Program-made: the position numbers and the translations under genes | Sequence record: MH494197.1 | Reading direction: 5' to 3' (one strand) | DNA: 64,000 nt | The notes under the pieces: model-generated | The model's database searches: none | What the model was told of the DNA's origin: nothing | The model's input: the letters and a program-made list of their open reading frames with translations, nothing else | Part shown: piece by piece, positions 1 through 64,000 of the stretch | Position numbering within the stretch: the stretch's first letter is position 1 | How the letters are laid out: each line of letters begins with the position of its first letter

Positions 1-271
1 TGAGATAGTTTGCAAGTACTTTCTACAAATACTTTTAAAATAGTTTTCAGTACTCAATACTCATATAATAGATACACTTATGCACCCTGTGGGCTAGTGA
101 GCTATCTCTCAATGAATATATAATAGCAAAATGGCTGACCGAGTCAACCACTTTTTCATTTATTTTAGCTTTTAGAATCGCCGCCTTTCGCGTCATGCCT
201 TGCTTGATGTATTCTGTACTTTCGCTTTACGTGCATTCGCTTTATTTGCTTTCGTAAACGCCGAACAACTT

Positions 272-529
272 TTATAGTTTAAACCTGTTGGATTCATTTA
301 AATCACCATAAAGAATAGATAGGTTACTAACAACGCCGCGATCAATGCACCGACCGAACTGTAATAAGCTAATGATCTCATTTTTAGCCTGAAAATAATG
401 TTTAATTTGAGCGGCGGTCAGTGCACAATTACGCAGGAAGTTTTCTGTATAACTTTTGCGAGTACTGAAAGAGAATTGACCTTTGCTGCTGCCGATAGTA
501 ACATCAAACCGAGCGTTGTATTGTTTCAT
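272..529 (-). CDS. Hypothetical early protein (MKQYNARFDV..., ~85 aa)
   Basis: The ATG at 529 lies just downstream of cassette 549-610. The ORF-track start at 580 runs through the promoter hairpin. Confidence 0.7.
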   Translation of the reverse strand: MKQYNARFDVTIGSSKGQFSFSTRKSYTENFLRNCALTAAQIKHYFQAKNEIISLLQFGRCIDRGVVSNLSILYGDLNESNRFKL

Positions 530-1691
530 TTTGTTTCTCCTGTTATTGGGGAGAATCATTTCTCCCTTCATGTAAAACATTATACAGTACTAAAACTAAT
601 TGCAAGTACTATTTTTAGATTTACGCAAACTTTCTACCATCTCAGGAGTAAGGTCTGCGGGTAGGAAACTACTTCATCAACGAAACGTAAAGGAATACCC
701 CAGCGAAAGGTGAACGTGCTTTCTTAGTATTACTCTTTTTGATGCTTTCATTTCATATTCTTAATTAGTGGGGAGAATCATTTCTCCCTTCATGTAAAAC
801 ATTATACGCGTTTAAAACTAATTGCAAGTACTATTTGAAAGTAAATGCTCATACGCTACATTAACTACGTTTTCAATAACCGACTGTACAGAAAGATCCC
901 CACTTCCGGCTATAGTAGAAATCGCTTACAGTAGTGTCATCGTATGCAAATACTTTACCGTGACTGCATCAATCACATACATATTAACCTTTAAGATGTC
1001 GATCTTATCCTGTACAGTAAGCATATTAATTAACCTTTTAAGTACTGACTTAAGTAATCTTGTTGATCTTCGGTGATTGCAGCCATCTTCCCTAGTACTG
1101 GATTAATGATATAATCCCTGTAACGTCCTGTAACGCATTCTCAGGCGGTTTAACGGCTGGGGTAGCCATAGCCATTGCCGACTTGTTCGACGCTGTAACG
1201 CTCATAAAGGCGGCATTCTTCCGGTGTTAACATAGCATCAATGCGTTTCATTGGTTTAATGATGCTTTCGATCTCATTCAGTACTTGATTAACGTTCATG
1301 GTATAATCCCAATATAAGCGGCCTAAATCGACCGCTAACGATGTTTTGATTAATAGGTGTATGGTTGACGTTCAAACAATGATTGCACGTTGTACGCCCC
1401 GCTTATGGGCTTTGCTGGTAAATCAATTTTATATTGTTCACGCTTAAAGATAATAAAACGGCAATTGTTTTAACATCAAAATTGATTGAACGTTCCGAGT
1501 TTACCATCGTGCACAAATACAAGATAACCGCTCGCTACTTGTTTTGTAGTACTGGTTGCAACCATAGACCGCCGAACATGTGTACCTGCGTCGATTAAAG
1601 TACTGATATTTTTCATTTTACTATCCTCTTAAGTTGATTTAATTTCTTTCCCTATGCAGACACTGTACCAAAGTATCTGCATAAAGTAAAG

Positions 1692-2013
1692 CTAATTAAA
1701 GATCTTTTTACGTTTTACATCCTGTACAGTACAATGCAACGGGATAGACAAATCATTGCACAAACGATAGAGGGAGGTTTCATCAGTATTAAGCCCGTCT
1801 ACTGATTCCTTTAAGAGAGATAACGCCGTTTGTTGGTATGCATCTTCATAGCCATAAGTAAATGATTCAACCGCCAGATCATTCAAGCCGTTATCCAGTT
1901 CGACGCTTACATGACAAGAATGATGTATTGCCATATGAATCAGACCAACGTTTACCGTCAACATTGATTGCACGGATTGCAGCCGAAACGGTGTTAATGA
2001 TAGTTTTAGCCAT
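1692..2013 (-). CDS. Hypothetical early protein (MAKTIINT...KKIFN), one frameshift
   Basis: Promoter TTGACA-17-CATAAT at 2057-2085 and ATG at 2013; joins to ORF 1692-1973. Confidence 0.55.
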
Positions 2014-2338
2014 TTTAGTATTCCTTAAATTAATATGTGTCGTCTTGATAAAATCTATTATGCCAGTACTATCAAACTATGTCAATAGTACTGTGATAAT
2101 ATTTTTACTTACTTTTTGCTTTCTTTATTGCTTCCACCGGTCGGCCCATTCTTTACCCCATACTTGTAAATTATAATGGTACTGGCAAAGTGCAACGCCC
2201 CGCTTTAAACCAGTAATAGATTTTTACCACATTGACAAGTTTTCATTTTAGTTTCCTTGTAGTGGGAGAACCATTTTCCCCTTGATGTAATGTATTATAC
2301 TTTATTCGATTTACTTTGCAAGTACTTTTTAATTTAAT

Positions 2339-2551
2339 TCATCCGTAAAGGATACGCTCAACGCCCAAATCAGTTAAACTAATCGACGGCACTTGATAGG
2401 TTTCAATGTATGCTACACTTGCCCACTGACCGAACTCATTAACGGCCGTATTCATTGCATTTTGCAATTCCACACCTTCCTTGTTGGTAATGACTGCAAC
2501 TACTTGTTCGTTGCCAGTAGTACCAGATACGCGAGTAATGATAATAGCCAT
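2339..2551 (-). CDS. Hypothetical early protein (70 aa)
   Basis: Intact ORF directly behind promoter 2574-2612. Confidence 0.75.
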   Translation of the reverse strand: MAIIITRVSGTTGNEQVVAVITNKEGVELQNAMNTAVNEFGQWASVAYIETYQVPSISLTDLGVERILYG

Positions 2552-2987
2552 TTTTTAATTCCTATTCAGTAGTTGATGTATGTATTATGCCAGTACTTAA
2601 AACTATTGTCAAACTATTTTTAAAGTTTATCAATGATTGATGCCGTTTCATTGATAGTCTTGCCGTGTTTTGCACACGCGATAACTGCTTTAAATTCCTT
2701 TGATGACCAATCTTTCTTACTGCATACTGACATTACTTGTAAAGTAAAACAATCCAGTTCATAAGTATTCATCTTTATATCCTCAGTTAGTTAAGGTGTC
2801 TGCCTTGATGTAATTAATTATACGCTAATCTCTTAATCGTGCAAGTACTTTTATTACTTTTTGCAAAATACTTTAAACGCTCTCAATCGCATTACAACGA
2901 CCTTAACGCCACCAGCTAGGCAATGCATCAGATAATCAGTTTAAAGCGTTAGAATCGTTTCTAGGCGGTGCTGGTGGCGTAAACGAT

Positions 2988-3015
2988 AAAAAAAGCCCAC
3001 CGTTTAAGGTGGGCT
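2988..3015 (-). terminator. Rho-independent terminator
   Basis: Minus strand AGCCCACC-TTAAAC-GGTGGGCT followed by a T7 tract, just after the stop at 3028. Confidence 0.85.
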
Positions 3016-3027
3016 AGTGATTCAGTT

Positions 3028-3494
3028 TTATGCTTCAACTTTGCGATGAGCTTCGATCCATTCCTCGCGAGTCATACCACTGGAGTTAATCGCGTCCAGT
3101 ACTACCGCAATGCAGTTACCACGCACCGGAATCAGATATTCTTCCCGTTGTACTACCGCTACGCGTTCCTGAATCCATTTTTGGCTTTTACTTCTGGCTT
3201 GTCTTCCCATACTTAACCGCCGTGGCTTTTGTGCCATCTCTGTAACTACTTCCAGATCCAACTACTGCCGCCTGAATACTTTCGATTGTTGCTTGTAGTT
3301 CTGCTTCACGGGCCGCCTTTGCCGCTTCAATTTCTGCCGCTTTATTTGCTTGTAGTTCTTTCGCAGTACTGTAAGCGATGTTAAAATTATTGCGTACCGC
3401 TTTCATGGTATCGTTATCCAGTTCAGCCGGATCTCAGCCGCGACGTTAGTTTCATTTGCACCAGTGCTTTGATGAATGATTTTACATTAGCCAT
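3028..3494 (-). CDS. H-NS/StpA-like protein (~155 aa, frameshifted in this sequence)
   Basis: Re-joined frames give MANVKSFIKALGANETNVAAEIRAELDNDTMKAVRNNF...AREAELQATIESIQAA-LDLEVV...EEYLIPVRGNCIAVVLDAINSSGMTREEWI. By eye this aligns with the H-NS coiled-coil (KLQQYREMLIADGIDPNEL) and C-terminal domain ([32 protein letters not shown]). It has its own promoter (3604-3646) and terminator. Confidence 0.55.
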
Positions 3495-3979
3495 TTTATA
3501 AATCCTCAATTAAAGTTTAGTTTACGTTTATTAGTGTATCAAAGTTTTCTGACGTGTCCAGTTTTTCGTTCGACTTACTGGCGGTCTACTTAGTGCTCCC
3601 CGTCTTGATGTAATACATTCTACGCCTTTTTGCGGTAATGTCAACTACTTTCTTAAAACTATTTTCAAAGTATCTCAGTACTACGATACTACAAAACAAA
3701 AAGCCCACCCGTGGGCTGTATTAATCAGTAAGTAAAATATTAAACACTTTACCATTTAACGTTATTGGTGCACTGCTACCGTGCTCAAGATCCGTTAGTA
3801 TACCTGCAATCGCTTTATCATTGGCGACCTTTCCAGTGTCCAACAGTACGACAGTACTGATAAGATTAACGCTCGTTTCAATATCATAATGCACGGCGTT
3901 AAGGAGTTGTGTATACTGCTTTCGTTAAGTAAAACTATTCGTGCTGTCATGATGTACCCGTAGTATCTATCAACGGCAA

Positions 3980-4267
3980 TTAATAACGCCGGAATGCGTT
4001 ACTTTCAGTATCCATAACAGTGACCGAACCGCGTTTAGTACTTGCATCGTAATAAATTGTCGTGCTACCTTTTTCGTCTTCTTCATGGAACGGCCCGTTT
4101 TTAAATGCTTCTGGCTGGATCTCTAAATCCTTTAAAACAATCTCGCCAGTACTTTCATTGGTCATCGCTACAGTGCACTGAATGAATTTTTCACTACTTA
4201 CATCTAACGACGCATTAACAGCGAAAGAGGAAACAGATAAAGCCGTGGCGATGATTGCAATTTTCAT
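3980..4267 (-). CDS. Small secreted/periplasmic protein
   Basis: Signal peptide MKIAIIATALSVSSFAVNA; sits behind cassette 4286-4343. Confidence 0.75.
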   Translation of the reverse strand: MKIAIIATALSVSSFAVNASLDVSSEKFIQCTVAMTNESTGEIVLKDLEIQPEAFKNGPFHEEDEKGSTTIYYDASTKRGSVTVMDTESNAFRRY

Positions 4268-4677
4268 TTGATTATCCTTAGTTACGGGAACCGCTCTTGC
4301 GATGTAAAATATTATACAGTACTAAAAACTATTATCAAGTACTTTATGATTTTTATAAAACATTTCAGCAGTGATATTTTACCCGTTGGCTGTACTTTAT
4401 CCAGAATTTTTGATGTCCGGCCGTCCAAATGAATATGATCCGTAAACCGTAAACCAGTAGTTACCCTCAGTGTTTACATGTACAGCATAATAGGGAACGC
4501 CCGCGATTCATCACTAGTAAAGTGTGCTACCGTTCCGTTACATTCGCAGACGTTGATTTGATTTGTTCAAGCATTTTATTATTCCTTAGTTACCGTGGGA
4601 ACTGCTCCTATGCAAAACATTATACGCGTTTAAAACTAATTGCAAGTATTTTAATAAAAGTATTTGAAAAATAGTTG

Positions 4678-4706
4678 TTGACAAGTGCATCCAGTACTGG
4701 CATAAT
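4678..4706 (+). promoter_or_regulatory. Plus-strand sigma70 promoter with no downstream ORF
   Basis: TTGACA-17-CATAAT followed by TACTACATCAAG, the same start motif as the minus-strand cassettes. Confidence 0.75.
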
Positions 4707-5443
4707 TACTACATCAAGACGAAACAGTCACTAACCCACCGGGTGCATAGATCCGTCTATTAAATGATTCAGTACTGAAAAGTAACGGGAGTTATTATCT
4801 CCCCGTTGTTATTTTGTGGTATAAACAGAAGTCGCCTTTATTTGCTACGCCGCCAGTGTAACGCGAGGAATAGTCACCCGACTTCTGCTATTACCAGTGT
4901 ATCATCATTCAATTCGCGCAAACGGCTGGATCTTGTACGCCGATTTTGTCGGCATGTTCCCGCATAGATTTAACCAGTGCTTCCAGTTGGGAAAGAGTAG
5001 TGATATTAGCCATTGTATTTTCTCATTACCGTGGAGAACCATTTCTCCCTTTGATGTAAAACATTATACAGTACTGAAAACTAATTGCAAGTACTTTTTA
5101 ATATTGTTTGTCGTCGTCTTCCTCGATGAATTGACCGACGAAATGATCTACTTTCGCTTTGAGGCTTTTATAATCTTCTTCTACTTCCTTTAAACGTTCC
5201 GTAGTATTCCAGTGCCTCAACATATGCGGCCTCAGCCGTTTTCTCACGCATAGCTAAATTCATTCCACGCGTTTCATCAAATAGCCAAAACCATCGGTGC
5301 ATTCACTGATAGACAATGATTTGTTTAACACATTGTACTTTATTACTTTACTCATTAGATAACCTCAGTAAAGGCGGGAACTATTACCCGCCTCGATGTA
5401 AAGTATTATACGCTTTTAAACTTAGTTTGCAAGTACTTTTAAA

Positions 5444-6034
5444 TTAATATTCGATTGATTCTACTACGCCATCAATAACATTGAATTGATACTCGTTTCA
5501 ATCAGTGCCGTAATGTTTTCCAGTAGTGAATTGATCCTCATATGCATTCTCTAAATCACGGTACAACTTGCGGGACAATTCACGAATAGTGTCAGTGAGT
5601 AGTTCCTCAAGCTCATTAACTAACGTTTTTGTTTTGCGGTTAAATCCAGTGTAAGCCGATTCAATGTACCCGCTTACAGTATTCTTGAGTAGTGGGAGTG
5701 CGAACGCTTTACACTCATCGCCAAACCATCTTCATTCAGCAAGTGACGGATTGAGCGATTAGTTAATGCTTTACCTTGCGTAAAACTTCACTGCGTCAAC
5801 GTGGTCAGTACTGATTGATGCACCGTCCCCGGGACCAAAAGCCACTGAATCGTAAATCAGCGTCATTAATGCCATATTCCGGTAGTACTGTTTCAGTATT
5901 CATTTCACTTTCAGAAAAATAATCATCGTTTAAGTTTTTTCACGTTCCCGAACCAGTTCGATAGCTGACGTTTGTTGTTCTGCGTTCAATTCAGAAAAAT
6001 CCATAACGAAAGTAGTAGTAGTGATAGTTTTCAT
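5444..6034 (-). CDS. Hypothetical protein (~195 aa, contains FSGFWSRGDGAS), frameshifted
   Basis: Starts MKTITTTTFVMDFSELNAEQQ behind the promoter at ~6054-6090 and ends VVESIEY*. Not in the ORF track because of indels. Confidence 0.55.
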
Positions 6035-6241
6035 TTTGTAACCCTCATTCAGTAGTTGATGTAAGTATTATACGCTTTAAAAACGTCAAACTATTTTATC
6101 AGGGAGTTTTGTGCCTATTCCTCGGCTACTTAACGGAAGTTACTTATTTGTTCCCCGTCCTGATGTAAAACATTATACGCCTTTAAACATAGTTTGCAAG
6201 TACTTTTAAAAATAGTTTTCAGTACTGAATATTAAAAAGTA

Positions 6242-6401
6242 TTGACAGCATTATCAGTACTAATATAATTCCCATGACAACAGCTAACCCACGGTGCAAT
6301 TGTAACTGTAATAAACTTTTTCTAGATACACTTCCGCACCCTATGGGCTACGGCTTATCTGCCAATGAATACATTATGCCAGTACTGACAAAATAAGTCA
6401 A
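6242..6401. promoter_or_regulatory. Convergent promoter pair enclosing ~100 bp of non-coding DNA
   Basis: Plus TTGACA(6242)-16-TATAAT(6264); minus TTGACT(6401)-17-CATAAT(6373). Confidence 0.7.
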
Positions 6402-6750
6402 TACCGGCAATTGTAAAGATTTGTAAACTGCTTATACTGCAATCGCGTCCGTGCTATAATAATAATAAGTGCTATGGTGTGACTTACCTTTTATTTCAGT
6501 ACTGAATGAATCCGAACGATTTGCATATGATGTTAATTTAAAGTACTTTGATTTGTTGATACGTTACACCACAGATCCGCGTAAGTAGTTTTATTAGTGG
6601 TAGTATCTTTACGGTTTTAACTTCAGTCATATACATATTAGTCATTTTTATTACTCCGAGTTATAGGGGAACTATTCCCGCTCTCGATGTAAAACATTAT
6701 ACGCTTTTAAACTTAGTTTGCAAGTACTTTTATTCAAGTACTGCAATCTT

Positions 6751-6975
6751 TTAGTACGGTACACGGTCACGCGGTTGCTTTCGGTCGAGCTTTATTTCTA
6801 CCACTCGACGCGATACACTATCAGGACTTTTCAACGCCGCTAACCAGTACTGTAATGATCTGGCTGTACTACGCTTTACAATGGCCCAACGTTTACCACG
6901 TTCCGATTGTACGCCCATATCTTTAAACGTTGCCCGTCCGGCGTGCTGCGATCCGAGCTTGTTCACGCGTCGCAA
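6751..6975 (-). CDS. Small basic hypothetical protein
   Basis: Arg/Lys-rich ORF; the true start is probably slightly upstream (indel). Confidence 0.55.
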   Translation of the reverse strand: MRRVNKLGSQHAGRATFKDMGVQSERGKRWAIVKRSTARSLQYWLAALKSPDSVSRRVVEIKLDRKQPRDRVPY

Positions 6976-7829
6976 AATACTTAATATTCATGTTGTTCTT
7001 ATCGTTGGTGTATGAATAAACACTATTATAAAGTACTATCATCGTGCAATAGTACTTTAAATCTATTCTATTACATTCCAACCATTGCAGCACGGATCGA
7101 TAGTGCTATATTTGAATCCGTCCGGTGTTTTTCTTGTCCAGTCTGTTCTAAAAAATAACATCATATGACGGGCCGCATCATTGCGATTAGTGCTATCGTT
7201 AATAAAGTCCCAACTGGTATAATGATTCATCGTTATTAATCCAAAGGCTTACATTCCAATGAGTTTTGTTTTTGTGACCTAAGAACATTTTGATTTAGCC
7301 ATTTTTAATCTTATATAGTGGGGAACTATTTCACCCTGATGTAAAACATTATACGCTTTTAAACTTAGTTTGCAACTTTATTAAACTTATTTGTAATTTT
7401 GCACTGTCAGCCCATACTGTGAAACGATGCATATTATCCCATGCATCTTGTTTTAAATTTAAACTGTGCAATTCCTCAGTAGTTGCTATCCCCATTGGCT
7501 TACTACACACCGCGAAATTTTTCTCCATGTACTGATAAACCATCGTTAAATCATTTGAGATCATTACATGGATCATTGAATCAGCTATGAAGTAGCGTAT
7601 TGTTCACGCACGGCAACGGTTCCCGATAAGCTGTAAATGTGAATTTTACAGTTTCAGCCGGAAGACCTTTCATTTCACGGAAGTTAACCGTGTTAAGCAT
7701 GATTTTATTGATTTGAGTCGCCATCGTTTTAATCTCTTAATGTAGCGGGAAGTGTTCCTGCCTCGATGTAAAACATTATACGCTTTTATCAGTATGCAAG
7801 TACTTTCTACAAATACTTTTAAAATAGTT

Positions 7830-8700
7830 TTCTCTATATAGGGAACTATTATTCAGTACTGCAACCATCCGTGGGAACTATCTTTCTATAGTAGTACTAT
7901 TATTCAGTACTGAATCAATCCACCAAATCATCCTGATACCCGTAAAACGGCCTCAGACGCATTCTAACGCATTAATACACCTAAGCTATACATTTGCACC
8001 ATTCCAATCTTGGCTGGGCCGTTTAAACGCGTTAAATTATTTTCAATTATTTTGTTTTAGCTATTGACTCAGTACTAAAAAGCGTATAATTACACATAGA
8101 CGCGAGAAAGGAAACCAGAGGGTGCGGAATTACGCCCAAAATTCAAGATATAAAAAAAGGATACACCGCACCCTAGCAGGTTAACGCACTTTCTAGTACT
8201 GAAATATAGTAACATAGTCCGCTGATAGCAAGCAATTAAAACTTTTTCATCCGGTATTGCTTTATTTTTCCAGTACTGTATAATAGTTCCATCGTCGAGA
8301 AAGACTCAGCCCACCGTATAGTTACGCCCAAAATTCAGTACTGAAAATTTTAAAAATATCCGTCCGTGCGCGTTGTTCCCCCAGTTTATAAGATAATGAT
8401 TCCAGACTCCAGAACGGTTCATCCCACGCGGTAGGGGAACTATTGGAAAACAAAATAAAATTTTGATTTAGCCGTCTATACTTCCAGACGTGTAACCATC
8501 TAGCCGTTTAGCTGTCCAAACGTCAGCCATCCAGCCATCCAGAAATCTAGCCGTTTAGCCGTCCAGATGGATAGCCATTTCCAGACTTCTGAGGGCTAGA
8601 CATATCTACGTCCAAAATCCATCCGTGGTAACTACGCCCAAAATCCGTCAGTACTATACCATAGATCATCTTTGGAGTATTCAGTACTGCCATCAGCCCC
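7830..8700. repeat. Non-coding repeat cluster (candidate origin or terminal-repeat boundary)
   Basis: Four (T/C)TACG(C/T)CCAAAAT copies (8130, 8322, 8606, 8632), eight YAGCYRTY units at 8469-8580, GGGAACTAT repeats, plus-strand promoters at ~8064 and ~8257, and no ORF. Confidence 0.65.
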
Positions 8701-9816
8701 TCACATGTTACCCTAGGAGGATGAAGATCACCGCGGTACTGAATACTGTTAGAGGGAATCCACCAGCTTGGTGGTATAATCGTTTAGATTAAAATCAGTA
8801 CTGACACCATTCTGTTAATATCAGTACTGTTATTGATTTTCATATGAGGTTCAAAAAGATGTACCCACCACAGGAGGAACTATCTTTTCTGTACTGTCTC
8901 ACAGGAGGTAGAGTAAATGAATCGTTCGCAACTCATCTCTATGTAGAACATTATACAGTACTGAATCATAATGTCAATAGCTTTCTTTCATTATTCAGTA
9001 CTGATATTCTTGAGAACTACCCGACTACAAACATCATTATATCCCACAAATCATAAACGTCCCAACGTAAATTTCAACTTTCGAAGATCCAACTTTATTT
9101 CATAGGTACTCCAAAATTTTAGGATCGAGATTTAGGATGGAGTACTAACCAACTTTTGCTGAGCTCTGGATATTAAGGTGAAAGTAATAATTCAGTAATT
9201 AATCATTGGTGATTACTTTTGATTACATTTGATGTAATTTGCAAAATGGAAAAGGAGCTTGAAACTAGTACGGCAGACTTCCTCTGCCTACTAGGTGCTG
9301 GTTTCATCTATCGGAGGGAAATGGATTAACCTTAGCAATACGTAACTGAATACGTTCTTGATTAAACGTGCACATTCCTGTACTCTATTACACTCTAGTA
9401 CACTCTAGTACTCAATACTGATCACTACAATGATTATAAATGATTACTTAAATGTTTATATATGATTACTTATGACTACATATGATTAGGGTTTACTGGG
9501 AGAATCTAGTGATCGCATTTGTCCAGCTGAATTTTAACATATATAACATATGTTAAAGCCTGTCCAATGCTTCTGCGGAGCTTCTGTCTATATGTTGAAT
9601 TACTTCCTATATATAAGCATTAACATATAGTAGTACTGATTATGCTGTACATTCTCTTTAATATTATAAGGGTCTATAGCAATCTCGGTACATCTGTTAA
9701 ATGCATATCTATTAAATGCCAGTACTATTATAGATCTAATCCATGCTTGGTCAGTCGGTGGTAGTTTACTTATATAGTACTCTTTATAGTTTTTATGTTC
9801 TGCATAGTATACCTTA

Positions 9817-9996
9817 TTATTTCAAAGTACCATATAGTACTCTTAATAGGAAGTAGTACGTATTAGAGATATCATTACTAGTTAAAACAATCTTTGTACA
9901 CATATTAAATTCGTATTGAGTCATTGCTGGGATTAAATTGTTAACCCATGCTTGTTCGTTTTCTTTGAGTTTACTTATATAGAAGTCTTTATACAT
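9817..9996 (-). CDS. KEFY-family protein (MYKDFYISKLKENEQAW..., 59 aa)
   Basis: Hand-translated intact ORF, below the ORF-track length cutoff. Confidence 0.75.
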   Translation of the reverse strand: MYKDFYISKLKENEQAWVNNLIPAMTQYEFNMCTKIVLTSNDISNTYYFLLRVLYGTLK

Positions 9997-10228
9997 AGTA
10001 TTATCTCTATTAATATGATAGTACTAGTGTTAGTACTGAGCACAATTGTTCTTTATAGTTCTTAGGGTATATAGAATCTTTTATGCACTCATTGAAGTGC
10101 CATAGGTATAATCTTGGGTCGCATTCTTTATATATTTTACGCCATAGGTATATATCTTGGGTCGCATTCTTTATATATTTTTTACGGGGACGAATGTTAG
10201 TTTTCTTATATAGAAGTCTTTGTGTTCT

Positions 10229-10438
10229 TTATTCATATAGGAATAGTATACCTATGATGCCTGAGTACATGTTAGTACTGTTATTATTGGCGTTTGCGTT
10301 TAAAGTCATTTGAATACAATTGTTGTAGCATAATCTGCCGAAATATGTATCAGTACTTAAAGGTGCAGTAGTCCTTAGAAACATTTGTTCTGTGGGGCTG
10401 AGGTGTTTGGAGTAGAATTCTTTATGTTCATTATTCAT
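10229..10438 (-). CDS. KEFY-family protein
   Basis: MNNEHKEFYSKHL...YNNCIQ...YSGIIGILFLYE. Confidence 0.85.
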   Translation of the reverse strand: MNNEHKEFYSKHLSPTEQMFLRTTAPLSTDTYFGRLCYNNCIQMTLNANANNNSTNMYSGIIGILFLYE

Positions 10439-10634
10439 AGATATATAGGAGTGCCATTATGTTGGAGTATAGTTTATTGTTGTCATTTTCTTGCAGTGCT
10501 TGTATAGTACTACGTATACAGTTATTATAGCATATTTTTGTGAAATTATTTTGTAATTTCATTTTCATTGGTTTTGCTTTATAGAATGATTGTTTTGTGG
10601 GACTAAGATGATTTATGTAGAACTCTTTATACAT
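10431..10634 (-). CDS. KEFY-family protein
   Basis: MYKEFYINHL...YNNCIR...YSNIMALLYIYE. Confidence 0.85.
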   Translation of the reverse strand: MYKEFYINHLSPTKQSFYKAKPMKMKLQNNFTKICYNNCIRSTIQALQENDNNKLYSNIMALLYIYE

Positions 10635-10651
10635 GTTAGTACCTTAGTGCT

Positions 10652-10837
10652 TTAGTGTCTGTATATAAGTAATAGTAAGAATACGTACTGCACCTGTTCA
10701 TCTTTAGTATTGAGTACTGTACGTATTGCGTCATTAAACAAAAATATAGTACTTGGGTCATTAGAATTTAAGGGGTTTACGGGGACGGCGTGTTTGTAGT
10801 TCCCTTTAACAAATTGTATATAGTATTCTCTATGCAT
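10652..10837 (-). CDS. KEFY-family protein
   Basis: MHREYYIQF...FNDAIR...YVFLLLLIYRH. Confidence 0.8.
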   Translation of the reverse strand: MHREYYIQFVKGNYKHAVPVNPLNSNDPSTIFLFNDAIRTVLNTKDEQVQYVFLLLLIYRH

Positions 10838-10838
10838 A

Positions 10839-11027
10839 TCAGTACCTATATATTAGGGCGAGAATGTAGTACAGTTCATATGGAATGTAATTTGGGGTGA
10901 TAGCACACTGTGTATGGTAAATGAATTGTTGGGTATTTTTCTTATCCTTGATATCTATTGGGTTTAGTGGTATAAGCATTTGGGAGTTTAGTTCCAGATG
11001 GTTTAAGTAGAATTCTTTGTTATTCAT
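10839..11027 (-). CDS. KEFY-family protein
   Basis: MNNKEFYLNHL...YYILALIYRY. Confidence 0.8.
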   Translation of the reverse strand: MNNKEFYLNHLELNSQMLIPLNPIDIKDKKNTQQFIYHTQCAITPNYIPYELYYILALIYRY

Positions 11028-11226
11028 AGAAGAATATTAGTCCCATTACGCCTGAGTACTGAATATTTTTGTTATTGTTTTCTAAAGCTTCTAGAGTAAT
11101 ACGTATACAATTATTAAAGCAATCTCTGGCGTGTGGTGTATCTAAACGTAAAGGTGATACACTCCTTAGAAACATTTGTTCTGATGCACTGAGGTGTTTG
11201 GTGTAGAATTCTTTCTGTTCGTTCAT
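11020..11226 (-). CDS. KEFY-family protein (close paralog of 10229-10438)
   Basis: MNEQKEFYTKHLSASEQMFLR...FNNCIR...YSGVMGLIFFYE. Confidence 0.85.
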   Translation of the reverse strand: MNEQKEFYTKHLSASEQMFLRSVSPLRLDTPHARDCFNNCIRITLEALENNNKNIQYSGVMGLIFFYE

Positions 11227-11236
11227 ATTGGCCTCT

Positions 11237-11425
11237 TTAGTACACGAAAGCTAGGTACAGTGTATGATACAGTACTCGATGATAGCTATCAAAATCTAGT
11301 ATACATGCTTTAGTGCACATAGTAAAGTACACTTTATCGTTTTGAGCATTGATACCGCGAGGTTTATCTAATAGATTAGTACTGAGGTACATTGGGAAAT
11401 ATTTTGTGTAGTATTCTTTATGCAT
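11237..11425 (-). CDS. KEFY-family protein
   Basis: The family start MHKEYYTKYF lies at 11425, inside ORF 11237-11470. Confidence 0.75.
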   Translation of the reverse strand: MHKEYYTKYFPMYLSTNLLDKPRGINAQNDKVYFTMCTKACILDFDSYHRVLYHTLYLAFVY

Positions 11426-11807
11426 ATTAGTACCTGAATATAAGTAGGATAGTGTTATATAATTGGTCATAGCTACTACTATTTTCTATACTGCGTTCTA
11501 TGCAATTATTGAATCCCAGTACTGCCAAATCGTTATCCGGGGGACTTTATATCTGGCGTAGTGTTCAAATATACTGGGAGAAATTGTGTGTAGTATTCTT
11601 TGTGCATATTAGTACCTATATATTAGTAAAAGGATGTGATACAGTACTCGATTATAGTCTTCAATATATATCGAGGATTTAGTGCACTGAATGAAGTAGT
11701 CTTTTTCGTAGTTTTTTCTATACCCAATGGTTCTGTTGGTAGAAGGTGTTGGAGATACATTGGGAGTTTCTCTATGTAGTATTCTTTGTGGTTATTCATA
11801 TTATGTG

Positions 11808-11981
11808 TTATTTCGTGAAAACAAGGGTTAGTACTGCATAGTACAAGTCATACGTATCTTTAGGGTTAATAGCACCTTTAATACATTCTTTCATTACTTC
11901 ATTATAGATAATTTTAGTACTGAATGTATTGGATGTTACTATATCGGAATTAAGGTACGAGAGGTAGAATTCTTTATACAT
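11808..11981 (-). CDS. KEFY-family protein
   Basis: The family start MYKEFYLSYL lies at 11981, inside ORF 11808-12044. Confidence 0.75.
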   Translation of the reverse strand: MYKEFYLSYLNSDIVTSNTFSTKIIYNEVMKECIKGAINPKDTYDLYYAVLTLVFTK

Positions 11982-12080
11982 AGTTTGAAATATACGTAAT
12001 GAGGTGATGAAATTTCTTATCAGTACTGATAAGTTCCTGTACATGTTTTGTTAGTTTGTACGCGTTTTATAGAGTCCGGA

Positions 12081-12458
12081 TTATCGATTACAGTACTGTA
12101 CATGAATAGATCTTCTTCTGATAATTCTTTGCCGGTAATTCTTTGAGGAATTGCAGTACTGTATCAGTTTCGTTAGTACGTTGCTTTTGGAAGAAGTGCA
12201 TGTTATCGTGTATTTTTCTGAACCCATGCAGTACATATCTCCGATTTGGAATTGTGCAGTACTGATATCATGGGTGCTATTACAATTCCCGAAGAAGTAT
12301 ACATTCCCGAAAGATAGAATTATAGTGCACGGGATATTATCCATGTGTATATAGATAGATGCATTCTTTAGTGCTTTTGTGCTGGTATTAGTACTCAATA
12401 CTTTTAAATCAGTATTATAGATATTAATAAAAGCAAGAGCTATATTATTTTTCTTCAA
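12081..12458 (-). CDS. Hypothetical protein (125 aa) interrupting the KEFY array
   Basis: Long ORF on the operon strand with no family motif. Confidence 0.6.
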   Translation of the reverse strand: MKKNNIALAFINIYNTDLKVLSTNTSTKALKNASIYIHMDNIPCTIILSFGNVYFFGNCNSTHDISTAQFQIGDMYCMGSEKYTITCTSSKSNVLTKLIQYCNSSKNYRQRIIRRRSIHVQYCNR

Positions 12459-13207
12459 GTACGATTTGAGGTTCTTAGATACGAGAACATTTCTGGATTT
12501 TTCTTTTTATTTCGTTTCTTTAGTATATTCGGGTGATACGTATAAGATGATGTAACTGATTCTGCTTGAATACTGTTGAGGTATTTAAAGTGCTTAAGGT
12601 ATTGTTTGCTGTGTGCATTAAGTTTCATTTGGTTTCCTTTATACAGATGCGAGTGCGAGGATTTCCCTGAAGGGATTATCTTTTGTTAGTGCGTGATGAA
12701 TGCAGCTATTGAGATTAATATTTTTAGTACTGTTAGTTGCCGTTGTAGTACTTCACGAAGGTGTCGTACATGAAACGGTCTTTAATGCTTATGTGTTCTA
12801 TATAGTATTCTTGCATATTATTCCTTACATAGAGATGAGTTTCAGTACATCAATATACATATAACGTTCAGATGACTGTACACGGGTAGTGATAATCTCA
12901 ATCGATATATTTTAATTCCATGTGCAGATGATTGATGGTGCTGAATAAATGAGTTGTGCATACTTTGTTCTATGTGGTTTAGTTTATTGAAGTAGTACTC
13001 AAAAGTGTTCATGTCTACCTTAGATTGAGATTAGTTTAAGTACTTCTCTGTATGTGTACTTTTCGTTTTGTGCTTCTACTGTACATGATAGTAGGTATCG
13101 TTTTTTATCTCTTTTGTTCCCGACTGTGTAGTACCTTTGGAATTTATTATAGTTGTATCTATCTTTGTGCTGGAGTTTATAGATATAGAATTCTTGCATA
13201 GAGTACC

Positions 13208-13393
13208 TTAGATTGCTATCAGTTTCAGTACTTCAATATATGTGCGGTACTCTGCTTTAATTAAATTTGTACACACTGTAAGGGAATTTCTTTGTATAAG
13301 TTTATTGCCGCTTTTATACGCATTTCTCCACACATAGAGATGAGATCTTTCAGGCATAGATAGTTTATTTGTATAGTACTCAAATGTATTCAT
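13208..13393 (-). CDS. KEFY-related protein (MNTFEYY subtype)
   Basis: Paralog of MNTFEYYFNKL at ~12825-13012; both end ...Y(I)(D/E)VLKLI. Confidence 0.75.
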   Translation of the reverse strand: MNTFEYYTNKLSMPERSHLYVWRNAYKSGNKLIQRNSLTVCTNLIKAEYRTYIEVLKLIAI

Positions 13394-13995
13394 ATATTAC
13401 CTCAAATAGAGATTAGTTTAAGTACTTCTCTGTATGTGTACTTTTCGTTTTGTGCATCTCTTGTGCTTGTATATAGGTATCCTCGACGATATTTGTTGCT
13501 CCCGTTCTTGTAGTTGAATTCGAACTTATTGTAGATGAATCTATCGCCGCTGTAATTTACTTAAGTACAATTCAATGCTCATAGTATTCTCTTTACATAT
13601 CAATAAGTTTCAGTACTGCTCTGTACGTGTACTTAGTTGTTAGTGCTTCTTTATAGCAATACAGAAGTAATGTTGTTTGTCTCTTATACTACCGCGTTTG
13701 TAGTACCATACATTGGAGTTGTGGGTGTACTTGTCCCTGTCGGATAGATTTTGGTAATAGTATAATATATGATTCATGGTAATGTAATTAGCCTTATTAT
13801 GTTAAAGTACTCGGTCCCCGTACACCTTGTAGAATATTATCAACTACATTTTCTTGGTGCAGGATTAATACATTCGGTGCGGTTCTTTTAAGGTTTTTAA
13901 AGTACTGTATTCTTGTTTAAGGATGAACTGTACATCTTTAGGGAGAATATCTAAGTAGTACTGGTGTATGTTCATAGTTTTCATATAGTACTCTT

Positions 13996-14181
13996 TTAGA
14001 ACTTAAAGATGAGGTTCATGATAGATAAGTACTTAGTTTCAGGAAATTGATGTTCTATTGCATAACGTGTCTCCAGTCTGAAGTCAAATTTATAAAAGGG
14101 ACTATTCATATCCATAGGTTCATTGGGAAATGAATCTCTGTATTGTTTGTGCAGCTTACTACAGTAGAATTCTTTATACAT
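13996..14181 (-). CDS. KEFY-family protein
   Basis: MYKEFYCSKL...YLSIMNLIFKF. Confidence 0.8.
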   Translation of the reverse strand: MYKEFYCSKLHKQYRDSFPNEPMDMNSPFYKFDFRLETRYAIEHQFPETKYLSIMNLIFKF

Positions 14182-14182
14182 A

Positions 14183-14395
14183 TTAGTGCTCGATTAAAAG
14201 GGTTAGGATGTAATAGTATTGCATACTTTCTACCCCTTGTACAGCATTTCTTATTTTATTATTCCTGTACGAGTTCAAGAGTTTAGGACAATGTTTGAAG
14301 TTTATATAATTATTTTGTGTATACAGTAGGCTTTCTCGTAGACCTTTTGTTGGTAGTGCATCGATGTAGTACTGTTCAATGTTCATAGTGTTCAT
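14183..14395 (-). CDS. KEFY-related protein
   Basis: MNIEQYYIDAL...YYYILTLLIEH. Confidence 0.75.
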   Translation of the reverse strand: MNTMNIEQYYIDALPTKGLRESLLYTQNNYINFKHCPKLLNSYRNNKIRNAVQGVESMQYYYILTLLIEH

Positions 14396-14719
14396 AGAGC
14401 TACCAGTACTAAGATTTTTGATAATTGTTTGTTTCTATCCCGCAGATGTTGTTGTGTAAAATGCTCACTACAAGGGTATCAAGTGCATTGTTCAGCATAA
14501 GGTTACATCCAGTACTGTTATATTTTTTAGCTCAATTAGCCACGAACAATCCGCGAGAAATTTCCCGTACTCTAGTTCATTTAGCGTATTAATGTAGTAC
14601 TTAAGTGCATTTGTCATGTACAGTTCTCCTTATATTCCTTCTATAGTACATCAGTACTGAAAGGTTGTCAAGGGTTTTCTTTTTGGGGTAAATATGATAT
14701 AATGAATAAAGGAGGAAAT

Positions 14720-15866
14720 ATGTTACCTTTTGTAAGAATGGTTAAGTACGGGAATATTGCACCAGTACCGAAAAAATAAAGAAAGTTATAGCAGGATATG
14801 ATAATTTATATGTACTATATGGTGATGGTTCGCTATATGGTTGTGGAATCAATAACTATCAACAGTTAAATATTGATGGAACTGCTACACAAAATAATTG
14901 GGTACTAATTACCAATGGTGTTAGTAATGCATGGGCTGGTGGATACAATATTTTATATTTGAAAGAAGATAAATTTATAATGCACGGAACTAATGTCTCA
15001 TTAGGTTTAGGAAATACTACAATTCCATTAGGTGGAGTAGATGTAACTTCTTCATTCCCAGATATCTCTAATATTAAAATGATATCCATTGGTTTTGATT
15101 CAATGCACTATGTTAGTGCTGATGGTACAACTGTATATGGAAGAGGTATGAACACAAATGGTTCTGTTGGTTCAGGTAGTACTTACTCACAGAGTACTTT
15201 CACTTCAGTACTGAATAATGGAACTAATCAGGTTATTGATATATTTGGTAACGTTAATAATACAGTGCTTCTAACATCGAATGGTGAGCTTCGAGCATGT
15301 GGGACAAGTGCTTATGGTTCTATAGGAAATGAAACTGGTAAGTGGACATCGTTTGGTTTAAAATTATCTGGCACTAAAATAATGGGTGGTAATGGGTATA
15401 GTACGCTTGCATATACAAATTCGGGAATGTACCACTCAGGGTGGCAGTTAAATGGGGAACTAGGAAATGGTTTAGATACTAACGTACAGGTATATCCATT
15501 TCAATTTAACTCTAAAACGATAGATAGCAAGATAGATAAAATTGCCAAATCATCATCTGGGTCATATGTTAACATGTACTCAACAACAGAAGGAAAGATA
15601 TATACGACAGGTTCGTTTGGTAAAACGGGTCAACTACTGCATTGAATTTGTTCACCAATACATTAACACTTATAAATTACAATCCAGATACCGCCTCGTT
15701 GTATACGTGCACAAACTTCAGTGTTGTGTATGATGGTAATGAAACTATTGCTGTAAGTGGTAGTCCTACATATGTACCGAGGGCGTTGCCGCTAATAGAT
15801 GGACTACAATTCCATTACCCAAGTAATACTATGCCAGTACTTGATGCTGGCTTTTCTTTTGATTAA
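14720..15866 (+). CDS. Leader-tagged RCC1/BLIP-II-like beta-propeller protein #1 (frameshifted)
   Basis: Hybrid leader MLPFVRMVKYGN; the body is closely similar to #13; LYGCGxN..QL and GWQLNGELGNG repeats. Confidence 0.8.
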
Positions 15867-15893
15867 ATATAGTATAATGAATAAGGAGGAATT

Positions 15894-17017
15894 ATGTTAC
15901 CTTTTGTTAGAATGTTTGATTATGGGAATATAATCGAAGTTAATAATATAAAGAAAAGTGTTGTTAGTTACACTCTTGAAATGTTTCTAATGCAAGATGG
16001 CACTGTATATGCACACGGTGAAGATTCAAACTATAATGCGGGTTTAAGTACACAGTTTGTATCGTTAGGAGCAGTTCAACAAATCACAACTGAAGTTGAT
16101 GACTTATGGTTAGGATCGTTTTCCGTTGTTATTAAAGGTGATAAAATATATGGTTCAGGTTCAACATATGCATTCACGAATTCTAATACTTTCCAACAAG
16201 GATATACTGACTGGGCTGTGTATTTCACTGGTATAGATGTTACCCAAATTAAAAAATGTTATGTGGTTATACAGCATTTATATTAATGAAAGACGGAACA
16301 CTTTATGGAAGAGGATGGAATCGAAGTGGTACATTAGGTTTAGGACATAAAAATTATGTTTCAGCGTGGACTGTACTTGACACTAATGTGGATAATATAT
16401 TTGGCGGTTACCTTGGCGATACATTGTTTAAGATTAAAAACGATGGAACTGTATATGGTTCAGGTTCAAATAACAGCTTTCAAGTTAAAGCAACATCGGG
16501 TGATGCAACCACATTTGTTCCGTTGTTTGATGATATATCTTATGATATAAAATGCAGTTTTGTTTCTGGTGTTGGTTTTGTAATGATAACATCTGATAAT
16601 AAAATATATGCAACTGGAACTACTTTTGCTGGTAGTGGTGCACATAGTAAAGTTTTTGATGTTGGTTTTACTATAGGTGATATGAGTAATATATATCATC
16701 CTGATTCGTTGGACTATTCGACTAGTGTTGTATTTTTAATTAATGCAGATACAAACAAACTAATAGCAACTGGGCATACCCATTTACGGAAGTAGTTCAA
16801 GTTCCTTCCATATTTTACAGCATTTCAAGAATTCAATTTTACATCGTTCAATTCGAATACACGATATAGTGGGTCTTTATACTGGAATACATTTTACGAA
16901 GGTAATAATGTATGGATGAATGGATATAATCCTGAAAATACGGGTGGAAAGAATTTCTCATTGTGTTCAATACCGTTAGATACTATTATTACTAAGCAAA
17001 TTGATTTACCTTTTTGA
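15894..17017 (+). CDS. Leader-tagged RCC1-like protein #2 (frameshifted)
   Basis: MLPFVRMFDYGN; LYGRGWNRSGTLGLG repeat. Confidence 0.8.
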
Positions 17018-17087
17018 ATACTATGCCAGTACTCAAGTACTGGCTTTTATTTTATTAAATATAGTATAATGAATAAAGGAGGGAAAT

Positions 17088-18273
17088 ATGTTACCTTTTG
17101 CAAGAATGGTTAAGTACGGGAATAAACAGCCTATTCCTGAACCAGTTGAGTTCACTGATGTTTTACAGCAACATTATACTAATGCTATGTATCTACATAA
17201 GCCCACGAATACACTATACGGTTATGGTGGTAATAACTTGAGCCAATTAGGTCTAGGGAATCAATCGACAGTTTCTACTTTTACAGTACTGGCAACGCAC
17301 TGTGCAGCCTTTTGGTTAGGCGTTCATGGCTCATTGATGATTGACTTGGATAATAGAATATATTTCACAGGGAATACAGTAGCATTCCCCGATTATGGAG
17401 ATGCAACTCCAGTTAATGGTTATTTTAGAACATGGACTGATGTTACTGCCGCATTTGACAAAATAAATGTACACGCTAATTTAATCAAGAGTGTACATAT
17501 AGGTGAAAGTACTAGAATATTACTACACGATGGAAGAGTAGTTGTTTGTGGTAAAATGCAAATGCCGAATGTGGAACAGGTAACCAAAATCCCATACCAG
17601 TACTAACAGTTGTTACTGGTATGGGTGAAGTTCTCAATTGGCGTGTTCATTACAGGGTACGCACTATCTCAAAACAAATAAAGAAGCATGGTTTTGTGGT
17701 AAGGATAACTTTGGTGAAAGTGGTGCTGGGACTAGCTCATACGTTTTACTAATAAGTTAATACGATCCAACGTCGATTATATAAGTGCTACTTATGATGT
17801 TACGGTGGTTCACTGCCGGTAGGGTGTACTGGAGTGGTAGAAACAATTCTGGACAAGCTGGGAATGGTACTACTTCAACCACAAACCAATTAACTACAGT
17901 TCAGAATTCACAGGTTATAGTGAATATTAGTGATGGTTTCCTGTGTCCTAGTAATATGGGTAACTCAACAATTGGTGCACCTATGGCTCAATACCCATCA
18001 TATGTCAGAGTGCAGGCATCAATACATATGGTCAAGAAGGGACGGAAATACAACAGTAATTACTTCGTGGGGGCGTTTTCTTTAAGTGCGATACAGGGTG
18101 GATATGACAATGTTCTTATGGCATCCAAAGACTGGTCCAGAACAATAATTATAACTAAAGATTATAAATTATATGCATGTGGGGGCTTTAACGGTTCAGG
18201 TGGTAACTTACCGGATGGTACTTCCGTAATTAAAACATTAACATTAATGCCAACGCAGTTATGGCAATCATAG
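17088..18273 (+). CDS. Leader-tagged RCC1-like protein #3 (frameshifted)
   Basis: MLPFARMVKYGN; LYGYGGNNLSQLGLG and YWSGRNNSGQAGNG repeats. Confidence 0.8.
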
Positions 18274-18282
18274 GAGAAAATC

Positions 18283-19404
18283 ATGTTACCTTTTGTTAGA
18301 ATGTTTGATTATGGAAATGAAGCACCTGATCCTAGTTCGGGATTTCGAATAATAAGTACAGGAGACGCATTACTATTAATTACTAAGAGTGGTGATTTGT
18401 GGGTGCGTGGTTATAACCGTTATGGCAAGTTAGGTATAGGTAATAACACCACTACCTATGTACTTGATTGGACGAAGGTTAGAAGTGATGTAAAGTTTGC
18501 GTGTGGTAGTGGATTGGTAACAGTTATCTTTACTAAGGGTAATCGCATATTGTACTGTGGTGACAAATGGTTTGAAACGGGTGGTGTTGGTAGTGCACAG
18601 ATTTTCACATGGACAGATGTTACGCACCAATTTGGGGCAGTAGATTTGAGTACAGTAAGGGATATGAAAATGTCTTATTACACGATTGGATTATTGACTA
18701 CTAATAATCAATTATACGCTAAGGGATATGATAATAACCTATCATTTGGTGGGGTTAGTAATAAGGCGACTGCTGTGTTTATTGCGAATAATGTACAAGA
18801 GTTGTATACGAGTTTAGTTAGTACAATCTACGTTGATACAAGTGGTATATTACATCGTTGTGGCATGAGTGATAACGGTTCGTTGGGTAATAATGTTAAT
18901 TTAACTTCGTATCTAAGTTATTCACAGACTGGTATGACGATTAAGGACATTGGAATGATGACTACGAACACTGGGTTATTATATACTGATTCTAGTGCAC
19001 GCACGAGATATTTTATTGCTGGACAGAACTTGAATAAACAGATGGGTAATGCGGCGGCTGCGAGTGCCATTACGAGTACTTACACAGAGCTTTCTGGTAG
19101 TGTTGATAAGTTTTCTTCTTTATGGGCGAATGATGGGATATTGATGACATTTGCTGTGGGTAAGAACACTAATCAGTTATTTTATGCTGGGATGAATACT
19201 TTTCATGCGAGTGGTGGTGTATCTTCATATGCGGATACATATGAGTTAGTCCCGATGGTGTTTAATGACATACAGGAAGTGTTATGTGCACAGCGTTTAT
19301 CGGTGGTACATGATTCTACGAAGTGGTATTACTGTGGTGATGCTAATTCAATGTATGGTTTACCGGACGTAAGTACTTTTACTGAGTTACCGTTGCCCTT
19401 TTAA
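18283..19404 (+). CDS. Leader-tagged RCC1-like protein #4 (intact, 373 aa)
   Basis: MLPFVRMFDYGN; LWVRGYNRYGKLGIG and LHRCGMSDNGSLG repeats. Confidence 0.9.
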   Translation: MLPFVRMFDYGNEAPDPSSGFRIISTGDALLLITKSGDLWVRGYNRYGKLGIGNNTTTYVLDWTKVRSDVKFACGSGLVTVIFTKGNRILYCGDKWFETGGVGSAQIFTWTDVTHQFGAVDLSTVRDMKMSYYTIGLLTTNNQLYAKGYDNNLSFGGVSNKATAVFIANNVQELYTSLVSTIYVDTSGILHRCGMSDNGSLGNNVNLTSYLSYSQTGMTIKDIGMMTTNTGLLYTDSSARTRYFIAGQNLNKQMGNAAAASAITSTYTELSGSVDKFSSLWANDGILMTFAVGKNTNQLFYAGMNTFHASGGVSSYADTYELVPMVFNDIQEVLCAQRLSVVHDSTKWYYCGDANSMYGLPDVSTFTELPLPF

Positions 19405-19476
19405 TAATAGGTCAGTACTGAAATATGTACTGGTATTTTTGTAAATACTATATAATTTAATTACGGAGATTTTATT

Positions 19477-20653
19477 ATGTTACCTTTTGTTAGAATGTTT
19501 GATTATGGGAACGTCGTTGAGCGACCTGTGGGTACACGTTATACCTGTAGTGACTATAGTGCGACTTATAGTTTAATAAAGGATGGTGTGTTATATGTAT
19601 CTGGGATGAATAACTATTATCAGTTAGGTAATAACACTAACGTAACACGTTACAACGAGTGGTTAAAAGTTCCAGAGACTGATAGTGTTAAGTTTTGTAG
19701 TACTGGTTATAGTCAGACAATGTATATTACTAACAATGGGAGGATAATGATAGCTGGTGAAGATCCTACTTCCAGTGCGACGGCGGTAAGTGTTAAGGTA
19801 TGGACTGATATAACTTCTAGATTTAGTGCAGTTGATACAAAGAAGATTGTTTATATTTCAATAGAACGCTTTGGTGTAATGATGATCATGCAAGATGGTT
19901 CAGTATGGGCGTGTGGAGTTGATAATACTGGTTGGAGTGGGCAGGAAGTAAAACTGTTGGTTTCTTTACTTTCAGACAAATATACACCGGAAGTGCAGGA
20001 AGTGCAGTTGCTGGTACTGCTGGTACTGGTACTGCGAGAATTCTGTTAGCTAATGGAACAATCTTGTCCGCTGGTACTAATACATATCATCAATGTAATG
20101 CTAGTACTGATCCGGCTGTTCTAACATTCACTGAATCATTCCACGGGTTGATCCTTCATTGATATATCAAATCAAGATGTGTAATAACAACTGTATTATA
20201 TTTTGAGTGATAAGAGATATTACGGTACTGGCTGGGAAGTTTTGGTGCATTGGGTGATGGTGATATTACGGGTTCGAATAATAAATTCTATGCAGGTACA
20301 TTGTCAGTTGCTCCTAAAACATGCGTGCTTATATGTCGTATCTATGTAGTTCTTCTGGGGATTCTAGTATGTACATAGGCGATGATAATTTCATATACAC
20401 CTGCGGTTATCGTGGGAGGAACTTAATAAATGCCACTACAGATATTGGTACGTTCACGAAATGCATTCAAAGTGCACAAGGATACAAGAATGGACTTATA
20501 TATAGTGGGAATTATTGTGCTGTAGTTTTTGATCCAGATTTGGGTTCAGGAATGTCATATGCGGTTTCATCACCAAAATTGAATGCACCAGCACCACAGG
20601 CGAGTGTTCCAACATTGGGTATGAGTTCGTTACAAGCTATTATTTTACCATAA
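19477..20653 (+). CDS. Leader-tagged RCC1-like protein #5 (frameshifted)
   Basis: MLPFVRMFDYGN; LYVSGMNNYYQLG repeat. Confidence 0.8.
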
Positions 20654-20726
20654 CATTATACCAGTACTGAAATATGTGCTGGTATTTTTTTAAATACATT
20701 ATAATTATTATATGGAGATTTTAGTT

Positions 20727-21851
20727 ATGTTACCTTTTGTAAGAATGTTTGATTATGGGAATACAGTGGCTGCTCCCACTGGTATAAAGGATTTCAAGCA
20801 AATGGAAGCCACTGTATGGCACTAACATATAGTGGTGAGATGTGGGCTTATGGTACAAGTACAAGTGGATCAATGGGAACCGGATTCACGGTGGGTGCTG
20901 CTGATAAGGGTTGGTACAAGTCTAACATTAGTAATGTTAAATCATTCAGTTCTAATATGCAGACTAGCACAGTGGCTTTGACAAATGATGATAGAGTGCT
21001 AGTTTGTGGCTCAACTAGATTTGACAAATTCAGTACTCCAGATATTGCATCATCTAACCTTGATTGGTTGGATGTTACTGATCATATTCCACAGGAAGTT
21101 ATTGATGCTGGGATGAAGCAAGTTATTAACCACGTATATTATGTTGCCATTTTACTGAAAACAATCTATTATATAGTGTGGCATTATCTTTGGGTAATAC
21201 TAGTACTATAATAGATAGAACATGGAGAAGAAATACATTTGGTGATATACAAGTTGAACGTGTTGTTTCGTTGACACAAACCCCAAGTGGTCCTTTGTGT
21301 ATAGTTCAAGATGCAGACGGATACCAGTATGGTATTGGATATAATGGTAATAAGATTATTGATAATACTTCCACTAATTCATATTCTGTATATACCAAAA
21401 TGGGTACACTTCCTTACAATGAATTTGCCATATCGAATAGCGGGAAATTCAGTTCAGCGGTATTATCAGATGGGAGAAGTGTTTATAGTGGTACATTTCC
21501 AAAGTCATTCAATAATAGTTTTGGTTCATTTTGAAAGTTGGTGCGGTATCAGATACTGTGTTTGGTTTAGATGCAAAAATATGCGTGGTCAATATGGTCA
21601 AAATCAATTACCAATTGCGTCGGCTGATAACAATGCAAGTAATGGCGTTGTGAACCTTCGTAATGTTCCAGCGGGAACACAAACGAAAGACATTCGATTT
21701 ATATGCGGAAATGATGTAAAGAACGTTTATATCATATACACAAATGAAGACGGCATTAGCTCATTTTATGGATTGGGACCAAACTTTGATCAAAATTCCT
21801 CAACATATGCACAATTCGTCAAAGTGGATTTGCGGGGCATTATCAAATTAA
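20727..21851 (+). CDS. Leader-tagged RCC1-like protein #6 (frameshifted)
   Basis: atgttaccttttgtaagaatgtttgattatgggaat at 20727; MWAYGTSTSGSMGTG repeat. Confidence 0.75.
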
Positions 21852-21861
21852 GGAGAGAAAT

Positions 21862-22960
21862 ATGTTACCTTTTGTTAGATTGTTTGATTATGGGAATATC
21901 ACACGGTCCTAAAAATATAATTAAAGTTGGTGCTTCTACACAGGGTCAATTCTTATTGACAGATTCACATGATTTATATTACATAGGTAGAAATCAAGGT
22001 GGTGAATCTGGAAATGGAAATACCAACACAGTATCCTCATGGATATTAGTAAGTACAGATGTTTCTAATTTTTTCGTGGGTGATCGTACACTTGTTATTA
22101 TTAAAAATGATAATACGATATGGTCATCAGGTCAAACGTACTGGTTCACATCTTCCACAACTACTTCTTACAGTACTGTATTAGTTGATAGAACCAGTTG
22201 GTTTACCAATGCCATACCAGTAAGTGAAATTGCTGATATAGTATGTTCGTATGGTTTAATATTTGTACTTAGCACTAGTTCAGTACTCTATGGTGCAGGG
22301 CTAATGGATATCGTGGTGCTTTAGGTATTGGTTCATCATCAATTTACACATTAACTCAATGTGCTACTAATGTGCGTAAAGTAATGACGAATGCAAATGA
22401 CAGTATGTATATTACATTAGATAATAAGTTATATAGTTCTGGGTGGAATGACCGTGGATTACATGGCACAGGAACAGAACACAAGTTAACATTTGGGGAC
22501 TGCGTAGTTCTGGTGTAATAGATGCAGCTATTGGTGGACATACACTCAATTACTATAATGGTACATCATATTTCACATGTGGTACAACTCCAAACTTTCT
22601 TAGTTCAGATTCAACTACATTCAAAGCAGTTCCTGTAAGTACTTTACCTAATAATTCACCTTTGTTTATGACAAATTCAGAGGCAACAAGCACGGCTACG
22701 CAAATTATATTAACTAGTGCATATCAGAAAGGTATTGGAAACCGTGGTTTGGGATTAAACAATTCTCAAACGGTGCTATCTATAGTGCTGCTAATTTACA
22801 ATTACCTGTAGAAGTTAGTGAGATTAGTGATGTTGCTTTTAGTGACGGATTAACATCATTATTAACCAAAGACGGAATGTATATAGTACTGGATCGTATT
22901 ACGCCATTCCGTGCAAGTGCAGATGTTGCAGTCTTTACTAAAATTGATTTACCAAAATAA
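21862..22960 (+). CDS. Leader-tagged RCC1-like protein #7 (frameshifted)
   Basis: Leader MLPFVRLFDYGN at 21862; LYYIGRNQGGESGNG repeat. Confidence 0.75.
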
Positions 22961-23028
22961 CATAATGCCAGTACTTGATACTGGCTTTTCTTTGGTTAAA
23001 TATAGTATAATGAATAAAGGAGGGAATT

Positions 23029-24198
23029 ATGTTACCTTTTGCAAGAATGGTTAAGTACGGGAATATTGCACCTGTTCGCCCTGAAATAAAGAAATTGGAT
23101 GGTAGTCAATTACATGTCGGATTACTATATAGTACTGGTAATATGTATATGCGTGGTTCTGGTTCGAACTACAAGTTAGGTACAGGTGATGCTAGTGATG
23201 TATTAGATGGTTGGGTACATGTACCCTATGAAGTTGATGATTTTTGGGCGTGTGTGTCCGGTACATTAATAAAGACTAAAGACAATAAGTTATATTGTGC
23301 AGGACTATACATGGGTGGATATTTTGGTGCTAGTGGTTCATATGTTAACTGGACTGAAGTAACTTCATTATTTGTGGGTATTAACGTCTCACAAATAAAG
23401 AATATAGAATTTACATCAGCGAGTACTTCCGGTAGTACACTAATATTGATGTTAGATGGTAGTTTATATGGGTTCGGTATGAACAGTAGGTCGGAGTTAG
23501 GTGTTAATAACAAAGTCGTATCTCCTATTCTTATAGATACTGGGGTAAGTTCAATAGGAGCACATAAATTAGGTGGTTCATCGTTCCATTATATAAAAGA
23601 CGGTAAGTACTACAGATGTGGGACCGCGATTGGTAGTAATATAGGAAGTTCTTCTTTAACTACATTTACTGAATTGAGTATTGCTGATAATGTTATATCT
23701 ATGCAAATATTATTTGACAACGTACAGTTATTATGTTTTGGTAGTACTGGATATAGTATCTATATGGCTGGTTCTAATGATTATGGTGGAAGAGGTGTTG
23801 GTGGTAGTACTGTTTACACTACATTCAGGAAAATAGATCTTACTGGATTTGGTGTTGTTCCCAGTGAAATACTATTTGAAAATGCAGGGAATGGTTATGT
23901 TAATATATCAACTGATAGTACTGGCATATATACATGTGGTGGTGGTGCTGGTGTTAATGGTTTAGGTAGACCGAGTAATGTTATATCAAGTTCACAGTTG
24001 GGTTTGATTGAGTTCAGTACAGGATTATACCCAGCAAATATAAGTCGTGTATTTTCACAGAGTTCATCTTCTGTTATATATTGTATAGTTAATAATGAAT
24101 TGTACTGGGCTGGGAGTAATTCATATTTTACTGATCAAACTACAAATACTGGTACACAATTTTCATTTATTAAGATGAAGGATATGCCTTCTGCTTAG
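23029..24198 (+). CDS. Leader-tagged RCC1-like protein #8 (intact, 389 aa)
   Basis: MLPFARMVKYGN; MYMRGSGSNYKLGTG and LYGFGMNSRSELG repeats. Confidence 0.9.
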   Translation: MLPFARMVKYGNIAPVRPEIKKLDGSQLHVGLLYSTGNMYMRGSGSNYKLGTGDASDVLDGWVHVPYEVDDFWACVSGTLIKTKDNKLYCAGLYMGGYFGASGSYVNWTEVTSLFVGINVSQIKNIEFTSASTSGSTLILMLDGSLYGFGMNSRSELGVNNKVVSPILIDTGVSSIGAHKLGGSSFHYIKDGKYYRCGTAIGSNIGSSSLTTFTELSIADNVISMQILFDNVQLLCFGSTGYSIYMAGSNDYGGRGVGGSTVYTTFRKIDLTGFGVVPSEILFENAGNGYVNISTDSTGIYTCGGGAGVNGLGRPSNVISSSQLGLIEFSTGLYPANISRVFSQSSSSVIYCIVNNELYWAGSNSYFTDQTTNTGTQFSFIKMKDMPSA

Positions 24199-24265
24199 AT
24201 TTTATGCCAGTACTCTGTACTGGCATTTCTTTATTAAATATAGTATAATGAATAAAGGAGGAAAT

Positions 24266-25420
24266 ATGTTACCTTTTGTAAGAATGTTTGATTATGGGAA
24301 TGAAGCACCTGTGCCAGTTGGTATAAAGATGGTAAAAGTTTTACAGAATAATGTGTTTATTTTATTAGAAGACGGAAGATTATATGGCAGAGGGCATAAT
24401 TTTTACTATCAATTAGGTACTGGTAGTAGTTCTCCTACTATAGTTGAAGAGTGGGTTTTATGTTTAACTGATGTAAAGGAATTTTGGACTACTGGTGATA
24501 CACAAGGAATATTAGTACGTAAAAATGATGGCACATGGTGGAGTACTGGTACTCAAATCTATCGTGGTGTTAATACTACTTATCGTGTATGGACAGAAAT
24601 ACTTGGTATTTTTAATGATGTGAATGACACATATAGTAAAATAGTTATAGGAAGCGGCGTTACATTATTATTAACAATAGATAATAAATTATATAAGATG
24701 GGTGACAATAACAACGGTGAAGTTTTACTGGGGCTGTTGGTCAAAGAGTATCAGTACTGACATTGACACCAGAAGTTAATGTTAAAGATATTGGTGTAAC
24801 CGCGAATAATGCTTCATTTGTATTATACAATGATGGAACATTAAAGTACAGTGGGAATAAATCTAGTATTGGTTCGACTGGTACGACTAGTACAACTCCC
24901 ACATTGACTACTGTTACTACTGGAGTATTACAGATAAATTCGGAAAATGCATATAGTGCTAATTACGTATTAAAGAGTGATGGGCTATATGTATTCGGTT
25001 CACAAATAGATGGACAGTTGGGTGATGGCACTGATGGCACTATTAACAGTCTTAGAACAATCACAAAGATACCAGCTTCTAGTATTCCTAGTACTGCTAT
25101 TGATTACATAGGTGGTTCTAATTTTGAAGCACACGTTAGAGCAGGTGGTATATGGTATTTCGCTGGGCGTGGAAACGCTTCTGGAGATGGAATAACGAAC
25201 TCTAATGTTATTAAAACATGGCGTGCATGTACTAATATAACTGAACCAGTTCCATATGATAAAATGACACATGGTTATATGATAACATTCATGTTAAAAA
25301 CGGTGAATTATATGGTTCAGGGAATGGTGGTAGAACTGCTGGTATGGGTACAATTCCGTATGAAGAAGAAAATGCCGGAAATACAGGATTATTTAAAAAA
25401 TAGTTACACCGAGTTAAAAT
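24266..25420 (+). CDS. Leader-tagged RCC1-like protein #9 (frameshifted)
   Basis: MLPFVRMFDYGN; LYGRGHNFYYQLGTG and LYVFGSQIDGQLGDG repeats. Confidence 0.8.
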
Positions 25421-25488
25421 TAAAAGCCAGTACTCTGTACTGGCATTTCTTTGTATTAAATATAGTATAATGAATAAAGGAGGGAATT

Positions 25489-26626
25489 ATGTTACCTTTT
25501 GCAAGAATGGTTAAGTACGGGAATATTGCACCAGTTCCGGTAGTTCCTACAATAAAAGATTTTAAGATTGGATTTTCACATGAAGTGTTATTGGACAGTG
25601 CAGGTGATGTATGGGGTATTGGATACAATACAGATGGGCAGTTGGCTTTTTGGATGCAAACACCAATTCATTAGGTGCGTGGTCTAAGATATATACTGAT
25701 GTTCGATTAATTGGAGTTACTGCTAGATATACAGTGGTAGTTACTAATAATAATAGAATACTATACGCAGGAAATAACTTAATTTCTAGTACTACCACTC
25801 TTGGGTGGACCGATATAACTACCAGTATGGGTCCGGTTGCGGTGGATAGCATCGATGCATTATATTGTACAGAGGGTATGATGCATATTAAAACTTCAGA
25901 TGGTTCTTTATATGCATATGGTCGTAACATGAACGCAAACAGTGGTGTTACTGGTGGTGTTATTAGTGTTGCAACTAAGGTTAATTTGCCTTCTGCTGTA
26001 AATGACATGCGATATACGTTTAGTTATGGTTCAGTACTATGTAGATTGGATACGACTTCTATATACGCATGGGGACGAAACATAAATGGTGAATTAGGTC
26101 AGGGTAATGCAACAGCCATTGTTACTCCAAAACTATTGTCTGGTTCTTCTATTGCAATGGGTACTTCGTATAATGCTACTGCAATTGTTTCTGGTTCTGC
26201 ATTGTTGCTTACATGTGGTGGACAAAACAGTGGGCAGTTAGGTAATGGTATTACAACTGATGGTAATGTATACACCTTTGGTGTCAGGACATACCAGCGA
26301 TCTTAATACAATAAGAAGTCCAGTGGATTGCAGTACAACGTACACCTCTGCATTTATGAGTCCAGATGGTATATATTACACTGGTGCTAACCGAAGTATG
26401 TTTGGTGGTATTAGTGGTGGTGCTACCGTTGGAATATATACTAAATGTAGTGATTTACCAATAACATATTCTAATATAATTCAGTGGAGTAGTGGTACTA
26501 TTGGTGGTGCTATATGTAGTAGTACAGAGTTATACCAATGTGGTATAGGTAGATACATTGCTGGTGATGGTGCGAGCACAACCGTATGGATTTAGGAAGA
26601 CACCATTACCTTGGGATACTTATTGA
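25489..26626 (+). CDS. Leader-tagged RCC1-like protein #10 (frameshifted)
   Basis: MLPFARMVKYGN; IYAWGRNINGELGQG and TCGGQNSGQLGNG repeats. Confidence 0.8.
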
Positions 26627-26695
26627 CATTACGCCAGTACTTGATACTGGCTTTTCTTTTGATTAAATATAGTATAATGAATAAAGGAGGGAATT

Positions 26696-27884
26696 ATGTT
26701 ACCTTTTGTTAGAATGTTTGATTATGGGAATATCACACCTGAACCTCTTCAAATTAAGAAAATAATACCAACTGATACTGAGGTTGTTGTACTTTATACC
26801 GACGGTCAACTATACGCACGAGGCAGTAATAGTTATGGGAAGTTTGGTAGAGGAAATAATAATGCAGTAAGGTCGTGGACATTAATTAGAGAAAATGTCA
26901 AAGATTGCTGGATGACACAAGGAACTTTGTTAGTTCAAGATAAGGACTTAAATTATTTTTATTGTGGATATGGTAGTCATATTGGTTTAGAAACTAGTAC
27001 TACATCATTTTTAAGTTATAACCAATATATTGAAAATTTGTACACACAAAGTTCAGGTACTTCAATTAAACAGATGTATGCAGGTACTACTTGGTTTACT
27101 TTCTTAATGGATAATAATACAATATGGAGTACTGGTTGGAGTGGGGCTAGACAATTCGCTGATGGTACTGGTAGTACTCAACAAATAACAGATGGATCAT
27201 TTGTAAAAGCTGTCACGCCTAATGTTGATATTGCACGAATACAGTCAACAAATAGCTGTGTAATGTTTTATGATACACAAAATAATTTATATATTGGTGG
27301 TAGTACATCAGGTATAAGTACTACTGATACATGGACTCCATACAATCAATATACTTTATATCAGCCAAGTACAACATATACAAAAACATTACAATATGTT
27401 GTATGTACAATTGGTGCAGTCAGTGCTTTAGTGGAGAATCCAAGTACAGGAGCACGTCAGTTCCTAGTGGGTGGGAACGCCAATAATGGGGCATGGGGTA
27501 ATAACACTACGTCTAGTACAGCACGAGCAGTATTAGGAAATAATAGTACAACCTTACCACCGTACTTTGTATTCAATTCATACTGGATACCCAGCACAAT
27601 CTAGTATACTAGTTACGAGTTCTGGTGTATATGCAACAGGTTTAAATGCGAGTAGTTATGCTGGTTCATTGGGTGTTGGTTCTAATGTTACCATTGGTAA
27701 ATTTACTGCATGTCCATTGCCGTCAGAAATAACATATTCTATGTATGATAAAATAAAAATATATCGAGGGTCGTTACGTACTTTCCTAACTGCTGATATG
27801 AAAAATATATATTCAACCGGAACTTATGATGATGGTGGTCCTAGTACAAATAGATATGTACTGGATACACCTAGACAATTGTAA
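26696..27884 (+). CDS. Leader-tagged RCC1-like protein #11 (one frameshift)
   Basis: MLPFVRMFDYGN; LYARGSNSYGKFGRG repeat. Confidence 0.85.
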
Positions 27885-27948
27885 AAAAGCCAGTATCAAG
27901 TACTGGCTTTTCTTTGTTAAATATAGTATAATGAATAAAGGAGGAATT

Positions 27949-28683
27949 ATGTTACCTTTTGCTAGAATGGTTAAGTACGGGAATAAAATTGAATATAAGC
28001 CACATGGTGAACAATTAATCACGACAATAGGAACAACACAATTTACAGTTCCTGCTGGCGTTACCGAAATATCAGTATGTGTTATTTCGCCGGTGGTCAA
28101 CGTGGTGCTGGCGGCGGCTTATCGTGGCGTAATAATATTCCGGTTTCTGGTGGTGAGTACTTAAGTGTTTCTCTTACATCCCAACACTACTACAGCAGTT
28201 GAAAACGGTTTATATCGTGGAACTGAAAAACTATGTGTTAGCTTCACTGGTGCATATACGGTTGGTGGACTAGGTGGAAAAGCTGCTAACGCTATTAATG
28301 ATGGTGGTGGTAATGGTGGCAACACTGGTTTAAGTGGTGGTGCAGTCATTGGTGGTGGTGCTGGTGGCTACACTGGTAAAGGTGGTAACGGAAATGCAAT
28401 CACTGGTGAAAATGGTGCTGGGGGCGGCGGTGGTGGTGGTGCATTCTATAATACCTCGTTCATTGGTACGGGTGGTGGTACTGGTATCATTGTTCAAGGT
28501 GCTAATGGTATTGGTGGTAGCTACGATGGTTCATATAATGGTGGTGCTGGTAGTGGTGGTGCTGGTAATAGGTATGGTGGTGGTGGTAGTATATGGGATA
28601 ATTCTTCTTATACGGCGGCTGGTGGTGGTGCTGTGCGAATAATATGGGGACGTGGGAGATATTATCCTAATAATTCAGTCTAA
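27949..28683 (+). CDS. Leader-tagged glycine-rich protein #12 (not a propeller)
   Basis: MLPFARMVKYGN, then FTVPAGVTEISVCVI and GGxG-rich repeats ending GGGAVRIIWG, typical of Gly-rich domains on phage fibre/structural proteins. Confidence 0.8.
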
Positions 28684-28752
28684 AATATAGGCCAGTACTT
28701 GATACTGGCTTTTCTTTGAATTAAATATAGTATAATGAATAAAGGAGGAAAT

Positions 28753-29866
28753 ATGTTACCTTTTGTTAGAATGTTTGATTACGGGAATATTGCACCTGAA
28801 GCTCCAAAGATAAAGAAAGTACTGTGCGGTCTTGATAATTTGTACGTCCTCTATGACGATGGCTCACTTTATGGTTGTGGGGTTAATTCGTATTTTCAGT
28901 TAAACGTTACAAATACAGCAACAAGAAATACTTGGATATTAATTTCAGAAGGTGTTACTGATGCATGGGCTGGGGCGTACAATATTCTTTATATCAAGGG
29001 TGAAGAATTCATAATGCATGGAGTTACCACACAATTAGGCACAGGAAATACTATGATTCCGTTGGGTGGTTTGAATGTTACTTCTTCATTTCCACATATA
29101 TCTAATATTAAAATGATATCAATCGGTGCAGATACAATGCACTACGTTGATGCTAGTGGTTCGATTGTTTATGGTAGAGGCATGAATGGTAACTATTCAC
29201 TCGGTGGTGGGTATTCCACGGCTCAGAGTACTTTTGTTTCAGTTATTAATACCGGAGCTAATACAGTCCTTGATATATTGGGTACACAGAATAACACATT
29301 AATATTAACATCAAATGGTGAACTTCTCGGTTGTGGGAGTAGTGAGTATGGCTCACTTGGCGTAAGTCAAGGACAGTATACTACACTAGTAAGCAGGTTA
29401 ACCAGTGTTAAACTGTTTGGTGGTAACAGTACTGGTACTCTTGCTTATTCAGCCAGCAATATATACAACGCAGGTTGGCAGTATGTTGGTCAACTTGGTA
29501 ACGGTATTACAACGAACACACTAGTATATCCATTTGCATTTAACTCCACTACTATTGATAGTAACATACATAAAATATCAAAATCAAGTACATCTTCACG
29601 TGTTAATATGTACGCAACAACCGAAGGAAAGATATATAGTACTGGTGAATTTGGTAGAAATGGTTCTGGTGGTAGTTTGAGTAGATTCACCAATACACTA
29701 ACTTTAGATAATTACAACCCAGAAAAATCAGCATTATACACATGTGCACATTTTAGTATAGTATTTGATGGTAATAATCAAATTTATGCTTGTGGTTCTT
29801 TTTGTATGTGCGTTCTATTACCACGAACTCATGGTCTGCAATTACAATGCCGAAATGATACTATAA
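28753..29866 (+). CDS. Leader-tagged RCC1-like protein #13
   Basis: MLPFVRMFDYGN; nearly intact, close paralog of #1. A late indel lets the ORF track run to 29907. Confidence 0.85.
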
Positions 29867-29936
29867 AACTATGCCAGTACTTGATGCTGGCATTTCTTTT
29901 GTATTAAATATAGTATAATGAATAAAGGAGGAAAAT

Positions 29937-31070
29937 ATGTTACCTTTTGCAAGAATGGTTAAGTACGGAAATAAAAGACCATCTAATAATATCAAAAGAT
30001 TTCATGTACAACCAATAACAGTGTTTTGGTGCTCACCGAAAGTGGAGATTTGTATGGTTTTGGATTCAATTCAGGTGGTGAACTTGGCACTGGTGCAAAA
30101 CTAGTGTTACTTCAGTTATTCAAATTGACACTGGAGTTGATGATGTATGGGGTGGTAGTCTATGTGCAATGTACAGAAAAGGCGATGAATTCTTTGGCAG
30201 CGGGACGGTTCTTATTATGGTTCAAGTGCTGTTAACTCAACCACATTTGTAAATGTAACACACATATTCCAAGATATAGATATTCTTAATATTAAGAAAA
30301 TTAAAATGACAACAGGTTTGTTTATATTAATGCAAAACGGCAACTTATATGGATGTGGGGTAAACACCAATTGTCAATTTGGTACTGGTGAGGCAGTGAA
30401 TTTTCGTTATCCTATAGCTACATTAACACAAACGGATGTTGTTGATTTTGATATTTTAGGAAACTCTAGTATAATATTAAAGACCGATGGGTACATGTAC
30501 AGTGCGGGTGATAATGGTCGTGGACAACTTGGTAGTTCTACTGCAACCACACTTCTGGTATATACACAAATTAGTAAATTTCCAAACGTAACCAATTTGG
30601 ATCTGTTCGGACACTCACAAGTTACTTCATTATTCAAAGATAGTGATGGTAAAACGTGGTTGAGTGGTAATAGTTATGGTATTGATTACCCAGTAGTAGC
30701 TACAACATTATTCAGTAAAGAAGCACCAGTACCTGAAGGTACATTTCGTTTTATCAACACAAGGGCAGGGTCAAATACACCAATAATATGTACACCCACT
30801 GGGTATTATGTTGCTGGTACTAACCCTTATGGTGCATATGGTATAGGTACGAATGTAACTCTGACAACATTCACAAGAATGGATTCTATGGATAGATACA
30901 TATCTGATTATAATAATGTTCCTGTTTTCGATGGATGTTTCTATGGGACATATTTTGCAGTTGGGGAACGTCTGTTTGGTGCAGGTAATGGTAATACTGG
31001 TAATGTTCCGGATATACTGGATCACAGCGTAACTATGTGGAAATTAATTATAAAAATAATTAAACCTTAA
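29937..31070 (+). CDS. Leader-tagged RCC1-like protein #14 (frameshifted)
   Basis: MLPFARMVKYGN at 29937; MYSAGDNGRGQLG and LYGCGVNTNCQFGTG repeats. Confidence 0.8.
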
Positions 31071-31138
31071 TACTATGCCAGTACTTGATACTGGCTTTTC
31101 TTTGGTTAAATATAGTATAAAGAATAAAGGAGGGAATT

Positions 31139-32308
31139 ATGTTACCTTTTGCTAGAATGGTTAAGTACGGGAATACTATACCCAAACCCGCTGGTGTGAA
31201 GAAAATTAGTACTTCCATTAATCACGTTGGGATGTTATTCGATAATGGAAATTTATATCTACGTGGGGTGGTGGTGAGTATAAGTTAGGAAATGACAGTA
31301 CTGGATTCGTACAGAATGGTTGGGTTAAGTGTCCATATAGCGTTGCTGATGTTTGGTGCTTCACTTACGCGACAATTATACTTACTACAAGTGGTGAATT
31401 ATACTTAGCTGGACAATTGGGTTATGTTGGTGTAGTTGCAGCGAGCGTACGGATGGACTAATATTACATCTAATTTATCCTCAATACCTGCACTTAGTAC
31501 TATACAAAACATAGCTTATACTGAGACTACAATTTACAATGGTGCTATATTAATTTTGTTAAGCAACGGGGACTTATATGGTATAGGTCGTAATGGTGGT
31601 GGTGTATTAGGCGTTTCTGGAATCCAATCAACTGCACTTAAGATTGACACAGGTGTTACTTTAATTGCTGGCACAGACCGTTCAGCGGCGTTACATTATG
31701 TGAAAAATGGTCAATACTACAGATGTGGGAATAATTCTCGCTACAACCTAGGAACAAGCTCTTCTGTTTTATCTACATTTACGGTAAGTACAGATATCAC
31801 AGGAACCGTACTGGGATTGCATGTACTACAAATGCGACTTCAGTACTGACATCATATAATGGTACTATTAGAGTGTATAGTGCTGGGACGAATACCGATT
31901 ATACGTTAGGTATTGGTTATGGAGATACCAGTATAATAATGAGTCCATTTAGTGCTACACCTCCAATTTATGGTATTGTACCAGATGCGGCATCACTGAA
32001 TAATTCTTGTATTAATTCTAATATGATTGCGATGACACAGGGTGGTAAATTGTATACATGTGGTAATGGTGTTGCTCTTGGTAGAGAAATCACTGCATCG
32101 ACACCTAGAACGGCGTACTATCCAGTACTATTTGAGGATTCAAATACTGCACTTGATGTTAATGCTTTTGCAGTGCAGGGGGTTCCGGTGTGTTATACGC
32201 ATTAGTGGGGGCAAATGAGGTTTACTGGTGTGGTAGTGGTTCTATGTTCCGGAACAGAGTGCAGGTACACAACAAGTTAAAATGAAGAAAATGATTTTAC
32301 CAGAATAG
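31139..32308 (+). CDS. Leader-tagged RCC1-like protein #15 (frameshifted; paralog of #8)
   Basis: MLPFARMVKYGN at 31139; LYGIGRNGGGVLG and YYRCGNNSRYNLG repeats. Confidence 0.8.
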
Positions 32309-32317
32309 GAGGAAAAT

Positions 32318-33449
32318 ATGTTACCTTTTGCAAGAATGGTTAAGTACGGGAATATAAAAGTAAAGAGTACTATCCAAAAAGTTATCCTTGGTGGTGGTGG
32401 TCAATGTGTGGTAACATTACTCAGTGATGGTAGAGTGTATGGACGTGGATACAATACAACATATGGGTTGGGTACTGGTACAACAACATTCGTAAGTGAT
32501 TGGGTATTAATGGGCGATAATATTGTTGATATCCATTCAAATGGTGTTACTGGCACATTCCTTATTACCAAAGAAAATAGAATTTTGTATTCTGGTTTTG
32601 CGACACCAATCAATGGCACAACATCACATTATACACGTTTCACTGATTTAACATCAACTGTATTTGCTGCGGTGGATGTTAGTAATATTAAAACAATTAC
32701 GGGAAATGGTAATGTTACAATGGTTCTTTTGAATGATGGTTCACTTTATGGGAGTGCAAATACAGGGTTATAGGTAATGGTAGTAACGTTGCATTATCAA
32801 CACAAACATATGTGACTAATGATGTGCGTGATGTGAAAACATATCCATCAATGAACACTATAACAAAAATAATAATCAAATATTGGCTAGTGGTATTTTA
32901 TACCAAGGCGTGAACGGTACAAATTCATCAATAAACACGTCTTCATATACATTACTGTACACATTACCGAGTTCTGATTGTTTTCAATTTGCATTTGATA
33001 CATATACATTTGGATATGTTGACCCTAGTACTAACACTTCTTATATAAGAGGTATACCAATAAATGGTTCATTAGGTAATGGCGTTACTAATAATACAGC
33101 AGTTACAACATGGGTTACTAAAGTTTGGAATACACCAATTGATAGTTCTATACCTAATAAATCATATACAACTAACCATGTCTCCTTGTTCAATGATGGA
33201 AACTTATGGACAACTGGTGCATCTAGTGTCGGCTATTCCAATGGTACAAATAGCACAACAGCTAATACATGGACCAGTTCATCTAATTTACCATTCAACA
33301 CTAATAACATAACAGACTATGCTTTTGGTGGTAGTATTACTGTGGTGGTAATCGACTATAGGACTATGTACATACTAGCTAACAACGCCATTGCTGGTAC
33401 TGCTACGACAACTTATAAATTTGAGCCATATAATTCTCCACCAGTTTAA
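32318..33449 (+). CDS. Leader-tagged RCC1-like protein #16 (frameshifted)
   Basis: MLPFARMVKYGN; VYGRGYNTTYGLGTG repeat. Confidence 0.8.
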
Positions 33450-33479
33450 TATAATGCCAGTACTATGTACTGGCTTTCT

Positions 33480-33857
33480 TTACATATTATATAATGTGAA
33501 TGCTGTCACTTTACCAGTTGTTGTTAGTTCATTATAAAGATACTCCAATATTCTCGCACACTCTAAGTATATCTCGATATCATCATGAATAAGTGAGTAC
33601 TGAAATAGCTGTTCTTCAGATAATTTGTATTGACTTCCTTTTAATGAATTGAGAATATCTTTCACATCATCAAGTACTGGGTAAAGTACGAAATCTTCAT
33701 CATATTTTGAAGCAATAAATTCAAATCCACCACCATCAGTACTAGATATACCAATCAGTACTTTATCAACCAAGTTAATGTTTATATAACGGTTGTGATT
33801 TGGGTGAATTGAAATCTCAAACATACGAGTACTGTTACAATCAACATCAATATACAA
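33480..33857 (-). CDS. Hypothetical protein (125 aa, EEQLFQYSL motif)
   Basis: Intact ORF inserted in opposite orientation within the array. Confidence 0.75.
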   Translation of the reverse strand: MYIDVDCNSTRMFEISIHPNHNRYININLVDKVLIGISSTDGGGFEFIASKYDEDFVLYPVLDDVKDILNSLKGSQYKLSEEQLFQYSLIHDDIEIYLECARILEYLYNELTTTGKVTAFTLYNM

Positions 33858-33903
33858 ATATACATCGTTGAATTTATAAGTTAAGCAACCGTACTCAAGA
33901 AAA

Positions 33904-34128
33904 TCAGAGCAAATAATTGATGAGTTTTTCTCGTCTCTGCGTAATGCATCTTGATATTCTTTTCACGCATAAGTAATTCGAACTTTGCACTAAACTTGCC
34001 ACCAGTAAGATAATTAGTATTAGGACGTTTGTAACTTGCAACTGGTCGGTGGGATGATGTAAAGTATTTTTTGTGAATCGTTTCTGTTTAGTGAAATATT
34101 CTTGATAGAACTTACTTCTTTTATTCAT
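33904..34128 (-). CDS. Hypothetical protein
   Basis: ORF upstream of 33480-33857 on the same strand; probably has an indel. Confidence 0.55.
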   Translation of the reverse strand: MNKRSKFYQEYFTKQKRFTKNTLHHPTDQLQVTNVLILIILLVASLVQSSNYLCVKRISRCITQRREKLINYLL

Positions 34129-34205
34129 GAGTACCTCAATTAAATCGCTGTAAAATTGTACATTATAAAATGATTAAATAAAGTATAACACAAGGAGATT
34201 TTATC

Positions 34206-35268
34206 ATGTTACCTTTCGTATTGTTATTTGATTATGGGAACGAAAAACAAGAAAGTTCTTATGATGTTAGTGTATATGGAAACAATAACTACATTTTAAA
34301 TAAACAAACTGGAAACCTTTTTGCATCCGGTGCTGCGCATTCATGGGTGATAACACAGTTAAGTATTATATTACCCAAATAGAATCAAATGTTCATAGCT
34401 GTGAGATAGGTTTCCTATCATCATGGATAATTAAGAAGGACAAAACTGTTTTCATTTTAGGAAACAAAAGCAGTATTGGATTAACTGATTCGACAACATC
34501 ATGGTTCGAAATTACAAACTTATTTTCTGCTGTTCCTGAAATATGGGACAACCTATTTGAATGTAAAGTTCAATTGGGATATAACTGCATACGTGTTATG
34601 ACACCACTAGGATCAATATATGCGATTGGTACAAACACTTATGGTGCATTGGGTACTGGTACTACATCCTCATCCACTTCGTTCGTTAAAAGTGGTGCTG
34701 TGGATGCTGTACGCATGGAATCAACAGAACGTTCAGTGTTCTATCAAAACAGTTCTGGACAATGGTTTGGATGTGGTGATAACACATATGGTATACTAGG
34801 TCTAGGAACTACCGCTAGTCGTGTAAACTCATACACCGCACCAGTATGGACTAATGCAGAAGCTGTTAGCTTCTCTAACCGTGGATCATATACAGCCTCA
34901 ATGGTACTCTATACTCATGTGGTGACAAAGTTAATGGTCAGCTAGGGATGGATATACACAAAGCATAGACGCTGCCGAGCACACCATACACCATAGGAAC
35001 CGCATTCCAAATTGGTAAGGCAATAACATCAGCTACACAAGCATCAGCCAACGTATTCATTGGTAAAGATAATAAGTTCTATGGTACTGGTAGTATTGCT
35101 GCTGGTATAAATGGTAGTACTAGTGCTGCATTAAGTAAAGTTACTGCGTTATCAGCATCACTACCACCTGACATTACATACAATGATATTATATCATTTA
35201 ATACAGGGACCGTAACTTTTATTCAAGCAAAGGACAACTATATTATGTTGGTAGAAGAACTTACATAG
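34206..35268 (+). CDS. Leader-tagged RCC1-like protein #17 (degenerate leader, frameshifted)
   Basis: MLPFVLLFDYGN at 34206; IYAIGTNTYGALGTG and WFGCGDNTYGILGLG repeats. Confidence 0.75.
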
Positions 35269-35312
35269 ATAATAGTTCAGACGTTACCACACAGTTCAGT
35301 GTAATTGGTGGA

Positions 35313-37790
35313 TTAGATAATTAAAATTAATCCAGTACTATTATAGTACTGGATTTTTATTATAACATACGTTTTTACGAATAGTATTGTGGATATTTTT
35401 AAGTAGTTCACACCTTTACACAACCCATAAAATACACCAGCACATACACCAAATGCAGGTATCATACATGCAAACATCGTTATCAATTCCCACATCTCCA
35501 TACCATCTTGATTCGGTCCAAGGTCAAAGATAACAACCAAAACCAAACCTGTGATACTTAGCATATAATATGCCATGAAGATAATAAAAGAAACAATACC
35601 AACATCAGAGCGAACTGAATTTAGCATATTATATACTGGGGTTACACAGAAGTAATACAATAACCAAATCAAAGAACCTAAACTAAACACAATAATAGTA
35701 ATGATTGAAAATATTTCACGATAACTCATTTTAGTCCCTCGTACCTAAACGATCATGGATTTCGGAAATCTTATGATACAACCACGCCATCAACTCAACT
35801 GATGCACAGAGAATAACCACACACAGTGTTAGTGAACATATCATAATACCAAATGTTATAAAATTCAAACTCGATGTTAATAATGCAACCAGCATTAGAA
35901 TAAAACCAAAATTGAATGCTATACTCAACACAGTATATGCTGGACTATATCTCCTTTGTATTACATCATATATATTTGATAATGGTCGCTTATGGAAGTA
36001 CTTCCCAATGCACACGAATGCATTCAGTGAGAAGATAAATGTATACGCCATTACCATTAATTGACCAATAAAAGATAATTCAATATTATTCATGTTATCC
36101 TCGTTTGCGGTATTTGATGCTTTGGTGCATTCTCTGAAAATGTGGAACTAATACATATTGTACGGTTTGCCAAATTACCATCAGATTATGGACAGCACCA
36201 CCGAGTAGACCAAACACTACACAGATAATTGCCAGTACTGGATCACCATCTACCATACCCCATTTGAATATATGTAAAATCCATACAGTGATAAGTAGTA
36301 ATAAACTAATCCAATACGTAGTAAAAATCCTGCATGTAATTCATAGTCATCAGCAATTTCATCGTATACGGTTTCCAAGAAGGATACACAGAAGAACTTG
36401 CCAATAATAACAATTGTACTAATAAACAACATAGCAGTTAATATAATAAGTGCAATTTCCATCACATCCCTCGTTTACGCTTTTGATTGCGTCTAAATTC
36501 GGTTAGCCCACGACTAATCGGTGGCATCAGACTACATAAAAAATAACAGTTGTTGGCAATAACATGAAATCAATCATAGCTGTATCATCAGGTGGATCAC
36601 ATACCAAATAATACAAACAAGTAATACTAATAATGGTTGACCCAATAAAAGGAATACAAAATTCTTTTATCTGTTTTTCAACATAATCAAACATCTTCAG
36701 TACAAATAAAAATCCAACCCAACACATAATAAAATAGAATGAATACAACGTGTAAATCAATGTTAAGATATCCATTAGTACCTCGCATCAGGAACTTTAG
36801 CACGTAATTTATGAACGACTGGGAACAACAACAAACTTACATATGCAATAGTTGAACCCCAATAGAATACTAATATAATTGGTTCACCATTGGAACGGAA
36901 CCCTCTACTAATCATTGAGTAGTGAATAATAGGCATAAACATCGCCATAAAACCATGCGTGTAATTTTAATTGCAGCATGTTATCAGAGATGAATACTGA
37001 AATTGGTCGTTTGAAGAACCACATCAGAAAGTAGAATCCAGCACTAAGAATATAGTACATAGTACTAACTTTCATATACCACGGCAGTAAGTGTAAAAAT
37101 ATTCCATCATTCCTCCGGTATCTTGTTTCGAAGTTCAATCATAACACAACAAAGTTTAATGGCCAAGTAAAAACTACACATATCATACCCAATGTACCGT
37201 AAACTGCGGAGAATGCTGGCAGTACCTTTCCTGTGAGTGTTGCTACAATACATGCTATCAATGTTGATGCAAACAACGATTGATTAATGAAAGAATTCAT
37301 AAAATCTTCACCATTACGCTTATAGAATTGTCGTTTAAAATACCATCCTAGAAACATAACTACCCAAAATGTTACATAACCTGTTAGAATAATCCCTGCA
37401 ATTGAATGTGCAACAGAACTACTCTTTAAAAACTCAAGATAAGCTTCAATCATTAGAAATCTCCACGAATTTTTGCTCTACCATTAATGATGAGATTAAA
37501 CAAGTATATCAGCACCCAAATTAGTAATCCAAGGAATACAATATATTGTGATATTGAGTTCAAGTGAGGATTAGCACAATAAATTAAGTGTGCGATAAGA
37601 CCAACAATTGCAAACATACCTTGGATAATAGTGAAAAGAAGTAGTGAAATGTTTCCATCAGGATACAGTTTGAAAACGATTTTCTTTTTAAAATACCATA
37701 GTACTACAACTAGTGCATGATAAAAGAAAAACCAAACAGATAAATCAAAGTAATACTAAGCATTGTATCTGAATTAAAAACTCAAGCATA
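35313..37790 (-). CDS. Cluster of ~7 small multi-pass membrane proteins (110-140 aa each, several frameshifted)
   Basis: ORFs 35313-35729, 35731-36093, 36250-36465, 36527-36775, 36908-37138 and 37139-37453 plus a broken one to ~37790; three hydrophobic segments and basic C-terminal tails. Confidence 0.75.
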
Positions 37791-37856
37791 TCGTATCTCC
37801 GGTGGTGAATATTAAGTTATAGTACTACACTATGGTAGTACTGTCAATACATGTAA

Positions 37857-38626
37857 TTAAATTTTCTCAAGGAACATGTTTTCTGCCATTGACTCCCAAT
37901 CATATGGAAATTTATTATACAGACCAGCGATCAGTACTGGCATACGCAGAGAAGGTGAACGCAGCTTTTCTTCGTTGTTCAGCATCCAGTTTAAGATAGC
38001 TTTACAACCATTTTTATTAACCCCATTGTTCTCAAGAATATTAGTCTTGTTCATGATGTTCTCAATGTGAATCATAACTTCTTCGTTAGTGAACAGTTGA
38101 AGATCAACAAAGATACTACGAGTAATCAGTGCATCAATGTGTGGTGCTAAACTGCTTTTACCTTTAGCAATCTGTGACAGGTTTTGTTCGTCAGGAAGAT
38201 TACCTTCCCACGGAATTCAAACTGCTTAGGAATACCCTGCTGTTCCGTACTTCCCAGAAGTTGCATAAGATACAACCCGCTTCTCTGACGTGTCCAACAC
38301 GGCTTTAAGTAAATCAATATTGGTTTCATCACTGAAGATATCAACGTCATCAAGTAACAGTACTGATGCGGCATGACGTGAACGATACAGTGCTTCGTAC
38401 AGACCCATAGTGGTTACTTTACCGCTGATCTTTTGTAGTCGATTTCAAAGTTATCATCAGCTTTCTGCAAACGCTGGTCAACGTTGTAAGTTTTTCCAAC
38501 ACCACCTTTACCAGATACAATCAGGGAATTGATTGAATTAGCTTGGGTATCAAGTAAACATTCCAAAGCTGCCATCATGCTGTTGAAGTTCTTTTCGATT
38601 TGGATTGCTTTCTCTGTACGGGTCAT
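37857..38626 (-). CDS. P-loop (AAA+-type) ATPase, frameshifted (~255 aa)
   Basis: Walker A SGKGGVGKT, Walker B VLLLDDVD and FEFRGKVIFLTN; joined from ORFs 38414-38773, 38226-38408, 38147-38374 and 37857-38075. Confidence 0.8.
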
Positions 38627-39042
38627 GTCTTTATCCTCTTGAGTTGATGAAATGATTATAGCAAAAGGGCTGACTAGTGTCAACCCTTTTGTTTTAGATA
38701 ATTTGTACTTCATCATAGATCTTGCACGATTTGCTTTCCGGGTTATTTGTAAATTTATACCTAGTGGAATCAAGAATTATTTTAAATCTTCTTTCACATA
38801 GTACTCATATAATTTAATTACTTTTGTATATTGAATCACATTGTCTACGCAATAGTTTATAGTATGCTTTACCACGAGGAAATAGTTTACGTGTATGTTC
38901 TCCTTTTCCCCACGGTCCTAAATATGTTTTACGCGTGTCGTGATTATTAAAGTTATTTGATACAGTTGATTTTGTACCAATCGGATCTTCCTTACTAAAA
39001 TAGATAGACATTATAAAGTTCTCTCTTCACTAAGTTTTTGTA

Positions 39043-40611
39043 TTAAACTATTTCGGTAGCTCCATACTTAAAGTAAATTTCCTTAATCATTTCAAGATTA
39101 TGGATGCTTGTAGTTTCAGACCAACCATCCTCCATCAATTCACGTTCAATAATACCTTTCGTATTATGGATTTTAATATTTTCAGTTTGAAACAGTTTCT
39201 TACATTCAGTTTCGGCAGCAATACAATCAACTGGATTTTCAAATTTAAAAGAGCTAATACGTTTTATATCATAATAACATTTTAAGTTTTGTTCATATTC
39301 ACGACGACCGAGGATTGTTTCAATTCCATATTTTAGCCCAATATATTCACCTGCATTACATATACCACTAATATATGCAATTTTTGATTGCGATGTGCCT
39401 TACGAGGATTGCCACATCCACGCAAATGTATAGATGGTGTTTGCCAGAATTCATCACCACTTTCTGGATCAATAATACACACATTAGTACGGGCATCAAT
39501 ATACTCTACTTTACTGTAATCATATTGTTCATCGTGAATTTCGTTAGCCCTGTTGATAAATTCATCAATTGACATTTTATTTTTCAGGCCAGTTGATATA
39601 TTAGCACGATCATTATTACCACATCCCATCAAATGTGATGATGGTGTTTGCCAGAATTCACCATATACTGGATCTATAATACATACCTTAGTACTGTTGT
39701 TTACGTATACGACCTTACTATAATCATACAGATTATCATGCACCAAATTGGCCTTCTCGATAAATTCATCAAGTGTTAAGCGTTTACTCTGTGCCGTTTT
39801 TCAAAACCACGGATTGGGTTTCCATGACCTTTCCAATGGTAGATTGGTTCTTGCCAGAATTCACCATATACTGGATCTACAATACATACCTTAGTCCATG
39901 CACCAGTATACTCCACTTTACTGTAGTCATATAAATGACCATGTACTGCACGAGAACGTTCAATAAAACTTCGTTGGTGAATGTTTTATTTACTGAAGTT
40001 CCTATACGCCCACGTTCCATGTTACCATGCTTGGATTTTAAATGGTCATATGGCGTTTGCCAGAATTCACCATACACTGGATCAATAATGCATACTGGAG
40101 TTTTACTATTAACATATTCTACGTTTGAATAATCGAACGTATTTCCAAAACGTTCGATAGCTTCAGCTATAAATGTTTCAGTTGTTTTTGATTTAAGTTT
40201 TTACCATTTTCAATGGCACGTTGTGGGCTACCTGCACCTTTTAAATGGGAGCTGGGTTCTTGCCAGAATTCACCATACACTGGATCAATAATACATACCT
40301 TAGTGCTATTATTTTTATAAACAACTTTACTATAATCATAGAGGTTGTTATGAACTTTTTCTGCTCGTTCTATAAACGTTTGGGTGGTTAATTTGCCAAC
40401 ACCTGAACGATATGGATTCCTGACCGCGAATGTGATGTGACGGAGTTTGCCAGAATTCACCATACACCGGATCAATAATGCATACTGGTTCTTTAGCTTT
40501 TACATACACTGCTTTTTCGTAATTATAGAGATCACCATGTACATTTCGTGCAGCAATTAAAAAGTTTCTTGGTCGGTAACACGCATTTTCTTTATCCCTA
40601 GTACGTTTCAT
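39043..40611 (-). mobile_element. Free-standing homing endonuclease-like gene with six DUF723-like repeats and a GIY-YIG/T5orf172-like C-terminus (frameshifted)
   Basis: Six ~204-nt repeats encoding YDYSKVxY...VCIIDPVYGEFWQxPxxHLxG; C-terminal AYI...LKYGI...RRxxEQN...AExxCKKxF...DGWSET. Confidence 0.7.
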
Positions 40612-40875
40612 TTCGATAGAGCTATAATAGCAAAGGGCTGACCGAAGTCAACTCTTTGATATGATAATATAATCATTCCATAAATTATATATATTGTTTT
40701 CAACACAATCATCATCGCTTAATTCTATAATTGACGAGATAAGTTCTGATAAGGTTTGTGTGTTCAAAACCGTATCACGATGTCTCAACCACCATTTCAT
40801 GGTGAGTGTTCGGATTTTGTACGGATTGTTTGAAAACTTGTATCTAGAAGTGTCAAGTATCATTTTAATCTCTAT

Positions 40876-41310
40876 TTACTTAATCATCTCGGTATAGTAC
40901 TCAGGTAACTCAACATCAGTAAATTTATACCACTTAGGCTTCATTTGGAGCTTCTCAATCAAGCGTTCACGAGACATTTTAATCTCTGAATCAGATGGTA
41001 CATAGTCCGCAAAACTCCGCAGGAAGCCGCTAATGTCGTTTAATTCAATGTTTTGAATCTTCATACCACGACGCAAACATTCGTTAACAATTTCAATATG
41101 ACGCTTCTGTAAGTACAATAACTTGTTGTAGAAGAATGTTACATGACCTGAACCTAACAGGTAAGTACTGTTAATTTTGAAATCACGTACACGCTTACGT
41201 GCTTGAACATGTTTTTGTACAGCACCAAATACACGTGGAAGTTCACGATATTCAGCCATCAGATGTTGGTCAGCAAGTTCTTTAACGTGTACTAAGTTAA
41301 TGCGGGTCAT
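40876..41310 (-). CDS. denV: Pyrimidine-dimer DNA glycosylase / endonuclease V
   Basis: [28 protein letters not shown]...[20 protein letters not shown]...KPKWY matches T4 endonuclease V. Confidence 0.95.
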
Positions 41311-41907
41311 GTATTCATCCTCTCGTCTTGATGAAATAATTATAGCAAAAGGGCTGACCGAAGTCAACCCGTTTTGAAAGGATTTTTAATGGTTTTCGTA
41401 CTGTATGTATTTTGCTTTGTAGTTCTTCTTCCCACAAAACATTTATATTATAAACTAAATCATTGTAGTCACTGTTCACAAAGATAAAATCATACTTCTC
41501 ATTAAAAGTATGAGAAATCAATTTCATTTTCATAAGTATTATTGAACTTTTAAATTTATATGTTTCTTTTTCTTCTCCAGTTTTTGAACTTTGTATATTT
41601 TTATAAATTCCATGAATTCATCATTGGTCATTGTTTCAGCATCCAACAATACCCAACTTCACAATCTCATACCCGTCCAGATATCCGTAGGAACACTCAG
41701 GTGTTTCATAAGATGAACCATCATAGATGCCCGCATTGGCTTTTGGAATTCTCAAGCAATCGTTGCAGTACTGATACGTCATCAAGAACGTAATACAAGT
41801 TAGCATATAAATCCGTTACAATACAGTACTCCAACATGTCAAATGTATCAATCGAAATTTCAACCTTAGCAAATCGTTTCTTTTCTTTATTATACAATGC
41901 GTACATA

Positions 41908-42278
41908 TTAATCTCCATAATCAAGTTTAACCAACTTACCACACAGATACCCAAAGTTTTCTGGCTTCGCATCTGAATAGAAGAAGTCAGTACTCAACTC
42001 TGAATCCAATGCTAAAGCACACAACTCCACCCAAAATAAACCCTATGTTGTACTGGCTTACAACGTTTCTGTACAGTTACTAGTCCAGTACATGATGACC
42101 ACAACGTAGGGCAGATACCACTATCACTACGCTTGGAGTACTGCATCCAAGAACGTTCATTGAGGTTAGCTATCATCCCTGTTAAGAATAGCTTCCAACT
42201 TTTAAAGGTTGGAATCTTGATAGCATATTCCCCAATGAGTATGACAGTTCGTGTTGCACCTTTCAAATCTATATTCAT
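41908..42278 (-). CDS. Minimal protein-kinase-like protein (~120 aa, one frameshift)
   Basis: GATRTV...YAIKIP (ATP-binding Lys), SDAKPENFG (catalytic loop) and KLDYGD (DFG equivalent). The last two motifs were read by hand from 41908-42010. Confidence 0.65.
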
Positions 42279-42754
42279 ATTTTTAATTAGAAGAACACAA
42301 ACCAAGTCCAGAATAAATTCCACACTACAAATAAAGACATAGTGGTTTTATGTACAATATCAGCAGTACTGGTCCATCCTCCACCGTGTCCTATTCCATT
42401 TATGAATAGAACTAAGAACAAGATACCATTTACTACAATAGTACATAGTAAGTACACAAACACATTCCATGCAAGTTCAGGAGATACTAACGTAAATGGT
42501 AAAACAATTAGTAGTATTAGAACTAATAAAATTTTCATTTATCGCCTCACTTAATTAACGTGACAATTAGTACGAATCAGATTCCCAGTACTCGATTGCT
42601 TCTTTCAGCAATTCTTTAGCACGTTGTTTTGCAATGCGAGCGGGTAACAGATATGTGTACATTAACTGACGCTTCACTTCATTCAGTGAAAGCTGTTCAT
42701 GGTACAGTGCATCCATCAGTCGATTACGAGTACGTAGTTTCATATAAGTTATCC

Positions 42755-43309
42755 TTATTTCAAAGAATCATAGTAAGCAGTGTCAAAGATTGGAGTCATA
42801 ATAACATAGTCAATACGGTCAATGTAAGTTGAACTCCACATTTCTGGTTTGTCATAAAATTGACGCTCGCGTTCATTCATACGAGTCAGTACTTCTTCCA
42901 ATTTACTACGTGAAGCCATCAATGTATTACGCGATCCATAAGTGAAGTACTCAGTCCATTGATATTCATATTCAGTACTGATAGATTGAATAGTACCATC
43001 TTTGAAATGAGCTAAGGCATATCCTTTCTCTACAAAGTTATCAGGTGGAAGAACACCATCTGGATTAGTTTTCAATGCTTTGGTTAACTTTTCTTTAATT
43101 TCAGTTAACGTGCATACTGAACGAATGTTCTTCAGGTTTGATACTTGAAAATCACTGTACTTTCCAAAGAAAAATACACGCCAATCTTTAGGTTCATTAT
43201 CAGATACGGTAATATTCGGATGATGGGCGAGTAAACGAAGAAGGCCAGCTTTGTGACCGTTAATGTAGATCTCATGGATGTGGTTAGCAGTTTTCTTAAA
43301 AGTAATCAT
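42755..43309 (-). CDS. Hypothetical protein (184 aa)
   Basis: Intact ORF behind promoter + stem-loop 43328-43383. Confidence 0.8.
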   Translation of the reverse strand: MITFKKTANHIHEIYINGHKAGLLRLLAHHPNITVSDNEPKDWRVFFFGKYSDFQVSNLKNIRSVCTLTEIKEKLTKALKTNPDGVLPPDNFVEKGYALAHFKDGTIQSISTEYEYQWTEYFTYGSRNTLMASRSKLEEVLTRMNERERQFYDKPEMWSSTYIDRIDYVIMTPIFDTAYYDSLK

Positions 43310-43384
43310 GACAATTCCTCGATTGTGGGGATGAGAAGTTCATCCCTTGATAAACATTATACAGTACTGAATGAGTTTGTCAAC

Positions 43385-43762
43385 TCAAAATAAATTCATT
43401 TCATGTGCGTATTGTGGTTCAAGATGCGATAAGTTTTTGAAGCTTTCTTTCAACTCAGCATCATCTACATACACCGTGCGTACATTCCCCATAGTGAAAC
43501 CTACCCACACAGTCATGTCACCAGTCCCTAAGCGTGGCATTGATAGCGAACCATCAGGTGAAACATCAAACGCTACACTGAAGTCATCAGTAACAACGTC
43601 TGAACCATTTTCGAGAATAATACATCCACTATCTTTAAGCTTCTGAATGTGGATAGCAGCCTCTACAGCACGTTTGAAGTTATAGTAAGACTCTTTATCC
43701 TCAAACATTGATTGTTTAATCAGACGCTTGTTTAGCTCGGTTACTTTGTGCATTTGACGCAT
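43385..43762 (-). CDS. Hypothetical protein (125 aa)
   Basis: Intact ORF. Confidence 0.75.
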   Translation of the reverse strand: MRQMHKVTELNKRLIKQSMFEDKESYYNFKRAVEAAIHIQKLKDSGCIILENGSDVVTDDFSVAFDVSPDGSLSMPRLGTGDMTVWVGFTMGNVRTVYVDDAELKESFKNLSHLEPQYAHEMNLF

Positions 43763-44025
43763 TACTTATCCATCTCCCACAGTTGTAGAATTTCATAAGA
43801 GCCGGTGGTGCTGGATTCCTGATCTCAGGAATTGAGTACTTTTAGGATTACCACCAGCATTAAATTCGTCAAGTAATGATTCCAGTTCGCGACGATCCTG
43901 AACAACATAAACACAATCACCTGAACCTTCTTCGAGAATCATTTCACTTCCTGCACAATCCCATACTGTTGAGATACATAGAATCTCTTTTGTATTTTTA
44001 TTACGCAATGCAAACATAGTAATCC

Positions 44026-45056
44026 CTATCGATTTGGCATTTTATCTCGTAATTTCACAAGATAATCAATCACGGTACATCCTGAAATAAAGGTAATATA
44101 AGTACTGAAAAATCCTACCAGAATAAAGGCAACAAGCGTACTCCCATTTGGTTCTTCAGCTTTAATACCAATGATACCATCAGATGCAGTGAAAAATGTA
44201 GACATAAACGTTAGACAGATGTACATCACTAATAAGAATTCATGTTCTAATGACGGATAAAACGGTCAAAAGTTTATAAAATTTAAAGTACAGTAGGAGT
44301 ATACCAACAAAGGCATAGAAAGTAAACAGTGTTGTTATGATATATGATATTAAATTTAAATTATACATCTCAACGCTCCGGTAGATTATCACGTAATGTT
44401 TTGATTCGATTATACAATTTCATTGCTACATTCCCAAATAAACCAGAACCCATTACTAAAATGTATGCGATGATCATAGTAATAATTACAATAGTACCTA
44501 GACTGTAATGTACTGCACTGATACCCATTATTGTTTCTACAATGATGTGAGCAACAGAAATCACCAAAAGTACTACTACAATTGGATGATTTGGATACAT
44601 TCGGTTAAACAATGTTTTGTACTTAAAGAAGTACAGTACTCCACCAAATAAGAAGTACACAATGTAGATTGATGCAACGGCATAAGCAAACGCATTAGTG
44701 TAAAAATCATTATCAATCCTTACTTTTCAGGGATTTTATTACGCCACTCATCGATGCGATGAAGCAGTTTAAAGAGCAAAAATATTGGAACTGTAGCTAT
44801 CATAGTAGCAATTGTTAGTAATGTCAACACCGATACGAGATTTAATTCGTCCGTACTATATCCACATACCAGTGCTTCAATTATCCCCACGTACATGCAC
44901 AGAACATCAAAATGAAATTGGTGCATCGTAGTATATGCGTTGATACAAGGTCGTGTATCGGAAGAATGCAATAATGTAACCAAACATGTAATACACCCAA
45001 ACTAACGATACTATATAAAATGATACCTTATTAATTAATTCAAAATGATGTTCCAT
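44026..45056 (-). CDS. Second cluster of three small membrane proteins related to 35.3-37.8 kb
   Basis: C-termini KLRDKMPNR, TLRDNLPER and EWRNKIPEK. Confidence 0.7.
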
Positions 45057-45842
45057 TTTACCCCTACATATATTCTAAGAATAATGTATTAGCTTCGTCT
45101 ATGTTCTTAAGATAATACATGTAATACAGATTTGGTTGTCCGTCTTTTGAACTCAAATCAAAGTACTTTAAACTATGCACCTTCATGACAAAAACAAATA
45201 ATGACTTAAAACCAATCTCACCGTACTTAATAAACAGTTCATCTAAATGAATGTAACTCTTAGTTTCAGATAATTCCTTCACATCAGCTTCAATTTCTTG
45301 TAAGCGAAGTTTACCGATTAAGTTTTCAAATGAACGCATGATCTTGTTCCTTATGCTGGTACACAATTTTTTATAATGAATACACGTTTCATGAATGAAC
45401 TTTCATATACGTACTTCAGTTTACCATTTTCACGCATACGATGAAACACATCTTTACCGCTAGTACTCCATGTTGAACCAGTCTCTGCATCAACATTGTT
45501 CATTACACCAGATGTTACGTTTACCCGTACTTGAAGCTAAAGGTACTACCTTCTTCTACCAGAGGGATTGGTGTACTACGTTCATGTTCCAGTACAAGTT
45601 TACTGCCGATGATGTTGTACGAAGTTATCTTGCATTTTAAAACACCCATCTCTTGTGCAGTTGGGTAATTCTTCTCAAACAAATCAGATACTTCATTTGC
45701 ATAACAAACTGAACTAATCATAAGAAGTAATGAACTGATAGAACGGAAAATAACTTTTAACATGTTTGCCTCCAGTAGTTGATGAAATGATTATAGCAAA
45801 AGGGCCGACCGAAGTCAACCCTTTTCTTTTATATTTTACATG

Positions 45843-46440
45843 TCATGTCTGGTTTTGGCTTTTCATTCTTTGGCTTTTCAAATGGATTTGGCTTAGGGAC
45901 TTTTTATCTTTGTCATCTTTAGCTTTCTTTTTGTTTTCTTTTTTATCCGATTTGTCAGCTTTGTCTTTCTTATCTTTTGAATCTTTGTCAGCTTTAGATT
46001 GTGGTTCCTCACATACAGCAGCTTTTGGCTCCGGCATATCACATGAGTTATCCACAGGTTTAATGAACTCTTTACAGTTGTAGAAGTATAAACTTTCATT
46101 GGTAGTAAGATTGTGGAATCTAAAGGTATTTTCACCATTAGTATATACTTTCTTAGTACTCTCAATATCATTACACATTGCAACCGTGTCACCGGAATTC
46201 ACGCTCGATACCTATTACATCCGACTTACGTTCAGATAGTATTCCAGACGTATATCGATCTTTGTTATCAAATGCATTGAACCCTATAGTTTTATTATTG
46301 TCATGTACCAATCCTCTAGTGTAAGACTTCGTATAGAACTCACCGTTTCTAAACTCCTGTCTAGCAATGGAGCACTGGTATTCAGTACTATAAACTATAT
46401 CAGTAAACAATACAAGTGAAAATAAAACATATTTAAACAT
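45843..46440 (-). CDS. Secreted protein with Lys/Asp-rich low-complexity tail (two ORFs joined by an indel)
   Basis: Signal peptide MFKYVLFSLVLFTDIVYS; tail KADKDSKDKKDKADKSDKKENKKK. Confidence 0.55.
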
Positions 46441-46507
46441 TGCATTACCTCTTATAAAACCCTCAACAATATTTACAAAAGGTTGACCGAAGTCAACCTT
46501 TTAAATG

Positions 46508-48004
46508 TTTATTTTTATCTTTTCCAACACCACGGTCGTACTCTTTGAATGAGTTATCAAGTGTAGTTAGTGCATACTCATATGCTTCTGGTGATTCAAT
46601 GTCAACATCATCTGCACCATTTACTAAATCAGCCCACGCCTTTTGAAGTTTACGAGCATTGTTACCAACATTATCTTTAATCCAACTAATGTTTTGTTGA
46701 TACTTTTACTATCAGCACCTGCTTTTTACCAATCTCGGATATCCACATCATTAGCTTTTGAAGTTCATGAATTGATTTATCGGTCATTTCAAGATGTTCT
46801 TCTTCCATACCTTCGGAATCAGATGAACTAACGTCAATTCCATGTTTAGCTAATAGTTTACCAAGTTCAAAGAATGCAGCTTCAGCAGGAAGTCATAACC
46901 TTTCTCTTTGTAGTTATTCCATGCACTATCAAACTCGTCAACAAAACGGTTAGCATAATCTGGATTTTTAACTAATGCTTTATATACTGCCATTGCATGT
47001 TCAAAACCTTCTTTATCTGACCCAAACTCTTCCATCTCAGGACGATGAATGTATCCATCCATATCAACGGTATCAGGTAGATCTTCTTGCTCAGGCTCAA
47101 CATCTTTCTGTTCAACTGCACCTTCTTCATCTGCACGCTTTAGATAACCATCTGGTGTTACCTTCTCACCATGTTCGGCTTCATACTTTTTCATAGTGTT
47201 GAATGCAGCATCCATAGCTGTTACGAAGCGACTTTTCTCACCTTGTACATAAGATTTAAGTGCACTGTTAACTGCATCTGATACGAGCTTAACCTTATCG
47301 TCTTTACCTTCTAAACGGTTTTCAAGTTTAGCCAGTACATTCTTGACTTGCTGGGCATTAGCACGGTCTGCTTTACCAATACTATCAAAAGTTTTAAGAA
47401 TACCATCAAGACTTGCTTCACCCTGTTCAGGTTCTTTGGAATCTTCTTTGTGTGTACCTTCAAGTGCACGCATGATAGTACTGAATACTTCAGTAGGTTC
47501 AGTGCTCTTATTACCTTTCATTGCATCAAGTACAGCTTGTGCTTTACCTTTGAGTTCTTCTTTAGGAACTGCCTGTAGTGCTTTGACAATACCCTGAATC
47601 AACTGTGGTTTGTTAGCAAAGATCTTACCTAAGTTATCAGATAACTCTTTAACAGGGTTAGCTGCTTTAGGAGCTTCTGGTTTTGGTTCTTCTTTAGGAA
47701 CTGCTTGTTCTTTCTCAGCACGTTCCATATCAGCAAGGCGTTGTTTCTGTGTTGCGTTAAGAAGACCTAATGAGTTAACATAACGTAGCTTTTCTAGCTC
47801 AGTCATGTTCTCAGTACTCTTAACTTCACCTGCTTCTGCGTTTGCCTTACCAGCTAAACCTGTCCCTTGATTACGTGAACCACGTGACCCTGTCCTGCTT
47901 GGTAGCTATTTTGACGACGATTGCGTTCACTCCATTTATCAGAGTGACCTGCCATGTTCCCGCCATTTTTATCAGTAAATTGACGGCATTTGATTTCTCT
48001 CCAT
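46508..48004 (-). CDS. Large highly charged hypothetical protein (~500 aa; core ORF 46850-47806)
   Basis: Long E/K/A-rich ORF; the reading continues through indels at both ends to flanking terminator/promoter elements. Confidence 0.7.
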
Positions 48005-48094
48005 AGATTTCATATTGTTTATTCTCTATGACTATATTTATAGTATAAAGAAAAGGTTGACCGAAGTCAACCCTATTTTCACTGTACTATACCA

Positions 48095-48392
48095 TTAGTA
48101 GTTACAGTCAGCTTTCGCTGTGAATGTTTTACTTTCTCCGCGTTGTGTGGTGATTCGTCCGAGTAAAGTAGTTTTGTCAATAGTCATTGTAGTTAGTACT
48201 GGAACATTACCTTCAAAGTCAATAGCTTTGAAATTGTAGGTGGTTTCATTCTCCACTACACTTGGACCAAAGAGTTCATATGTGTTGATTTCAAGTGTGT
48301 CACCATCCGAACGCATCAGTGTACAGTCCAGATTAGGAGTAGCCAGTACAGGGAAAGCCAAACACATCATCATTGCAATAATTAATTTCATT
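48095..48392 (-). CDS. Small secreted protein
   Basis: MKLIIAMMMCLAFPVLA signal peptide; Cys near both ends of the mature part. Confidence 0.7.
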
Positions 48393-48936
48393 TCACTTCT
48401 CCTGTTTTTTCTTAGGATCAACCAATGACCAAATGAAGAATCCGAGAATTACAAGTACCCACAGAATCATGATAAAGAAAGCAAACAGTACAATAGTATT
48501 TGTCAAAAGAAATACAATAGAATGTTCGACCCAATACTACATACAATCAATGCAGCTTCATGTTTAACAACACGAATGGCTGTAATGAGTGCGGGAAGAA
48601 ATCCGACAAATAACAGTACTAACGCATATAGTGATAATGTTTCAGCCATGATATCCCTTATTTGGTTTGTTCAGCACTAGGTGTATTGATATAGGTGTCA
48701 ATTGAATAACATACTGTACCCACTACAACAGCAGCGATTAGGGCAGCGATGATGAATTTAGTACCTTGCATAATTTAATACCTCACGTTGTTTGTATTTT
48801 GTATCACTTGATGAAAATATTATACGACAAAGGGCTGACCAAAGTCAACCCTTTTAATTATTTTTAAACTTATGTTTTTCGCCTTCAATAGAGTTCACGA
48901 TGTCATCATGAATCTTGCGAAGGTTATGAGTTTTCT

Positions 48937-49239
48937 TTAGTGCTTCATGTAGTGCACGGAATGCTGCGTGTACTGTTGCCTTGAAGTGCTCTTTAGAGTC
49001 ACTTTAAGTTTCTCAATGATATCACGTACATAAATTGGATGTTCTTCAAATACACGATTCAATTCATGGCCTAGTGATTCTAAACTGAAAGCTTTTTCGC
49101 GTGAAGGACGATCATGTGCAAGACTTTGGTCAGGCTTTAGTAGACCTAGTGAATCAAGATACTTATGCTTATGTGCATTATCAATTCCAGAAATATCCAC
49201 ATCATGCGATGGATCTTTCTTATTCCATTTATCAACCAT
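48937..49239 (-). CDS. Hypothetical protein similar to the N-terminus of 46850-47806
   Basis: KYLDSLGLLKPDQ versus RYVNSLGLLNATQ. Confidence 0.65.
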   Translation of the reverse strand: MVDKWNKKDPSHDVDISGIDNAHKHKYLDSLGLLKPDQSLAHDRPSREKAFSLESLGHELNRVFEEHPIYVRDIIEKLKVTLKSTSRQQYTQHSVHYMKH

Positions 49240-50375
49240 TTCATACTCCTTAAAGAGATAAATTACTTTAATATTTATACTTCATGTGCTGTTTATTTCT
49301 ACAGACACTTAAGATTATATCACGTAAGAAATGGTTGTCCCAAAGTCAAATCAGTACTGTTTAAGTTCTGAACTGAAGATAAAGGAATCCATATCTTCTA
49401 GTGTTAACTTCAAGTCCGGTGTGTACTTTAATATCACACATTCAGGTTTCTTAATGGCAGCTTGATAGGCAGCAATTGCCAACTGTTGAAGCTGCTCTGG
49501 CGTGTAGTTCATGCGTTCTGCATTGAATACGATGTTCTTAATATCACCACCGGCAGCTTCTCGAACTCACGCATAACAGCAGCCATCACATCATCAGATG
49601 TATTCTTATAAGCCCAATGAGGTAGTTGCATAACGTCATAAATCTCGCCATTGTCGTTCATAAGAGAGATCCATTTTTACCGTCCGATGAACTAAACAGA
49701 CGACCTTTAATAGCAATGTTCTCTACCAAATTAACAAAGGCAAATATGTCTTGCTCATTTAGCTCAATGCTATTAACGTTAATCCAACCCATACTACATC
49801 TCCAGTTATAAATCACGAACGACATTCATTAAACACAATTTGGGCTTTATCGCATTCAAAACCCATATGCATTCTTTGTAAGTTGCTATTATAGCATCTA
49901 AATGCTCAGTTACAATGCTTTCTTGAAAATATTCTTCTTCATTGAGCTTTGCTAAATTAGTCACATCACATGTAGGTACTATAGTTCTGGATTGTACACC
50001 CATTCCATTATTGATATTGGTAAAATGTAAAATTTGTACTTCACCACACCGTTATCTACACTTATGATACATGTCAAATGTTCCAACTCAGTTAGTTCGG
50101 TATTACAAGTGACATGGATGAATCCAGCATTATAGGCTCTATAATCATCTACTAATATCTCAAAATCATTACGTTCAAATATAAGTGAAATGAGTTTGTC
50201 TTGTGGTTTAACCTTCTGAAATTTTAACGAATTTACGTATGATACTTTAATCTTAGATGAAATTATCTTTTACTAAGTGCAGTTAATTCTTCTTTAGCCT
50301 TAAAAGTTAAAGTTATAGGTCTAAATCTAGAACTTTTGTTCTTCTTTGATACTTTGAACTTACCTTTTCTATTCA

Positions 50376-50666
50376 TTAATTAAACCCCACATAAAGTAAA
50401 AGGGATGGCATATTACCAACCCTATATCTTTTATTTTTAATAGATTCATAAAGCAGAAACAACCAAATAAACATTGATGAACAAACTACTACTGGGATTA
50501 ATGTAAATTCAGTAAAGAATAAAAGTATTCCATAAGTTAGTATGCAACATAAGTTTACGTACATAATTGCTTCTGCATTTTTATTTTTCATTTTATATGC
50601 AATGAATGTTGGTGACCACATTACCAAAAATGCAAACAACGCACATATGATGATTATAGTTTCCAT
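50376..50666 (-). CDS. Imm-like (superinfection immunity family) membrane protein
   Basis: WSPTFIAYKMKNKNAEAIMYVNL resembles the T4 Imm pattern P-x-x-IA-x-x-(R/K)...I-x-x-x-N. Confidence 0.55.
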   Translation of the reverse strand: METIIIICALFAFLVMWSPTFIAYKMKNKNAEAIMYVNLCCILTYGILLFFTEFTLIPVVVCSSMFIWLFLLYESIKNKRYRVGNMPSLLLYVGFN

Positions 50667-51927
50667 ATTACACCTCCGTAAAATAATGTTCTGTACTGCT
50701 ATTATTTACAGAGAATATCTGAAAAATTGATCTGATCAATTTTTAGTCACTTTACAATTTGAATCTTTTTGTACTGAACAATCACATTGTTCTTAAGGAA
50801 GATGATGGTCCCATAGGAACCTTGGGCTGCAACTTCAACAATATGGTTCTTATATGTTTCAGTATATCCTTCCATCTCGTTGATACACACTACATGATAC
50901 TTTGGTTTAGCACATACAACAGTACTCAAGAATAGCAGTACTAGTACTAGATATTTCATTTTATTACCTTATAAACAAGAACAGGAATCCTTTTACGGAT
51001 TCCTATAATTTAGTCCTTTAATGTACCATTGTGTAAACGATTATACACATCATTGCGACGCAACTCAACAATATCTTCAGCGTACTTCATTGTAAACGCC
51101 CATGCTTTTGGATGCACATTAAGCTTCATACGAATGCGATTCTTCATCAATTCACCGCTTAGGCGAACAAACTCATGAACACCACGACTTCCGTACTCTG
51201 AAATCAAATCATTGATGTACATGTTGCGAAGGGTTTCGTCTGTACATTCTTTAACCATTTCTACGTCTGCCACGATGCTTGCATTTACTGAAGTACTGAT
51301 CATTTTAAGTTACCTTATTTGAATTGGACTGTAATTTTATCACCTTCAACTACGAACTTACAGTCGTAGCGACGGCCATATCCATGTACATATGCTCAGA
51401 ATACCACGGAACATCAATCTCAGGATGCTCTGCGTATTGTAGCACTTCACGGTCACCAACAGTAGTGATGACAAAGGAATGTTCATCTCTCGCAAAACAA
51501 CTCAGCACCGGTGAACGATTGACAAACTCAGTGTCGTTACGCAAAGTAAAACCATTGTATTGTAATTTAAGCTTCATGATTATCCTCTAAGTTAATACCA
51601 TTCTTTTAAACCATCAAGTTCGGCTATGTGAGTAATTATAACACAGATAACACTCAGGTCAAGCATTATTTGCTCATAATTTAATTTTATTCTATCATCA
51701 TTGTATGCTCGAAAAACAACATCAAAGTCAAAGTAGTTATCGTTTTCATCATTCATTGGAATGATTCTATATCTACGTCTACCATCATCATTGAATACAG
51801 TCAAACACTGTTTGAATTTCTTCATTAACTGTGTAGTCAATGCATTGTAATATGCAACATCATATTGTGTACAACGTGGGTCATTGGGTAGATAAAACGA
51901 TACAAATTTTTTAATTCTATTTGAGTC

Positions 51928-52367
51928 TTATCCATATACAGCCTCATGTATTACTCTTTTACTTTGGCGGTACTCATCCTTTGCTTCTTTCACTGACATG
52001 ATACGAACCAGTTTAGCACTACCACAATAGTACTGAACCTGACTACGACCAATGTCAACATGACTATCAGGAACTTCATATACTGATACAGCAAACCCTG
52101 CACGATGTAATTTACCCAAGTCCATAGTAAAGAACTTAAACAAATCATTCAAACTCTGACAGCCAAATGCCCAGCCACGTTTGATTGAATAGATTCCATC
52201 TTCAGTTGGTTCTGGTTGGAATTGCGAAGGCGTGGTCATGCACAAACGGTCAAATCCATTTTTAGTACTGTATCGTGAAGAGTACCGTGCGAACGGACCT
52301 ACTGTTTTGCTGGATCTAAGTTAGGTTCAATATAACTGAATTTAAGTTCAAAACGATATACGTACAT
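51928..52367 (-). CDS. Conserved phage hypothetical protein (YRxE...GPF...PxPxED...FGxxS), frameshifted
   Basis: The start MYVYRFELK at 52367 joins to ORF 51928-52245; directly behind promoter 52396-52424. Confidence 0.6.
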
Positions 52368-54179
52368 AATTAAAATCCCAGTATTTGATGAAATAATTAT
52401 AACAAAAAGGCTGACCGAAGTCAACCTTTATTTTGAAGTTCTTGAACTAATTGTCGTACTTCTTTGATGTTACGACACTGCTTTACAGTGAAGTAATCAT
52501 ACTTACGACCATAGGTTCTTGGATCATCACCTTCCATATACTGCTGCACATCAAAGATTTGTAAGTAGGGATGCTGCATAACACGAATGTTACCACATTG
52601 ATAAATCAACATATGTTTAGTCCTCATATTTACACAAGCCACCGAATGTTGCCTGTTTTGCTGCCTTACGCATCATCACAAGTTTAACATACTGTTCGCC
52701 ATTACTATCTTCATATACATCAACTTGAAGAAATGCAAGCATATTGGGATCAGTATCGTTCGAGTACTGCGTAAAACTAATGTCACCTACGGTATGTTCT
52801 TTAACAAAATTATACACTTCACCGTCGATATAAACGATAGTATGGTCATCGCTATCACCTTGGTAAATGTGTTTAATATCACCTTCAGTACAGACTAGTC
52901 CGTAATGGTTCTGCATAAGACATACCACATATAATCATACAAACAAAAACAAAATTACTTTCATGATTTGTTTCCTTTGGATAAAATGGATTTCTTCACT
53001 TTGTACTGCTTGTAGTTATTATACCAAACATCGGTTACATAAATCAAGTACCAAAGTGATGGATATAATGATAGACCAATAAAACTGAAAAATACTTGTA
53101 TTAATAAAACCAATACAGTGCAGTGTAAATGCAACGATTAGAATACCAATCGTAATCATACTAGCTGAATATGGTACACTATCAGATGCGAACCATGAAT
53201 CAACCTTACTAATTAAAGTATACTTTCCAGTACTGACAGCATAAACAATTGCTGCTATACCAAATAATGCCATTGAAATAGTTATTACTGAGTTAATAAG
53301 AATCGGAGTAATTAATACATAAAGCATTACATCGTTTATCATTTGTTATACCTTACAGTTCACAATGAATATTCAATTTATCAATGTCCTGATCGCGTTT
53401 ATTCGACGAATCTTGATAAATGACTATGTAAATATCCCCATCCTTTGTCTTGGGGTCCACTATCAATATTACATTTGCTATTATACCAGCATCTGATTTA
53501 TATGTCGATACCTTTTTATTCCCAATCAAACTCTCGGCCTGAAACGGTAAACCTCATCATCTACGACAATATTGTTTCCATTTTGTGGGTCATTAGAAAG
53601 TACATGCCATGTTCCATCGTTTCCCATACAATCAAGGTAAGCAGGTACGGCTGTACTGAACCTTGAATAAAGCATGAATACTACAAACACCATTATCATT
53701 CTTATATATTTTTTCATTATAACCTCTAACGAGCAATACTTCTGCACATATTATTTGTACAGAAGTATTTAATACTATTAGAGACTTTTGAACGTTACTT
53801 CTTACTAGTTAGTTTATCTTTCAAGATATCAACCCAAATGGAAACTTTACCAGCAAACAATGCATTAGTAAACCATACAATACCAACAATGTTCTCAACT
53901 AAATTCATAATTGAAACAAATGGTCCAATTGGTAATACAAAACTTACTAACCATGACAGTACTGAAATAAGTACTACAACGAAGAAGATTCGTGCAATGG
54001 GTGAGTCTAACATAAACAACTCACGAAACTCATCACGCTCGGTTTCGTCTTTAATGAAGAATTCGAAAACCATAACCCATAACAGAATTAGAGCAGGAAT
54101 TGAAATTAGAACTGATAACATGTTTTATATCCTCAAGTTTAAGTGTTAAGTTTCAGACTACAAGAACCATTATACAGTA

Positions 54180-54422
54180 CTACAAACGTTTGTCAACAGG
54201 TTTTTCTTCAATAAGCATAAGATAACTGAAGACGAATAGTAATACAGATGCCATGTCAATAACCGTAAAGTTCACGGGAATGATAATAGACACTAGAACG
54301 AGTGCCACGTTTAGCAAGAATACCGTAGTGATATCCACCAGCTTTCGTTTAGTGGCTACTGCTACTAGTGTAGGGTAGAACATAAACAATAATGCGACTA
54401 CAAAACTCAATACTAGATACAT
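54180..54422 (-). CDS. Imm-like membrane protein
   Basis: FYPTLVAVATKRKLVDITTVFLLN. Confidence 0.55.
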   Translation of the reverse strand: MYLVLSFVVALLFMFYPTLVAVATKRKLVDITTVFLLNVALVLVSIIIPVNFTVIDMASVLLFVFSYLMLIEEKPVDKRL

Positions 54423-54804
54423 TTCTTTTCACCTTAAGAAAATTATAACATAAAACAACCTCAACATCTGGCTCATCATACAAGTACTCAAAGCGTTCTT
54501 TACTACGCTTAGTACCGATGTACTCACCATTCTTATGCCAACGCCACCCACCACTCTCTGGTTGGTCAGACTTCAGTACTGGATGATAGCACAAGACAAT
54601 TTCTTCTGGACCTTCAATAAGGTTCTTGTACTTCGTCAAAATCTGTTCAAGCGTATCTGCTACACCATAAGATGGGTGCATAAGATAAGACTCAGGGCGT
54701 GCACGACCACTTGGTAGAATGTCATCAGTACTATTAAAGATAGCACGGAAGTCTTCTGACGTGTATAAACTTCCATCTTCATGGATCATGGGATACTCAT
54801 CCAC
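54349..54804 (-). CDS. Hypothetical protein (GGWRWHKNGEYIG motif)
   Basis: Long ORF on the operon strand. Confidence 0.7.
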   Translation of the reverse strand: MDEYPMIHEDGSLYTSEDFRAIFNSTDDILPSGRARPESYLMHPSYGVADTLEQILTKYKNLIEGPEEIVLCYHPVLKSDQPESGGWRWHKNGEYIGTKRSKERFEYLYDEPDVEVVLCYNFLKVKRNVSSIEFCSRIIVYVLPYTSSSSH

Positions 54805-56825
54805 TACATCATAATCAGTGAAGTGTTCAATCGCATGTCCGGTCTGTAACCTGCGAGGATACCTGTATGTTTCGTCTGTACAATAGTCATAACAGATGTA
54901 CTATTGTTTACATTAGGATCATGAATTTCAGCCCAAAAGGATGATGAGGATCAAATGTAGCATTAACTAAAGTACAATCACCAATGTAGTCGAAATTAGT
55001 TTCTTTAAAGTTTAAAGAAACACCACGCAATGCCCAATCAGGAGAAGTGATGAAATTAAGATTAACTAACATAGTATCCTCAGTTGCGGTTGTTTTGATA
55101 CAGTTATTATATCAAAGACGTGTCAATTTGTACAACATTTATTGTAACTATTTCGTACATAAAATCAATTGCATTGAACTCTGCATACCACTCTACAATC
55201 TCACAAGCAGCATCAACTTGGTTTTCGCATTAACACGTCTGGCATAGGTGCTGCTCATTTTGAATCTACCATATTCATAGACATTGTAGACACCATGACA
55301 CCACCACATTTTAGTCATTAATGCTAGGCCATACAGTGAATTGTAAGTTCTGGTATTCGAATTTACCAATATCATTCTTCTTACGGAATGATTCTTCAAC
55401 CTGAATTTCTGCGTCGTACTGACCATCGGCCTTTACTACGTACTTAAAATTTTCTACATGTGAAAAACGATACCCGTCTCCGTCTTGCTTGGATACTTGA
55501 ACTGACCCTTCAACTAGATATAAATTCATTTGTCATTCTCCATCATATTCAGTGAGTATTACACTATGTACTGTTTCAACATAGCGTTGTGTTTTGGTGT
55601 GTTGTACTTAGTTACTTCATCAAACAATTTAAATAGTGCATGTGTTGGACTTAATGCACGAACAAACACATCAATCTTCTGTACTTCTTTCTTATAGCCA
55701 CGTACATTATTAAACTCAGACACATGCTCATAAACAATGTAGTAACGATTCATATATTAAGTAGTTCCATAAATTCATCGATCAAGGAAGTTCTAATGCA
55801 CATAACAAATTCAAAATCAACATCGATAGTATCGAGTAGTTTGAACAACTTTGGTACATTTGGGTCATTCAACTGGAAGTTATGAATCAAGCTCTGTTGA
55901 AACACACTTTCTTCAGTACTGTAATCAATAACAAAATATTCAGCTACACGGTGGTGAATAAACATCATATAATATCTGACGTTTATTGTGTGTTTCTGAA
56001 CCGACAATATATAAGTTCTATTTCATACGAACCTGCCGAGGATCTATCATAAAACACAATTTCAGTACTGATTATTTCACTACCATCACTTCGTTCATGA
56101 AAACATACATCGGCATATCGTTTACCATTGGGCTTCAAAATCTCATGAGTTGTTTTACCATAACATTTATCAGTTTCAATGTGAATTTTGTCTTGATATT
56201 CAGAACGTCTTACATCATTTCCACGATTAAACAATAAGATCAACAACTCATTAATATCCATTATTTCGCCTCGATAACCTTAAGGTTAACAAAATCACCT
56301 TTTACTTTCATGCATTTGAATTCAGTGCGAGTTTCATCCCCACTATCGCGAGGCCAATGAGTAGCAGAGTAGCACTGGTCAGGCGTTTTATATACACCTT
56401 CACCAATAGTACGAGTGATCTCACCATTGGTGAGAACTACTGCGAGATATAAAGTAAGCATGGGAATTCCTATAAAATTTATTAATAATAATAGCACCCA
56501 AACCAAGTACTGCAATAATTGAAGATACCCACATTACCGCATTCACTGCACCAGTAAGTTCTTTATCAAACTCCTGCACTTCTTGCGGTAATCTTCCCAC
56601 TCTTTGTTATTCACACTGCCACTCCTAATAGGTCGGTAGCTTTCTTCAGTACTACGTCAATTGTTTCCAGTACTGCACCTTTGTGTTCAATTGATACAAT
56701 ATTATTATAAGTATCAAGGTCCAAGTACTCCATGTATTCAGTTTTGAATACACGAACATCAGTACTAGTGATTTTAATATCACAACCTTTATCCCAAATA
56801 ACCTGCATCATTTCATTGGTAGTCA

Positions 56826-57083
56826 TTATTCAACCTTATCATAAACAAGTTTGTGTGTGCTTAGTACTTTGTTGAGATGTCGGGCATTCATATACATACA
56901 ATCGCTCTGACGTTTTTCCCAACCACCACAGATACGACCTGATTGTGTACATATTTCATACTCGTTAATAAAAGACTTACCTGTGAATGTACAATCCTGA
57001 CGAACTAAGTCTTTTGCACTAAACCTGCCGTCATCATTACATGCTGTAAGAAACATTGTACAGAATACAAAGACCACAGTCAA
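56826..57083 (-). CDS. Putative lipoprotein
   Basis: Hydrophobic N-terminus with lipobox FLTAC. Confidence 0.6.
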   Translation of the reverse strand: MTVVFVFCTMFLTACNDDGRFSAKDLVRQDCTFTGKSFINEYEICTQSGRICGGWEKRQSDCMYMNARHLNKVLSTHKLVYDKVE

Positions 57084-57460
57084 TAGTTTTTAATCATTGA
57101 ACATCACCCCAACGGAAGCCCTTCATATAATTCAAATTCACCTCAACTAGTTCATGTGTTTTGTACACCAAATTGAGAGAGTTTTTGTAACATCACCGGT
57201 TCAGATTCATAATTCACACAATACCCTTCGATTCGGAGAACATTGTTAGTCCATGACTCCACTCAATCCAAATTTCATTTGGATAATAAACCATATCTTC
57301 GTTGAACGTATGGAATTGGTCCATTGGTAAGTGACCTTCAACTTCAATTACTTCAGCACTTCGTGCCAGTTTTCAAGCTTGTACTTTATTTCAGCAAGAA
57401 ATTCTTCATTATTCAGACGAGTTAAATCACCTGCTACACGTGTTGTATCAAGGCTCATTG

Positions 57461-57706
57461 TTATTCTCCATGAATTACGGAAGTGTTGATTCGTGTTTTA
57501 CCGCTAGTGTATCCAGTACTTGTATTTGCATTAGGACAATAAACTGTATACAAGGTTACGTCAGCACCGTCCTTTTGCATACGATAAATCTTACATCCGG
57601 CTTCTTTTAATTCAGTCGGGAGAATAAAATCACTTGTGCGTTCTTTGGTTGAAGCATCACATGCAGTGAGTAAAAATGCGACGAGTACTGCTACGATATA
57701 TTTCAT
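57461..57706 (-). CDS. Putative lipoprotein
   Basis: MKYIVAVLVAFLLTAC lipobox. Confidence 0.75.
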   Translation of the reverse strand: MKYIVAVLVAFLLTACDASTKERTSDFILPTELKEAGCKIYRMQKDGADVTLYTVYCPNANTSTGYTSGKTRINTSVIHGE

Positions 57707-58886
57707 TAACGAACCTCCACTTCTTGAGAAAGAGCATGAGTCAGTGCATTTGAATTCGAACCATTCATTTCACGCTGACATACAAACATAATGGCATCTT
57801 GTACTGAACCTGCGATTTCATACTCACGACCTTCTGGATCAGTTACCAGATGTTCAACGATACAACCACCTCTCAGTACAGAAGCACCAGTACTTACACT
57901 AATTCTGTAACCTAAGAAATCAAACTGCATACATGCGTCAGTAGGTTTCATCCAATAACCGCTGTTTTGATTCAAATCGATGATTACAAAACCTTGAGTG
58001 TTAGTTTGAAACATAGTTAATTCCTCATTTAATTTAAAGGGCGGGAACGCAGTGACGAGTACGATTATGCTGTCTTTCCTTTCACTGCATTCCCTTTGAT
58101 ATAAACATTATACAGTACTGATATCTTATGTCAAGTATTAATCACCAAAAATCATCAGATACCCAAACCAACCCACACAGATGACTAAGCTAACAATACC
58201 AAAGATAATCTCTAAAGTCATGTTACATCCTTAATCAATGATTTTATATTCACGATGACCATAGAATCCAGCCTCAAGGATGCGATTACCGTCAGCATCT
58301 TCTAAATCCCACCCACGGGATGTTTCGGCAATAATAGTCATGATGTGACCTCTTGGGAAAATTCCACTCAAGGTGGATACATCCTCAAGTAATTGAACCT
58401 TCTTACCAACATTCGAATTTGATTTAAACATACTTTACCCTTATTCGTTGATTACGTCAAGTACTTTGTCCAGTTTCTTACCAATACTATCCTTTGGTTT
58501 ATCACTATTCTGGAATACATTAGTACTGCAATACTCAGGACGGGTATTAGGAAACTTCTCGTTCATCCGAGTGACCATATACACCAAGAATGATACCTAC
58601 GATAAGAATGATGATTTGCATGATATATCCTCTAATTAAATTACATACGGTTTATAGTAATGAATCTCGTTTGCGATTGCAGTGAAAACTTTATTATTAA
58701 ATCTTTCACCATAATCACGAAGTGATTCACCTTCTTCGCTTTCAATGAAGTAATTATATACTGGTAGACGTGCGGTGTCAACACCTATAAATGATTTCAT
58801 GTAAATTTGTACTAAACGATTCATTCCTTCATTTAAGCATTGCACCTCAAAGTGCTTGATACCTTTGTCTAAGTGTTTGAATGCAT

Positions 58887-59428
58887 TCATGATACCACGT
58901 TTAAAATCACGCTGCATAGTACTGAATAGATTCTCAGGAACACTGTAATAGGTGACATTGATTTAAGAATGTATGTATCTTTAGCATTCTTAATATACTC
59001 AATAAAGCAGTAGTTAACGTCAGGCTCGATAGAACGATCAGCGTTATGATACCAGTGTTTAAACTCACTGTACTCAGCGAACTTATGCTGGCGTAATGCG
59101 TTACAATCTTCACACAGTGCAGTCATGTTCTCTTTATCATTACCGCCCTGAAGACAGTCCAGTACATTATGGTCTAACGTCATGCGTACAAGGCGTTTCC
59201 TTTAAGTACATAAGGTCTGAATTTATAACGGTCTTTAGTACTGTGTTTATGTAAAGTGAATACCACATTGGATTCACCACAACAATCACATTTAAAGCCA
59301 TCACGTGACATTACATGAATGAGTTTTCGAGTATTTGGGCCGAACTCAGATTTAGTAATGTTGCCAACAATTTCTGATGGGTCGTAGTATTTTGAATTCC
59401 GGCGAATCAATTCATCTATAGTGCTCAT
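58887..59428 (-). CDS. HNH endonuclease (frameshifted)
   Basis: RDGFKCDCCG ... MTLDHNV...GGNDKENMTALCEDCNALR. Confidence 0.85.
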
Positions 59429-60517
59429 TTTATATTATTCCTTCTATGTTACAACCTATAATTATTTTTGTAACTTCGATAACTCTTACCAAATGGTATC
59501 CGTGAAAAAGTTAAAACCATACATTTGTGCTAATGCATCGGCTTCAGATTTTGCACGGATACATGATAGATATAGTTCTCGTATATCGTCATCCAACGAT
59601 GCTTGTTTCTCGTCATTGATAACAATAGAACGAATCTCAAAACGAACACCATAACTCATTTAGTTTGTCCAACAATTAGTTTCTCTCTAGTATTACTATT
59701 GTAACACCACATTAATTCTTCACCAACTGTTCTAAGTGAAACGCTGTTTACTTGTTCATAAGTACTGTCACGTACTGCAATGCATTGATTCATTGAATTC
59801 ATTGGGGTGATTTGTACACCAGATTGTGGTGAAAGAGCAATAATTAAAAGATTACTGAATTCATTAGATATTCCTTAGTGGTTAATCATCCATCTCTTCG
59901 AGATGTCTGTTCGCTTCTAATACTACGTATTCTACGCGAATGAATCATAACTGTCAAGGACTTTTAATATTGACGGGATTTGAGGAAGGATTTTTCTTCC
60001 CCACATGGAGGGAATTTGACGCTGATGGTATCAGAGCTATTGCATTGAAGATTACTCATAATGAGTGCGAAAGCGGGTCATCCTGTTTCTCTCTACTTCA
60101 GTTTCATATGACGGTCTACACTTTTAAACATAGTGTATCTTCATTAAGTATCTATGCAATCAAATACTTAATGTGAGTACTCAAATTTTGGACGCAACTT
60201 TCCTGTACAAAATTCGATAACTCTCCTTAGATAATTCGTAAGGTGTTATCCTTATATGTCTATCGAGGAACCATCAGCTATCCTAACGTGGTTCTTTATA
60301 CAGCCGCATTGCCGTGAGGGGTTCAAACTATGCCCACATCTAACGGGTTTCTTTTGCTGTTCGCTACAATGAAAAGCTCATCTATCCTTTACATTTTCAA
60401 GTGAAGTAGGGGAAGATTGTCAGTACCAGTACTGTCATTGTGATTGTACATAGATCATTGTATCACCATTAATAAATTTGTCCCATAAAAAGGCTGACCG
60501 AAGTCAACCCTTTAATC

Positions 60518-61480
60518 TTAAAAATCTTCGAACTCGTAACCTTGCATCTTCACCATCTTACGCAGTCGTTCCATTGCTTCAGAGTACTTACGGTGCAATG
60601 AAGAACGAGCAGTCATGACCTTACCCTTCTCATCTTCAAAACCACTCTCAATGATTTCTCGTAGCGTTTCTGGTTCAGAATAAGAACCAATACCATGTAC
60701 ACGTTCAATCAATTCACGGTCTTTGGCAGATAGGTTACTCATCATTTCTGCAATACTTTGTACCAGTGGGTACTGACAGTTTCTACGCCTAAGTTGTAAT
60801 CAGGTTCAACTGAAGTAACAATGTCAGATAATGTACTTTCTGAATCATTACTCATTTTCATATTCAATGCTACATAAGTGTTATTGTAAGTTAGACAATT
60901 CTTAACGTGTTGAATCTCAATACCAGTCTCTTTTGACACCATCTCAGGAGTTGGGTATTTACCATGTTTCCTTTGATACTCTTCTACACAACGTTTCACA
61001 TAAATGTTATTAACACTCATATAACGTGGGAAATGCACTAGATAATTAGCATCTGCACTTTCGTTATAGATTGTCATGTACACAGTTGTTGTTGCATATG
61101 TAATGAACTTAACATTTTGGTAGTGTCGAACGTATGAATTGCTCGCATTAAACCTTCAACACCATAAGAAATCTTATCTTCAAATGGGATGAAACATGTA
61201 CACTTACGTGCAACACTTACTACCATTGGATAGTTGTAGCGAACCAAAAGGTCAATATTCTTTTCAACGTCAATACCATCACGCACTGCTTGGATGAGCA
61301 TTTCATTCGTTATCCCTTTAGGGCGAGTTAAGCTGATACCTGTTTTGGTTTCTCAAACTTGTGACCGTCATGTTCTTCTTCTTCGACGGAATCAAGAGCC
61401 TCTAATACGTTGACTTCTTCACTAGCAAAACACTCATCCAGTACTTCTTCAGAAATTGCATTTAAATCAAGCTTTTTCAC
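60518..61480 (-). CDS. Phage-encoded sigma70-family RNA polymerase sigma factor (~320 aa, frameshifted)
   Basis: Acidic N-terminus (GTG at 61480 after GGAG); region 2 LLVRYNYPMVVSVARK / EDKISYGVEGLMRAIHTFD / KFITYA; region 3 YPTPEMVSKETGI; region 4 LSAKDRELI...TLREI...AMERLRK. Confidence 0.85.
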
Positions 61481-62416
61481 TTACTTCTCCTAATGAATGA
61501 AATCAAAAACGGTATACATTAATATTATCATCGGTATAGATATCATGGTTATGAACATCCATGAAGGTATCAAATACCTTATCAAGAAGAGTATTATACT
61601 CTTCATGTACTGCTATCAAGCATGTATTCACCACCACTACCCATAAAGAATGTATAATCATTATGGAGATAATCAATCTTCTTGGTAAACTTACCCTTAT
61701 TAACGATTAAGTGAATGATGTAATCTTTTGACACAAGAACACAGTGACAACTCGCCTTGCGGTCTGGTATCACAGTCTCTTGTGAAATCAAGTATCTCAG
61801 TACTTTGTTAATTTCACTAACCTCACCGCAAGCACTAAACAGTCGGTCGTGTACATACAATGTTTTTGTGAAACTACACCATAACTAAGTTTTGGTTTCA
61901 ACGGGAATAGGTTCAAAATGAACGTTGCTCAGTTGATGTCACTTTTGAATCAGTAAGTAATACTCCCAAGCGTTTATCAATATAAACAGTCGTCATATTA
62001 AACCTTATCTAAAATTTATCATAGATATAATATTCTTTATCGTTGAATACATTAATTCCGGATCGAAGCGTTGAAGTGTATTCATGTATAATGAACTTTT
62101 AAATAAAAATACAATGCAACAAATTCAGATATATGCATATTCTTTTTATTATTACATAAATTCTTTAGCATTTTAATGCTATCAAAATCATCTTTATCAT
62201 ATCTGTACTGGTAAAATTATATCTATTGAACTGACACTCATAGATACGAAGTGCCATTATGTCAATACATGCTTTAGATTTACAGTACTTATTCAATACG
62301 TCATAATCACCCACACATAATGCTACAAAGATTTTATGCAAGCGTAGCTTTACCTTCAATAGTATAATAACCAAAGAACTTACTGATTAAGTAATGTATA
62401 AATCTAAGCATTGGAT

Positions 62417-62674
62417 TTAGAATTTCTCCGAAATTACCAGTGTATCATCATAGTCATCAGCAACCGTATTCAGTACTTCCAAATTACTTTCACCAGAAAT
62501 ACTTTGTACTTCGTTCAAAAGATAGTTTAGATCAACTTTAGTTACTTTTTCTGAATCAAACACACAGAAAGTCAATTCAGCGTTTGGACAGATCTTCTTC
62601 AGATTATCAGCAACAACTTGTTTGAAGTTAAAAGATGGGAAGCAACGGTTAACTGCAACGAGAATAGATTTCAT
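62417..62674 (-). CDS. Hypothetical protein (85 aa)
   Basis: Intact ORF on the operon strand. Confidence 0.7.
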   Translation of the reverse strand: MKSILVAVNRCFPSFNFKQVVADNLKKICPNAELTFCVFDSEKVTKVDLNYLLNEVQSISGESNLEVLNTVADDYDDTLVISEKF

Positions 62675-62748
62675 AATGTTTTCCTTTTTAGCTGATAATT
62701 AAATTAGGAGCACATTGTACTCCATGTTATTGGTTAAGTCAAATACTT

Positions 62749-63000
62749 TTAGATACCGAGTGCCGAATTTAATTCTTTACGCTTATTGTATGAATCAGAT
62801 TCAATCTTACTTTTCTTGTTGAAAAGGGATTCGATATCCTTATAGATTGCTTCGATAGATTTAGTTACTACCCATTCGGATTCCTGAAGCATAGCTTGAA
62901 GACGTGCGTACTCAACTTTGATAGTACTGCGAAGTTCTTCACAAGCTTCTTCGTTCTTAATTAGTGCTTCACTAAGTTCTTTGACCTTATCGATGTTCAT
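62749..63000 (-). CDS. Coiled-coil hypothetical protein (83 aa)
   Basis: Heptad-like E/K/L pattern; behind promoter TTGACG-17-TATAAT at 63035-63063. Confidence 0.7.
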   Translation of the reverse strand: MNIDKVKELSEALIKNEEACEELRSTIKVEYARLQAMLQESEWVVTKSIEAIYKDIESLFNKKSKIESDSYNKRKELNSALGI

Positions 63001-64000
63001 AAGTTCCTTACCATTTCCCAGTTTTGATGTAATAATTATATATCTCTCAATAACTCACGTCAACTGTTTTCCGTACCTTTCTCTGCCATTTTTGTGATGT
63101 GCCATTTGAGTACTGATTTGTGTACCATAAAAATGTGAATGCAAAGACTGTAATGGCTGCTGAAGTAACACTATTAGATAAAGACCAAGTTGGATGTTAG
63201 TACCTAAAATAACAATAAATGGATATAACACAATCAATCTACTGTAAGGTTCGTCTCCAGTATCACGGATAAATCCAAGCCTTTCATGATCAGTATCCAT
63301 AGTGACAATTGGACAGAACATAAGTGCAGACATAACAGCAATACCAATTTGTGCTACATTGGCAATTGTAAACCACAAAGGATTTAAACCATATGAAATG
63401 TTGTTTTCAGTACAGTAATACCCAAATGTATTGATTGCACAAACTAAAAATACAAAAATACAAATCTTATTGTATCCCTCATTTGTTTAGCTCCGTTAAT
63501 TTTCGTTTAACTTCAAGATCATAATACTCATCAGCATATGAGTTTTGAACAGTTCTTGTATATTCCAACATAACAAACATAGAACCACACACCCACAGAT
63601 AAGTATAGTAATCAAATACAAAAGCATAGATAATACATGGTATTAAAATAAATGTAAACACAAAACTATATCTCTTAGTACCGAATACTTTAACAAAAAG
63701 CAGACGGCGGCAATCACGTGCAAATGTATGAATACATATAGAAAATATAATCAATGAATACCATGAAATGCCCGGATTACACCTGAAACATTTACAAGTT
63801 TATGTCCGTCTGAAACCCCAGTGCATTAAGCACTGGAGCCATAACCCAATAATAGCAATAAGAAATAGATACTTTGCATTGCTAAGTGTGAACATTATTT
63901 CAGTCCCCATGCCTTTTAATAGCATCCACTGCGTTCTGGTCTACGACTTCCTGTTTAGTAGCACTGGTTTGTAGTTTATCAATTACATAGTTCTTAGCAT

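Follow-up and report, generated by a model that had tools for sequence, protein, structure and literature searches.

Abundance of AGTACT in the phage genome

The window analyzed here is a stretch of 64,000 nt of sequence record MH494197.1, from Escherichia phage CMSTMSU (Asteriusvirus), a Rak2-like jumbo myovirus without hypermodified bases and without a nucleus. Its first 16 kb carry many small early genes, mainly on the minus strand, each with a sigma-70-type promoter. The palindrome AGTACT occurs 239 times in the window (3.7 per kb), with the following counts:

1-16000: dense block, 103 copies of AGTACT, 6.4 per kb
16001-64000: rest of the window, 136 copies, 2.8 per kb

The total is 11 times the expectation, which is 21.7 copies from base composition and 22.8 under a first-order Markov model; dinucleotide-preserving shuffles of the window give 22.2 copies (SD 4.2), and none of 100 shuffles reaches 239 (z ~52). 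An earlier note on this DNA had claimed strong iteration of the word from hand counts of 16 copies in 1-3000 and 12 copies in 54001-57000, both of which the position list reproduces exactly. The excess persists under Markov correction: an order-3 model, computed by hand from tetranucleotides, predicts ~94 copies, and the observed count is 2.5-fold higher. The maximal-order model yields 199, an expectation this high only because AGTACT itself raises the counts of the 5-mers AGTAC and GTACT. The word ranks first among all hexamers of the window, the next unrelated hexamer being represented 97 times, and is also the top hexamer in the Klebsiella, Cronobacter and Pectobacterium relatives of this phage; among tetramers, GTAC is the most over-represented (606 copies, 2.9-fold). 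The density of AGTACT is ~60-fold that of host DNA, as represented by a single 50-kb E. coli sample. Phage 121Q has ~870 copies (2.6 per kb over 329 kb), and extrapolation suggests ~1400 for the CMSTMSU genome.

Lytic phages typically avoid 6-bp palindromes, as the earlier note stated. The window fits this pattern of restriction-site avoidance, with 19 of the 64 palindromic hexamers missing, whereas AGTACT shows the opposite. No earlier report of AGTACT enrichment was found in the literature. Separately, Chi is also enriched in this phage.

Independence from coding and repeats

Neither codon or dipeptide usage nor repeats explain the excess of AGTACT. The ORFs of the window contain 138 copies, compared with 43.2 (SD 5.4, maximum 55) under synonymous-codon shuffling and 20.6 under codon permutation, and each of the three reading frames is enriched, in terms of synonymous codons as well as of amino acids. 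The same shuffles leave an all-frame excess in the well-assembled core genes of 121Q, RaK2, GAP32 and CBB, and the T4 and E. coli controls are flat. The density is the same in ORF and non-ORF DNA at 16001-64000, and in the early block of phage WPEC5, it is 10.1 per kb in non-coding compared with 3.3 per kb in coding DNA. Non-repeated DNA of the window holds 192 copies, with 19 expected, and when the sites are clustered by their flanks, 195 of the 207 clusters are singletons. The largest repeat-borne subset is the following:

15836-33464, plus strand: 10 copies with related flanks in an array of RCC1-like paralogs, ~1.2 kb apart (starts at 15836, 22970, 24209, 25429, 26636, 27899, 28694, 29876, 31080 and 33459)

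Thus, the occurrence in every frame described in the earlier note is borne out, and neither of the explanations that it set against its own claim, namely codon and tetranucleotide usage or confinement to repeated cassettes, accounts for the excess.

AGTACT might be viewed as a by-product of coding or RNA function, that is, of codon or dipeptide use (Ser-Thr, Val-Leu, x-Tyr-x), of the phage tRNA set or of an RNA processing signal. Indeed, Ser and Thr are most often encoded by AGT and ACT, respectively, a tRNA-Ser of 121Q has the anticodon ACT, and frame 0 (Ser-Thr) contains the most copies. However, the excess withstands both types of shuffling in every frame, the non-coding density is equal or higher, copies are located upstream of transcription starts, and the sense-strand flanks are symmetric (see below). 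We consider this explanation extremely improbable, and as the sole cause, it is refuted by the shuffles, the symmetric flanks and the non-coding density. The unusual codon use and the tRNA-Ser are better seen as consequences of AGTACT.

Flanks, palindromes and terminator hairpins

The half-site consensus in the window is t-T-y-C-AGT, and the extended words CAGTACTG and TTCAGTACTGAA occur 52 and 6 times, respectively. The preference for C before and G after AGTACT is two-fold symmetric on the sense strand, with C at -1 in 64 sites and the complement of +1 being C in 63 (p=0.33), and the preferences of the two half-sites are mutually independent. The preceding base is a pyrimidine in 73% and a purine in 27% of the sites, G being the rarest. 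In all eight segments compared, the spacing of the sites is slightly more even than random. Long palindromes and close groups of copies include:

7902-7915: 14-bp perfect palindrome ATTCAGTACTGAAT, already pointed out in the earlier note
12016-12033: longest perfect palindrome centered on AGTACT, 18 bp, CTTATCAGTACTGATAAG
15178-15212, plus strand: three copies in 35 nt, inside ORF 14980-15645
50921-50948: three copies, two of them abutting (AGTACTAGTACT)

As RNA, the ATTCAGTACTGAAT palindrome has a folding energy of -1.4 kcal/mol, no better than shuffled sequence. Two hairpins contain paired copies of the word:

17025-17044, plus strand: terminator hairpin whose stem pairs the AGTACT copies at 17028 and 17036, with a U-run after it; -13.4 kcal/mol, z -4.0
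35329-35355: hairpin between convergent ORFs, stem AATCCAGTACT / AGTACTGGATT (copies at 35334 and 35345), with T/A runs on the flanks; -15.1 kcal/mol, z -5.7

Owing to the self-complementarity of AGTACT, tandem copies have also come to serve as terminator stems; in both hairpins, an over-represented word is paired as inverted repeats in a terminator, as is the case for uptake sequences.

AGTACT in early promoters

AGTACT is present in 36 of the 42 early promoters of WPEC5. Counted from the -10 hexamer, its start lies at -27 in 19 promoters and at -7/-8 in 19 promoters, and 16 of the 20 promoter-like sites at 1-9100 of the window follow this design. Similarly to repressor operators, AGTACT is therefore placed at fixed positions that overlap core promoter elements. 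Examples from the window are:

579-610, minus strand: two-copy early promoter with -10 TATAAT at 579-584; AGTACT at 586-591, one base upstream of the -10, and at 605-610, overlapping the first T of the -35 TTGCAA
2057-2092, minus strand: promoter TTGACA-N17-CATAAT; AGTACT at 2065-2070, inside the spacer and two bases away from the -10, and at 2087-2092, just upstream of the -35
4311-4343, minus strand: two-copy early promoter of the 579-610 type; AGTACT at 4318-4323 and 4338-4343
4678-4706, plus strand: promoter TTGACA-N17-CATAAT; AGTACT at 4693-4698, in the spacer
5063-5095, minus strand: two-copy early promoter of the 579-610 type; -10 at 5063-5068; AGTACT at 5070-5075 and 5090-5095
43356-43383, minus strand: promoter TTGACA-N9-AGTACT-G-TATAAT outside the early block; AGTACT at 43363-43368
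54169-54196 and 58107-58134: promoters of the same TTGACA-N9-AGTACT-G-TATAAT design

Thus, the locations listed in the earlier note, in promoter spacers, abutting -35 boxes and forming terminator arms, are all represented. Many of the early promoters are paralogous cassettes, so that their fixed AGTACT positions are not independent events. Two annotated promoters of GAP32 lack AGTACT.

Distribution among relatives and conservation of sites

AGTACT is enriched 5- to 14-fold in 121Q, WPEC5, RaK2, GAP32 and CBB, and is also enriched in one metagenomic relative with 73% terminase identity. No enrichment was detected in PA5oct, Atu_ph07, T4 or E. coli, or in nine metagenomic relatives with 43-45% terminase identity. 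The trait is present in Asteriusvirus, Alcyoneusvirus and Mimasvirus, that is, shared across a clade as HIP-type words are.

Between the window and 121Q, 71% of the AGTACT sites are kept, compared with 50% for all hexamers, and identity is 0.915 in the AGTACT core compared with 0.862 in the flanks, corresponding to an only moderate reduction of the substitution rate in the core (~40%). Turnover is balanced, with 24 sites found only in the window and 19 only in 121Q. Between 121Q and RaK2, 39% and 26% of the sites are retained with codon and frame unchanged, against a background of 16%, and of 34 Ser-Thr dipeptides conserved in these two phages, 16 are encoded by AGT-ACT in both (~1 expected).

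Candidate readers of AGTACT

Several readings of AGTACT were weighed against its enrichment, coding independence, symmetry, conservation with balanced turnover, clade restriction, contrast with the host and fixed early-promoter positions. The one we favor, with somewhat less than even confidence, is that AGTACT is a clade-specific word maintained at a high, fairly even density by selection on DNA, most likely read as duplex by a putative two-fold symmetric phage factor, and serving as both an early operator and a dispersed tag. The reader, encoded by the enterobacterial Rak2-like phages, would bind AGTACT (half-site yCAGT) as duplex. Located on the -35 hexamer or on the spacer beside the -10, it would exclude RNA polymerase, such that the copies at early sigma-70 promoters would be operators for early-gene shut-off. 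The dispersed copies may serve as binding or nucleation sites spread over the genome, which would mark phage as opposed to host DNA, for compaction, protection or recruitment. We assume that these two roles would require different affinities or contexts because a tight intragenic roadblock would impede transcription. Phage repressor operators at sigma-70 promoters are similarly palindromes at fixed sites, over the -35 or in the spacer by the -10, in dozens of early promoters; AGTACT differs in having no known repressor and in that only ~10% of its copies are located in promoters.

Of the genome-wide mark proposed in the earlier note, the part that stands is that AGTACT is a DNA-level and not a compositional feature, given its presence in all frames and non-coding DNA, the synonymous choice maintained over long divergence, the symmetric flanks and the restriction to one clade; its candidate readers could be sorted only partly. 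As the class of reader, a binding protein of the nucleoid or regulatory type is the best fit, although neither the window nor the 121Q annotation contains a recognizable sequence-specific AGTACT-binding protein; the recognizable families of the window are only RCC1-like proteins, DenV, a sigma-70-family factor and HNH/HEG-type nucleases. Mom of RaK2 was rejected because it is not common to the whole clade, and the neighboring HTH protein of GAP32 (HTH_19) because it is restricted to Mimasvirus.

Possibly, though this seems unlikely, AGTACT is a sequence-encoded identity tag, whereby a phage protein would sense the difference in density to tell phage from host DNA and would also shut off the early promoters. 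Such a tag would do the job of hydroxymethylcytosine in T4, steering transcription, protection or host-DNA destruction. The T4 system (hydroxymethylcytosine, Alc, host-DNA nucleases) is a functional analogy only, in the distinction between phage and host DNA: the AGTACT mark would be a sequence word, and the related phage fEgEco12 has DNA that ten restriction enzymes digest normally (PMC13070987).

The comparison with HIP1 (GCGATCGC) made in the earlier note is apt. HIP1 and the alternative cyanobacterial iterated palindromes are short palindromes present at about 1 or more per kb, far above expectation; like AGTACT, HIP1 is found in coding DNA in every frame as well as in non-coding DNA, independently of mobile repeats, is clade-specific and is maintained with turnover. 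Unlike HIP1, a GC-rich 8-mer of a cell, AGTACT is a 6-mer of a virus that mixes A/T and G/C, has no evident cognate methyltransferase, and shows an added stereotyped use in promoters and terminators. Elhai reportedly linked HIP-type words in 2015 to a cognate orphan methyltransferase that acts on the word or on its core and is encoded by the genome carrying the word, and reportedly found that variants of HIP1 in the outer positions are the more enriched ones. A phage orphan methyltransferase could analogously modify AGTACT or the GTAC core, with the word either generated and maintained through biased repair that depends on methylation, or required as a methyl mark; we regard this as improbable but worth retaining. 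As a 6-bp palindrome, AGTACT is a site of the type II sort (ScaI), with HIP1-like frequency, frame-independence and clade specificity, and its outer variants NGTACT are enriched 1.9- to 2.6-fold, more than most inner variants (0.4- to 1.9-fold), a weak contrast. The search for a co-occurring methylase suggested in the earlier note yielded the 121Q orphan methyltransferases gp417 (Dam family PF05869) and gp91 (short C5), and RaK2 DNA has been reported to be methylated, with CpG methylation (PMC3622015). Neither enzyme points to AGTACT, however: gp91 resembles short CpG-type C5 enzymes, whereas AGTACT contains no CpG, and gp417 is a generic member of the phage Dam family without a solved relative. 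Furthermore, no one-mismatch neighbor is depleted as it would be under very-short-patch-type repair (AGTATT/AATACT 1.3-fold), no Vsr-like gene is annotated in the ~329 kb of 121Q examined, and biased repair leaves the fixed promoter positions unexplained.

A phage DNA enzyme, such as a T4-type topoisomerase II or a nicking or priming enzyme, might act preferentially at AGTACT and need sites at intervals of a few hundred bases, so that a genome of 350-390 kb can undergo decatenation, recombination-dependent replication or late transcription. The even spacing, the genome-wide dispersal and the presence of genes for topoisomerase II, primase-helicase and recombination are compatible with this scenario, as is the symmetry around a 4-bp core, where a 4-base stagger, A^GTAC^T, would suit topoisomerase II. 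We nevertheless consider it rather doubtful, because this fit of geometry is conjectural, PA5oct and Atu_ph07 have homologous replication modules without AGTACT enrichment, and the fixed promoter positions are left unexplained. Less probable still is a host protein exploited or titrated by the phage, for example, the nucleoid-occlusion factor SlmA. The enrichment is found only in phages of Enterobacterales, and the SlmA site consensus GTGAGTACTCAC has AGTACT at its center (PMC3020112); nucleoid-occlusion sites (SlmA SBS, Noc NBS) are, like AGTACT, palindromes scattered genome-wide, and are bound by a dimeric HTH protein. However, T4 infects the same host without such enrichment, and SlmA sites number ~50 per 4.6 Mb, compared with ~2.6-3.7 AGTACT per kb. 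The phage flanks contradict the SlmA requirement for G1, T2, A4, G5 and a purine at position 3 (PMC3020112): SlmA was rejected as the reader given the absence of GTRAGYRCTYAC matches in the window and the bias of the preceding base toward pyrimidines and away from G. Chi (GCTGGTGG) and KOPS-type signals are likewise short words of high frequency through which self DNA is marked and a DNA-processing machine is modulated, and the uptake sequences of Neisseria (DUS) and Pasteurellaceae (USS) are over-represented genome-wide, tell self from foreign DNA and often form paired terminator stems. Chi and KOPS are, however, asymmetric and strand-oriented, and uptake sequences, 9-12-mers that also lack symmetry, are read by the competence machinery, whereas AGTACT is a palindrome of a lytic phage, rare in E. 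coli, in a life cycle without an uptake step. Because AGTACT and its flanks have no orientation, the recombination signal of the Chi or uptake type suggested in the earlier note is unlikely.

Implications for Rak2-like phages

Phages are textbook palindrome avoiders, yet a whole clade of the largest coliphages has a palindrome as its top word. These phages bend protein sequences and synonymous codons to keep AGTACT, and may carry a matching tRNA; such retention implies a strong, unrecognized function at more than 800 sites per genome. Restriction systems of the ScaI type (AGTACT) or specific to GTAC are predicted to be either devastating for these phages or specifically countered. The density of AGTACT is a simple signature for spotting the clade in metagenomes. 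A reader of AGTACT, if found, would represent a new principle of phage genome organization or self-recognition, would make HIP1, a long-unsolved problem, tractable in a phage model, and could account for early-gene shut-off in Rak2-like phages.

Abundance of AGTACT in the window

The window matches Escherichia phage CMSTMSU at 99.9-100% identity. CMSTMSU (MH494197.1, 386 kb; Asteriusvirus) is a Rak2-like jumbo myovirus, with 121Q, PBECO4 and WPEC5 as its kin. The window (G+C 35.8%) contains 239 copies of AGTACT, whereas base composition predicts 21.7, a first-order Markov model predicts 22.8, and 100 dinucleotide-preserving shuffles give a mean of 22.2 (sd 4.2; maximum no higher than 33). The order-3 Markov expectation, calculated by hand from k-mer counts, is about 94, so that the observed count is 2.5 times higher; the maximal-order model, which predicts 199 copies, nearly swallows the excess because the 5-mers are themselves inflated by the word. 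AGTACT is the top hexamer of the window (the next unrelated word occurs 97 times). Among tetramers, GTAC exceeds expectation the most (606 copies, 2.9x), and CAGTACTG is present 52 times. All 2-kb bins are enriched; density reaches 6.4 per kb in 1-16000 and falls to 2.8 per kb past 16000. The 16 and 12 copies that an earlier note on this DNA had counted by hand in two segments were exact on recount, and the 14-bp palindrome it reported is present at 7902-7915.

The avoidance of 6-bp palindromes by lytic phages, also invoked in that note, holds for other such words here: of the 64 palindromic hexamers, the window lacks 19. These are CTGCAG, GGATCC, CCATGG, GGTACC, GCATGC and 14 more; CAGCTG and CGTACG occur once each. 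GGTACC and CGTACG are avoided despite containing the GTAC core.

Controls for coding content and repeats

The ORFs of the window carry 138 copies of AGTACT, compared with 43.2 (sd 5.4) after synonymous-codon shuffling, which leaves the protein unchanged, and 20.6 after codon permutation, which leaves codon usage unchanged. The excess over the synonymous control is 2.7-3.9-fold in each of the three frames. Because the CMSTMSU ORFs seem fragmented, the shuffle test was redone on the long ORFs of relatives.

AGTACT in long ORFs: observed; synonymous shuffle; codon permutation
121Q: 71; 26; 16
RaK2: 104; 31; 18
GAP32: 82; 20; 14
CBB: 45; 10; 8
T4 (control): 3; 4.6; 5.2
E. coli (control): 2; 4.7; 5.3

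The Markov models, together with the dinucleotide, synonymous and codon-permutation shuffles, rule out an artefact of composition, codon usage or dipeptides; the excess persists through the codon, dipeptide and tetranucleotide correction under which, according to the earlier note, a spurious signal should disappear. Confinement to repeated cassettes, the other weakness foreseen there, is excluded as well: after masking of self-similar DNA, 192 copies are left in 56 kb, compared with 19 expected, and clustering of the sites by their flanks yields 195 singletons among 207 clusters.

ATG-started ORFs of at least 49 aa cover only 64.5% of the window, compared with 79-95% in most relatives; in one 30-kb CBB sample, the coverage is 65%. 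Two genes are split, one for the sigma-70 factor (about 61.5-62.7 kb) and one that is homing-endonuclease-like (about 39.3-41.3 kb), and the record is flagged UNVERIFIED_ORG. Many of the frameshifts in the window are probably sequencing errors.

Distribution among genomes

AGTACT counts in phage and host samples (those for the metagenomic loci, PA5oct, Atu_ph07 and the majority of 121Q blocks come from searches for this one word)
WPEC5: 238 in 50 kb, 14x expected
121Q, seven blocks: about 870 in 329 kb; 4.6x in the replication block; early block, 226 per 50 kb
RaK2 (Alcyoneusvirus): 114 in 50 kb, 6.9x
GAP32 (Mimasvirus): 96 in 40 kb and 105 in 35 kb; 7.2x in the 40-kb sample
CBB (Mimasvirus): 77 in 30 kb, 7.5x
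Metagenomic contig (73% terminase identity): 36 in 21.6 kb, enriched
Nine relatives (43-45% terminase identity): 0.1-0.5 per kb in 6-21 kb each, no enrichment
PA5oct (Pseudomonas): 1 in 40 kb (100001-140000), 10.9 expected
Atu_ph07 (Agrobacterium): 2 in 30 kb, 3.6 expected
T4: 3 in 30 kb, 5.4 expected
E. coli K-12: 3 in 50 kb, 4.9 expected

These genome-by-genome counts assign the trait to a single enterobacterial jumbo-phage clade. Set against the 50-kb sample of E. coli K-12, the phage carries the word at about 60 times the density of its host. The deficit in PA5oct is active avoidance in a sister lineage.

Promoters and terminators

Many small genes, each with its own sigma-70-type promoter, crowd the first ~9 kb of the window and the homologous 26 kb of WPEC5. 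Among 42 WPEC5 promoters matching TTGNNN-N16-18-TATAAT, 36 contain AGTACT no more than 50 nt upstream of the -10 hexamer, at positions that are not independent events because many early promoters are paralogous cassettes. In 19 promoters, the word starts at -27 relative to the -10 hexamer, where it follows an A-tract and overlaps the initial T of a TTGCAA -35 box. In 19 further promoters, it starts at -7 or -8, yielding AGTACT-G-TATAAT or AGTACT-GG-CATAAT, usually with a consensus TTGACA. The same design recurs in 16 of the 20 promoter-like sites in 1-9100 of the window and in further promoters at 43356, 54169 and 58107; two annotated GAP32 promoters lack the word. By eye, spacing or letters of AGTACTG-TATAAT misfit a LexA box, a TrpR operator and an extended -10 element. 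Across the WPEC5 early block, AGTACT density is 10.1 per kb in non-coding DNA vs 3.3 in coding DNA, and metagene profiles peak in two intervals, 30-60 nt ahead of start codons and 0-30 nt past stop codons.

The word also builds terminators, two of which combine a hairpin of two tandem AGTACT copies with a U-run:
17025-17044, -13.4 kcal/mol, z -4.0
35329-35355, -15.1 kcal/mol, z -5.7

A single 14-bp palindrome showed no RNA folding. RCC1-like (beta-propeller) paralogues stand in tandem on the + strand at about 15000-33000 (16 Pfam WD40_RLD hits), and between them lie hairpin terminators whose basis is CAGTACTG and GTACTGG. On the - strand, terminator-promoter fusion cassettes, aaaGGGTTGACttcgGTCAGCCCttttgcTATAAT, have their -10 hexamers at 38655, 41339, 45790, 48819 and 52396; each has a GC-rich hairpin with the -35 TTGAC inside the stem and a T-run that passes directly into the TATAAT box.

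The E. coli Chi octamer GCTGGTGG occurs 8 times in the window (2909, 2970, 8760, 14935, 28360, 28618, 43851 and 54335), compared with 0.59 in shuffles. WPEC5 has 18 copies in 50 kb and, among the matches listed, 9 of 10 lie on the early-gene strand of the first 21 kb (1361-21066 of its locus); in 121Q, the early block contains 10 copies over 50 kb, most of which are on the gene strand. If the early-gene end is the physical end of the genome, the Chi sites face RecBCD entering there.

Symmetry and evolution of the sites

The base 5' of AGTACT in the window is C in 45% and G in 9% of the sites, and the 3' base mirrors this preference; C-rich, G-poor flanks are also found in RaK2, GAP32 and CBB. 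The two flanks are statistically independent (about 50 copies of CAGTACTG predicted from the marginals vs 52 seen). With sites oriented by the sense strand of the ORF, position -1 is C in 64 and the complement of +1 is C in 63 (p=0.33), that is, the preference is symmetric. Perfect palindromes of at least 8 bp surround 35% of the sites vs 27% by chance, the longest spanning 14 and 18 bp. In the core regions, no partner motif lies at a constant distance from the dispersed copies, as a directional promoter-like element would. Judged from sequence, this pattern is what a putative two-fold symmetric reader acting on duplex DNA would leave, and it is unlike that of an RNA signal.

Between the window and 121Q (86% identity), 71% of AGTACT sites are intact vs 50% of all hexamers, and identity is 0.915 in the AGTACT core vs 0.862 in the flanks. 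In the aligned part, the window has 96 sites and 121Q has 91, with 72 in common; with 24 specific to the window and 19 to 121Q, turnover is balanced. Across 47 genes orthologous between 121Q and RaK2 (65% amino-acid, 69% nucleotide identity), 22 sites occupy the same codon and frame; this is 39% of those in 121Q and 26% of those in RaK2, vs 16% for all hexamers. At 16 of 34 conserved Ser-Thr dipeptides, both phages use AGT-ACT, where independent codon choice would give about 1. Spacing is slightly more regular than random in all 8 segments (CV 0.72-0.97 vs 0.98; sign test by hand, p about 0.004), and a comparison looking for lower density in homing-endonuclease genes, which would be a sign of slow amelioration, gave a mixed result. 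One-mismatch neighbours stand at 1.1-2.6x, the sole low one being AGGACT/AGTCCT (0.41x); as these neighbours are not depleted, there is no signature of very-short-patch-type repair, and such biased repair was rejected. Together, these observations argue that density is under selection and that site positions are conserved in part.

A tRNA-Ser with anticodon ACT is encoded by 121Q (25464-25555 of locus L015) and pairs with the AGT codon in Watson-Crick fashion; in the 121Q core genes, Ser is most often encoded by AGT (289 of 877). This unusual tRNA may compensate for the codon load from AGT-ACT.

Candidate readers and alternative explanations

The recognisable proteins of the window are 16 RCC1-like fragments, DenV, a sigma-70-family factor and HNH/HEG-type nucleases. 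That a methyltransferase-linked mechanism like that of the highly iterated palindromes maintains AGTACT appears unlikely. About 329 kb of 121Q annotation includes two methyltransferases: gp417, a Dam-family protein (PF05869) with generic phage Dam relatives and no solved relative, and gp91, a short C5 enzyme whose nearest catalytic domains are those of DNMT3, HaeIII and HhaI. The RaK2 paper reports CpG methylation along with resistance patterns that fit Dam/Dcm/CpG-type methylation (PMC3622015); AGTACT contains no CpG. Ten restriction enzymes cut fEgEco12 DNA as predicted (PMC13070987), so there is no bulk hypermodification; the related-phage papers checked make no mention of ScaI or RsaI digestion. 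Mom-type adenine modification was rejected, given that RaK2 ORF149 is a true Mom (Pfam E=4e-37) but occurs only in RaK2-like records, not in Asteriusvirus. The RaK2 Mom-family gene (35505-36089 of its locus) lies between frd and dda, where 121Q has an RNase H-like gene. The HTH_19 protein GAP32_488, which adjoins the sigma factor, was dismissed as the reader, being present only in Mimasvirus; the 121Q 'endonuclease' gp221 and RaK2 ORF115 are CapR-domain, homing-endonuclease-like proteins rather than restriction enzymes.

It is still less probable that AGTACT is where a DNA enzyme, for example topoisomerase II, acts by preference. Reading by a host factor is highly improbable: the site of host SlmA, GTGAGTACTCAC, must have G1 and T2, with a purine at position 3 (PMC3020112), and a SlmA decoy is rejected by the absence of SlmA-pattern sites from the window and by phage flanks opposite to those requirements. 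An origin of the word as a coding or RNA by-product is barely credible; an RNA-level signal is ruled out by the sense-strand symmetry of the flanks and by copies 5' of transcription starts.

AGTACT is a clade-specific, selection-maintained, symmetric DNA word with stereotyped uses in promoters and terminators and a large phage-host contrast. Literature searches for the word itself, for highly iterated palindromes in bacteriophages, and for ScaI or RsaI with these phages yielded no earlier description; nor did searches for related terms within the CBB, Sharanji, fEgEco12 and RaK2 genome papers and a survey of restriction avoidance in phages. The closest known phenomenon is cyanobacterial HIP1, from which this case differs in being viral, in involving a 6-mer, and in being woven into promoters and terminators. 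Tentatively, we favor a symmetric reader that would bind AGTACT on DNA, as in the duplex form with an intact core, TTCAGTACTGAA. Since the two fixed positions of the word in early promoters overlap RNA polymerase contacts, this candidate reader would serve there as a repressor; genome-wide, it would form a distributed binding or marking system.

Follow-up and report, generated by a model that had tools for sequence, protein, structure and literature searches.

The 64,000-nucleotide stretch of Escherichia phage CMSTMSU (MH494197.1; Asteriusvirus, a RaK2-like jumbo phage) that we analysed, called the window here, carries at 549-7803 the terminus-proximal third of a ~21-kb direct terminal repeat, in which the genes lie on the minus strand and all read inward. 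Window positions 1-8803 match MH494197.1 at 100% identity. The gene array itself (383..7724, minus strand) holds ~20 small, predicted early genes, whose products are 28-203 aa long in relatives and at least ten of which are broken by frameshifts in the CMSTMSU assembly. A reading of the minus strand of 1-9000, combined with a hexamer scan, gave ~18 sigma70-type promoters, usually of the form AGTAC-TTGCAA, a 16-nt spacer, TATAAT, 5 nt, and then ACATC(A/G)AG or ACATGAAG; an independent promoter scan returned 15 sites in which at least 10 of 12 positions matched, and the minus strand holds 12 of these sites.

Cassette architecture and gene content

The standard unit of ~95 nt consists of AGTAC placed directly against the -35 box (TTGCAA or TTGACA), a spacer of 16-17 nt that often carries CAGTACTG, giving an extended -10 TG, the TATAAT box, the conserved initial transcribed sequence ACATC(A/G)AG, a 6-9-bp G-rich hairpin, and a ~17-nt linker with a Shine-Dalgarno sequence leading to the ATG. 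The start codon lies a median of 51 nt (IQR 48-52) from the -10 box and 17 nt from the end of the hairpin. Most promoters have exactly one gene downstream, and the median intergenic length is ~82 nt. We made a covariance model, R1, from relatives, spanning the -10 box, ACATC(A/G)AG, the G-rich hairpin and the ribosome-binding site. It matched the 64 kb ten times, always on the minus strand and within the reported range, and nowhere else. The individual features are as follows.

120..154, minus: composite terminator-promoter of classical PeSL layout, hairpin and T-run overlapping the -35 box TTGACT (-35 at 147)
536..610 (R1 536-584, 61.6 bits), minus: cassette 1, with AGTAC-TTGCAA, a spacer with AGTACTG, TATAAT, ACATGAAG, hairpin 548-566 (-10.1 kcal/mol) and Shine-Dalgarno sequence; drives the family-18 gene 383-559
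758..832 (R1 758-806, 63.8 bits), minus: cassette 2, hairpin identical to that of cassette 1; its family-20 gene, 614-740 (minus), is frameshifted in the CMSTMSU record
2057..3649, minus: four sigma70 promoters that lack a leader hairpin in the CMSTMSU record (-35 at 2085, 2612, 2844 and 3644)
2252..2326 (R1 2252-2299, 44 bits), minus: cassette with GGGGAA/TTCTCC hairpin; drives a family-24 zinc-finger-like gene
2994..3015, minus: intrinsic terminator after the family-27 gene (terminator scan)
3702-3717, minus: second intrinsic terminator (terminator scan)
4275..4343 (R1 4275-4316, 32.8 bits), minus: cassette whose G-run stem is shortened in the CMSTMSU assembly and intact in the phAPEC6 and WPEC5 orthologues; drives the gene for a family-29 secreted protein, 4004-4267 (minus)
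4590..4650, minus: TTGCAA/TATAAT promoter with a degraded hairpin, for which orthologues show GGGGGAGCGGTTCCCC; drives the family-30 gene
5019..5095 (R1 5019-5068, 59.4 bits), minus: cassette that is an indel junction
5363..5437 (R1 5363-5410), minus: cassette with GGCGGG/CCCGCC hairpin (-16.1 kcal/mol, z -3.3) that is an indel junction
6140..6204 (R1 6140-6177, 27 bits), minus: cassette variant with a long-loop hairpin; drives the family-37 gene 5447-6034 (minus), 203 aa in relatives
6654..6728 (R1 6654-6701, 46.6 bits), minus: cassette with GGGAA/TTCCC hairpin; drives the family-39 gene
7308..7380 (R1 7308-7353, 40.8 bits), minus: cassette; drives the family-36 (DUF7249) gene 7102-7291
7735..7803 (R1 7735-7780, 37.1 bits), minus: the family's first cassette from the genome end; drives the family-40 gene 7394-7724
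9292: putative left physical end of the terminal repeat, aligning with base 1 of linear vB_Ec-M-J
43316..43388, minus: outlying copy, with TTGACA, AGTACTG-TATAAT, ATCAAG, hairpin, Shine-Dalgarno sequence and ATG
58036..58139, minus: outlying copy, with a 13-bp stem and 27-nt loop
-35 at 38683, 40651, 41367, 45818, 48070, 48848 and 52424: further composite terminator-promoters

The array of promoters and hairpins reported in the initial annotation is thus real, and its figure of ~14 cassettes is a fair count, made up of ten clear copies together with several promoters that are degraded or have no hairpin. Its GGGAGAA/TTCTCCC, GGCGGG/CCCGCC and GGGAA/TTCCC hairpins are present. Both outlying copies that it named exist and share the layout, with stems unrelated to those of the array (a 7-bp GGGATGA/TCATCCC stem at 43383 to 43328; -24.3 kcal/mol, z -4.7, at 58134 to 58043), and R1 matched neither. 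Small genes do stand behind the cassettes, as had been claimed, but their tininess is in part an artefact of the CMSTMSU assembly, in which each kb has ~21 small deletions and frameshifts are numerous. Many short frames derive from frameshifted sequence, and the record is unsuitable for defining gene content. The initial annotation had mentioned neither the terminal repeat, nor the place of the hairpin downstream of the predicted transcription start, nor the frameshift origin of short frames.

The array belongs to the terminal repeat in related phages as well. The homologous stretch of vB_Ec-M-J is annotated within a 21,525-bp direct terminal repeat, and the alignment of its first base suggests that the repeat would run leftwards from window position 9292 to beyond the window start. 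The terminal repeat of Klebsiella phage Muenster is 20 kb long, and that of Sharanji 20.7 kb by PhageTerm (PMC11895373). In three whole genomes R1 matched 23, 24 and 27 times per repeat copy, on one strand and entirely within the terminal repeat: CMSTMSU and phAPEC6 each had a single strand-pure cluster (23 matches at 113,091-131,780 and 24 at 325,133-342,693, respectively), and in vB_Ec-M-J both repeat copies had 27 matches each, with none in the unique part of ~336 kb.

The leader hairpin

The hairpin begins 10-14 nt past the -10 box, or ~5-8 nt into the predicted transcript. Four well-assembled relatives have 15-17 TTGCAx promoters at each locus, and for 13-16 of them a hairpin at least as stable as -8 kcal/mol followed no more than 38 nt from the -10 box, compared with 11.6% of random windows. 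Single-hairpin z-scores were modest (-1.3 to -3.3). In an alignment fitted to the model structure, and of copies that are mutually related, 91.3% of cells were paired (84.6% in shuffles), 44 cells had changed on both sides (16.8 in shuffles) and the covariation score was 0.287 (0.191 in shuffles); none of 500 shuffles reached any of these values, and slid controls were all lower. Wobble in the six inner pairs (37 G-U against 4 A-C) fits the sense strand only, and the hairpin before family 29 shows an orthologous G:C to A:U double change. In Klebsiella phage Muenster the layout is kept and the stems are unrelated. The hairpin is a transcribed leader element whose pairing is under selection on the sense strand.

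These observations bear on a reading in which the inverted repeat works as duplex DNA, namely as an operator that lies directly past the promoter and is bound by a dimeric repressor; we consider it extremely improbable. The location of the inverted repeat at +8 to +28 is a common one for operators, and in its repeated promoters the array is similar to the IncN-plasmid CUP regulon, in which ArdK binds the repeats (PMC6289460). However, the wobble is strongly strand-asymmetric, the stems change through compensatory substitutions and are unrelated in sequence among copies and genera, and the AGTACT palindromes, which occur invariantly at two fixed promoter positions, are better operator candidates.

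The stem-loops might otherwise be attenuators or terminators of upstream transcription, exactly as in PeSLs, limiting cumulative read-through. PeSL stem-loops in which G-runs are followed by C-runs terminate efficiently (PMC2839356), one PeSL subclass has its stem-loop downstream of the -10 box, and true composite terminator-promoters occur elsewhere in the CMSTMSU genome. Nevertheless, the array hairpins lie within their cassette's own transcript, and a terminator scan of the minus strand, which made calls at 2994-3015, 3702-3717 and 128-154, called no cassette hairpin terminator-like and found a T-run in none. Having no U tract, the cassette hairpin would not be a terminator, and real T-run terminators stand at the first two of these sites, where termination is evidently wanted. 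We regard this explanation as very unlikely. A search of the window against Rfam 15 at the gathering threshold, together with a tRNA search, gave no match and no tRNA.

It is somewhat easier to imagine, though still unlikely in our view, that ACATC(A/G)AG and the hairpin together are bound or processed by a putative RNA-binding factor, of phage or host origin, that is dedicated to them. This could be a translational repressor or a processing nuclease, or the leader could be an antitermination signal of the nut/put type; all terminal-repeat transcripts would thereby be jointly switched off or carried past downstream hairpins. In the leaders a short hairpin comes after a conserved linear element of 8 nt, and the distance from the promoter is fixed, an arrangement that resembles boxA and boxB; the loops fall into few classes (ATGA, ATAG, ATGG, ACGG and GCGG). 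As there is almost no intergenic space for terminators, read-through transcripts must also cross many hairpins. However, stems and loops that vary from copy to copy, and that are unrelated in Klebsiella relatives, speak against a single sequence-specific reader. A search of two Asteriusvirus genomes for RegB or RegA homologues gave no match, but it carries no information, as its controls gave no signal either.

Gene exchange at the cassettes

Relatives differ by whole genes at the cassettes. At 5019..5095, WPEC5 and Ecwhy_1 have an additional 437 nt (families 34 and 33) with 46 nt of shared homology, and at 5363..5437 relatives have an additional 280-nt gene, a second family-36 copy. Pairwise comparison of five relatives gave 39 indels, which are not independent and represent ~11 distinct underlying events. 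Of these 39, 33 had a junction inside a cassette, with cassettes making up 17-20% of the DNA. Because whole-gene indels end in intergenic DNA, which is mostly cassette, junction position alone is weak evidence; stronger evidence is the overlap of many junctions by 17-108 nt of shared homology. One locus had four different gene contents in four phages, and an orthologous gene was found with a swapped cassette subtype. Gene gain, loss and replacement between phages take place at cassettes with junction homology.

Within Asteriusvirus gene order was conserved, and variation took the form of presence or absence, with no reordering. R1 cassettes (63.6 and 55.6 bits) also occur in the Vequintavirinae phage A7_1, which shares 12 gene families with the array (35-91% amino-acid identity) in a different order, so that the same genes are found rearranged in a phage of another subfamily. 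The analogy to PeSL and CUP elements drawn in the initial annotation was borne out, and neither of the two outcomes that it had named as refuting was observed: gene content between cassettes varied, and the hairpins covaried.

That annotation had also proposed a host-takeover/anti-defence library, for which we obtained no support: a Pfam and PHROGs scan of the ten longest of the 29 families in this repeat stretch assigned a known function to none. The array genes may nonetheless have such functions, the hairpins may stabilise mRNA, and the dense promoters may sequester RNA polymerase.

A probable PeSL-like system in a terminal repeat

We think it probable that the array is a PeSL-like cassette system in the terminal repeat, providing portable homology and a uniform structured leader to the first-expressed genes. 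The repeat would be a one-directional array of ~45-50 small genes reading inward from the left genome end, transcribed by host sigma70 RNA polymerase, with most genes behind their own standard unit and expressed first following DNA entry. The cassettes would offer portable stretches of homology at which recombination can occur, the role that PeSLs have in T4-like phages, so that unrelated early genes could be inserted, dropped or exchanged, even between phage subfamilies. The hairpin would give every inserted gene an identical structured leader, insulating expression from gene context and slowing 5'-end-dependent attack by RNase E. Transcription starts, early timing and mRNA half-lives are here predictions from the sequence.

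Stem-loops at the 5' end stabilise bacterial and phage mRNAs, as in the ompA leader, and are obstacles to RNase E scanning. The array leaders likewise carry, close to the 5' end, a stable hairpin that precedes an unsequestered ribosome-binding site, but differ in the ~5-8 unpaired nucleotides ahead of the hairpin. Emory, Bouvet and Belasco (1992) reportedly found that a protective 5' stem-loop must be no more than a few nucleotides away from the 5' end. The stabilisation first proposed, at least in its classical form, is weakened by a hairpin that stands after the likely start and not at the 5' end.

Like the array, the PeSLs of T4-like phages (Arbiol et al. 2010, PMC2839356; Comeau et al. 2014, PMC4122927) combine repeated strong sigma70-type early promoters with a G/C-run stem-loop, occur in hyperplastic regions right before small genes whose function is unknown, and mark insertions, deletions and replacements between close relatives. 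The array promoters have the PeSL form (TTGCAA or TTGACA, 16-17 nt, TATAAT, and AAAAGTAC upstream as the A/T-rich upstream region), and the classical form, a stem-loop and T-run over the -35 box, is also present in CMSTMSU as a second motif class. A further trait of PeSLs is the formation of encapsidated mini-circles through exchange between neighbouring cassettes. However, the PeSL stem-loop, which terminates or attenuates upstream transcription, is found inside the promoter, across it or upstream of it, and no further downstream than just ahead of the start site, whereas the array hairpin is in the 5' leader, lacks a T-run and covaries at the RNA level, and thus does not make up the terminator part of a composite with the promoter. 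The array family is also confined to a direct terminal repeat, has a single orientation, and belongs to RaK2-like jumbo phages rather than Tevenvirinae. The array is a PeSL-like system in which the placement of the hairpin is new.

In phage T5, the pre-early (first-step-transfer) genes lie in a terminal repeat of ~10 kb. They too are small host-takeover genes with strong host-type promoters in a long, first-entering direct terminal repeat, but that repeat has far fewer genes, and we know of no repeated promoter-hairpin cassette in T5. The CUP repeats in the leading region of pKM101, an IncN plasmid, are defined by binding of the ArdK repressor (Delver and Belogurov 1997, cited in PMC6289460). 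Like the array cassettes, they are promoter-bearing repeats before several genes in the first-entering part of the element, which suggests a single regulon, but they differ in having no RNA leader hairpin; the array counterpart of the CUP operator would be the fixed AGTACT palindromes, and not the hairpin.

A bolder proposal, which we hold doubtful, is that each cassette is a self-sufficient, transferable expression socket with two control layers. Paired AGTACT palindromes at -41/-36 and -20/-15, two helical turns apart, would be read by a putative phage DNA-binding factor that also reads hundreds of AGTACT sites across the genome, and the leader RNA, with its linear element and hairpin, by a putative RNA-binding factor. 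Such sockets would form an undescribed regulon that times terminal-repeat expression, and through them the unrelated coliphage lineages Asteriusvirus, Alcyoneusvirus and Vequintavirinae would trade ready-to-express early genes.

If the PeSL-like reading is true, promoter-cassette gene shuffling would not be peculiar to T4-like phages, PeSL logic would organise the whole first-entering terminal repeat of RaK2-like jumbo phages, and early genes would move between phage subfamilies via cassettes. The covariance model is a marker for the early, variable gene set of therapy-relevant jumbo phages, and for expressing small genes the cassette is a natural promoter-leader part of compact size. It also poses an experimental question, the role of a leader hairpin a few nucleotides from the 5' end.

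The cassette array and the terminal repeat

The array of promoter-hairpin cassettes proved to be a real and well-supported feature. On the minus strand of positions 1-9000 there were 18 sigma70-type promoters, and an independent consensus scan, which agreed for the strong promoters, gave 15 sites matching at least 10 of 12 positions (12/15 on the minus strand). The commonest cassette begins with AAAAGTAC-TTGCAA, a 16-nt spacer, TATAAT, 5 nt and then ACATC(A/G)AG or ACATGAAG, and continues with a G-rich hairpin, a short linker carrying a Shine-Dalgarno sequence (SD), and ATG. The start codon lies a median of 51 nt (IQR 48-52) from the -10 box and 17 nt from the end of the hairpin, with exactly one gene behind most promoters. 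In the well-assembled relatives, a hairpin of -8 kcal/mol or lower lay within 38 nt of the -10 box at 13-16 of the 15-17 TTGCAx promoters per locus, as compared to 11.6% of random windows.

To search the 64-kb window, 47 distinct copies from relatives were used to build R1, a covariance model that covers the segment from the -10 box to the SD. It had 10 matches, each on the minus strand and within 536-7780. The two outlying copies named in the initial annotation exist and have the cassette layout, with unrelated stems; neither was recovered by the R1 search of the window, and they have the layout in common with the array but not the sequence family.

In vB_Ec-M-J, the stretch homologous to the array is annotated within a 21,525-bp direct terminal repeat; in the alignment, base 1 of this linear genome falls at window 9292, and the window past that point matches the DNA immediately preceding the right-hand repeat copy of vB_Ec-M-J. 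A terminal repeat of 20.7 kb was found by PhageTerm in Sharanji (PMC11895373), and Klebsiella phage Muenster has one of 20 kb. R1 was also used to search whole records.

R1 matches in whole records (record; matches; positions; strand)
CMSTMSU; 23; 113,091-131,780; one strand
phAPEC6; 24; 325,133-342,693; one strand
vB_Ec-M-J; 27 + 27; 1,699-20,685 and 358,747-377,733; one strand

In vB_Ec-M-J each cluster corresponds to one of the two repeat copies, and no match fell in the ~336-kb unique part of that record. Together, these clusters and the repeat alignment show that the array fills the terminal repeat, that it is read from the left end of the genome inward, and that 549-7803 is its terminus-proximal third. 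The array extends ~11 kb past the left edge of the window.

We also observed that the ~1.5 kb from the inferred genome end (9292) to the first gene consists of short non-coding units with their own sigma70 promoters. Units behind their own sigma70 promoters, each with a CCCAYAGGGTGC-like element, were located as follows:
4678-4810, short non-coding unit
6242-6401, short non-coding unit; two promoters converge over ~100 nt (6242/6401)
60-147, short non-coding unit
8050-8330, short non-coding unit
None of the short non-coding units had an Rfam match.

Gene sizes, gene products and quality of the record

Positions 549-7803 had matches in 196 phage records, the best being that of Escherichia phage CMSTMSU (MH494197.1, 99.9%), which from ~base 124,001 is identical to window 1-8803 (100% identity). 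This Asteriusvirus record carries the flag UNVERIFIED_ORG. Gap openings numbered 21-23 per kb between the window and WPEC5 or phAPEC6, ~7-16 times the rate among the other relatives (1.3-3.4 per kb); 118-120 of the ~130 one- or two-base gaps were bases missing from the window only, and ~60% adjoined the same base. Compared with relatives, the CMSTMSU assembly lacks ~14 single bases per kb over window 1-9000, most of them in homopolymers. When the clean small proteins of relatives were mapped onto the window, at least 10 of its ~25 genes were split across reading frames, and several hairpin G-runs and promoter spacers were shortened. Another genetic code and programmed frameshifting were both rejected as causes of the broken frames, because the breaks are losses of one base, for the most part within homopolymer runs, and ~120 of ~130 occur in the CMSTMSU record only.

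In four relatives the genes encode 28-203 aa (median 76). The "tiny genes" of the initial annotation, with frames of 30-50 codons, are thus partly an assembly artefact.

This repeat stretch has 29 gene families, and for the ten longest Pfam and PHROGs yielded no known function, the matches being limited to DUF7249, DUF1033 and uncharacterised PHROGs. Family 27 (window 3031-3495) encodes a putative early protein of 160 aa, has a promoter and a terminator of its own, and had no Pfam match to an H-NS domain at E 0.01. In the Muenster repeat, the depositors annotated a YeeU-like antitoxin, a DNA-binding protein, a YafQ-like toxin and a protein kinase, the putative DNA-binding protein being annotated with an HHpred hit. 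No homologues of RegB (PF10715) or RegA (PF01818) were found in two Asteriusvirus genomes, in a search that gave no match in control genomes either.

Pairing in the leader hairpin

Base pairs were counted in a model-based leader alignment of 91 copies (64 distinct rows) and compared with 500 shuffles; a MAFFT alignment of the leaders was rejected for these counts, as it placed the stem arms in inconsistent registers. None of the shuffles reached the observed values, which derive from related copies in an alignment fitted to the structure and are accompanied by modest z-scores for single hairpins.

Pairing in the cassette hairpins (measure; observed; shuffled mean; shuffles reaching observed)
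Cells paired; 91.3%; 84.6%; 0/500
Cells changed on both sides; 44; 16.8; 0/500
Covariation score; 0.287; 0.191; 0/500

Slid controls were lower in every case. One stem pair alternates between G:C (32) and A:U (22), and others are variously G:C, A:U, U:A and C:G. Before family 29, orthologous cassettes differ by a double change from G:C to A:U; before family 39 the cassette subtype has wholly changed. The Muenster repeat has the same layout (AGTAC-TTGACA, CAGTACTG-TATAAT, then ACATCAAAG or ACATAGAAA) with quite different stems. A lack of covariation, which the initial annotation had named as evidence against its proposal, was thus not what we found, given 44 both-side changes versus 16.8 after shuffling.

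It is unlikely that the hairpin repeat acts as a DNA operator, which we ranked third of three rival explanations. The six inner stem pairs contained G-U 37 times and A-C 4 times, an excess that fits pairing in the sense strand and not a palindrome in duplex DNA. At the level of sequence comparison, these data demonstrate selection of the cassette hairpin for sense-strand pairing.

Attenuation by the hairpin, of the type described for PeSLs (the promoter-stem-loop elements of T4-like phages), was ranked second; against it, no cassette hairpin had a T-run or was called terminator-like. Real terminators in the array lie at 2994-3015 and 3702-3717. No known RNA was matched in the window by Rfam at the gathering threshold, and ARAGORN returned nothing.

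In the mechanism that we propose, host RNA polymerase would start at the A of ACATC, 6-8 nt past the -10 box, and the hairpin would provide a common structured leader for all the genes, shielding expression from the influence of gene context and impeding 5'-end-dependent attack by RNase E; the terminal repeat would be the first DNA expressed after entry. From the likely start, ~5-8 unpaired nt precede the hairpin. Protection of ompA mRNA needs a stem within a few nt of the 5' end, so that these unpaired nucleotides count against the classical stabilisation model, whereas a structure that blocks RNase E scanning would still fit such a leader. The foremost rival to this mechanism is that a dedicated RNA-binding factor would read the leader, in a nut-like or repressor-like manner.

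Gene flux and comparison with known systems

Gene order was collinear in four relatives, with single genes present or absent, as between families 37 and 32.

Gene families between families 37 and 32 (phage; families)
WPEC5, Ecwhy_1; 36-35-34-33
phAPEC6; 36-35
SD-2_S15; 36
CMSTMSU (window); 35

The invariant gene content that would have spoken against the initial annotation was therefore not observed, as content differs among relatives. For pairwise indels of at least 100 nt, 33 of 39 junctions were inside a cassette, cassettes making up 17-20% of the DNA and the 39 indels amounting to ~11 distinct events. Many junctions were ambiguous over 17-108 nt of cassette sequence common to both sides, as expected for direct-repeat recombination. 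This homology is a stronger argument than the place of the junctions, because whole-gene indels would end in intergenic DNA anyway.

When queried with a 96-nt cassette, each Asteriusvirus record gave 9-28 copies. Weaker ones turned up close to the start of jumbo-phage records from Klebsiella, Erwinia, Serratia and Yersinia, and Vequintavirinae phages of ~145-150 kb also had copies. One of these Vequintavirinae, the ~145-kb rV5-like Escherichia phage A7_1, has at 5200-10650 of locus L007 three R1 cassettes, with scores of 63.6 and 55.6 bits on two that flank a single gene, together with 12 Asteriusvirus terminal-repeat gene families. The families have 35-91% amino-acid identity and stand in another order, which points to exchange of early genes between phage subfamilies. 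Genome comparison shows gene flux bounded by cassettes, between subfamilies as well.

In PeSLs, strong sigma70 promoters are joined to stem-loops that terminate transcription coming from upstream and that are positioned upstream of the promoter boxes, over them or between them, or else immediately ahead of the start site; PeSLs are concentrated in hyperplastic regions, and indel junctions coincide with them (PMC2839356, PMC4122927). The analogy drawn in the initial annotation holds for the promoter, for the role in the genome and for the evidence from junctions, but not for the placement of the stem-loop or its terminator role, as the hairpin here belongs to the transcribed leader and lacks terminator features. 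The classical PeSL form occurs in the same window as a composite terminator-promoter, in which a GGGTTGAC...GTCAGCCC hairpin and T-run overlap the -35 TTGACT of the next promoter:
-35 at 147, minus strand
-35 at 38683, minus strand
-35 at 40651, minus strand
-35 at 41367, minus strand
-35 at 45818, minus strand
-35 at 48070, minus strand
-35 at 48848, minus strand
-35 at 52424, minus strand

The most surprising side observation was an excess of AGTACT, the commonest hexamer of the window (239 copies versus 21.7 expected). It exceeded expectation by a factor of 19-23 at the terminal-repeat loci of CMSTMSU, WPEC5, phAPEC6 and Klebsiella phage Muenster and was not enriched in the Vequintavirinae locus of A7_1. 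In stop-free frames of at least 150 codons it occurred at 2.97 per kb versus 0.34 expected, mostly in phase (AGT ACT), and in promoters it occupies two fixed places ~20 nt apart, abutting the -35 box and giving the TG of the extended -10. No paper on this excess was found in the literature searched, coverage of which was incomplete. The CUP repeats of IncN plasmids, which are ArdK repressor sites over leading-region promoters (PMC6289460), are a useful analogy for these invariant palindromes, and less so for the hairpin.

Published work on the RaK2-like phages CBB (PMC5259590) and PA5oct (PMC7318152) describes groups of RpoD-type promoters ahead of short genes, some of them in the terminal repeat. 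No published account of the promoter-hairpin unit, or of the part it plays in gene flux, was found in our incomplete coverage of the phAPEC6, Asteriusvirus, RaK2 and rV5 literature. The cassettes are a PeSL-like system in which the stem-loop has moved into the mRNA leader, and which fills the terminal repeat of RaK2-like jumbo phages.

Follow-up and report, generated by a model that had tools for sequence, protein, structure and literature searches.

A gene near the left end of RaK2-like jumbo phage genomes very probably encodes a divergent full-length relative of H-NS and StpA

We analysed a stretch of 64,000 nt from sequence record MH494197.1 (hereafter the window), which derives from the Asteriusvirus jumbo phage Escherichia phage CMSTMSU. 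The product of the gene at positions 3028-3494 very probably belongs, as a divergent full-length member, to the H-NS/StpA family of nucleoid-associated proteins. AT-rich foreign DNA is silenced by H-NS, and the altered DNA-contact loop of the H-NS-like protein suggests that the phage might use it against such silencing of its own AT-rich DNA by the host. The gene is called 'hypothetical protein' in at least 34 Asteriusvirus records, and neither the gene nor H-NS is mentioned in the papers on the phages phAPEC6, fEgEco12, Sharanji, Muenster, RaK2 and PA5oct. The likeness to H-NS/StpA is not wholly new, since the GenBank note on the orthologue from Klebsiella phage Muenster (gp011, QOE32183.1) records it ('putative DNA-binding protein', HHpred to NP_417155.1, that is StpA, 97.2%); the Alcyoneusvirus orthologues Muenster gp011 and K64-1 gp430 are both already annotated as DNA-binding.

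The gene lies where the earlier note had placed it, and its strand is the minus strand:

3028..3494, minus strand: coding sequence of the H-NS-like protein (467 nt; ATG at 3494-3492, TAA ending at 3028)

Intact orthologues comprise 483 nt and encode 160 amino acids. Compared to those of the phages WPEC5 and phAPEC6, the CMSTMSU gene lacks 16 nt at seven sites:

3460/3459, minus strand: frame-breaking deletion of 1 nt
3429/3428, minus strand: frame-breaking deletion of 1 nt
3262/3261, minus strand: deletion of 5 nt
3231/3230, minus strand: frame-breaking deletion of 1 nt
3209/3208, minus strand: frame-breaking deletion of 1 nt
3183/3182, minus strand: frame-breaking deletion of 1 nt
3150/3149, minus strand: deletion of 6 nt

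These seven deletions bear out the view that the reading frames have to be re-joined. The peptide LQATIESIQAAVVG, quoted in the earlier note, is found in the open reading frame 3188-3406, and (M)DLEVV... and EEYLIPVRGNCIAVVLDAINSSGMTREEWI are both found in the open reading frame 3028-3261. The frame breaks are most plausibly due to errors in sequencing or assembly, because the damage is spread over the whole record and is not specific to this gene. Small deletions occur throughout MH494197.1 (~17 per kb), and an alignment of the window with WPEC5 across 4.5 kb contains 78 deletions and 5 insertions. We rejected the idea of a true pseudogene on the grounds of this record-wide deletion rate. The GenBank record carries the flag UNVERIFIED_ORG. 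All protein analyses were performed with natural intact orthologues, and the CMSTMSU sequence was left unrepaired.

The homology to H-NS and StpA is remote, yet it stands up in the comparisons made here. The alignment with H-NS that had previously been made by eye was reproduced by BLASTP (29% identity over 59 amino acids, E 0.007 in a single comparison) as well as by hhalign, and both programs align the segment LIPVRGNCI (L126-I134) residue for residue with TWTGQGRTP in E. coli H-NS (T108-P116). When the phage family (26 sequences) was compared by hhalign to a set of 18 diverse H-NS, StpA and plasmid H-NS proteins, H-NS was found with a probability of 93.2% (P 2.9e-7) over 111 co-linear columns, with residues 27-153 of the phage protein aligned on residues 22-135 of H-NS, from helix 3 to the C-terminus. 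The score of this alignment was 46.9, compared to 20.3 for the reversed alignment, at most 17.2 for 40 column shuffles and at most 21.2 for 40 block shuffles. The diversity in the H-NS profile was drawn from plasmid genes; a protein search and a scan of genome contigs for a wider profile gave only orthologues that are at least 82% identical. In profile-profile comparisons of the single domains, the C-terminal domain alone matched H-NS with P 1.3e-4 to 1.5e-4 over 35-38 columns, and the match of the N-terminal domain alone was weak (16% identity, 32% probability).

No Pfam model reaches its threshold with the Asteriusvirus protein. Histone_HNS (PF00816) gave no match up to E 10 for this protein, was not among the matches listed up to E 1 for 16 family members, and was also absent up to E 0.1 (ten members scanned singly; four orthologues from other phage genera). 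The C-terminal DNA-binding domain is detected by profile-profile comparison only and not by this Pfam model. The N-terminal model Histone_HNS_N (PF22470) did not match the Asteriusvirus protein either, and it gave 21.5 bits with the Alcyoneusvirus representative P0026, which is below the cut-off of 24.5 bits, but 25.5 bits (E 1.3e-5) with the Muenster orthologue, which is above it. Since the Muenster and the Asteriusvirus proteins are 37% identical over their full length, the latter would belong to Histone_HNS_N by transitivity only. Scans of Pfam, NCBIfam and PHROGs with the intact Asteriusvirus orthologue resulted in a single family above cut-off, PHROG 27871, whose function is unknown. Tox-PL-2, DUF3846, DUF1993 and RNase_H appeared below threshold, found no support in any structure search and were rejected. 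Among viral contigs, a search with one protein sequence matched phage 121Q and nothing else. HMM-to-sequence comparison with PDB chains did not retrieve H-NS, be it with the whole protein, the family profile or either of the domain profiles; the best sequence matches there were designed TPR/coiled-coil proteins and actinohivin, which we read as compositional or chance matches.

The domain layout derived from an AlphaFold2 (AF2) model and the hhalign alignment is as follows:

3207..3494, minus strand: N-terminal helical domain, amino acids 1-99
3166..3206, minus strand: linker, amino acids 100-113, net charge 0, the block of lowest pLDDT
3028..3165, minus strand: C-terminal domain, amino acids 114-160, aligned with residues 97-135 of H-NS (the DNA-binding domain), with the stop codon at its end

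The model was computed from the alignment of 26 sequences (pLDDT 83.7) and shows the elements in the order known from H-NS, with helices at 2-12, 16-23, 28-77, 83-97, 135-144 and 148-155 and strands at 114-118 and 124-128. It supersedes an earlier AF2 run on 14 near-identical sequences, which had reached a pLDDT of 62 (38-63 in the C-terminal domain). The N-terminal domain consists of two short helices, a helix of 50 residues, a turn at the invariant Gly80 (GLDLE) and a fourth helix, and as modelled this is the site 1/site 2 oligomerisation pattern of H-NS. The topology of the C-terminal domain is strand-strand-loop-helix-helix. Among 550,129 Swiss-Prot AlphaFold models, Foldseek placed exclusively H-NS or StpA on ranks 1-18 (probability 0.92-0.99, covering residues 9-151 of the query), followed by a match of 0.18, with low TM-scores of about 0.3 against the H-NS models. 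The best cluster of the AlphaFold database is named 'Histone' (0.94), ranks 1-3 of a shape search in the ESM Atlas are H-NS clusters, and among the 100 embedding neighbours H-NS clusters account for 66 and MvaT_DBD clusters for 20. Against solved structures, Foldseek gave no significant match and no H-NS domain, and VIA-align retrieved long helices only (Z up to 6) and likewise no H-NS domain. On predicted structures, the architecture and the fold are those of H-NS. The earlier note had regarded a failing profile search and a different C-terminal fold as evidence against kinship; the profile comparison and the model both came out in favor of H-NS.

One could still assume that the protein combines a coiled-coil with a small unrelated alpha/beta domain and resembles H-NS by chance or convergence, as might be suspected from the lack of a significant Pfam or PDB sequence match for the Asteriusvirus protein, from the TM-scores, from the fact that no solved H-NS domain was retrieved and from the weak matches to Tox-PL-2 and DUF3846. 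However, four independent methods agree on H-NS, the shuffle controls score far lower, the match is co-linear across both domains, and one orthologue exceeds a curated Pfam threshold, whereas Tox-PL-2 and DUF3846 stay below their cut-offs and are unsupported by structure searches. A likeness by mere chance or convergence is very unlikely.

One difference to H-NS concerns the DNA-contact loop:

3115..3123, minus strand: codons of Arg130-Gly131-Asn132, aligned on H-NS Gln112-Gly113-Arg114

Gly131-Asn132 is unchanged in all 26 aligned family members, which are otherwise 24-40% identical, and Arg114, Gly122, Arg148 and Ile152 are nearly invariant. The motif of the whole family is x-G-N, with R, K, S, T, H or N as the first residue. 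The AT-hook-like Q/RGR motif of H-NS (within TWTGQGRTP) is not present as such: its last Arg is replaced by Asn and its first position is Arg, but the Gly is kept. The proposal that LIPVRGNCI replaces the hook is correct insofar as the loop is altered. The AT-hook is not destroyed, since the central Gly is retained, and this makes the loop a known kind of variant. In MvaT, Gly99-Asn100 at the loop tip make the minor-groove contacts (PMC4466236), and by way of the alignment on H-NS Gly113-Arg114 and the equivalence described there, Gly131-Asn132 matches the position of these two residues.

A further departure, which goes beyond the earlier note, is the loss of the basic linker, whose net charge is 0 compared to +6 in H-NS. 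The net charges of N-terminal part, linker and C-terminal domain are -4/0/-3 in the phage protein and -7/+6/-1 in H-NS, and linkers of some distant family members carry +2 or +3. The asymmetric charge distribution of H-NS proteins, with acidic N-terminal helices and a basic linker and DNA-binding domain, was thus not found. In H-NS proteins, a basic linker and DNA-binding domain are described as conserved and as required for the binding of DNA (PMC7039000). With its neutral linker and a net charge of -3 in the C-terminal domain, the phage protein may therefore bind DNA weakly or not at all.

The gene appears to form a transcription unit of its own:

3702..3717, minus strand: intrinsic terminator of the neighbouring gene upstream, found in a terminator scan, which isolates the transcription unit of the H-NS-like gene
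3677..3682, no strand assigned: AGTACT site, 33 nt upstream of the -35 hexamer, inside the invariant GTAGTACTG
3617..3644, minus strand: predicted sigma-70-type promoter (TTGACA 3644-3639, 16-nt spacer, TAGAAT 3622-3617)
3495..3611, minus strand: 5' leader (about 115 nt), which hardly varies in an alignment of Asteriusviruses
3503..3507, minus strand: ribosome binding site GAGGA, 8 nt before the ATG, invariant in the same alignment
2994..3015, minus strand: the gene's own intrinsic terminator from the scan (8-bp stem with 6 G-C pairs, then a T run)

The promoter matches the consensus at 11 of 12 positions, and neither of its hexamers changes across five Asteriusviruses. The upstream terminator, the promoter, the ribosome binding site and the gene's own terminator are all kept in WPEC5, phAPEC6, vB_Ec-M-J and 121Q, in agreement with the previous description of the gene as monocistronic. 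The leader shows no unusual RNA structure (fold z-score +0.46) and matches no Rfam family. We infer that the gene is early from the promoter type and its position in the terminal repeat; owing to its own host-type promoter and terminator, the transcript is probably made by the host RNA polymerase soon after infection. Public RNA data comprise only wastewater metatranscriptome/metagenome contigs of related phages, whose fragmentary sequences lack strand information and are thus uninformative on transcription.

All RaK2-like phage genera that we examined have the gene inside the direct terminal repeat of ~21 kb, 1-7 kb from the left end. For vB_Ec-M-J, Muenster and CBB, this agrees with the annotated extent of the terminal repeats; Serratia phage BF and Yersinia phage fHe-Yen9-04 have it as gene 1. 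The terminal repeat of fEgEco12 is confirmed by restriction digests (PMC13070987). Because of this location, each packaged genome would contain two copies of the gene. The phages of the carrier clade are lytic, have genomes of roughly 350 kb with 32-36% G+C and infect enterobacterial hosts and, in one case, Xanthomonas. The G+C content of the phage DNA is 34-36%, compared to about 51% in the host.

On these sequence features, we tentatively prefer, at somewhat less than even confidence, the view that the protein is an H-NS-family protein which is made early, binds DNA and competes with silencing by host H-NS/StpA. Its N-terminal helices would form dimers and higher oligomers like those of H-NS, and the C-terminal loop would enter the DNA minor groove via the invariant Gly-Asn, as in MvaT. 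The protein is expected to bind DNA but to be a poor silencer. Its own assemblies on phage DNA of 35-36% G+C would compete with the filaments of host H-NS/StpA, in a Ler-like manner, and this competition would keep early phage promoters open.

It is also conceivable, although rather unlikely, that the protein acts as a dominant-negative poison, which co-assembles with host H-NS/StpA by means of those N-terminal and central helices that resemble H-NS. Since the attenuated linker and loop would bind DNA poorly, mixed filaments would fail to silence, comparable to H-NST and to DNA-binding-defective H-NS mutants. The neutral linker, the acidic C-terminal domain and the lost last Arg of the motif are consistent with this, as is the central turn G-[LI]-D with the invariant Gly80, which aligns with G69-I70-D71 in oligomerisation site 2 of H-NS. 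The score of the Muenster orthologue above the Pfam threshold for the H-NS N-terminal domain points in the same direction, and truncated, horizontally acquired H-NS homologues behave in this way (PMC7074111). However, a pure poison has no need for a C-terminal domain (H-NST is without one), yet Gly-Asn and several other C-terminal residues are invariant or almost invariant across distant phages. Moreover, co-assembly with host H-NS is uncertain, because the N-terminal domain matches H-NS only weakly.

Conversely, the protein might be an additional silencer, whose H-NS-like binding to AT-rich DNA keeps defence islands or CRISPR-Cas off or shuts down host genes, or which prevents the titration of host H-NS in a 'stealth' role like that of the plasmid-encoded Sfh. 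The completely preserved H-NS architecture would fit such a function, and roles of this kind have been proposed for known full-length H-NS homologues of phages and plasmids (PMC7074111). But the protein is without the charge asymmetry and the basic linker of H-NS proteins, and the main target of any added silencing would be the lytic, AT-rich 350-kb phage itself, which makes this explanation quite improbable.

Another idea starts from the word AGTACT, which occurs 239 times in the window compared to 22 +/- 4 expected (11-fold enrichment) and reaches a 20-23-fold enrichment in the terminal regions of each of the five sampled phage genera that possess the H-NS-like protein. About ten early promoters read AAAGTACTTGCAA-N16/17-TATAAT, and the word abuts the -35 hexamer of many early promoters, besides the site upstream of the gene's own promoter. 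This might indicate a sequence-specific chromatin protein or early-promoter regulator, whose R-G-N loop reads AGTACT(G) and which marks phage DNA or auto-regulates early genes. However, minor-groove loops of the H-NS type recognise DNA by its shape and AT content rather than by words of 6 bp (PMC4466236), the family differs in the residue that precedes Gly-Asn while the enrichment of AGTACT is constant, and many of the sites lie inside coding sequence and terminator stems. The co-occurrence of word and protein exists at clade level only and is therefore one evolutionary event. We found no tie between the AGTACT enrichment and the H-NS-like protein in this analysis and consider an AGTACT reader very unlikely. 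The same low expectation, if not a slightly lower one, applies to the broader proposal that RaK2-like jumbo phages have an H-NS-derived chromatin of their own, with the invariant x-Gly-Asn loop retuned to AGTACT(G). If this were true, the first-made protein would tell phage from host DNA and would either protect phage DNA against nucleases or host H-NS, or set the timing of the early promoters.

The assignment to the H-NS family has several implications. The 'hypothetical protein' entries of Asteriusvirus can now be annotated as H-NS family. To our knowledge, the known phage countermeasures to H-NS are unrelated small inhibitors, whereas here a whole clade of jumbo phages carries a much-diverged copy of the silencer at a fixed spot near the left genome end. 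The family marks how far an H-NS protein can drift while it is still recognisable, namely below the Pfam thresholds, with Asn in place of Arg and without a basic linker. It also offers a natural experiment on the features that make a silencer or an anti-silencer, and on whether the Gly-Asn solution of MvaT had a single or a repeated origin. Their early host-takeover genes are also worth knowing because the phages are possible therapeutic agents against E. coli and Klebsiella.

Among the known systems, E. coli H-NS and StpA resemble the phage protein the most. They share the length class, the order of elements, a co-linear profile and the positions G104, G113, A117, A122, G127 and F/W133 (H-NS numbering), and they are its best structural neighbours. 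On the other hand, the Asteriusvirus protein is only about 20% identical to H-NS and below the Pfam thresholds, QGR is changed to RGN, TWTG to LIPV and the linker charge from +6 to 0, and its gene belongs to a lytic jumbo phage.

MvaT from Pseudomonas likewise has Gly-Asn at the loop tip, where H-NS has Gly-Arg. Its AT-pincer consists of Arg80 and Gly99-Asn100 (PMC4466236), and Arg114 of the phage protein, 17 residues upstream of Gly-Asn, might recall Arg80, which is 19 residues upstream. However, the phage loop has the length of that in H-NS and is one residue longer than that of MvaT, and the Asteriusvirus motif R-G-N is a hybrid, because an Arg precedes the Gly. The phage protein is also without the lysine network, its N-terminal domain has the long form known from H-NS and its C-terminal domain is net negative. 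Pfam MvaT_DBD (PF22055) did not match the phage family, including the orthologues from other genera.

The Alcyoneusvirus orthologues Muenster gp011 and K64-1 gp430 are 34-37% identical to the Asteriusvirus protein over the full length and are encoded at the same position in the terminal repeat. Their loop reads K-G-N and is followed by an insertion of five residues.

The DNA-binding loop of Ler retains an Arg, where the phage protein has Asn. Ler and H-NST, two H-NS relatives gained by horizontal transfer, lift H-NS silencing instead of exerting it, and they resemble H-NS in the C-terminal domain only (Ler) or in the N-terminal domain only (H-NST; PMC7074111, Table 1). A similar action is proposed for the phage protein, but it possesses both H-NS-like domains and, unlike truncated antagonists of the H-NST type, is not confined to the N-terminal part and keeps a conserved C-terminal domain.

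Full-length H-NS-family proteins on AT-rich mobile DNA are known from plasmids (Sfh/H-NS(R27)) and from phage EPV1 (PMC7074111). A tblastn search with H-NS gave thousands of matches on plasmids and only 8 in phage records, and it did not recover the jumbo-phage family. Homologues of the Sfh/EPV1 type are recognised in simple sequence searches of this kind and have retained the QGR/RGR motif as well as the basic linker, unlike the jumbo-phage family.

T7 gp5.5, T4 Arn and T4 MotB are phage anti-H-NS proteins. Like LUZ24 Mip, they are no H-NS homologues and bind H-NS or MvaT, or mimic DNA. The presumed purpose of the jumbo-phage protein is nevertheless the same as that of these proteins, including LUZ24 Mip (described in PMC8501957), namely the early neutralising of xenogeneic silencing.

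Queried by megablast, the region 2800-3750 of the window gave a 100% match to the Asteriusvirus Escherichia phage CMSTMSU (386 kb, MH494197.1) and matches at 80-95% to 36 further Escherichia/Salmonella jumbo-phage records. The CMSTMSU record bears an UNVERIFIED_ORG flag, and its annotation covers just a fragment of the H-NS-like gene. The two peptides on which the earlier note was built were located in ORFs 3188-3406 and 3028-3261, and frames do have to be re-joined, as it had stated: the orthologue in the Asteriusviruses WPEC5 and phAPEC6 is a single intact ORF of 483 nt (160 aa), from which the window copy differs by 16 nt missing at seven places. Compared with relatives, 78 deletions and 5 insertions were counted over 4.5 kb around the gene, and since the same damage is found throughout this neighbourhood, the frame breaks are a property of the record and not of the gene. 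In window 1-7500 the deletion bias amounts to ~17 per kb and nearly all small genes are fragmented; the bias probably affects the whole CMSTMSU record. We therefore left the window's own copy unmended and used natural intact orthologues; residue numbers refer to the 160-aa protein.

By direct sequence comparison, the likeness to H-NS has weak support. Compared singly with E. coli H-NS by BLASTP, the protein reached an E-value of 0.007, and 29% of the C-terminal 59 aa were identical; a Pfam scan of the Asteriusvirus protein had no match above threshold, and HMM searches did not find H-NS among PDB sequences. The profile comparison proposed in the earlier note was run with hhalign on the 26-member family and yielded 71% against a narrow H-NS alignment and 93.2% (P 2.9e-7) when the H-NS side had 18 members, among them StpA and eight plasmid H-NS proteins. 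The latter match comprises 111 co-linear columns (H-NS residues 22 to 135) and scores 46.9, versus at most 21.2 for reversed and 80 shuffled alignments. An AlphaFold2 model from a diverse alignment (pLDDT 83.7) predicts helices at 2-12, 16-23, 28-77 and 83-97, a low-confidence linker, strands at 114-118 and 124-128 and helices at 135-144 and 148-155, which is the order of elements in H-NS. Foldseek against 550,129 Swiss-Prot models placed H-NS/StpA at ranks 1-18 (probability 0.92-0.99, residues 9-151) with a sharp drop below; the AFDB cluster library and a shape search of the ESM Atlas likewise point to H-NS, and the 100 nearest ESM Atlas embedding neighbours include 66 H-NS and 20 MvaT_DBD clusters. 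The orthologue of Klebsiella phage Muenster reaches 25.5 bits with Pfam Histone_HNS_N (curated threshold 24.5), and its likeness to StpA is already noted in GenBank, where the depositors list NP_417155.1 as a 97.2% HHpred match. Profile and model together thus bear out the likeness previously seen by eye, and the phage protein is very probably a remote but genuine member of the H-NS family.

H-NS homologues on phages and plasmids are already known (PMC7074111). The jumbo-phage family was not recovered by tblastn with H-NS as query, its Asteriusvirus genes are all annotated as hypothetical, and papers on phAPEC6, fEgEco12, Sharanji, Muenster, RaK2 and PA5oct do not mention the gene. New here is an H-NS subfamily of jumbo phages that combines an x-Gly-Asn loop with a constant place in the terminal repeat; in Asteriusvirus it has no basic linker.

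A word-indexed search returned only 21 close relatives (72-97% identity), and a profile search across 1.8 billion representatives just 15 proteins, all unnamed and 150-225 aa long. By tblastn against phage records, members were detected in Asteriusvirus, Alcyoneusvirus (RaK2, K64-1, Muenster), Salmonella phages Munch and 7t3, Eneladusvirus (Serratia BF, Yersinia fHe-Yen9-03/04, Erwinia pEa_SNUABM phages), Mimasvirus GAP32, Pectobacterium phage CBB and Xanthomonas phage XbC2. The carriers are the RaK2-like group, phages of roughly 350 kb. Fragmentary contigs of relatives (85-99% identity to phage 121Q 3500-9400) also occur in wastewater metatranscriptome and metagenome runs; this phage group is thus common in sewage, and the data bear on presence and not on transcription.

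In phages with known physical ends, the gene is located 1-7 kb from the left end within a direct terminal repeat of ~20 kb, for example at 5709 of 20,030 in Muenster, at 6853 of 21,525 in vB_Ec-M-J and inside the annotated "redundant repeat" in CBB. In BF and fHe-Yen9-04 it is gene 1. Restriction digests confirmed a repeat of 20,993 bp for fEgEco12 (PMC13070987). In the window, sequence homologous to the left physical end annotated for vB_Ec-M-J (position 1 of that phage) breaks off at ~9292, and the window probably spans the repeat boundary, with the gene ~5.8 kb inside. Depositors annotated further terminal-repeat genes (Muenster 2035-2262 and 3055-3666, vB_Ec-M-J 12349-13026, BF 2934-3350); the products named in relatives' repeats are a YeeU-like antitoxin, a small protein that HHpred matches to sigma factors, a DksA-like zinc-finger protein, an acetyltransferase and endonuclease VII. 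These annotations suggest that the H-NS-like gene is surrounded by a set of genes for host takeover.

The transcription unit is composed as follows.

Transcription unit of the H-NS-like gene (framing elements conserved in relatives; gene from sequence reading)
3717-3702, minus: terminator of the preceding gene
3644-3617, minus: near-consensus promoter TTGACA-16-TAGAAT
8 nt before the ATG, minus: GAGGA
3494-3028, minus: H-NS-like gene, ATG at 3494, TAA ending at 3028
3015-2994, minus: strong terminator of the H-NS-like gene

Across WPEC5, phAPEC6, vB_Ec-M-J and 121Q, the four framing elements vary little or not at all, and the gene's own promoter and flanking terminators therefore fit the monocistronic reading of the earlier note; early expression would be expected from the promoter type and the place in the terminal repeat. 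The leader of ~115 nt (3495-3611, minus) hardly varies among five Asteriusviruses; it gave no Rfam match and no unusual predicted structure. A 42-aa ORF annotated in WPEC5 across the corresponding promoter and leader is probably spurious.

AGTACT, which had been put forward speculatively as the binding target, occurs 239 times in the window versus 22.2 +/- 4.2 in shuffles (11-fold), most densely in 1-16000, and is the sole strongly enriched palindromic hexamer. It extends to AGTACTG at 218 sites and on both sides to CAGTACTG at 52. In terminal regions of five phage groups (Asteriusvirus, Muenster, BF, Cronobacter phage GAP32, Munch), it exceeds mononucleotide expectation 20-23-fold. About ten sites make up the upstream border of an early promoter of conserved sequence, AAAGTACTTGCAA-N16/17-TATAAT-gtTTTACATCaagg, which precedes each small gene in almost identical copies and in which AGTACT adjoins the -35 hexamer; the promoter of the H-NS-like gene is a variant, AAAGTAGTTGACA.

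AGTACT sites of the promoter family
610, 832, 2326, 2849, 4343, 5095, 5437, 6204, 6728 and 7804, minus

Some other sites form terminator stems; in terminator-like hairpins at 17041 and 27904 (minus), the enriched word builds the stem, GCCAGTACT...AGTACTGGC, and T runs come after it. Since enrichment and protein co-occur only at clade level, their link is an idea and not a finding, and AGTACT-specific binding is among the less likely roles of the protein. Seven palindromic hexamers (GACGTC, CTGCAG, CTCGAG, CGATCG, CCATGG, AGGCCT, AGCGCT) are wholly absent from the window, with ~7 occurrences expected for each; this looks like restriction-site avoidance.

With 34-36% G+C versus ~51% in the host, the phage DNA is a natural target of H-NS. 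Most plausibly, the protein produced from the terminal repeat would interfere with the H-NS/StpA nucleoprotein on phage DNA: it appears to retain a scaffold for oligomerisation like that of H-NS, together with a conserved loop for groove contact, and to have lost the properties associated with strong DNA binding driven by charge. The net charge is 0 in the phage linker and +6 in that of H-NS, and -3 versus -1 in the C-terminal domain; a basic character of both linker and DNA-binding domain is reported to be conserved among H-NS proteins and to contribute to DNA binding (PMC7039000). The main rival is a poison that co-assembles with host H-NS. We favour competition by the protein's own, Ler-like assemblies, because the C-terminal domain is clearly constrained and the N-terminal domain differs greatly from that of the host. 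That the protein adds to the silencing of host defence genes is less likely than either mode of interference.

Gly131 and Asn132 are invariant in a family otherwise 24-40% identical. The same holds for Gly80, part of the central GLDLE turn that is aligned on G69-I70-D71 of H-NS; Arg114, Gly122, Arg148 and Ile152 are nearly so. The altered loop described earlier is recovered by both BLASTP and hhalign, which align residues 126-134 (LIPVRGNCI) on H-NS 108-116 (TWTGQGRTP), so that the core motif QGR becomes RGN; the position preceding Gly-Asn varies (R, K, S, T, H or N). In the MvaT-DNA complex solved by NMR, Gly99-Asn100 is inserted in the minor groove, and the Asn side chain occupies the place of the last Arg of Q/RGR in H-NS and Lsr2 (PMC4466236). 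For the phage loop, DNA contact thus has a precedent; its length is that of the H-NS loop and its Gly-Asn chemistry that of MvaT.

Follow-up and report, generated by a model that had tools for sequence, protein, structure and literature searches.

An array of small paralogous genes adjoins an RCC1-like propeller array in Asteriusvirus jumbo phages

The analyzed DNA (the window) is a 64-kb stretch from the 386-kb jumbo phage Escherichia phage CMSTMSU (Asteriusvirus). From 9600 to 14617, its minus strand carries an array of 22 gene slots for small helical proteins of about 60-70 residues, which contains an unrelated gene of ~219 aa in its middle and adjoins an array of propeller genes (Table 1). 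All 20 positions that the initial annotation had listed as array members coincide with gene slots. The list was not complete, as slots 18 and 19 had been overlooked, and its gap at about 12000-12640 is filled by the ~219-aa gene. This middle gene is unrelated to the small family, it is present in one copy per genome, always within the array, and its AlphaFold model is unusable (pLDDT 37).

Table 1. Features of the small-gene array and of its flank in the window.
Feature	Position	Strand	Description
Slot 1, last gene of operon	9600-9821	-	open frame; 100% identical to ortholog across 94% of length
Slot 2	9817-9996	-	intact, 59 aa
Slot 3	10010-10251	-	broken, at least 1 frameshift and 1 stop; short internal tandem duplication
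Slot 4	10229-10438	-	intact, 69 aa
Slot 5	10431-10634	-	intact, 67 aa
Slot 6	10652-10837	-	intact, 61 aa
Slot 7	10839-11027	-	intact, 62 aa
Slot 8	11020-11226	-	intact, 68 aa; modelled by AlphaFold
Slot 9	11237-11425	-	intact, 62 aa
Slot 10	11427-11607	-	broken, at least 2 frameshifts
Slot 11	11609-11799	-	broken, at least 1 frameshift; 58-aa ORF still open, C-terminal part out of frame
Slot 12	11808-11981	-	intact, 57 aa
Middle gene, phrog_29152	11977-12628	-	~219 aa in relatives; here 3 pieces, 2 frames, 1 stop
Slot 13	12639-12818	-	broken, at least 1 frameshift
Slot 14	12825-13012	-	broken, at least 1 frameshift
Slot 15	13020-13199	-	intact, 59 aa, basic subgroup
Slot 16	13208-13393	-	intact, 61 aa, basic subgroup
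Slot 17	13402-13585	-	broken, at least 1 break; 82% of ortholog readable in one frame
Slot 18	13593-13777	-	broken, at least 1 frameshift; not in initial annotation
Slot 19	13774-13984	-	slot 21 subtype; broken, at least 2 frameshifts; not in initial annotation
Slot 20	13996-14181	-	intact, 61 aa; phrog_11711 match E 2e-15
Slot 21	14183-14395	-	intact, 70 aa, divergent family subtype
Slot 22, first gene after promoter	14392-14617	-	75-aa product in relatives; broken, at least 1 frameshift and 1 stop; not supported as a family member
Shared divergent intergenic region, small-gene operon / first RCC1-like gene	14618-14719		102 nt
Sigma-70-type promoter of small-gene operon	14643-14671	-	TTGACA, 17-nt spacer with CAGTACTG, TACTAT
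TGnTATAAT (extended -10-like), facing RCC1-like array	14695-14703	+	followed by AGGAGG and ATG at 14720
RCC1-like seven-bladed propeller array	14720-35265	+	about 17 gene slots; 3 full-length matches, 39 segments

Profile searches, shuffling controls and profile-profile comparison confirmed that the tandem array of paralogs is real. A profile of the intact WPEC5 orthologs was compared with 1918 six-frame open segments of the window; E-values reached 2e-21, and only minus-strand segments from 9603 to 14629 matched. When an iterated profile was applied to related loci totalling about 270 kb, every match but one fell within the arrays, the lone exception being a probable extra member beside the propeller array of JNE01. 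Similarity beyond composition, the absence of which had been named as a possible refutation, is present: in a leave-one-out analysis of the window's own 12 intact paralogs, 11 scored 14-67 bits (z 7-37), compared to a maximum of 13 bits for 200 composition-preserving shuffles. For the twelfth (slot 21), profile-profile comparison established the link to the family (95%, E 4e-8). Full-length matches to phrog_11711 (62 positions) were obtained for 35 of 51 family sequences, with E-values down to 2e-27, and for six of the ten proteins first tested (E 2e-9 to 6e-19). This PHROG covers the family partly, with the basic subgroup and the 70-aa subtype outside, and its entry has neither annotation nor array context nor structure; the members beyond it were tied in by the iterated profile or by hhalign. 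The listed genes thus represent one family, of 21 slots in total, with the exception of the gene at 14395 (slot 22), which has no significant similarity: its five orthologs compared to the family with hhalign gave a probability of 0.5% (E 0.12), and the iterated family profile did not recover it. In size and position slot 22 is like the family members. The region therefore comprises a lineage-specific family with 21 supported members, a leader gene of uncertain kinship, and the unrelated 219-aa gene.

The CMSTMSU record contains intact ORFs in only 12 of its 22 small slots, with frameshifts or stops in the others, and its RCC1-like genes are mostly fragmented. Relatives have 15-23 intact small-gene copies; open small ORFs number 20 of 20 in WPEC5, 16 in 121Q, 15-16 in JNE01 and 21-23 in one metagenome relative. 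Since the record lacks intact ORFs for 10 small slots, for most propeller genes and for the middle gene, it could be argued that the CMSTMSU array is truly decaying and that the breaks are real pseudogenes, without sequence error. However, this is very unlikely. Errors in the deposited sequence are the most probable cause of the breaks, because every window stretch that was compared, whether within the arrays or beyond them, shows an excess of indels relative to close relatives (3.7-6.2 per kb, as opposed to 0.9 per kb for a pair of clean relatives), because these indels are mostly of 1 nt and frequently within homopolymers, and because NCBI has flagged the record as UNVERIFIED_ORG. In addition, the pieces of broken genes are mostly 95-100% identical to intact orthologs, and ORFs of 120 aa or longer number only 32 in the 64-kb window. 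At the single-base level the record is not trustworthy. Three slots have peculiarities: slot 1 has no ATG, GTG or TTG at the start position of its ortholog, slot 3 is missing from WPEC5 and has its nearest relative in 121Q, and slot 5 lacks a close ortholog among the five relatives compared (41% identity at best).

Several deposited annotations omit most of these small genes (8 family CDS are annotated in CMSTMSU and 6 in PBECO4), and proteomic detection is lacking, as would be the case if the ORFs were open in AT-rich DNA by chance or were not translated. However, the frames are open in all clean genomes, the similarity is specific to strand and frame, Shine-Dalgarno-like motifs are found at the gene junctions, a 51-sequence alignment yielded a confident AlphaFold model, and dN/dS is far below 1, so that chance frames are extremely improbable. 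The pooled ortholog dN/dS was 0.34-0.49 in six genome pairs. For the middle segment it was 0.13-0.60 and never exceeded 1; the suggested search for positive selection in this segment thus yielded none, and a hypervariable arms-race locus was rejected. An arms-race library might show positive selection in orthologs, and its absence speaks against a host-takeover library. The paralogs are 10-57% identical to one another. They are old, and purifying selection maintains each of them.

The initial annotation had described conserved ends around a variable middle, and the column-wise shares of the commonest residue agree with this: they are 0.27-1.0 in columns 1-11 and up to 0.96 in columns 53-63; in the middle, most columns have 0.12-0.36 and a few conserved ones 0.5-0.6. 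The columns conserved between paralogs hold mainly aromatic or aliphatic residues and, from the chemistry of these, probably form a buried core, while the remaining columns differ between paralogs. The AlphaFold model of the slot 8 member has four helices (pLDDT 92.7), the C-terminal one comprising 13 residues. A transmembrane-length hydrophobic stretch was not found; the longest uncharged hydrophobic run has at most 12 residues, and a membrane micro-protein of the holin or spanin type was rejected. The members are thus predicted to be small, soluble four-helix proteins. Foldseek found no structural relative in the PDB (best E 5.3, TM at most 0.53), which led to the rejection of helix-turn-helix and immunity-protein-like four-helix folds, and matches in BFVD belonged to the same family only. 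The pI ranges from 5.5 to 9.6 across the family with a median net charge of +1; as the proteins are not strongly acidic, a DNA-mimic anti-restriction function of the Ocr/ArdA type was also rejected.

The statement that no family is recognized still holds, apart from the unannotated PHROG. Pfam-A yielded no match (best 13.6 bits versus a cut-off of 27), PDB sequences yielded none (E at least 0.5), and PADLOC had no match near threshold (one member at E 0.006); no similarity to known anti-defence or host-takeover proteins was found in Pfam, PDB, BFVD or PADLOC. A description of the small-protein family was not found in the literature searched, nor was a transcriptome or proteome of infected cells for any Asteriusvirus. 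Among 1.84 billion protein clusters 23 family representatives were present, and those looked up stem from Asteriusvirus phages or metagenome contigs, with one exception, a spurious match to a 1225-aa protein. Family paralogs occur in every Asteriusvirus genome examined, and the family appears to be confined to Asteriusvirus-like phages.

Neighboring small genes are separated by -8 to +11 nt, and each gene has its Shine-Dalgarno sequence within or overlapping the final codons and stop of its predecessor. This tight packing fits the translational coupling proposed initially. Internal terminators or promoter gaps were not found in the operon. The -35 hexamer, the spacer core and the Shine-Dalgarno sequence of its promoter are invariant in eight genomes, the proteins of which differ by up to about 50-65%. 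The whole intergenic region is invariant in these genomes, including the TGnTATAAT element, and has promoter-like elements in both directions, in agreement with the claimed divergent transcription. The combination of this -10 element and a Shine-Dalgarno sequence recurs upstream of most RCC1-like genes of WPEC5. In the window, 12 sites of the type TTGACA-N16-18-TAnnAT were found compared to 1.8 expected; 11 of them are on the minus strand upstream of small-gene regions, and most have an AGTACTG element in the spacer. The array thus has a host-type consensus promoter directly upstream, as is characteristic of an early host-takeover cluster. In the related phage CBB, RpoD-like promoters cluster in a region of short hypothetical proteins, which the authors took to be early host-takeover genes (PMC5259590).

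The preferred reading, to which we assign a probability of about 50%, is that the array is one operon for early, host-directed small binding proteins that are not part of the virion. Host RNA polymerase would read the operon early in infection from the single conserved sigma-70-type promoter, which would belong to the phage's own promoter class; the early timing is predicted from the promoter shape. Translation would pass from gene to gene, because of the near-zero junctions. The products would form a panel of small binding modules in the infected cell, with a shared scaffold and many surfaces, each of which may be tuned to a separate host or phage target in host takeover or counter-defence. 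They would not be virion components, in line with the lack of family members among the 62 proteins of the phAPEC6 virion proteome (PMC7247149).

The propeller array invites another explanation, namely, that the small proteins are partners of the virion-associated RCC1-like propellers, whether they act as adaptors, as chaperones for assembly or packaging, or as inhibitors by which propellers are silenced in the producing cell, and that both arrays are one two-component diversified system. This is possible, albeit doubtful. The family is found only in the phage group with the expanded propeller array, and the back-to-back layout with the invariant 102-nt region occurs in all genomes examined, the layout also in the most divergent ones (JNE01 and Turkey5) and in two metagenome contigs. 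An additional probable member is found in JNE01 and Turkey5, at the distal end of the propeller array. The layout and this extra member are no less compatible with a propeller link than with a host-directed role. The virion of phAPEC6 contains eight of 11 RCC1-like proteins and none of the small proteins (PMC7247149), the pattern expected for chaperones; the proteome lists 62 proteins, one of 4.7 kDa, and virion mass spectrometry easily misses small proteins. Copy numbers of the two arrays, the covariation of which the initial annotation had proposed to test, rise together across clades (Spearman 0.82-0.87 in nine genomes). However, the correlation stems from one clade, and in the other six genomes 6.7-11.2 propellers stand against 14.2-15.8 small genes (rho 0.55, p 0.26). 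The ratio of small genes to propellers is not fixed and varies from 1.3 to 2.2, and the arrays were duplicated independently: the RCC1-like copies of WPEC5 are mostly self-contained cassettes with a hairpin and T-run, a -10 element, a Shine-Dalgarno sequence and identical first codons, whereas the small genes form one operon with another promoter type. A fixed stoichiometry with co-duplication was therefore rejected, and one-to-one pairing of the two arrays was not supported. Furthermore, GAP32 has one RCC1-like virion protein (PMC5259590), and no GAP32 family member was among the search matches. It is rather unlikely that a packaged propeller library and a matching small-helical library, which guides, loads or silences the propellers, are one system; if true, this would be a two-component diversified protein arsenal, which has not been described for any virus.

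The members might alternatively be small regulators that bind nucleic acids, such as a panel of specific transcription factors, or nucleoid-associated proteins. They are small helical domains, and one subgroup, on the promoter side of the middle gene, stands out as strongly basic, with a pI of 9.4-9.6 and a net charge of +5 to +6. A precedent is known from a jumbo phage, Bacillus phage G, in which a small domain with a putative DNA-binding role has expanded in a lineage-specific manner (PMC7824862). However, near-neutral or acidic members predominate (pI 5.5-9.1), Foldseek revealed no helix-turn-helix or other DNA-binding fold (all PDB E > 5), and Pfam gave no match, which makes this function quite unlikely.

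Giant phages are rich in unannotated small genes, and here about 20 in a row belong to one ancient family. It is kept by selection, has a confidently predicted fold that resembles nothing known, and lies beside an equally unexplained propeller array. It offers a defined, tractable set for questions about gene libraries, as it combines one scaffold with roughly 20 different surfaces under one promoter and can be compared across about 36-41 deposited genomes.

Bacillus phage G contains roughly 35 copies of a zinc ribbon, also a lineage-specific expansion (Iyer et al., 2021, PMC7824862). Both are large expansions of a single small domain in a giant phage, with a function guessed from context. In contrast to the zinc ribbons, the Asteriusvirus family is all-helical without a metal-binding pattern, is arranged in one operon with near-zero spacing, and is an orphan in sequence and structure searches. 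In Rak2-like phages, short hypothetical genes are grouped in early regions that follow RpoD-like promoters (CBB_390-546; Buttimer et al., 2017, PMC5259590). The likeness lies in clusters of very small genes, host-type consensus promoters and a presumed early action on the host, but the Rak2-like regions contain mostly unrelated genes, whereas the Asteriusvirus array has about 20 successive paralogs with one scaffold and a predicted early timing. The host-takeover module of SPO1 is a further early cluster of very small genes behind host-type promoters. Phage accessory genes can gain copies by tandem repetition, as exemplified by the segmental amplification of the T4 counter-defence gene tifA (PMC9391042) and by SegB-driven tandem amplification (PMC13096335). 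Those repeats are recent, near-identical and arose under laboratory selection, in contrast to the Asteriusvirus copies, which are ancient, each conserved in its own right, and stable throughout the genus. A further parallel is the RCC1-like (WD40_RLD/RCC1) array itself, a second expanded and diversified family at the same locus that shares the divergent control region and broadly parallels the small genes in copy number, but differs in fold, size and architecture and, unlike the small family, has been detected in virions.

The array of small minus-strand genes that had been noticed in the sequence was confirmed and slightly extended. The window comes from Escherichia phage CMSTMSU, a member of the genus Asteriusvirus with a genome of 386 kb, and its position 1 is position 124001 of MH494197.1. 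Its identity to some 40 further jumbo phages of E. coli, Salmonella and Enterobacter (the 121Q/PBECO4 group) is 88-98%. The annotation of WPEC5, a relative with a clean sequence, contains 20 successive minus-strand genes of 57-75 aa with one 219-aa gene among them. When a profile of the 20 WPEC5 proteins was compared with the 1918 six-frame open segments of the window, matches were found solely on the minus strand between 9603 and 14629 (best E 2e-21), and all remaining segments had E values above 0.2. When the profile was iterated over related loci totalling about 270 kb, it converged, and every match but one lay within the arrays. The single match outside them is a probable further member adjoining the array of RCC1-like propeller genes in the related phage JNE01.

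To exclude circularity via orthologs, leave-one-out profiles were built from the 12 intact paralogs of the window itself. Eleven of them scored 14-67 bits, whereas 200 shuffled versions with unchanged residue content did not exceed 13 bits (z 7-37), and the twelfth, a 70-aa subtype, was joined to the family by profile-profile comparison (95%, E 4e-8). The mutual similarity goes beyond composition. The promoter-proximal gene fits in size and place, and significant similarity to the family was not found for it (profile-profile probability 0.5%). In total, the window contains 22 small slots, 21 of which are supported family members, and the 219-aa middle gene. All 20 positions listed in the initial annotation are real slots, but two further slots had been overlooked, and the gap in that list at about 12000-12640 is the middle gene, which is unrelated. 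The number of copies is lowest, about 15, in JNE01, SD-15_S21 and TH47 and reaches 22-23 in CMSTMSU and one metagenome contig. CMSTMSU has two members more than WPEC5, owing to the slots at 10431-10634 and 10010-10251.

Features of the window discussed in the text (window numbering)
Feature	Position	Strand	Remarks
Small-gene array	9600-14617	minus	22 slots
Promoter-proximal gene	14392-14617	minus	
Twelfth intact paralog	14183-14395	minus	70-aa subtype
Overlooked slots	~13593-13777; 13774-13984	minus	
Middle gene	11977-12628		phrog_29152
Modelled member	11020-11226	minus	68 aa
Member beyond those of WPEC5	10431-10634	minus	intact; 41% identity to nearest protein among five relatives compared
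Slot beyond those of WPEC5	10010-10251	minus	
Operon promoter	14671-14643	minus	TTGACA-17-TACTAT, then AAGGAG and first ATG
Start signals of first RCC1-like gene	shared 102-nt region	opposite to operon promoter	TGATATAAT, AGGAGG, then ATG at 14720
RCC1-like array	14720-35265	plus	whole-cassette repeats
Further promoter-class sites include	3617, 6242, 8950, 37819, 43356, 54169, 58107		
Candidate small RNA	8788-8977	minus	promoter and hairpin
ORF-poor region	~7730-9600		directly downstream of small-gene array
Short tandem repeats	9382-9488		units of 10-22 nt
Run of 105-125-aa genes	~35300-38000	minus	beyond the propellers

The family is an orphan. Pfam, PDB sequences and PADLOC yielded no relative, in agreement with the initial annotation, in which no family had been recognized; solely a partial overlap with phrog_11711, which has no annotated function, was found. 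When 1.84 billion cluster representatives were searched exhaustively with HMMER, 23 proteins were retrieved; apart from one spurious match of 1225 aa, a DUF6273/LRR protein, they are 59-69 aa long. The matches that were looked up belong to Asteriusvirus phages or metagenome contigs, one of which has the same locus layout. A word-indexed search, covering 5.8 billion proteins, yielded 40 matches, again from the Asteriusvirus group. The published accounts of Sharanji, fEgEco12, phAPEC6 and CBB as well as jumbo-phage overviews do not mention the family, and it is undescribed in the literature searched. An AlphaFold2 model of one member, based on an alignment of 51 sequences, is confident (pLDDT 92.7, pTM 0.77) and predicts four helices (residues 3-9, 14-22, 31-49 and 53-65). 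Foldseek with this model yielded no PDB match (best E 5.3), and its BFVD matches were family members alone. None of the family proteins has a hydrophobic stretch of membrane length; the pI values range from 5.5 to 9.6, about 15% of the residues are aromatic, and one subgroup is strongly basic. Taken together, these are genus-restricted, small proteins with four predicted helices, encoded in one compact operon with a conserved host-type promoter.

In MH494197.1, 12 slots are intact ORFs, one has an open frame that is identical to its ortholog and lacks a canonical start codon at the ortholog's start, and nine are broken. The latter jointly contain at least 11 frameshifts and two in-frame stops; in one slot, a short stretch inside the gene is additionally duplicated in tandem. 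The middle gene is split into three pieces in two frames with one stop. Most of the gene pieces share 95-100% identity with intact orthologs. Indels were counted against close relatives with standard gap penalties in blocks of at least 95% identity. Their frequency was 3.7-6.2 per kb, alike in the small-gene array, in the propeller array and beyond, compared to 0.9 per kb between two clean relatives. The majority are single-base indels, and about one third to one half lie in homopolymer runs. The indel excess in all parts compared, the NCBI flag UNVERIFIED_ORG on the record and the low number of long ORFs (the 64 kb contain 32 with 120 aa or more) make errors in the deposited sequence the best explanation of the breaks, and a biological origin seems unlikely. 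Only eight CDS of the array are annotated in CMSTMSU, and six of about 17 small genes in PBECO4, and therefore the family is under-called in public records.

In 67 sequences taken from four genomes, Tyr occupies one column without exception, and two Leu columns are conserved to 96% and 84%. Other well-kept positions likewise hold mainly aromatic or aliphatic residues, and the remaining columns vary among paralogs. The conserved columns are taken to be the buried core of the predicted fold. Paralogs within one genome share 10-57% identity (mean about 24%) and form blocks that are separated by the middle gene. Their similarity decays weakly with distance along the array (rho -0.07 to -0.30), and recent local duplication is therefore not indicated. 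Orthologs can be traced across the genus, down to 50-80% identity, and their pooled dN/dS is 0.34-0.49. Positive selection in the middle segment, for which a test had been suggested, was not found: dN/dS is below 1 in the N-terminal, middle and C-terminal thirds, with 0.13-0.60 in the middle. Therefore, the variable middle represents old differences between paralogs and not ongoing diversification, and every paralog is maintained individually.

In WPEC5 all 20 junctions measure -8 to +11 nt, and SD-like motifs lie within or straddle the last codons and the stop codon of the preceding gene. Intact neighboring genes in the window are spaced likewise. Junctions of this size are too short to accommodate internal promoters, and terminator-like sites were not found inside the array. 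The promoter region of the operon is invariant in eight genomes, despite the strong divergence of the array proteins. TTGACA-N16-18-TAnnAT occurs at 12 sites in the window, compared to an expectation of 1.8; 11 sites are on the minus strand, the majority of the 12 carry an AGTACTG element in the spacer, and AGTACTGTATAAT alone occurs eight times (0 expected). These sites evidently represent a class of host-type promoters of the phage's own. Nearly all of them lie in the minus-strand small-gene regions that flank the propeller array. In CBB, a related Rak2-like phage, promoters of this type are characteristic of a region of short genes that is presumed to be early (PMC5259590). The motif TATAAATA, which is similar to the T4 late promoter and of a type proposed for late genes in CBB, is missing from both arrays and depleted in the window (two versus 13 expected), suggesting that the entire 64 kb are not a late region. 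From the promoter type we infer that the operon would be expressed early.

We assign a probability of about 0.5 to the reading that the array encodes a panel of early intracellular binding proteins, which would be aimed at host or phage targets. As a kind, such an array is not new: giant phages are already known to have lineage-specific expansions of small accessory proteins. The main alternative is that the small proteins are partners of the virion-associated propellers, which we regard as rather improbable. The conserved neighborhood of both arrays is real, and the divergent transcription from a shared intergenic region was borne out, as 102 nt carry the start signals for both. The copy numbers of small genes and propellers are correlated over nine genomes (Spearman 0.82-0.87), but the three genomes with large arrays are one clade, and in the other six (6.7-11.2 propeller gene-equivalents, 14.2-15.8 small genes) rho is 0.55 with p 0.26. 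The ratio of small genes to propellers is not fixed and varies from 1.3 to 2.2, which leaves a one-to-one cognate pairing unsupported. A looser functional link between the two arrays may exist. In purified virions of phAPEC6 eight RCC1-like proteins were detected, but no small family member (PMC7247149). The architecture of the two arrays is also quite different: in contrast to the small-gene operon, most RCC1-like genes of WPEC5 are separate cassettes with a GC-rich hairpin and T-run, a -10-like element, an SD motif and the same first codons.

In both WPEC5 (locus 673-17009, own numbering) and the window, whole RCC1-like cassettes are repeated, and their genes have the first three codons in common; in a few cases, copies are joined by only 9-15 nt instead. 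JNE01 (locus 21460-21669) and Turkey5 (locus 8073-8282) contain a 69-aa gene at the distal end of their propeller arrays. This gene matches the C-terminal half of the family (hhalign 82%, E 1e-5) and is a probable member; it has no counterpart in the window. For the middle gene the AlphaFold model has a pLDDT of 37, a profile search of the PDB was empty, and no similarity was found to the family or to the 216-aa gene located at the distal end of the propellers. An IMG/VR scan with the middle gene yielded nothing beyond 121Q itself.

The region downstream of the array comprises about 2 kb with few ORFs, and its counterparts in 121Q, JNE01, WPEC5 and metagenome contigs are equally unannotated or contain tiny doubtful ORFs. 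It includes a candidate small RNA, proposed from a promoter with perfect consensus (TTGACA-16-TATAAT with the AGTACTG spacer element) and, about 120 nt further downstream, a 14-bp hairpin that has a T-rich run at its end; there is no ORF in between. Promoter and hairpin are invariant in eight genomes, and the interior is variable, with four predicted pairs showing compensatory changes. One or two CCUCC motifs in the interior could pair with AGGAGG ribosome-binding sites. Rfam had no match in the entire window, this region included. Beyond the propellers about seven back-to-back genes of 105-125 aa (WPEC5 locus 18930-21369) probably form a second paralogous array, and this run is also present in 121Q (genes 224-232), JNE01, Turkey5 and SD-15_S21.

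What the first reader, a model, noticed from the sequence alone, without database searches (positions are those of the whole stretch)
14720..35268. 17-gene array of diverse beta-propellers, all carrying the same 12-residue N-terminal tag and mostly their own expression cassette
Seen: 17 genes spaced ~1.2 kb apart start with MLPF(A/V)RM(VK/FD)YGN, conserved at the DNA level. The ~370-aa bodies are highly divergent RCC1/BLIP-II-type propellers rich in Ser/Thr/Gly/Asn/Tyr. Most are separate transcription units with a shared terminator-promoter-RBS. Established: RCC1/BLIP-II propellers are protein- or glycan-binding scaffolds. Inference: the invariant tag is a docking or assembly signal that loads interchangeable binding heads onto one site (virion fibre, collar or capsid, or a secretion/processing partner), making a plug-and-play adhesin or effector library. 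The paralogs may already be annotated as hypothetical proteins in related phages; I do not recall the tag or cassette logic being described.
Basis: partly seen in the sequence, partly recalled or inferred. Interest (0 to 1): 0.9.

Follow-up and report, generated by a model that had tools for sequence, protein, structure and literature searches.

The report
Tagged binding-protein array in jumbo phage
A giant E. coli phage carries 17 tandem genes for very different binding proteins that all begin with the same 12 amino acids; related giant phages put this tag on several unrelated protein folds that turn up in their particles, so it most likely directs these proteins into or onto the virion.

Summary
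The window is Escherichia phage CMSTMSU (Asteriusvirus, 386 kb). The 17 tag starts and the repeated hairpin/promoter-like/RBS cassette are real. In this record only 3 of the 17 genes are uninterrupted. The other 14 are broken, mostly by frame changes, and the same indel density lies outside the array, so this is sequencing error; the relative fEgEco12 has the array intact. Sixteen bodies are RCC1-like propellers and one is a glycine-rich domain.

The tag is constrained as protein. In Salmonella phage Munch its synonymous sites are near saturation (pS 0.63) while the five core residues barely change (pN 0.019). AlphaFold places it as a free N-terminal extension. Across RaK2-like jumbo phages the same tag heads RCC1, Kelch, ConA-like/LamG, glycine-rich and unknown bodies. 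Published proteomics of four phages finds such proteins in virions.

The best reading is a lineage-specific virion-incorporation peptide on interchangeable binding modules, with whole genes and 5' ends shuffled at PeSL-like cassettes. Where it docks, outside or inside the capsid, is unresolved. The array and its virion association were already known; the tag, its independence of fold and its spread across genera were found in no paper searched.

The parts
14720..15832 (+). tagged gene 1, RCC1-like; broken in this record; orthologue of fEgEco12 g594
   Evidence: 100% nt identity to g594 over the body
15894..17017 (+). tagged gene 2; broken; no DNA-level counterpart in the fEgEco12 array
17088..18273 (+). 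tagged gene 3, RCC1-like; broken; orthologue of g591, but in a different slot of the array
18283..19404 (+). tagged gene 4, RCC1-like, uninterrupted (373 aa); no cassette upstream
   Evidence: (PF25390)
19477..20657 (+). tagged gene 5, RCC1-like; broken; orthologue of g592
20727..21851 (+). tagged gene 6; broken; window-only relative to fEgEco12
21862..22960 (+). tagged gene 7, RCC1-like; broken; orthologue of g590; no cassette upstream; 5' end mosaic against 121Q
23029..24198 (+). tagged gene 8, RCC1-like, uninterrupted (389 aa); window-only relative to fEgEco12; the protein modelled
24266..25425 (+). tagged gene 9, RCC1-like; broken; orthologue of g589
25489..26632 (+). tagged gene 10, RCC1-like; broken; orthologue of g588
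26696..27884 (+). tagged gene 11, RCC1-like; broken; orthologue of g587
27949..28683 (+). tagged gene 12, glycine-rich body and not a propeller; broken; orthologue of g586
   Evidence: phrog_4474; PF21722 in the Munch orthologue
28753..29907 (+). tagged gene 13, RCC1-like, uninterrupted ORF (384 aa); runs through the downstream hairpin, unlike its orthologues; orthologue of g585; 5' end mosaic against 121Q
29937..31070 (+). tagged gene 14, RCC1-like; broken; orthologue of g584
31139..32285 (+). tagged gene 15; broken; window-only (fEgEco12 has the unrelated g583 in this slot)
32318..33449 (+). tagged gene 16, RCC1-like; broken; orthologue of g582; no cassette upstream
34206..35324 (+). tagged gene 17, RCC1-like with the most deviant tag; broken; orthologue of g580
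   Evidence: (fEgEco12 copy: PF00415, PF25390)
14673..14719 (+). promoter-like box plus RBS ahead of gene 1 (no hairpin)
15833..15893 (+). cassette: hairpin, T-run, promoter-like box, RBS
17025..17087 (+). cassette
19411..19476 (+). cassette, variant sequence
20658..20726 (+). cassette, variant sequence
22967..23028 (+). cassette
24204..24265 (+). cassette; the only one that also passes the sigma-70 two-hexamer scan
25426..25488 (+). cassette
26633..26695 (+). cassette
27885..27948 (+). cassette
28689..28752 (+). cassette
29871..29936 (+). cassette
31077..31138 (+). cassette
33456..33474 (.). two-way hairpin between gene 16 and the opposite-strand gene
33480..34128 (-). neighbour inside the array: orthologue of fEgEco12 g581 (hypothetical, no Pfam hit), untagged, broken in this record

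Best explanation
The first 12 residues are a lineage-specific N-terminal virion-incorporation peptide. A short proline-rich linker joins it to interchangeable binding domains. In this phage those are 16 RCC1-like propellers and one glycine-rich domain; in relatives they also include Kelch propellers, ConA-like/LamG lectin folds and unknown folds. Each paralogue is made from its own or a shared transcript and is recruited to the particle at low copy through the common peptide. The most likely site is a common docking site on an external virion component, where the bodies would act as accessory adhesins.

The library evolves by duplication and divergence, and by homologous exchange at the repeated junction of about 110 nt (terminator hairpin, promoter-like box, RBS, tag). 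That exchange moves whole genes and swaps 5' ends.

Shown: protein-level constraint on the tag; independence of the tag from the body fold; a predicted free N-terminal position; published detection of tagged proteins in virions; whole-gene differences and 5' mosaics between relatives.

Inferred: that the tag is what causes incorporation; the partner; the external location; the adhesin role.
For: 1. Constraint. Over 53 array genes picked by adjacency in five phages, the column shares are M1 100%, P3 100%, F4 100%, Y10 96%, N12 94%, G11 88%, R6 73%. In 25 tagged RCC1 proteins of mean identity 33%, the only invariant columns besides propeller glycines are tag positions. In Munch, tag codons 2-12 give pS 0.63 and pN 0.135; the five core residues give pS 0.71 and pN 0.019.

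2. Position. In the AlphaFold model (pLDDT 87.6, pTM 0.89) residues 1-10 have pLDDT about 50 and the first strand starts at residue 20. PDB profile matches start at position 18-23.

3. Fold independence. The tag heads RCC1, Kelch, PF13385 ConA-like/LamG, PF21722 glycine-rich, RCC1+Kelch fusions and unknown bodies in XbC2, GAP32, CBB, Munch and uncultivated contigs of 348-378 kb.

4. Always at the N-terminus. About 59 of the 67 hits among 1.84 billion representative proteins carry it at the first residue, or just after a mis-called start.

5. Lineage specificity. Homologous LamG and glycine-rich bodies in phages of about 150 kb lack this tag and share a different N-terminal peptide.

6. Virions. 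phAPEC6 has 8 members detected. GAP32_001 is reported as detected, and GAP32_002 is annotated a virion structural protein. In CBB, CBB_247, 548, 549, 551, 552 and 553 are detected with up to 50.7% coverage. In JP4, 577, 581 and 582 are detected.

7. Shuffling. Against fEgEco12, 13 genes are shared, 4 are window-only, 2 are fEgEco12-only and one is relocated. Two genes are 94-97% identical to 121Q in the first 300 nt of the body but only 78% in the tag and 52-60% upstream. 121Q has only the K-type tag on bodies that carry the FD type here.

8. External role. The bodies are binding folds. Laminin G3/ConA-fold lectins of jumbo phages are described as associated with tail fibres and other virion components (PMC7824862). 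One RCC1-like fold match is a protein annotated as a tail fibre of Pseudomonas phage Littlefix. Short N-terminal docking peptides of 7-11 residues are known for receptor-binding proteins (PMC6872550).
Against: No experiment links the tag to incorporation.

Peptide counts for the RCC1 members are low (1-5 in phAPEC6, 1-2 in JP4). The phAPEC6 virion list also holds clearly non-structural enzymes, so some carry-over is possible.

No docking partner was identified and no virion density has been assigned.

The genes do not lie in the tail-fibre module but between blocks of small early-looking genes.

The timing of the promoter-like box is unresolved. It has a full TATAAT hexamer, only a weak upstream hexamer inside the hairpin, and a 10-mer shared with a TATAAATA-type promoter upstream of a virion gene.

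An internal (packaged) location fits all of the proteomics equally well.
Confidence: 0.55

Rival explanations
1. The tag is a capsid-targeting signal of the T4 kind. The tagged proteins are loaded into the prohead through the scaffold, sit inside the head (possibly in or near the inner body), and are ejected with the DNA. That would make them a library of protein binders acting inside the host, for example against defence proteins.
For: [quoted passage not shown] These phages have T4-type head genes, including a prohead protease. 121Q and phAPEC6 have an inner body. Virion proteomics cannot tell inside from outside. The genes lie outside the tail module.
Against: No conserved acidic cleavage-type site follows the tag. 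Columns 13-20 are variable and proline-rich, which suits a tether better than a processing site. The bodies are folded propellers and lectin folds of 200-400 aa, with median pI of 5.8-8.3, and so are not basic DNA-associated proteins. ConA-like, Kelch and glycine-rich domains are typical surface-binding modules. Homology to the T4 peptide was not tested.
Confidence: 0.2
2. The proteins condense or organise the packaged DNA, as their database names ('DNA condensation protein', 'regulator of chromosome condensation') and the phAPEC6 paper suggest, and the tag is incidental.
For: The phAPEC6 authors propose this on the strength of the RCC1 name and the inner body. The proteins are found in virions.
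Against: The name comes from eukaryotic RCC1, whose chromatin binding is not a property of the fold; the nearest folds also include UVR8, RPGR and HERC2. Median pI per phage is 5.8-8.3 (about 6 in fEgEco12 and Munch). The same tag sits on lectin, Kelch and glycine-rich bodies. Each paralogue is of low abundance.
Confidence: 0.07
3. The 36 nt are conserved only as nucleic acid, either as a translation-initiation region or as the recombining end of the cassette, with no constraint on the peptide.
For: In this phage the tag DNA is nearly uniform within two haplotypes and is continuous with the repeated upstream cassette. The 5' ends are exchanged as units.
Against: In Munch the synonymous sites of the tag are near saturation while the residues are kept (pS 0.63 against pN 0.135; core residues 0.71 against 0.019). 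Many Munch genes also lack the cassette and are translationally coupled. The peptide is kept in XbC2, CBB and GAP32, where the upstream DNA differs.
Confidence: 0.03
4. The tag is a structural part of the propeller, for example a closing strand.
For: N-terminal strands close many propellers (established knowledge of the fold).
Against: It is predicted as a low-confidence extension ahead of the first blade. It lies outside the region that matches solved RCC1-like domains. It is present on non-propeller bodies.
Confidence: 0.02
5. The array is a decaying set of pseudogenes.
For: 14 of 17 genes are broken in this record.
Against: Indel density is the same outside the array, and half the indels are in homopolymers. 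The whole window is fragmented and the record is flagged UNVERIFIED. The arrays are intact in fEgEco12, Munch, XbC2 and CBB.
Confidence: 0.03

Closest known systems
Capsid targeting sequence of the T-even internal proteins (PMC3012670)
   Same: A short N-terminal peptide is the only thing shared by an otherwise highly diverse, fast-evolving set of virion proteins in T4-related phages. The tag is separable from its cargo.
   Different: No sequence relation was tested. Here no cleavage-type site follows the tag. The cargoes are large folded binding domains with near-neutral pI. An internal location is not shown. The genes form one tandem array of up to 17.
N-terminal 'conserved peptide' docking of secondary receptor-binding proteins (Klebsiella phages, K1-5/SP6, the phiK64-1/RaK2 group; PMC6872550)
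   Same: Peptides of 7-11 residues at the extreme N-terminus, specific to a phage group, attach interchangeable specificity modules to a common virion site. phiK64-1 and RaK2 are described as Rak2-like relatives of 121Q, GAP32 and CBB (PMC5259590).
   Different: Those bodies are trimeric tailspikes or depolymerases encoded in the tail-fibre module, and they dock on T4gp10-like domains. Here the bodies are propellers and lectin folds encoded elsewhere, and no partner is known.
PeSL composite terminator/promoter cassettes of T4-like phages (PMC2839356, PMC4122927)
   Same: Repeated stem-loop plus promoter units lie between genes of a variable region. Close relatives differ by gain, loss and replacement of whole genes at these units.
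   Different: Here the repeat runs on through the RBS into the first 36 coding bases, so it also carries the protein tag. The promoter class is unresolved.
RCC1-like 'DNA condensation' proteins of Rak2-like phages (GAP32_001; 121Q_234-248; 11 in phAPEC6; PMC5259590, PMC7247149)
   Same: These are the same gene family and the same array. Their multiplicity and their presence in virions are already reported.
   Different: Those papers treat them as RCC1 homologues with a possible role in DNA condensation. They do not mention the shared N-terminal peptide or its presence on non-RCC1 neighbours.

Membership tests
RCC1-like domain propellers (PF00415, PF13540, PF25390) | RCC1 repeat signatures in the sequence | tested here: met
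   PF13540 or PF00415 score above the curated cut-off in several members. PF25390 hits are significant but below its cut-off. PDB profile hits to RPGR, HERC1/2, UVR8 and RCC1 reach E 1e-33.
RCC1-like domain propellers (PF00415, PF13540, PF25390) | Seven-bladed propeller fold | tested here: met
   AlphaFold model with pTM 0.89 and 26 strands. Foldseek TM-scores of 0.67-0.76 to UVR8, RPGR and HERC2 RCC1-like domains.
RCC1-like domain propellers (PF00415, PF13540, PF25390) | Chromatin binding or guanine-nucleotide exchange activity (the source of the 'condensation' name) | not testable with these tools
   A near-neutral pI gives no support for this activity.
   No BLIP-II chain appears among the 34 sequence hits or the 50 best listed fold hits. 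Lower-ranked fold hits were not inspected.
T4-type capsid-targeting-sequence proteins | A short N-terminal peptide shared by otherwise unrelated virion proteins | tested here: met
T4-type capsid-targeting-sequence proteins | A prohead-protease processing site directly after the peptide | tested here: not met
   Columns 13-20 are variable and proline-rich. No conserved acidic residue is present.
T4-type capsid-targeting-sequence proteins | Location inside the capsid and ejection with the DNA | not testable with these tools
   The published proteomics does not distinguish inside from outside.
T4-type capsid-targeting-sequence proteins | Sequence relation to the T4 peptide | not tested
Docking-peptide receptor-binding proteins (PMC6872550) | A group-specific short N-terminal peptide on several specificity proteins of one phage | tested here: met
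   A different peptide sits on homologous bodies in another lineage.
Docking-peptide receptor-binding proteins (PMC6872550) | A partner with a T4gp10-like branching domain | not tested
   No partner was searched for.
Docking-peptide receptor-binding proteins (PMC6872550) | Tailspike or depolymerase bodies encoded in the tail-fibre module | tested here: not met
   The bodies are propellers, lectin folds or a glycine-rich domain. The array is flanked by small hypothetical genes.
PeSL cassettes | A stem-loop terminator directly followed by a promoter, repeated between genes of a variable region | tested here: met
PeSL cassettes | Differences between close relatives bounded by the cassettes | tested here: met
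   Whole-gene presence/absence and relocation. 5' mosaics ending at the tag. Exact junctions were not mapped.
PeSL cassettes | Early sigma-70 promoter | tested here: inconclusive
   A full second hexamer but a weak first hexamer; only 1 of the cassettes passes the two-hexamer scan. The box partly overlaps a late-type motif.

The most novel reading that the evidence does not exclude
The tag is a head-packaging and ejection signal. The array would then be a library of up to 17 injected protein binders (propellers, lectin folds) that act in the host cell at the moment of DNA entry, for instance by neutralising defence proteins. This would be a jumbo-phage counterpart of the T-even internal proteins, on a much larger scale and built on binding scaffolds.
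Probability: 0.18. Interest if true: 0.85.

Novelty: new variant of a known kind. Interest (0 to 1): 0.6.

Why it matters
Rak2-like jumbo phages (Asteriusvirus, Mimasvirus and relatives) are being collected as therapy and biocontrol candidates. Most of their genes have no known function, and the hair-like appendages and decorations of their virions are not assigned to any gene.

A 12-residue peptide that marks a whole class of virion-associated binding proteins, whatever their fold, gives three things:
- a simple sequence rule for finding these proteins; about 60 distinct clusters at 50% identity already exist in public data;
- a correction to the misleading 'DNA condensation' annotation;
- a concrete handle for locating them in virion maps and proteomes.

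It is also a clean natural example of a targeting peptide and its expression cassette evolving together as one recombining unit. A second, different peptide on the same bodies in another phage lineage suggests the principle is general.

Tried and rejected
- Alternative genetic code as the cause of the fragmented ORFs. Rejected: the breaks are mostly frame changes, and the indel density matches that of the flanks.
- 'CBB has hairs but no RCC1 homologue, so the family is not the hairs'. I first accepted this argument and then withdrew it, because CBB has at least 8 tagged genes with Kelch and LamG bodies. The hairs therefore remain an open candidate site.
- A conserved protease site after the tag. 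None was found.
- Promoter class. The sigma-70 scan is not enriched overall (79 sites against 101 expected), and the box is ambiguous between a -10-only and a late-type promoter. No transcriptome of this phage group was found.
- Literature search for the tag letters: 0 papers. The XbC2, fEgEco12, Sharanji and EJP2 papers say nothing about it.
- NCBIfam: no family for any of the five tagged bodies tried.
- phAPEC6 supplementary peptide lists are not held, so the N-terminal peptides could not be checked.
- No partner protein was sought, because complex prediction is not on offer.

Full report
IDENTITY AND STATE OF THE SEQUENCE

The window matches Escherichia phage CMSTMSU (MH494197.1) at 100% identity. 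CMSTMSU is a 386-kb Asteriusvirus whose record is flagged UNVERIFIED_ORG. A six-frame search finds 17 + strand starts with the tag, at the stated spacing and nowhere else in the 64 kb.

Only three of the 17 are uninterrupted ORFs under table 11. The other 14 hold at least 30 frame changes and at least 3 in-frame stops in total (counts only). One of the three open ones differs in length from its orthologues in a way that suggests one more frame change.

This is not decay of the array, for four reasons:
- The whole window has only 22 ORFs of 150 aa or more.
- Indels against the close relative fEgEco12 run at about 6 per kb inside the array and 5 per kb outside.
- Half of those indels lie in homopolymers.
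- fEgEco12 has all 16 tagged genes intact.

Broken genes were studied through their intact pieces and through intact relatives.

THE OBSERVATION

The tag DNA comes in two linked haplotypes: 8 copies like the gene at 23029 (MLPFARMVKYGN) and 9 like the gene at 18283 (MLPFVRMFDYGN).

A repeat of about 110 nt runs from a GC-rich hairpin and T-run, through a promoter-like box and an AGGAGG ribosome-binding site, into the 36 coding bases.
- 13 terminator-like hairpins lie on the + strand, against 8.1 expected on both strands.
- The 23-nt box occurs 10 times against 0 expected.
- Three genes (18283, 21862, 32318) lack the cassette and follow their neighbour directly.

Pfam, a PDB profile search and a fold search show that the bodies are RCC1-like seven-bladed propellers. 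The nearest solved folds are UVR8, RPGR, HERC2 and RCC1, and no BLIP-II appears among the listed hits. The gene at 27949 is the exception: it encodes a glycine-rich protein of about 245 aa.

IS THE TAG A PEPTIDE OR JUST DNA?

In this phage the DNA is too uniform to tell (pS 0.28).

In Salmonella phage Munch 17 array genes carry the tag, and many of them are translationally coupled without any cassette. NG86 on the 16 copies with the full motif gives synonymous differences near saturation, while the residues hold: pS 0.63 against pN 0.135 over codons 2-12, and pS 0.71 against pN 0.019 for P3, F4, Y10, G11 and N12.

I also took 53 array genes by adjacency, not by tag, from fEgEco12, Munch, XbC2, CBB and GAP32. 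The column shares are M1 100%, L2 67% or I 32%, P3 100%, F4 100%, R6 73%, Y10 96%, G11 88% and N12 94%. After the tag comes a variable stretch with P at 45% of column 15 and 33% of column 17.

The peptide is under selection, and in Asteriusvirus the DNA is homogenised on top of that.

WHERE THE TAG SITS IN THE PROTEIN

An AlphaFold model of the 23029 protein was built from an alignment of 25 sequences and scores pLDDT 87.6 and pTM 0.89. Residues 1-10 have pLDDT of about 50, form at most a short helix, and precede a linker. The first propeller strand starts at residue 20. Matches to solved RCC1-like domains begin at profile position 18-23. The tag is therefore an appendage and not part of the fold.

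THE TAG IS INDEPENDENT OF THE BODY

Related jumbo phages carry the same peptide on unrelated folds:
- Xanthomonas phage XbC2 has 11 consecutive tagged genes: RCC1, Kelch, ConA-like/LamG, an RCC1+Kelch fusion and unknown bodies.
- GAP32 has a LamG-type and an RCC1-type gene, plus a third at the end of the record.
- In CBB all seven genes CBB_548-554, and also CBB_247, are tagged, with Kelch, LamG or unknown bodies.
- Munch adds a glycine-rich and two LamG-type members.

A degenerate DNA pattern for the tag found 38 stretches in IMG/VR. About 70 of the matches start real ORFs, and nearly all of these lie in contigs of 348-378 kb. The rest are isolated matches, in about the number I estimate from the pattern's information content. 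Their bodies are again RCC1, Kelch, LamG, fusions and unknowns.

A 35-residue N-terminal profile was searched against 1.84 billion representative proteins and returned 67 hits at E of 0.001 or better. About 59 of them carry the tag at the first residue, or just after a mis-called start. The rest are unrelated long proteins and near-matches.

Homologous bodies outside this lineage lack the tag:
- The LamG-type homologue in phage 4MG starts differently.
- 37 of the 120 listed glycine-rich homologues share another short N-terminal peptide.
- In one E. coli phage contig of about 150 kb, the LamG-type gene and the glycine-rich gene begin with the same alternative peptide (MNEMLMLGQ... and MLEMLTVGK...).

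Two lineages with two different peptides on the same bodies is what an adaptor to a lineage-specific partner would look like.

VIRION ASSOCIATION (PUBLISHED DATA)

- phAPEC6: eight array members in the virion proteome, with 1-5 peptides each (PMC7247149).
- GAP32: GAP32_001 is reported as a structural protein found by mass spectrometry (PMC5259590).
- CBB: CBB_247, 548, 549, 551, 552 and 553, with 1-7 peptides and up to 50.7% coverage.
- JP4: three members (PMC12648861 supplement).

Detection therefore follows the tag across folds. One caveat: the phAPEC6 list also holds non-structural enzymes.

HOW THE ARRAY CHANGES

Against fEgEco12, 13 genes are shared at 92-100% nucleotide identity. Four are found only in the window, two only in fEgEco12, and the g591 orthologue sits in another slot.

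Two genes are 94-97% identical to their 121Q orthologues in the first 300 nt of the body, but only 78% in the tag and 52-60% in the 80 nt upstream. 121Q carries only the K-type tag, including on bodies that have the FD type here.

The cassette and the tag therefore move as one unit, independently of the body. This is the behaviour described for PeSL terminator/promoter cassettes in T4-like phages (PMC2839356, PMC4122927). The addition here is that the repeat reaches into the coding sequence.

MECHANISM AND ITS RIVALS

I commit to a lineage-specific virion-incorporation peptide on interchangeable binding modules. External docking is the more likely mode: 0.55 for the whole statement, and about 0.7 for incorporation alone.

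Reasons for preferring the outside:
- The bodies are surface-type binding folds (PMC7824862).
- The linker is proline-rich and holds no conserved processing site.
- The pI is near neutral.
- There is a precedent in N-terminal docking peptides of 7-11 residues on receptor-binding proteins, including in the phiK64-1/RaK2 group (PMC6872550).
- An RCC1-like fold match is annotated as a tail fibre.

The main rival (0.2) is a T4-like capsid-targeting signal. T-even internal proteins are described as diverse proteins that share only that signal (PMC3012670), and nothing here excludes an internal location.

The 'DNA condensation' reading rests on a name. The DNA-only, propeller-strand and pseudogene readings are contradicted above.

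The unassigned fibres and hexon-centre decorations of 121Q and phAPEC6 are candidate sites, but no more than that.

NOVELTY

Already known:
- the multi-copy RCC1-like genes of 121Q, PBECO4 and phAPEC6 and their detection in virions;
- targeting and docking peptides as a principle;
- PeSL cassettes.

Not found in the literature searched:
- this peptide;
- its presence on at least four folds;
- its spread over several genera;
- its co-transfer with the cassette;
- the parallel peptide in a second lineage.

I rate it a new variant of a known kind, with interest 0.6.

Noticed in passing
window 9800-14620, - strand: A second tandem array of about a dozen paralogous genes of 56-70 aa. Their N-termini are similar and aromatic-rich (for example MYKEFY..., MNTFEYY...). 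The array is divergent from the tagged array. fEgEco12 has a matching run of about 60-aa genes (g596-g613). [quoted passage not shown]
   Followed up: partly
whole window; compared with L003: The record has errors throughout: only 22 ORFs of 150 aa or more in 64 kb, and 5-6 indels per kb against fEgEco12, half of them in homopolymers. The GenBank annotation therefore consists of fragments. One CDS note there refers to a Mycobacterium tuberculosis protein.
   Followed up: yes
L050 459-1109 and 8001-8693; L047 6953-7603; P0047-P0090: In phages of about 150 kb (Vequintavirinae-like), the LamG-type and glycine-rich bodies carry a different shared N-terminal peptide of the M-x-E-M/L-L type. 37 of the 120 listed glycine-rich homologues have it, and other recurrent N-termini exist too. 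Group-specific N-terminal peptides on these bodies may be a general rule.
   Followed up: partly
L008 5350-5976 and 8256-9422 (XbC2_582, XbC2_586); P0046, P0058: A shorter variant of the tag keeps M-L-P-F-P but lacks the Y-G-N part. It occurs on a LamG, an RCC1 and two glycine-rich proteins.
   Followed up: no
L017 140-2158; L022, L038; L008 12478-14544: Tagged proteins of about 670 aa in which an RCC1-like propeller is fused to a Kelch propeller, found in several jumbo contigs.
   Followed up: partly
window 33480-34128, - strand: An untagged gene on the opposite strand sits inside the array (orthologue of fEgEco12 g581, no Pfam hit). Its N-terminus resembles those of the small paralogue family upstream. 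It is separated from gene 16 by a two-way hairpin.
   Followed up: no
L002 33950-33990 and 35200-35215, - strand: TATAAATA-type motifs lie upstream of two fEgEco12 genes annotated as virion structural proteins, one of them right after a hairpin. The array cassettes share a 10-mer with one of these motifs but differ in its first two bases.
   Followed up: partly
window 10001-34000: GC skew is positive from about 10 kb to 34 kb and negative elsewhere. The switch at 10 kb lies inside the - strand small-gene array, not at the start of the + strand tagged array.
   Followed up: no
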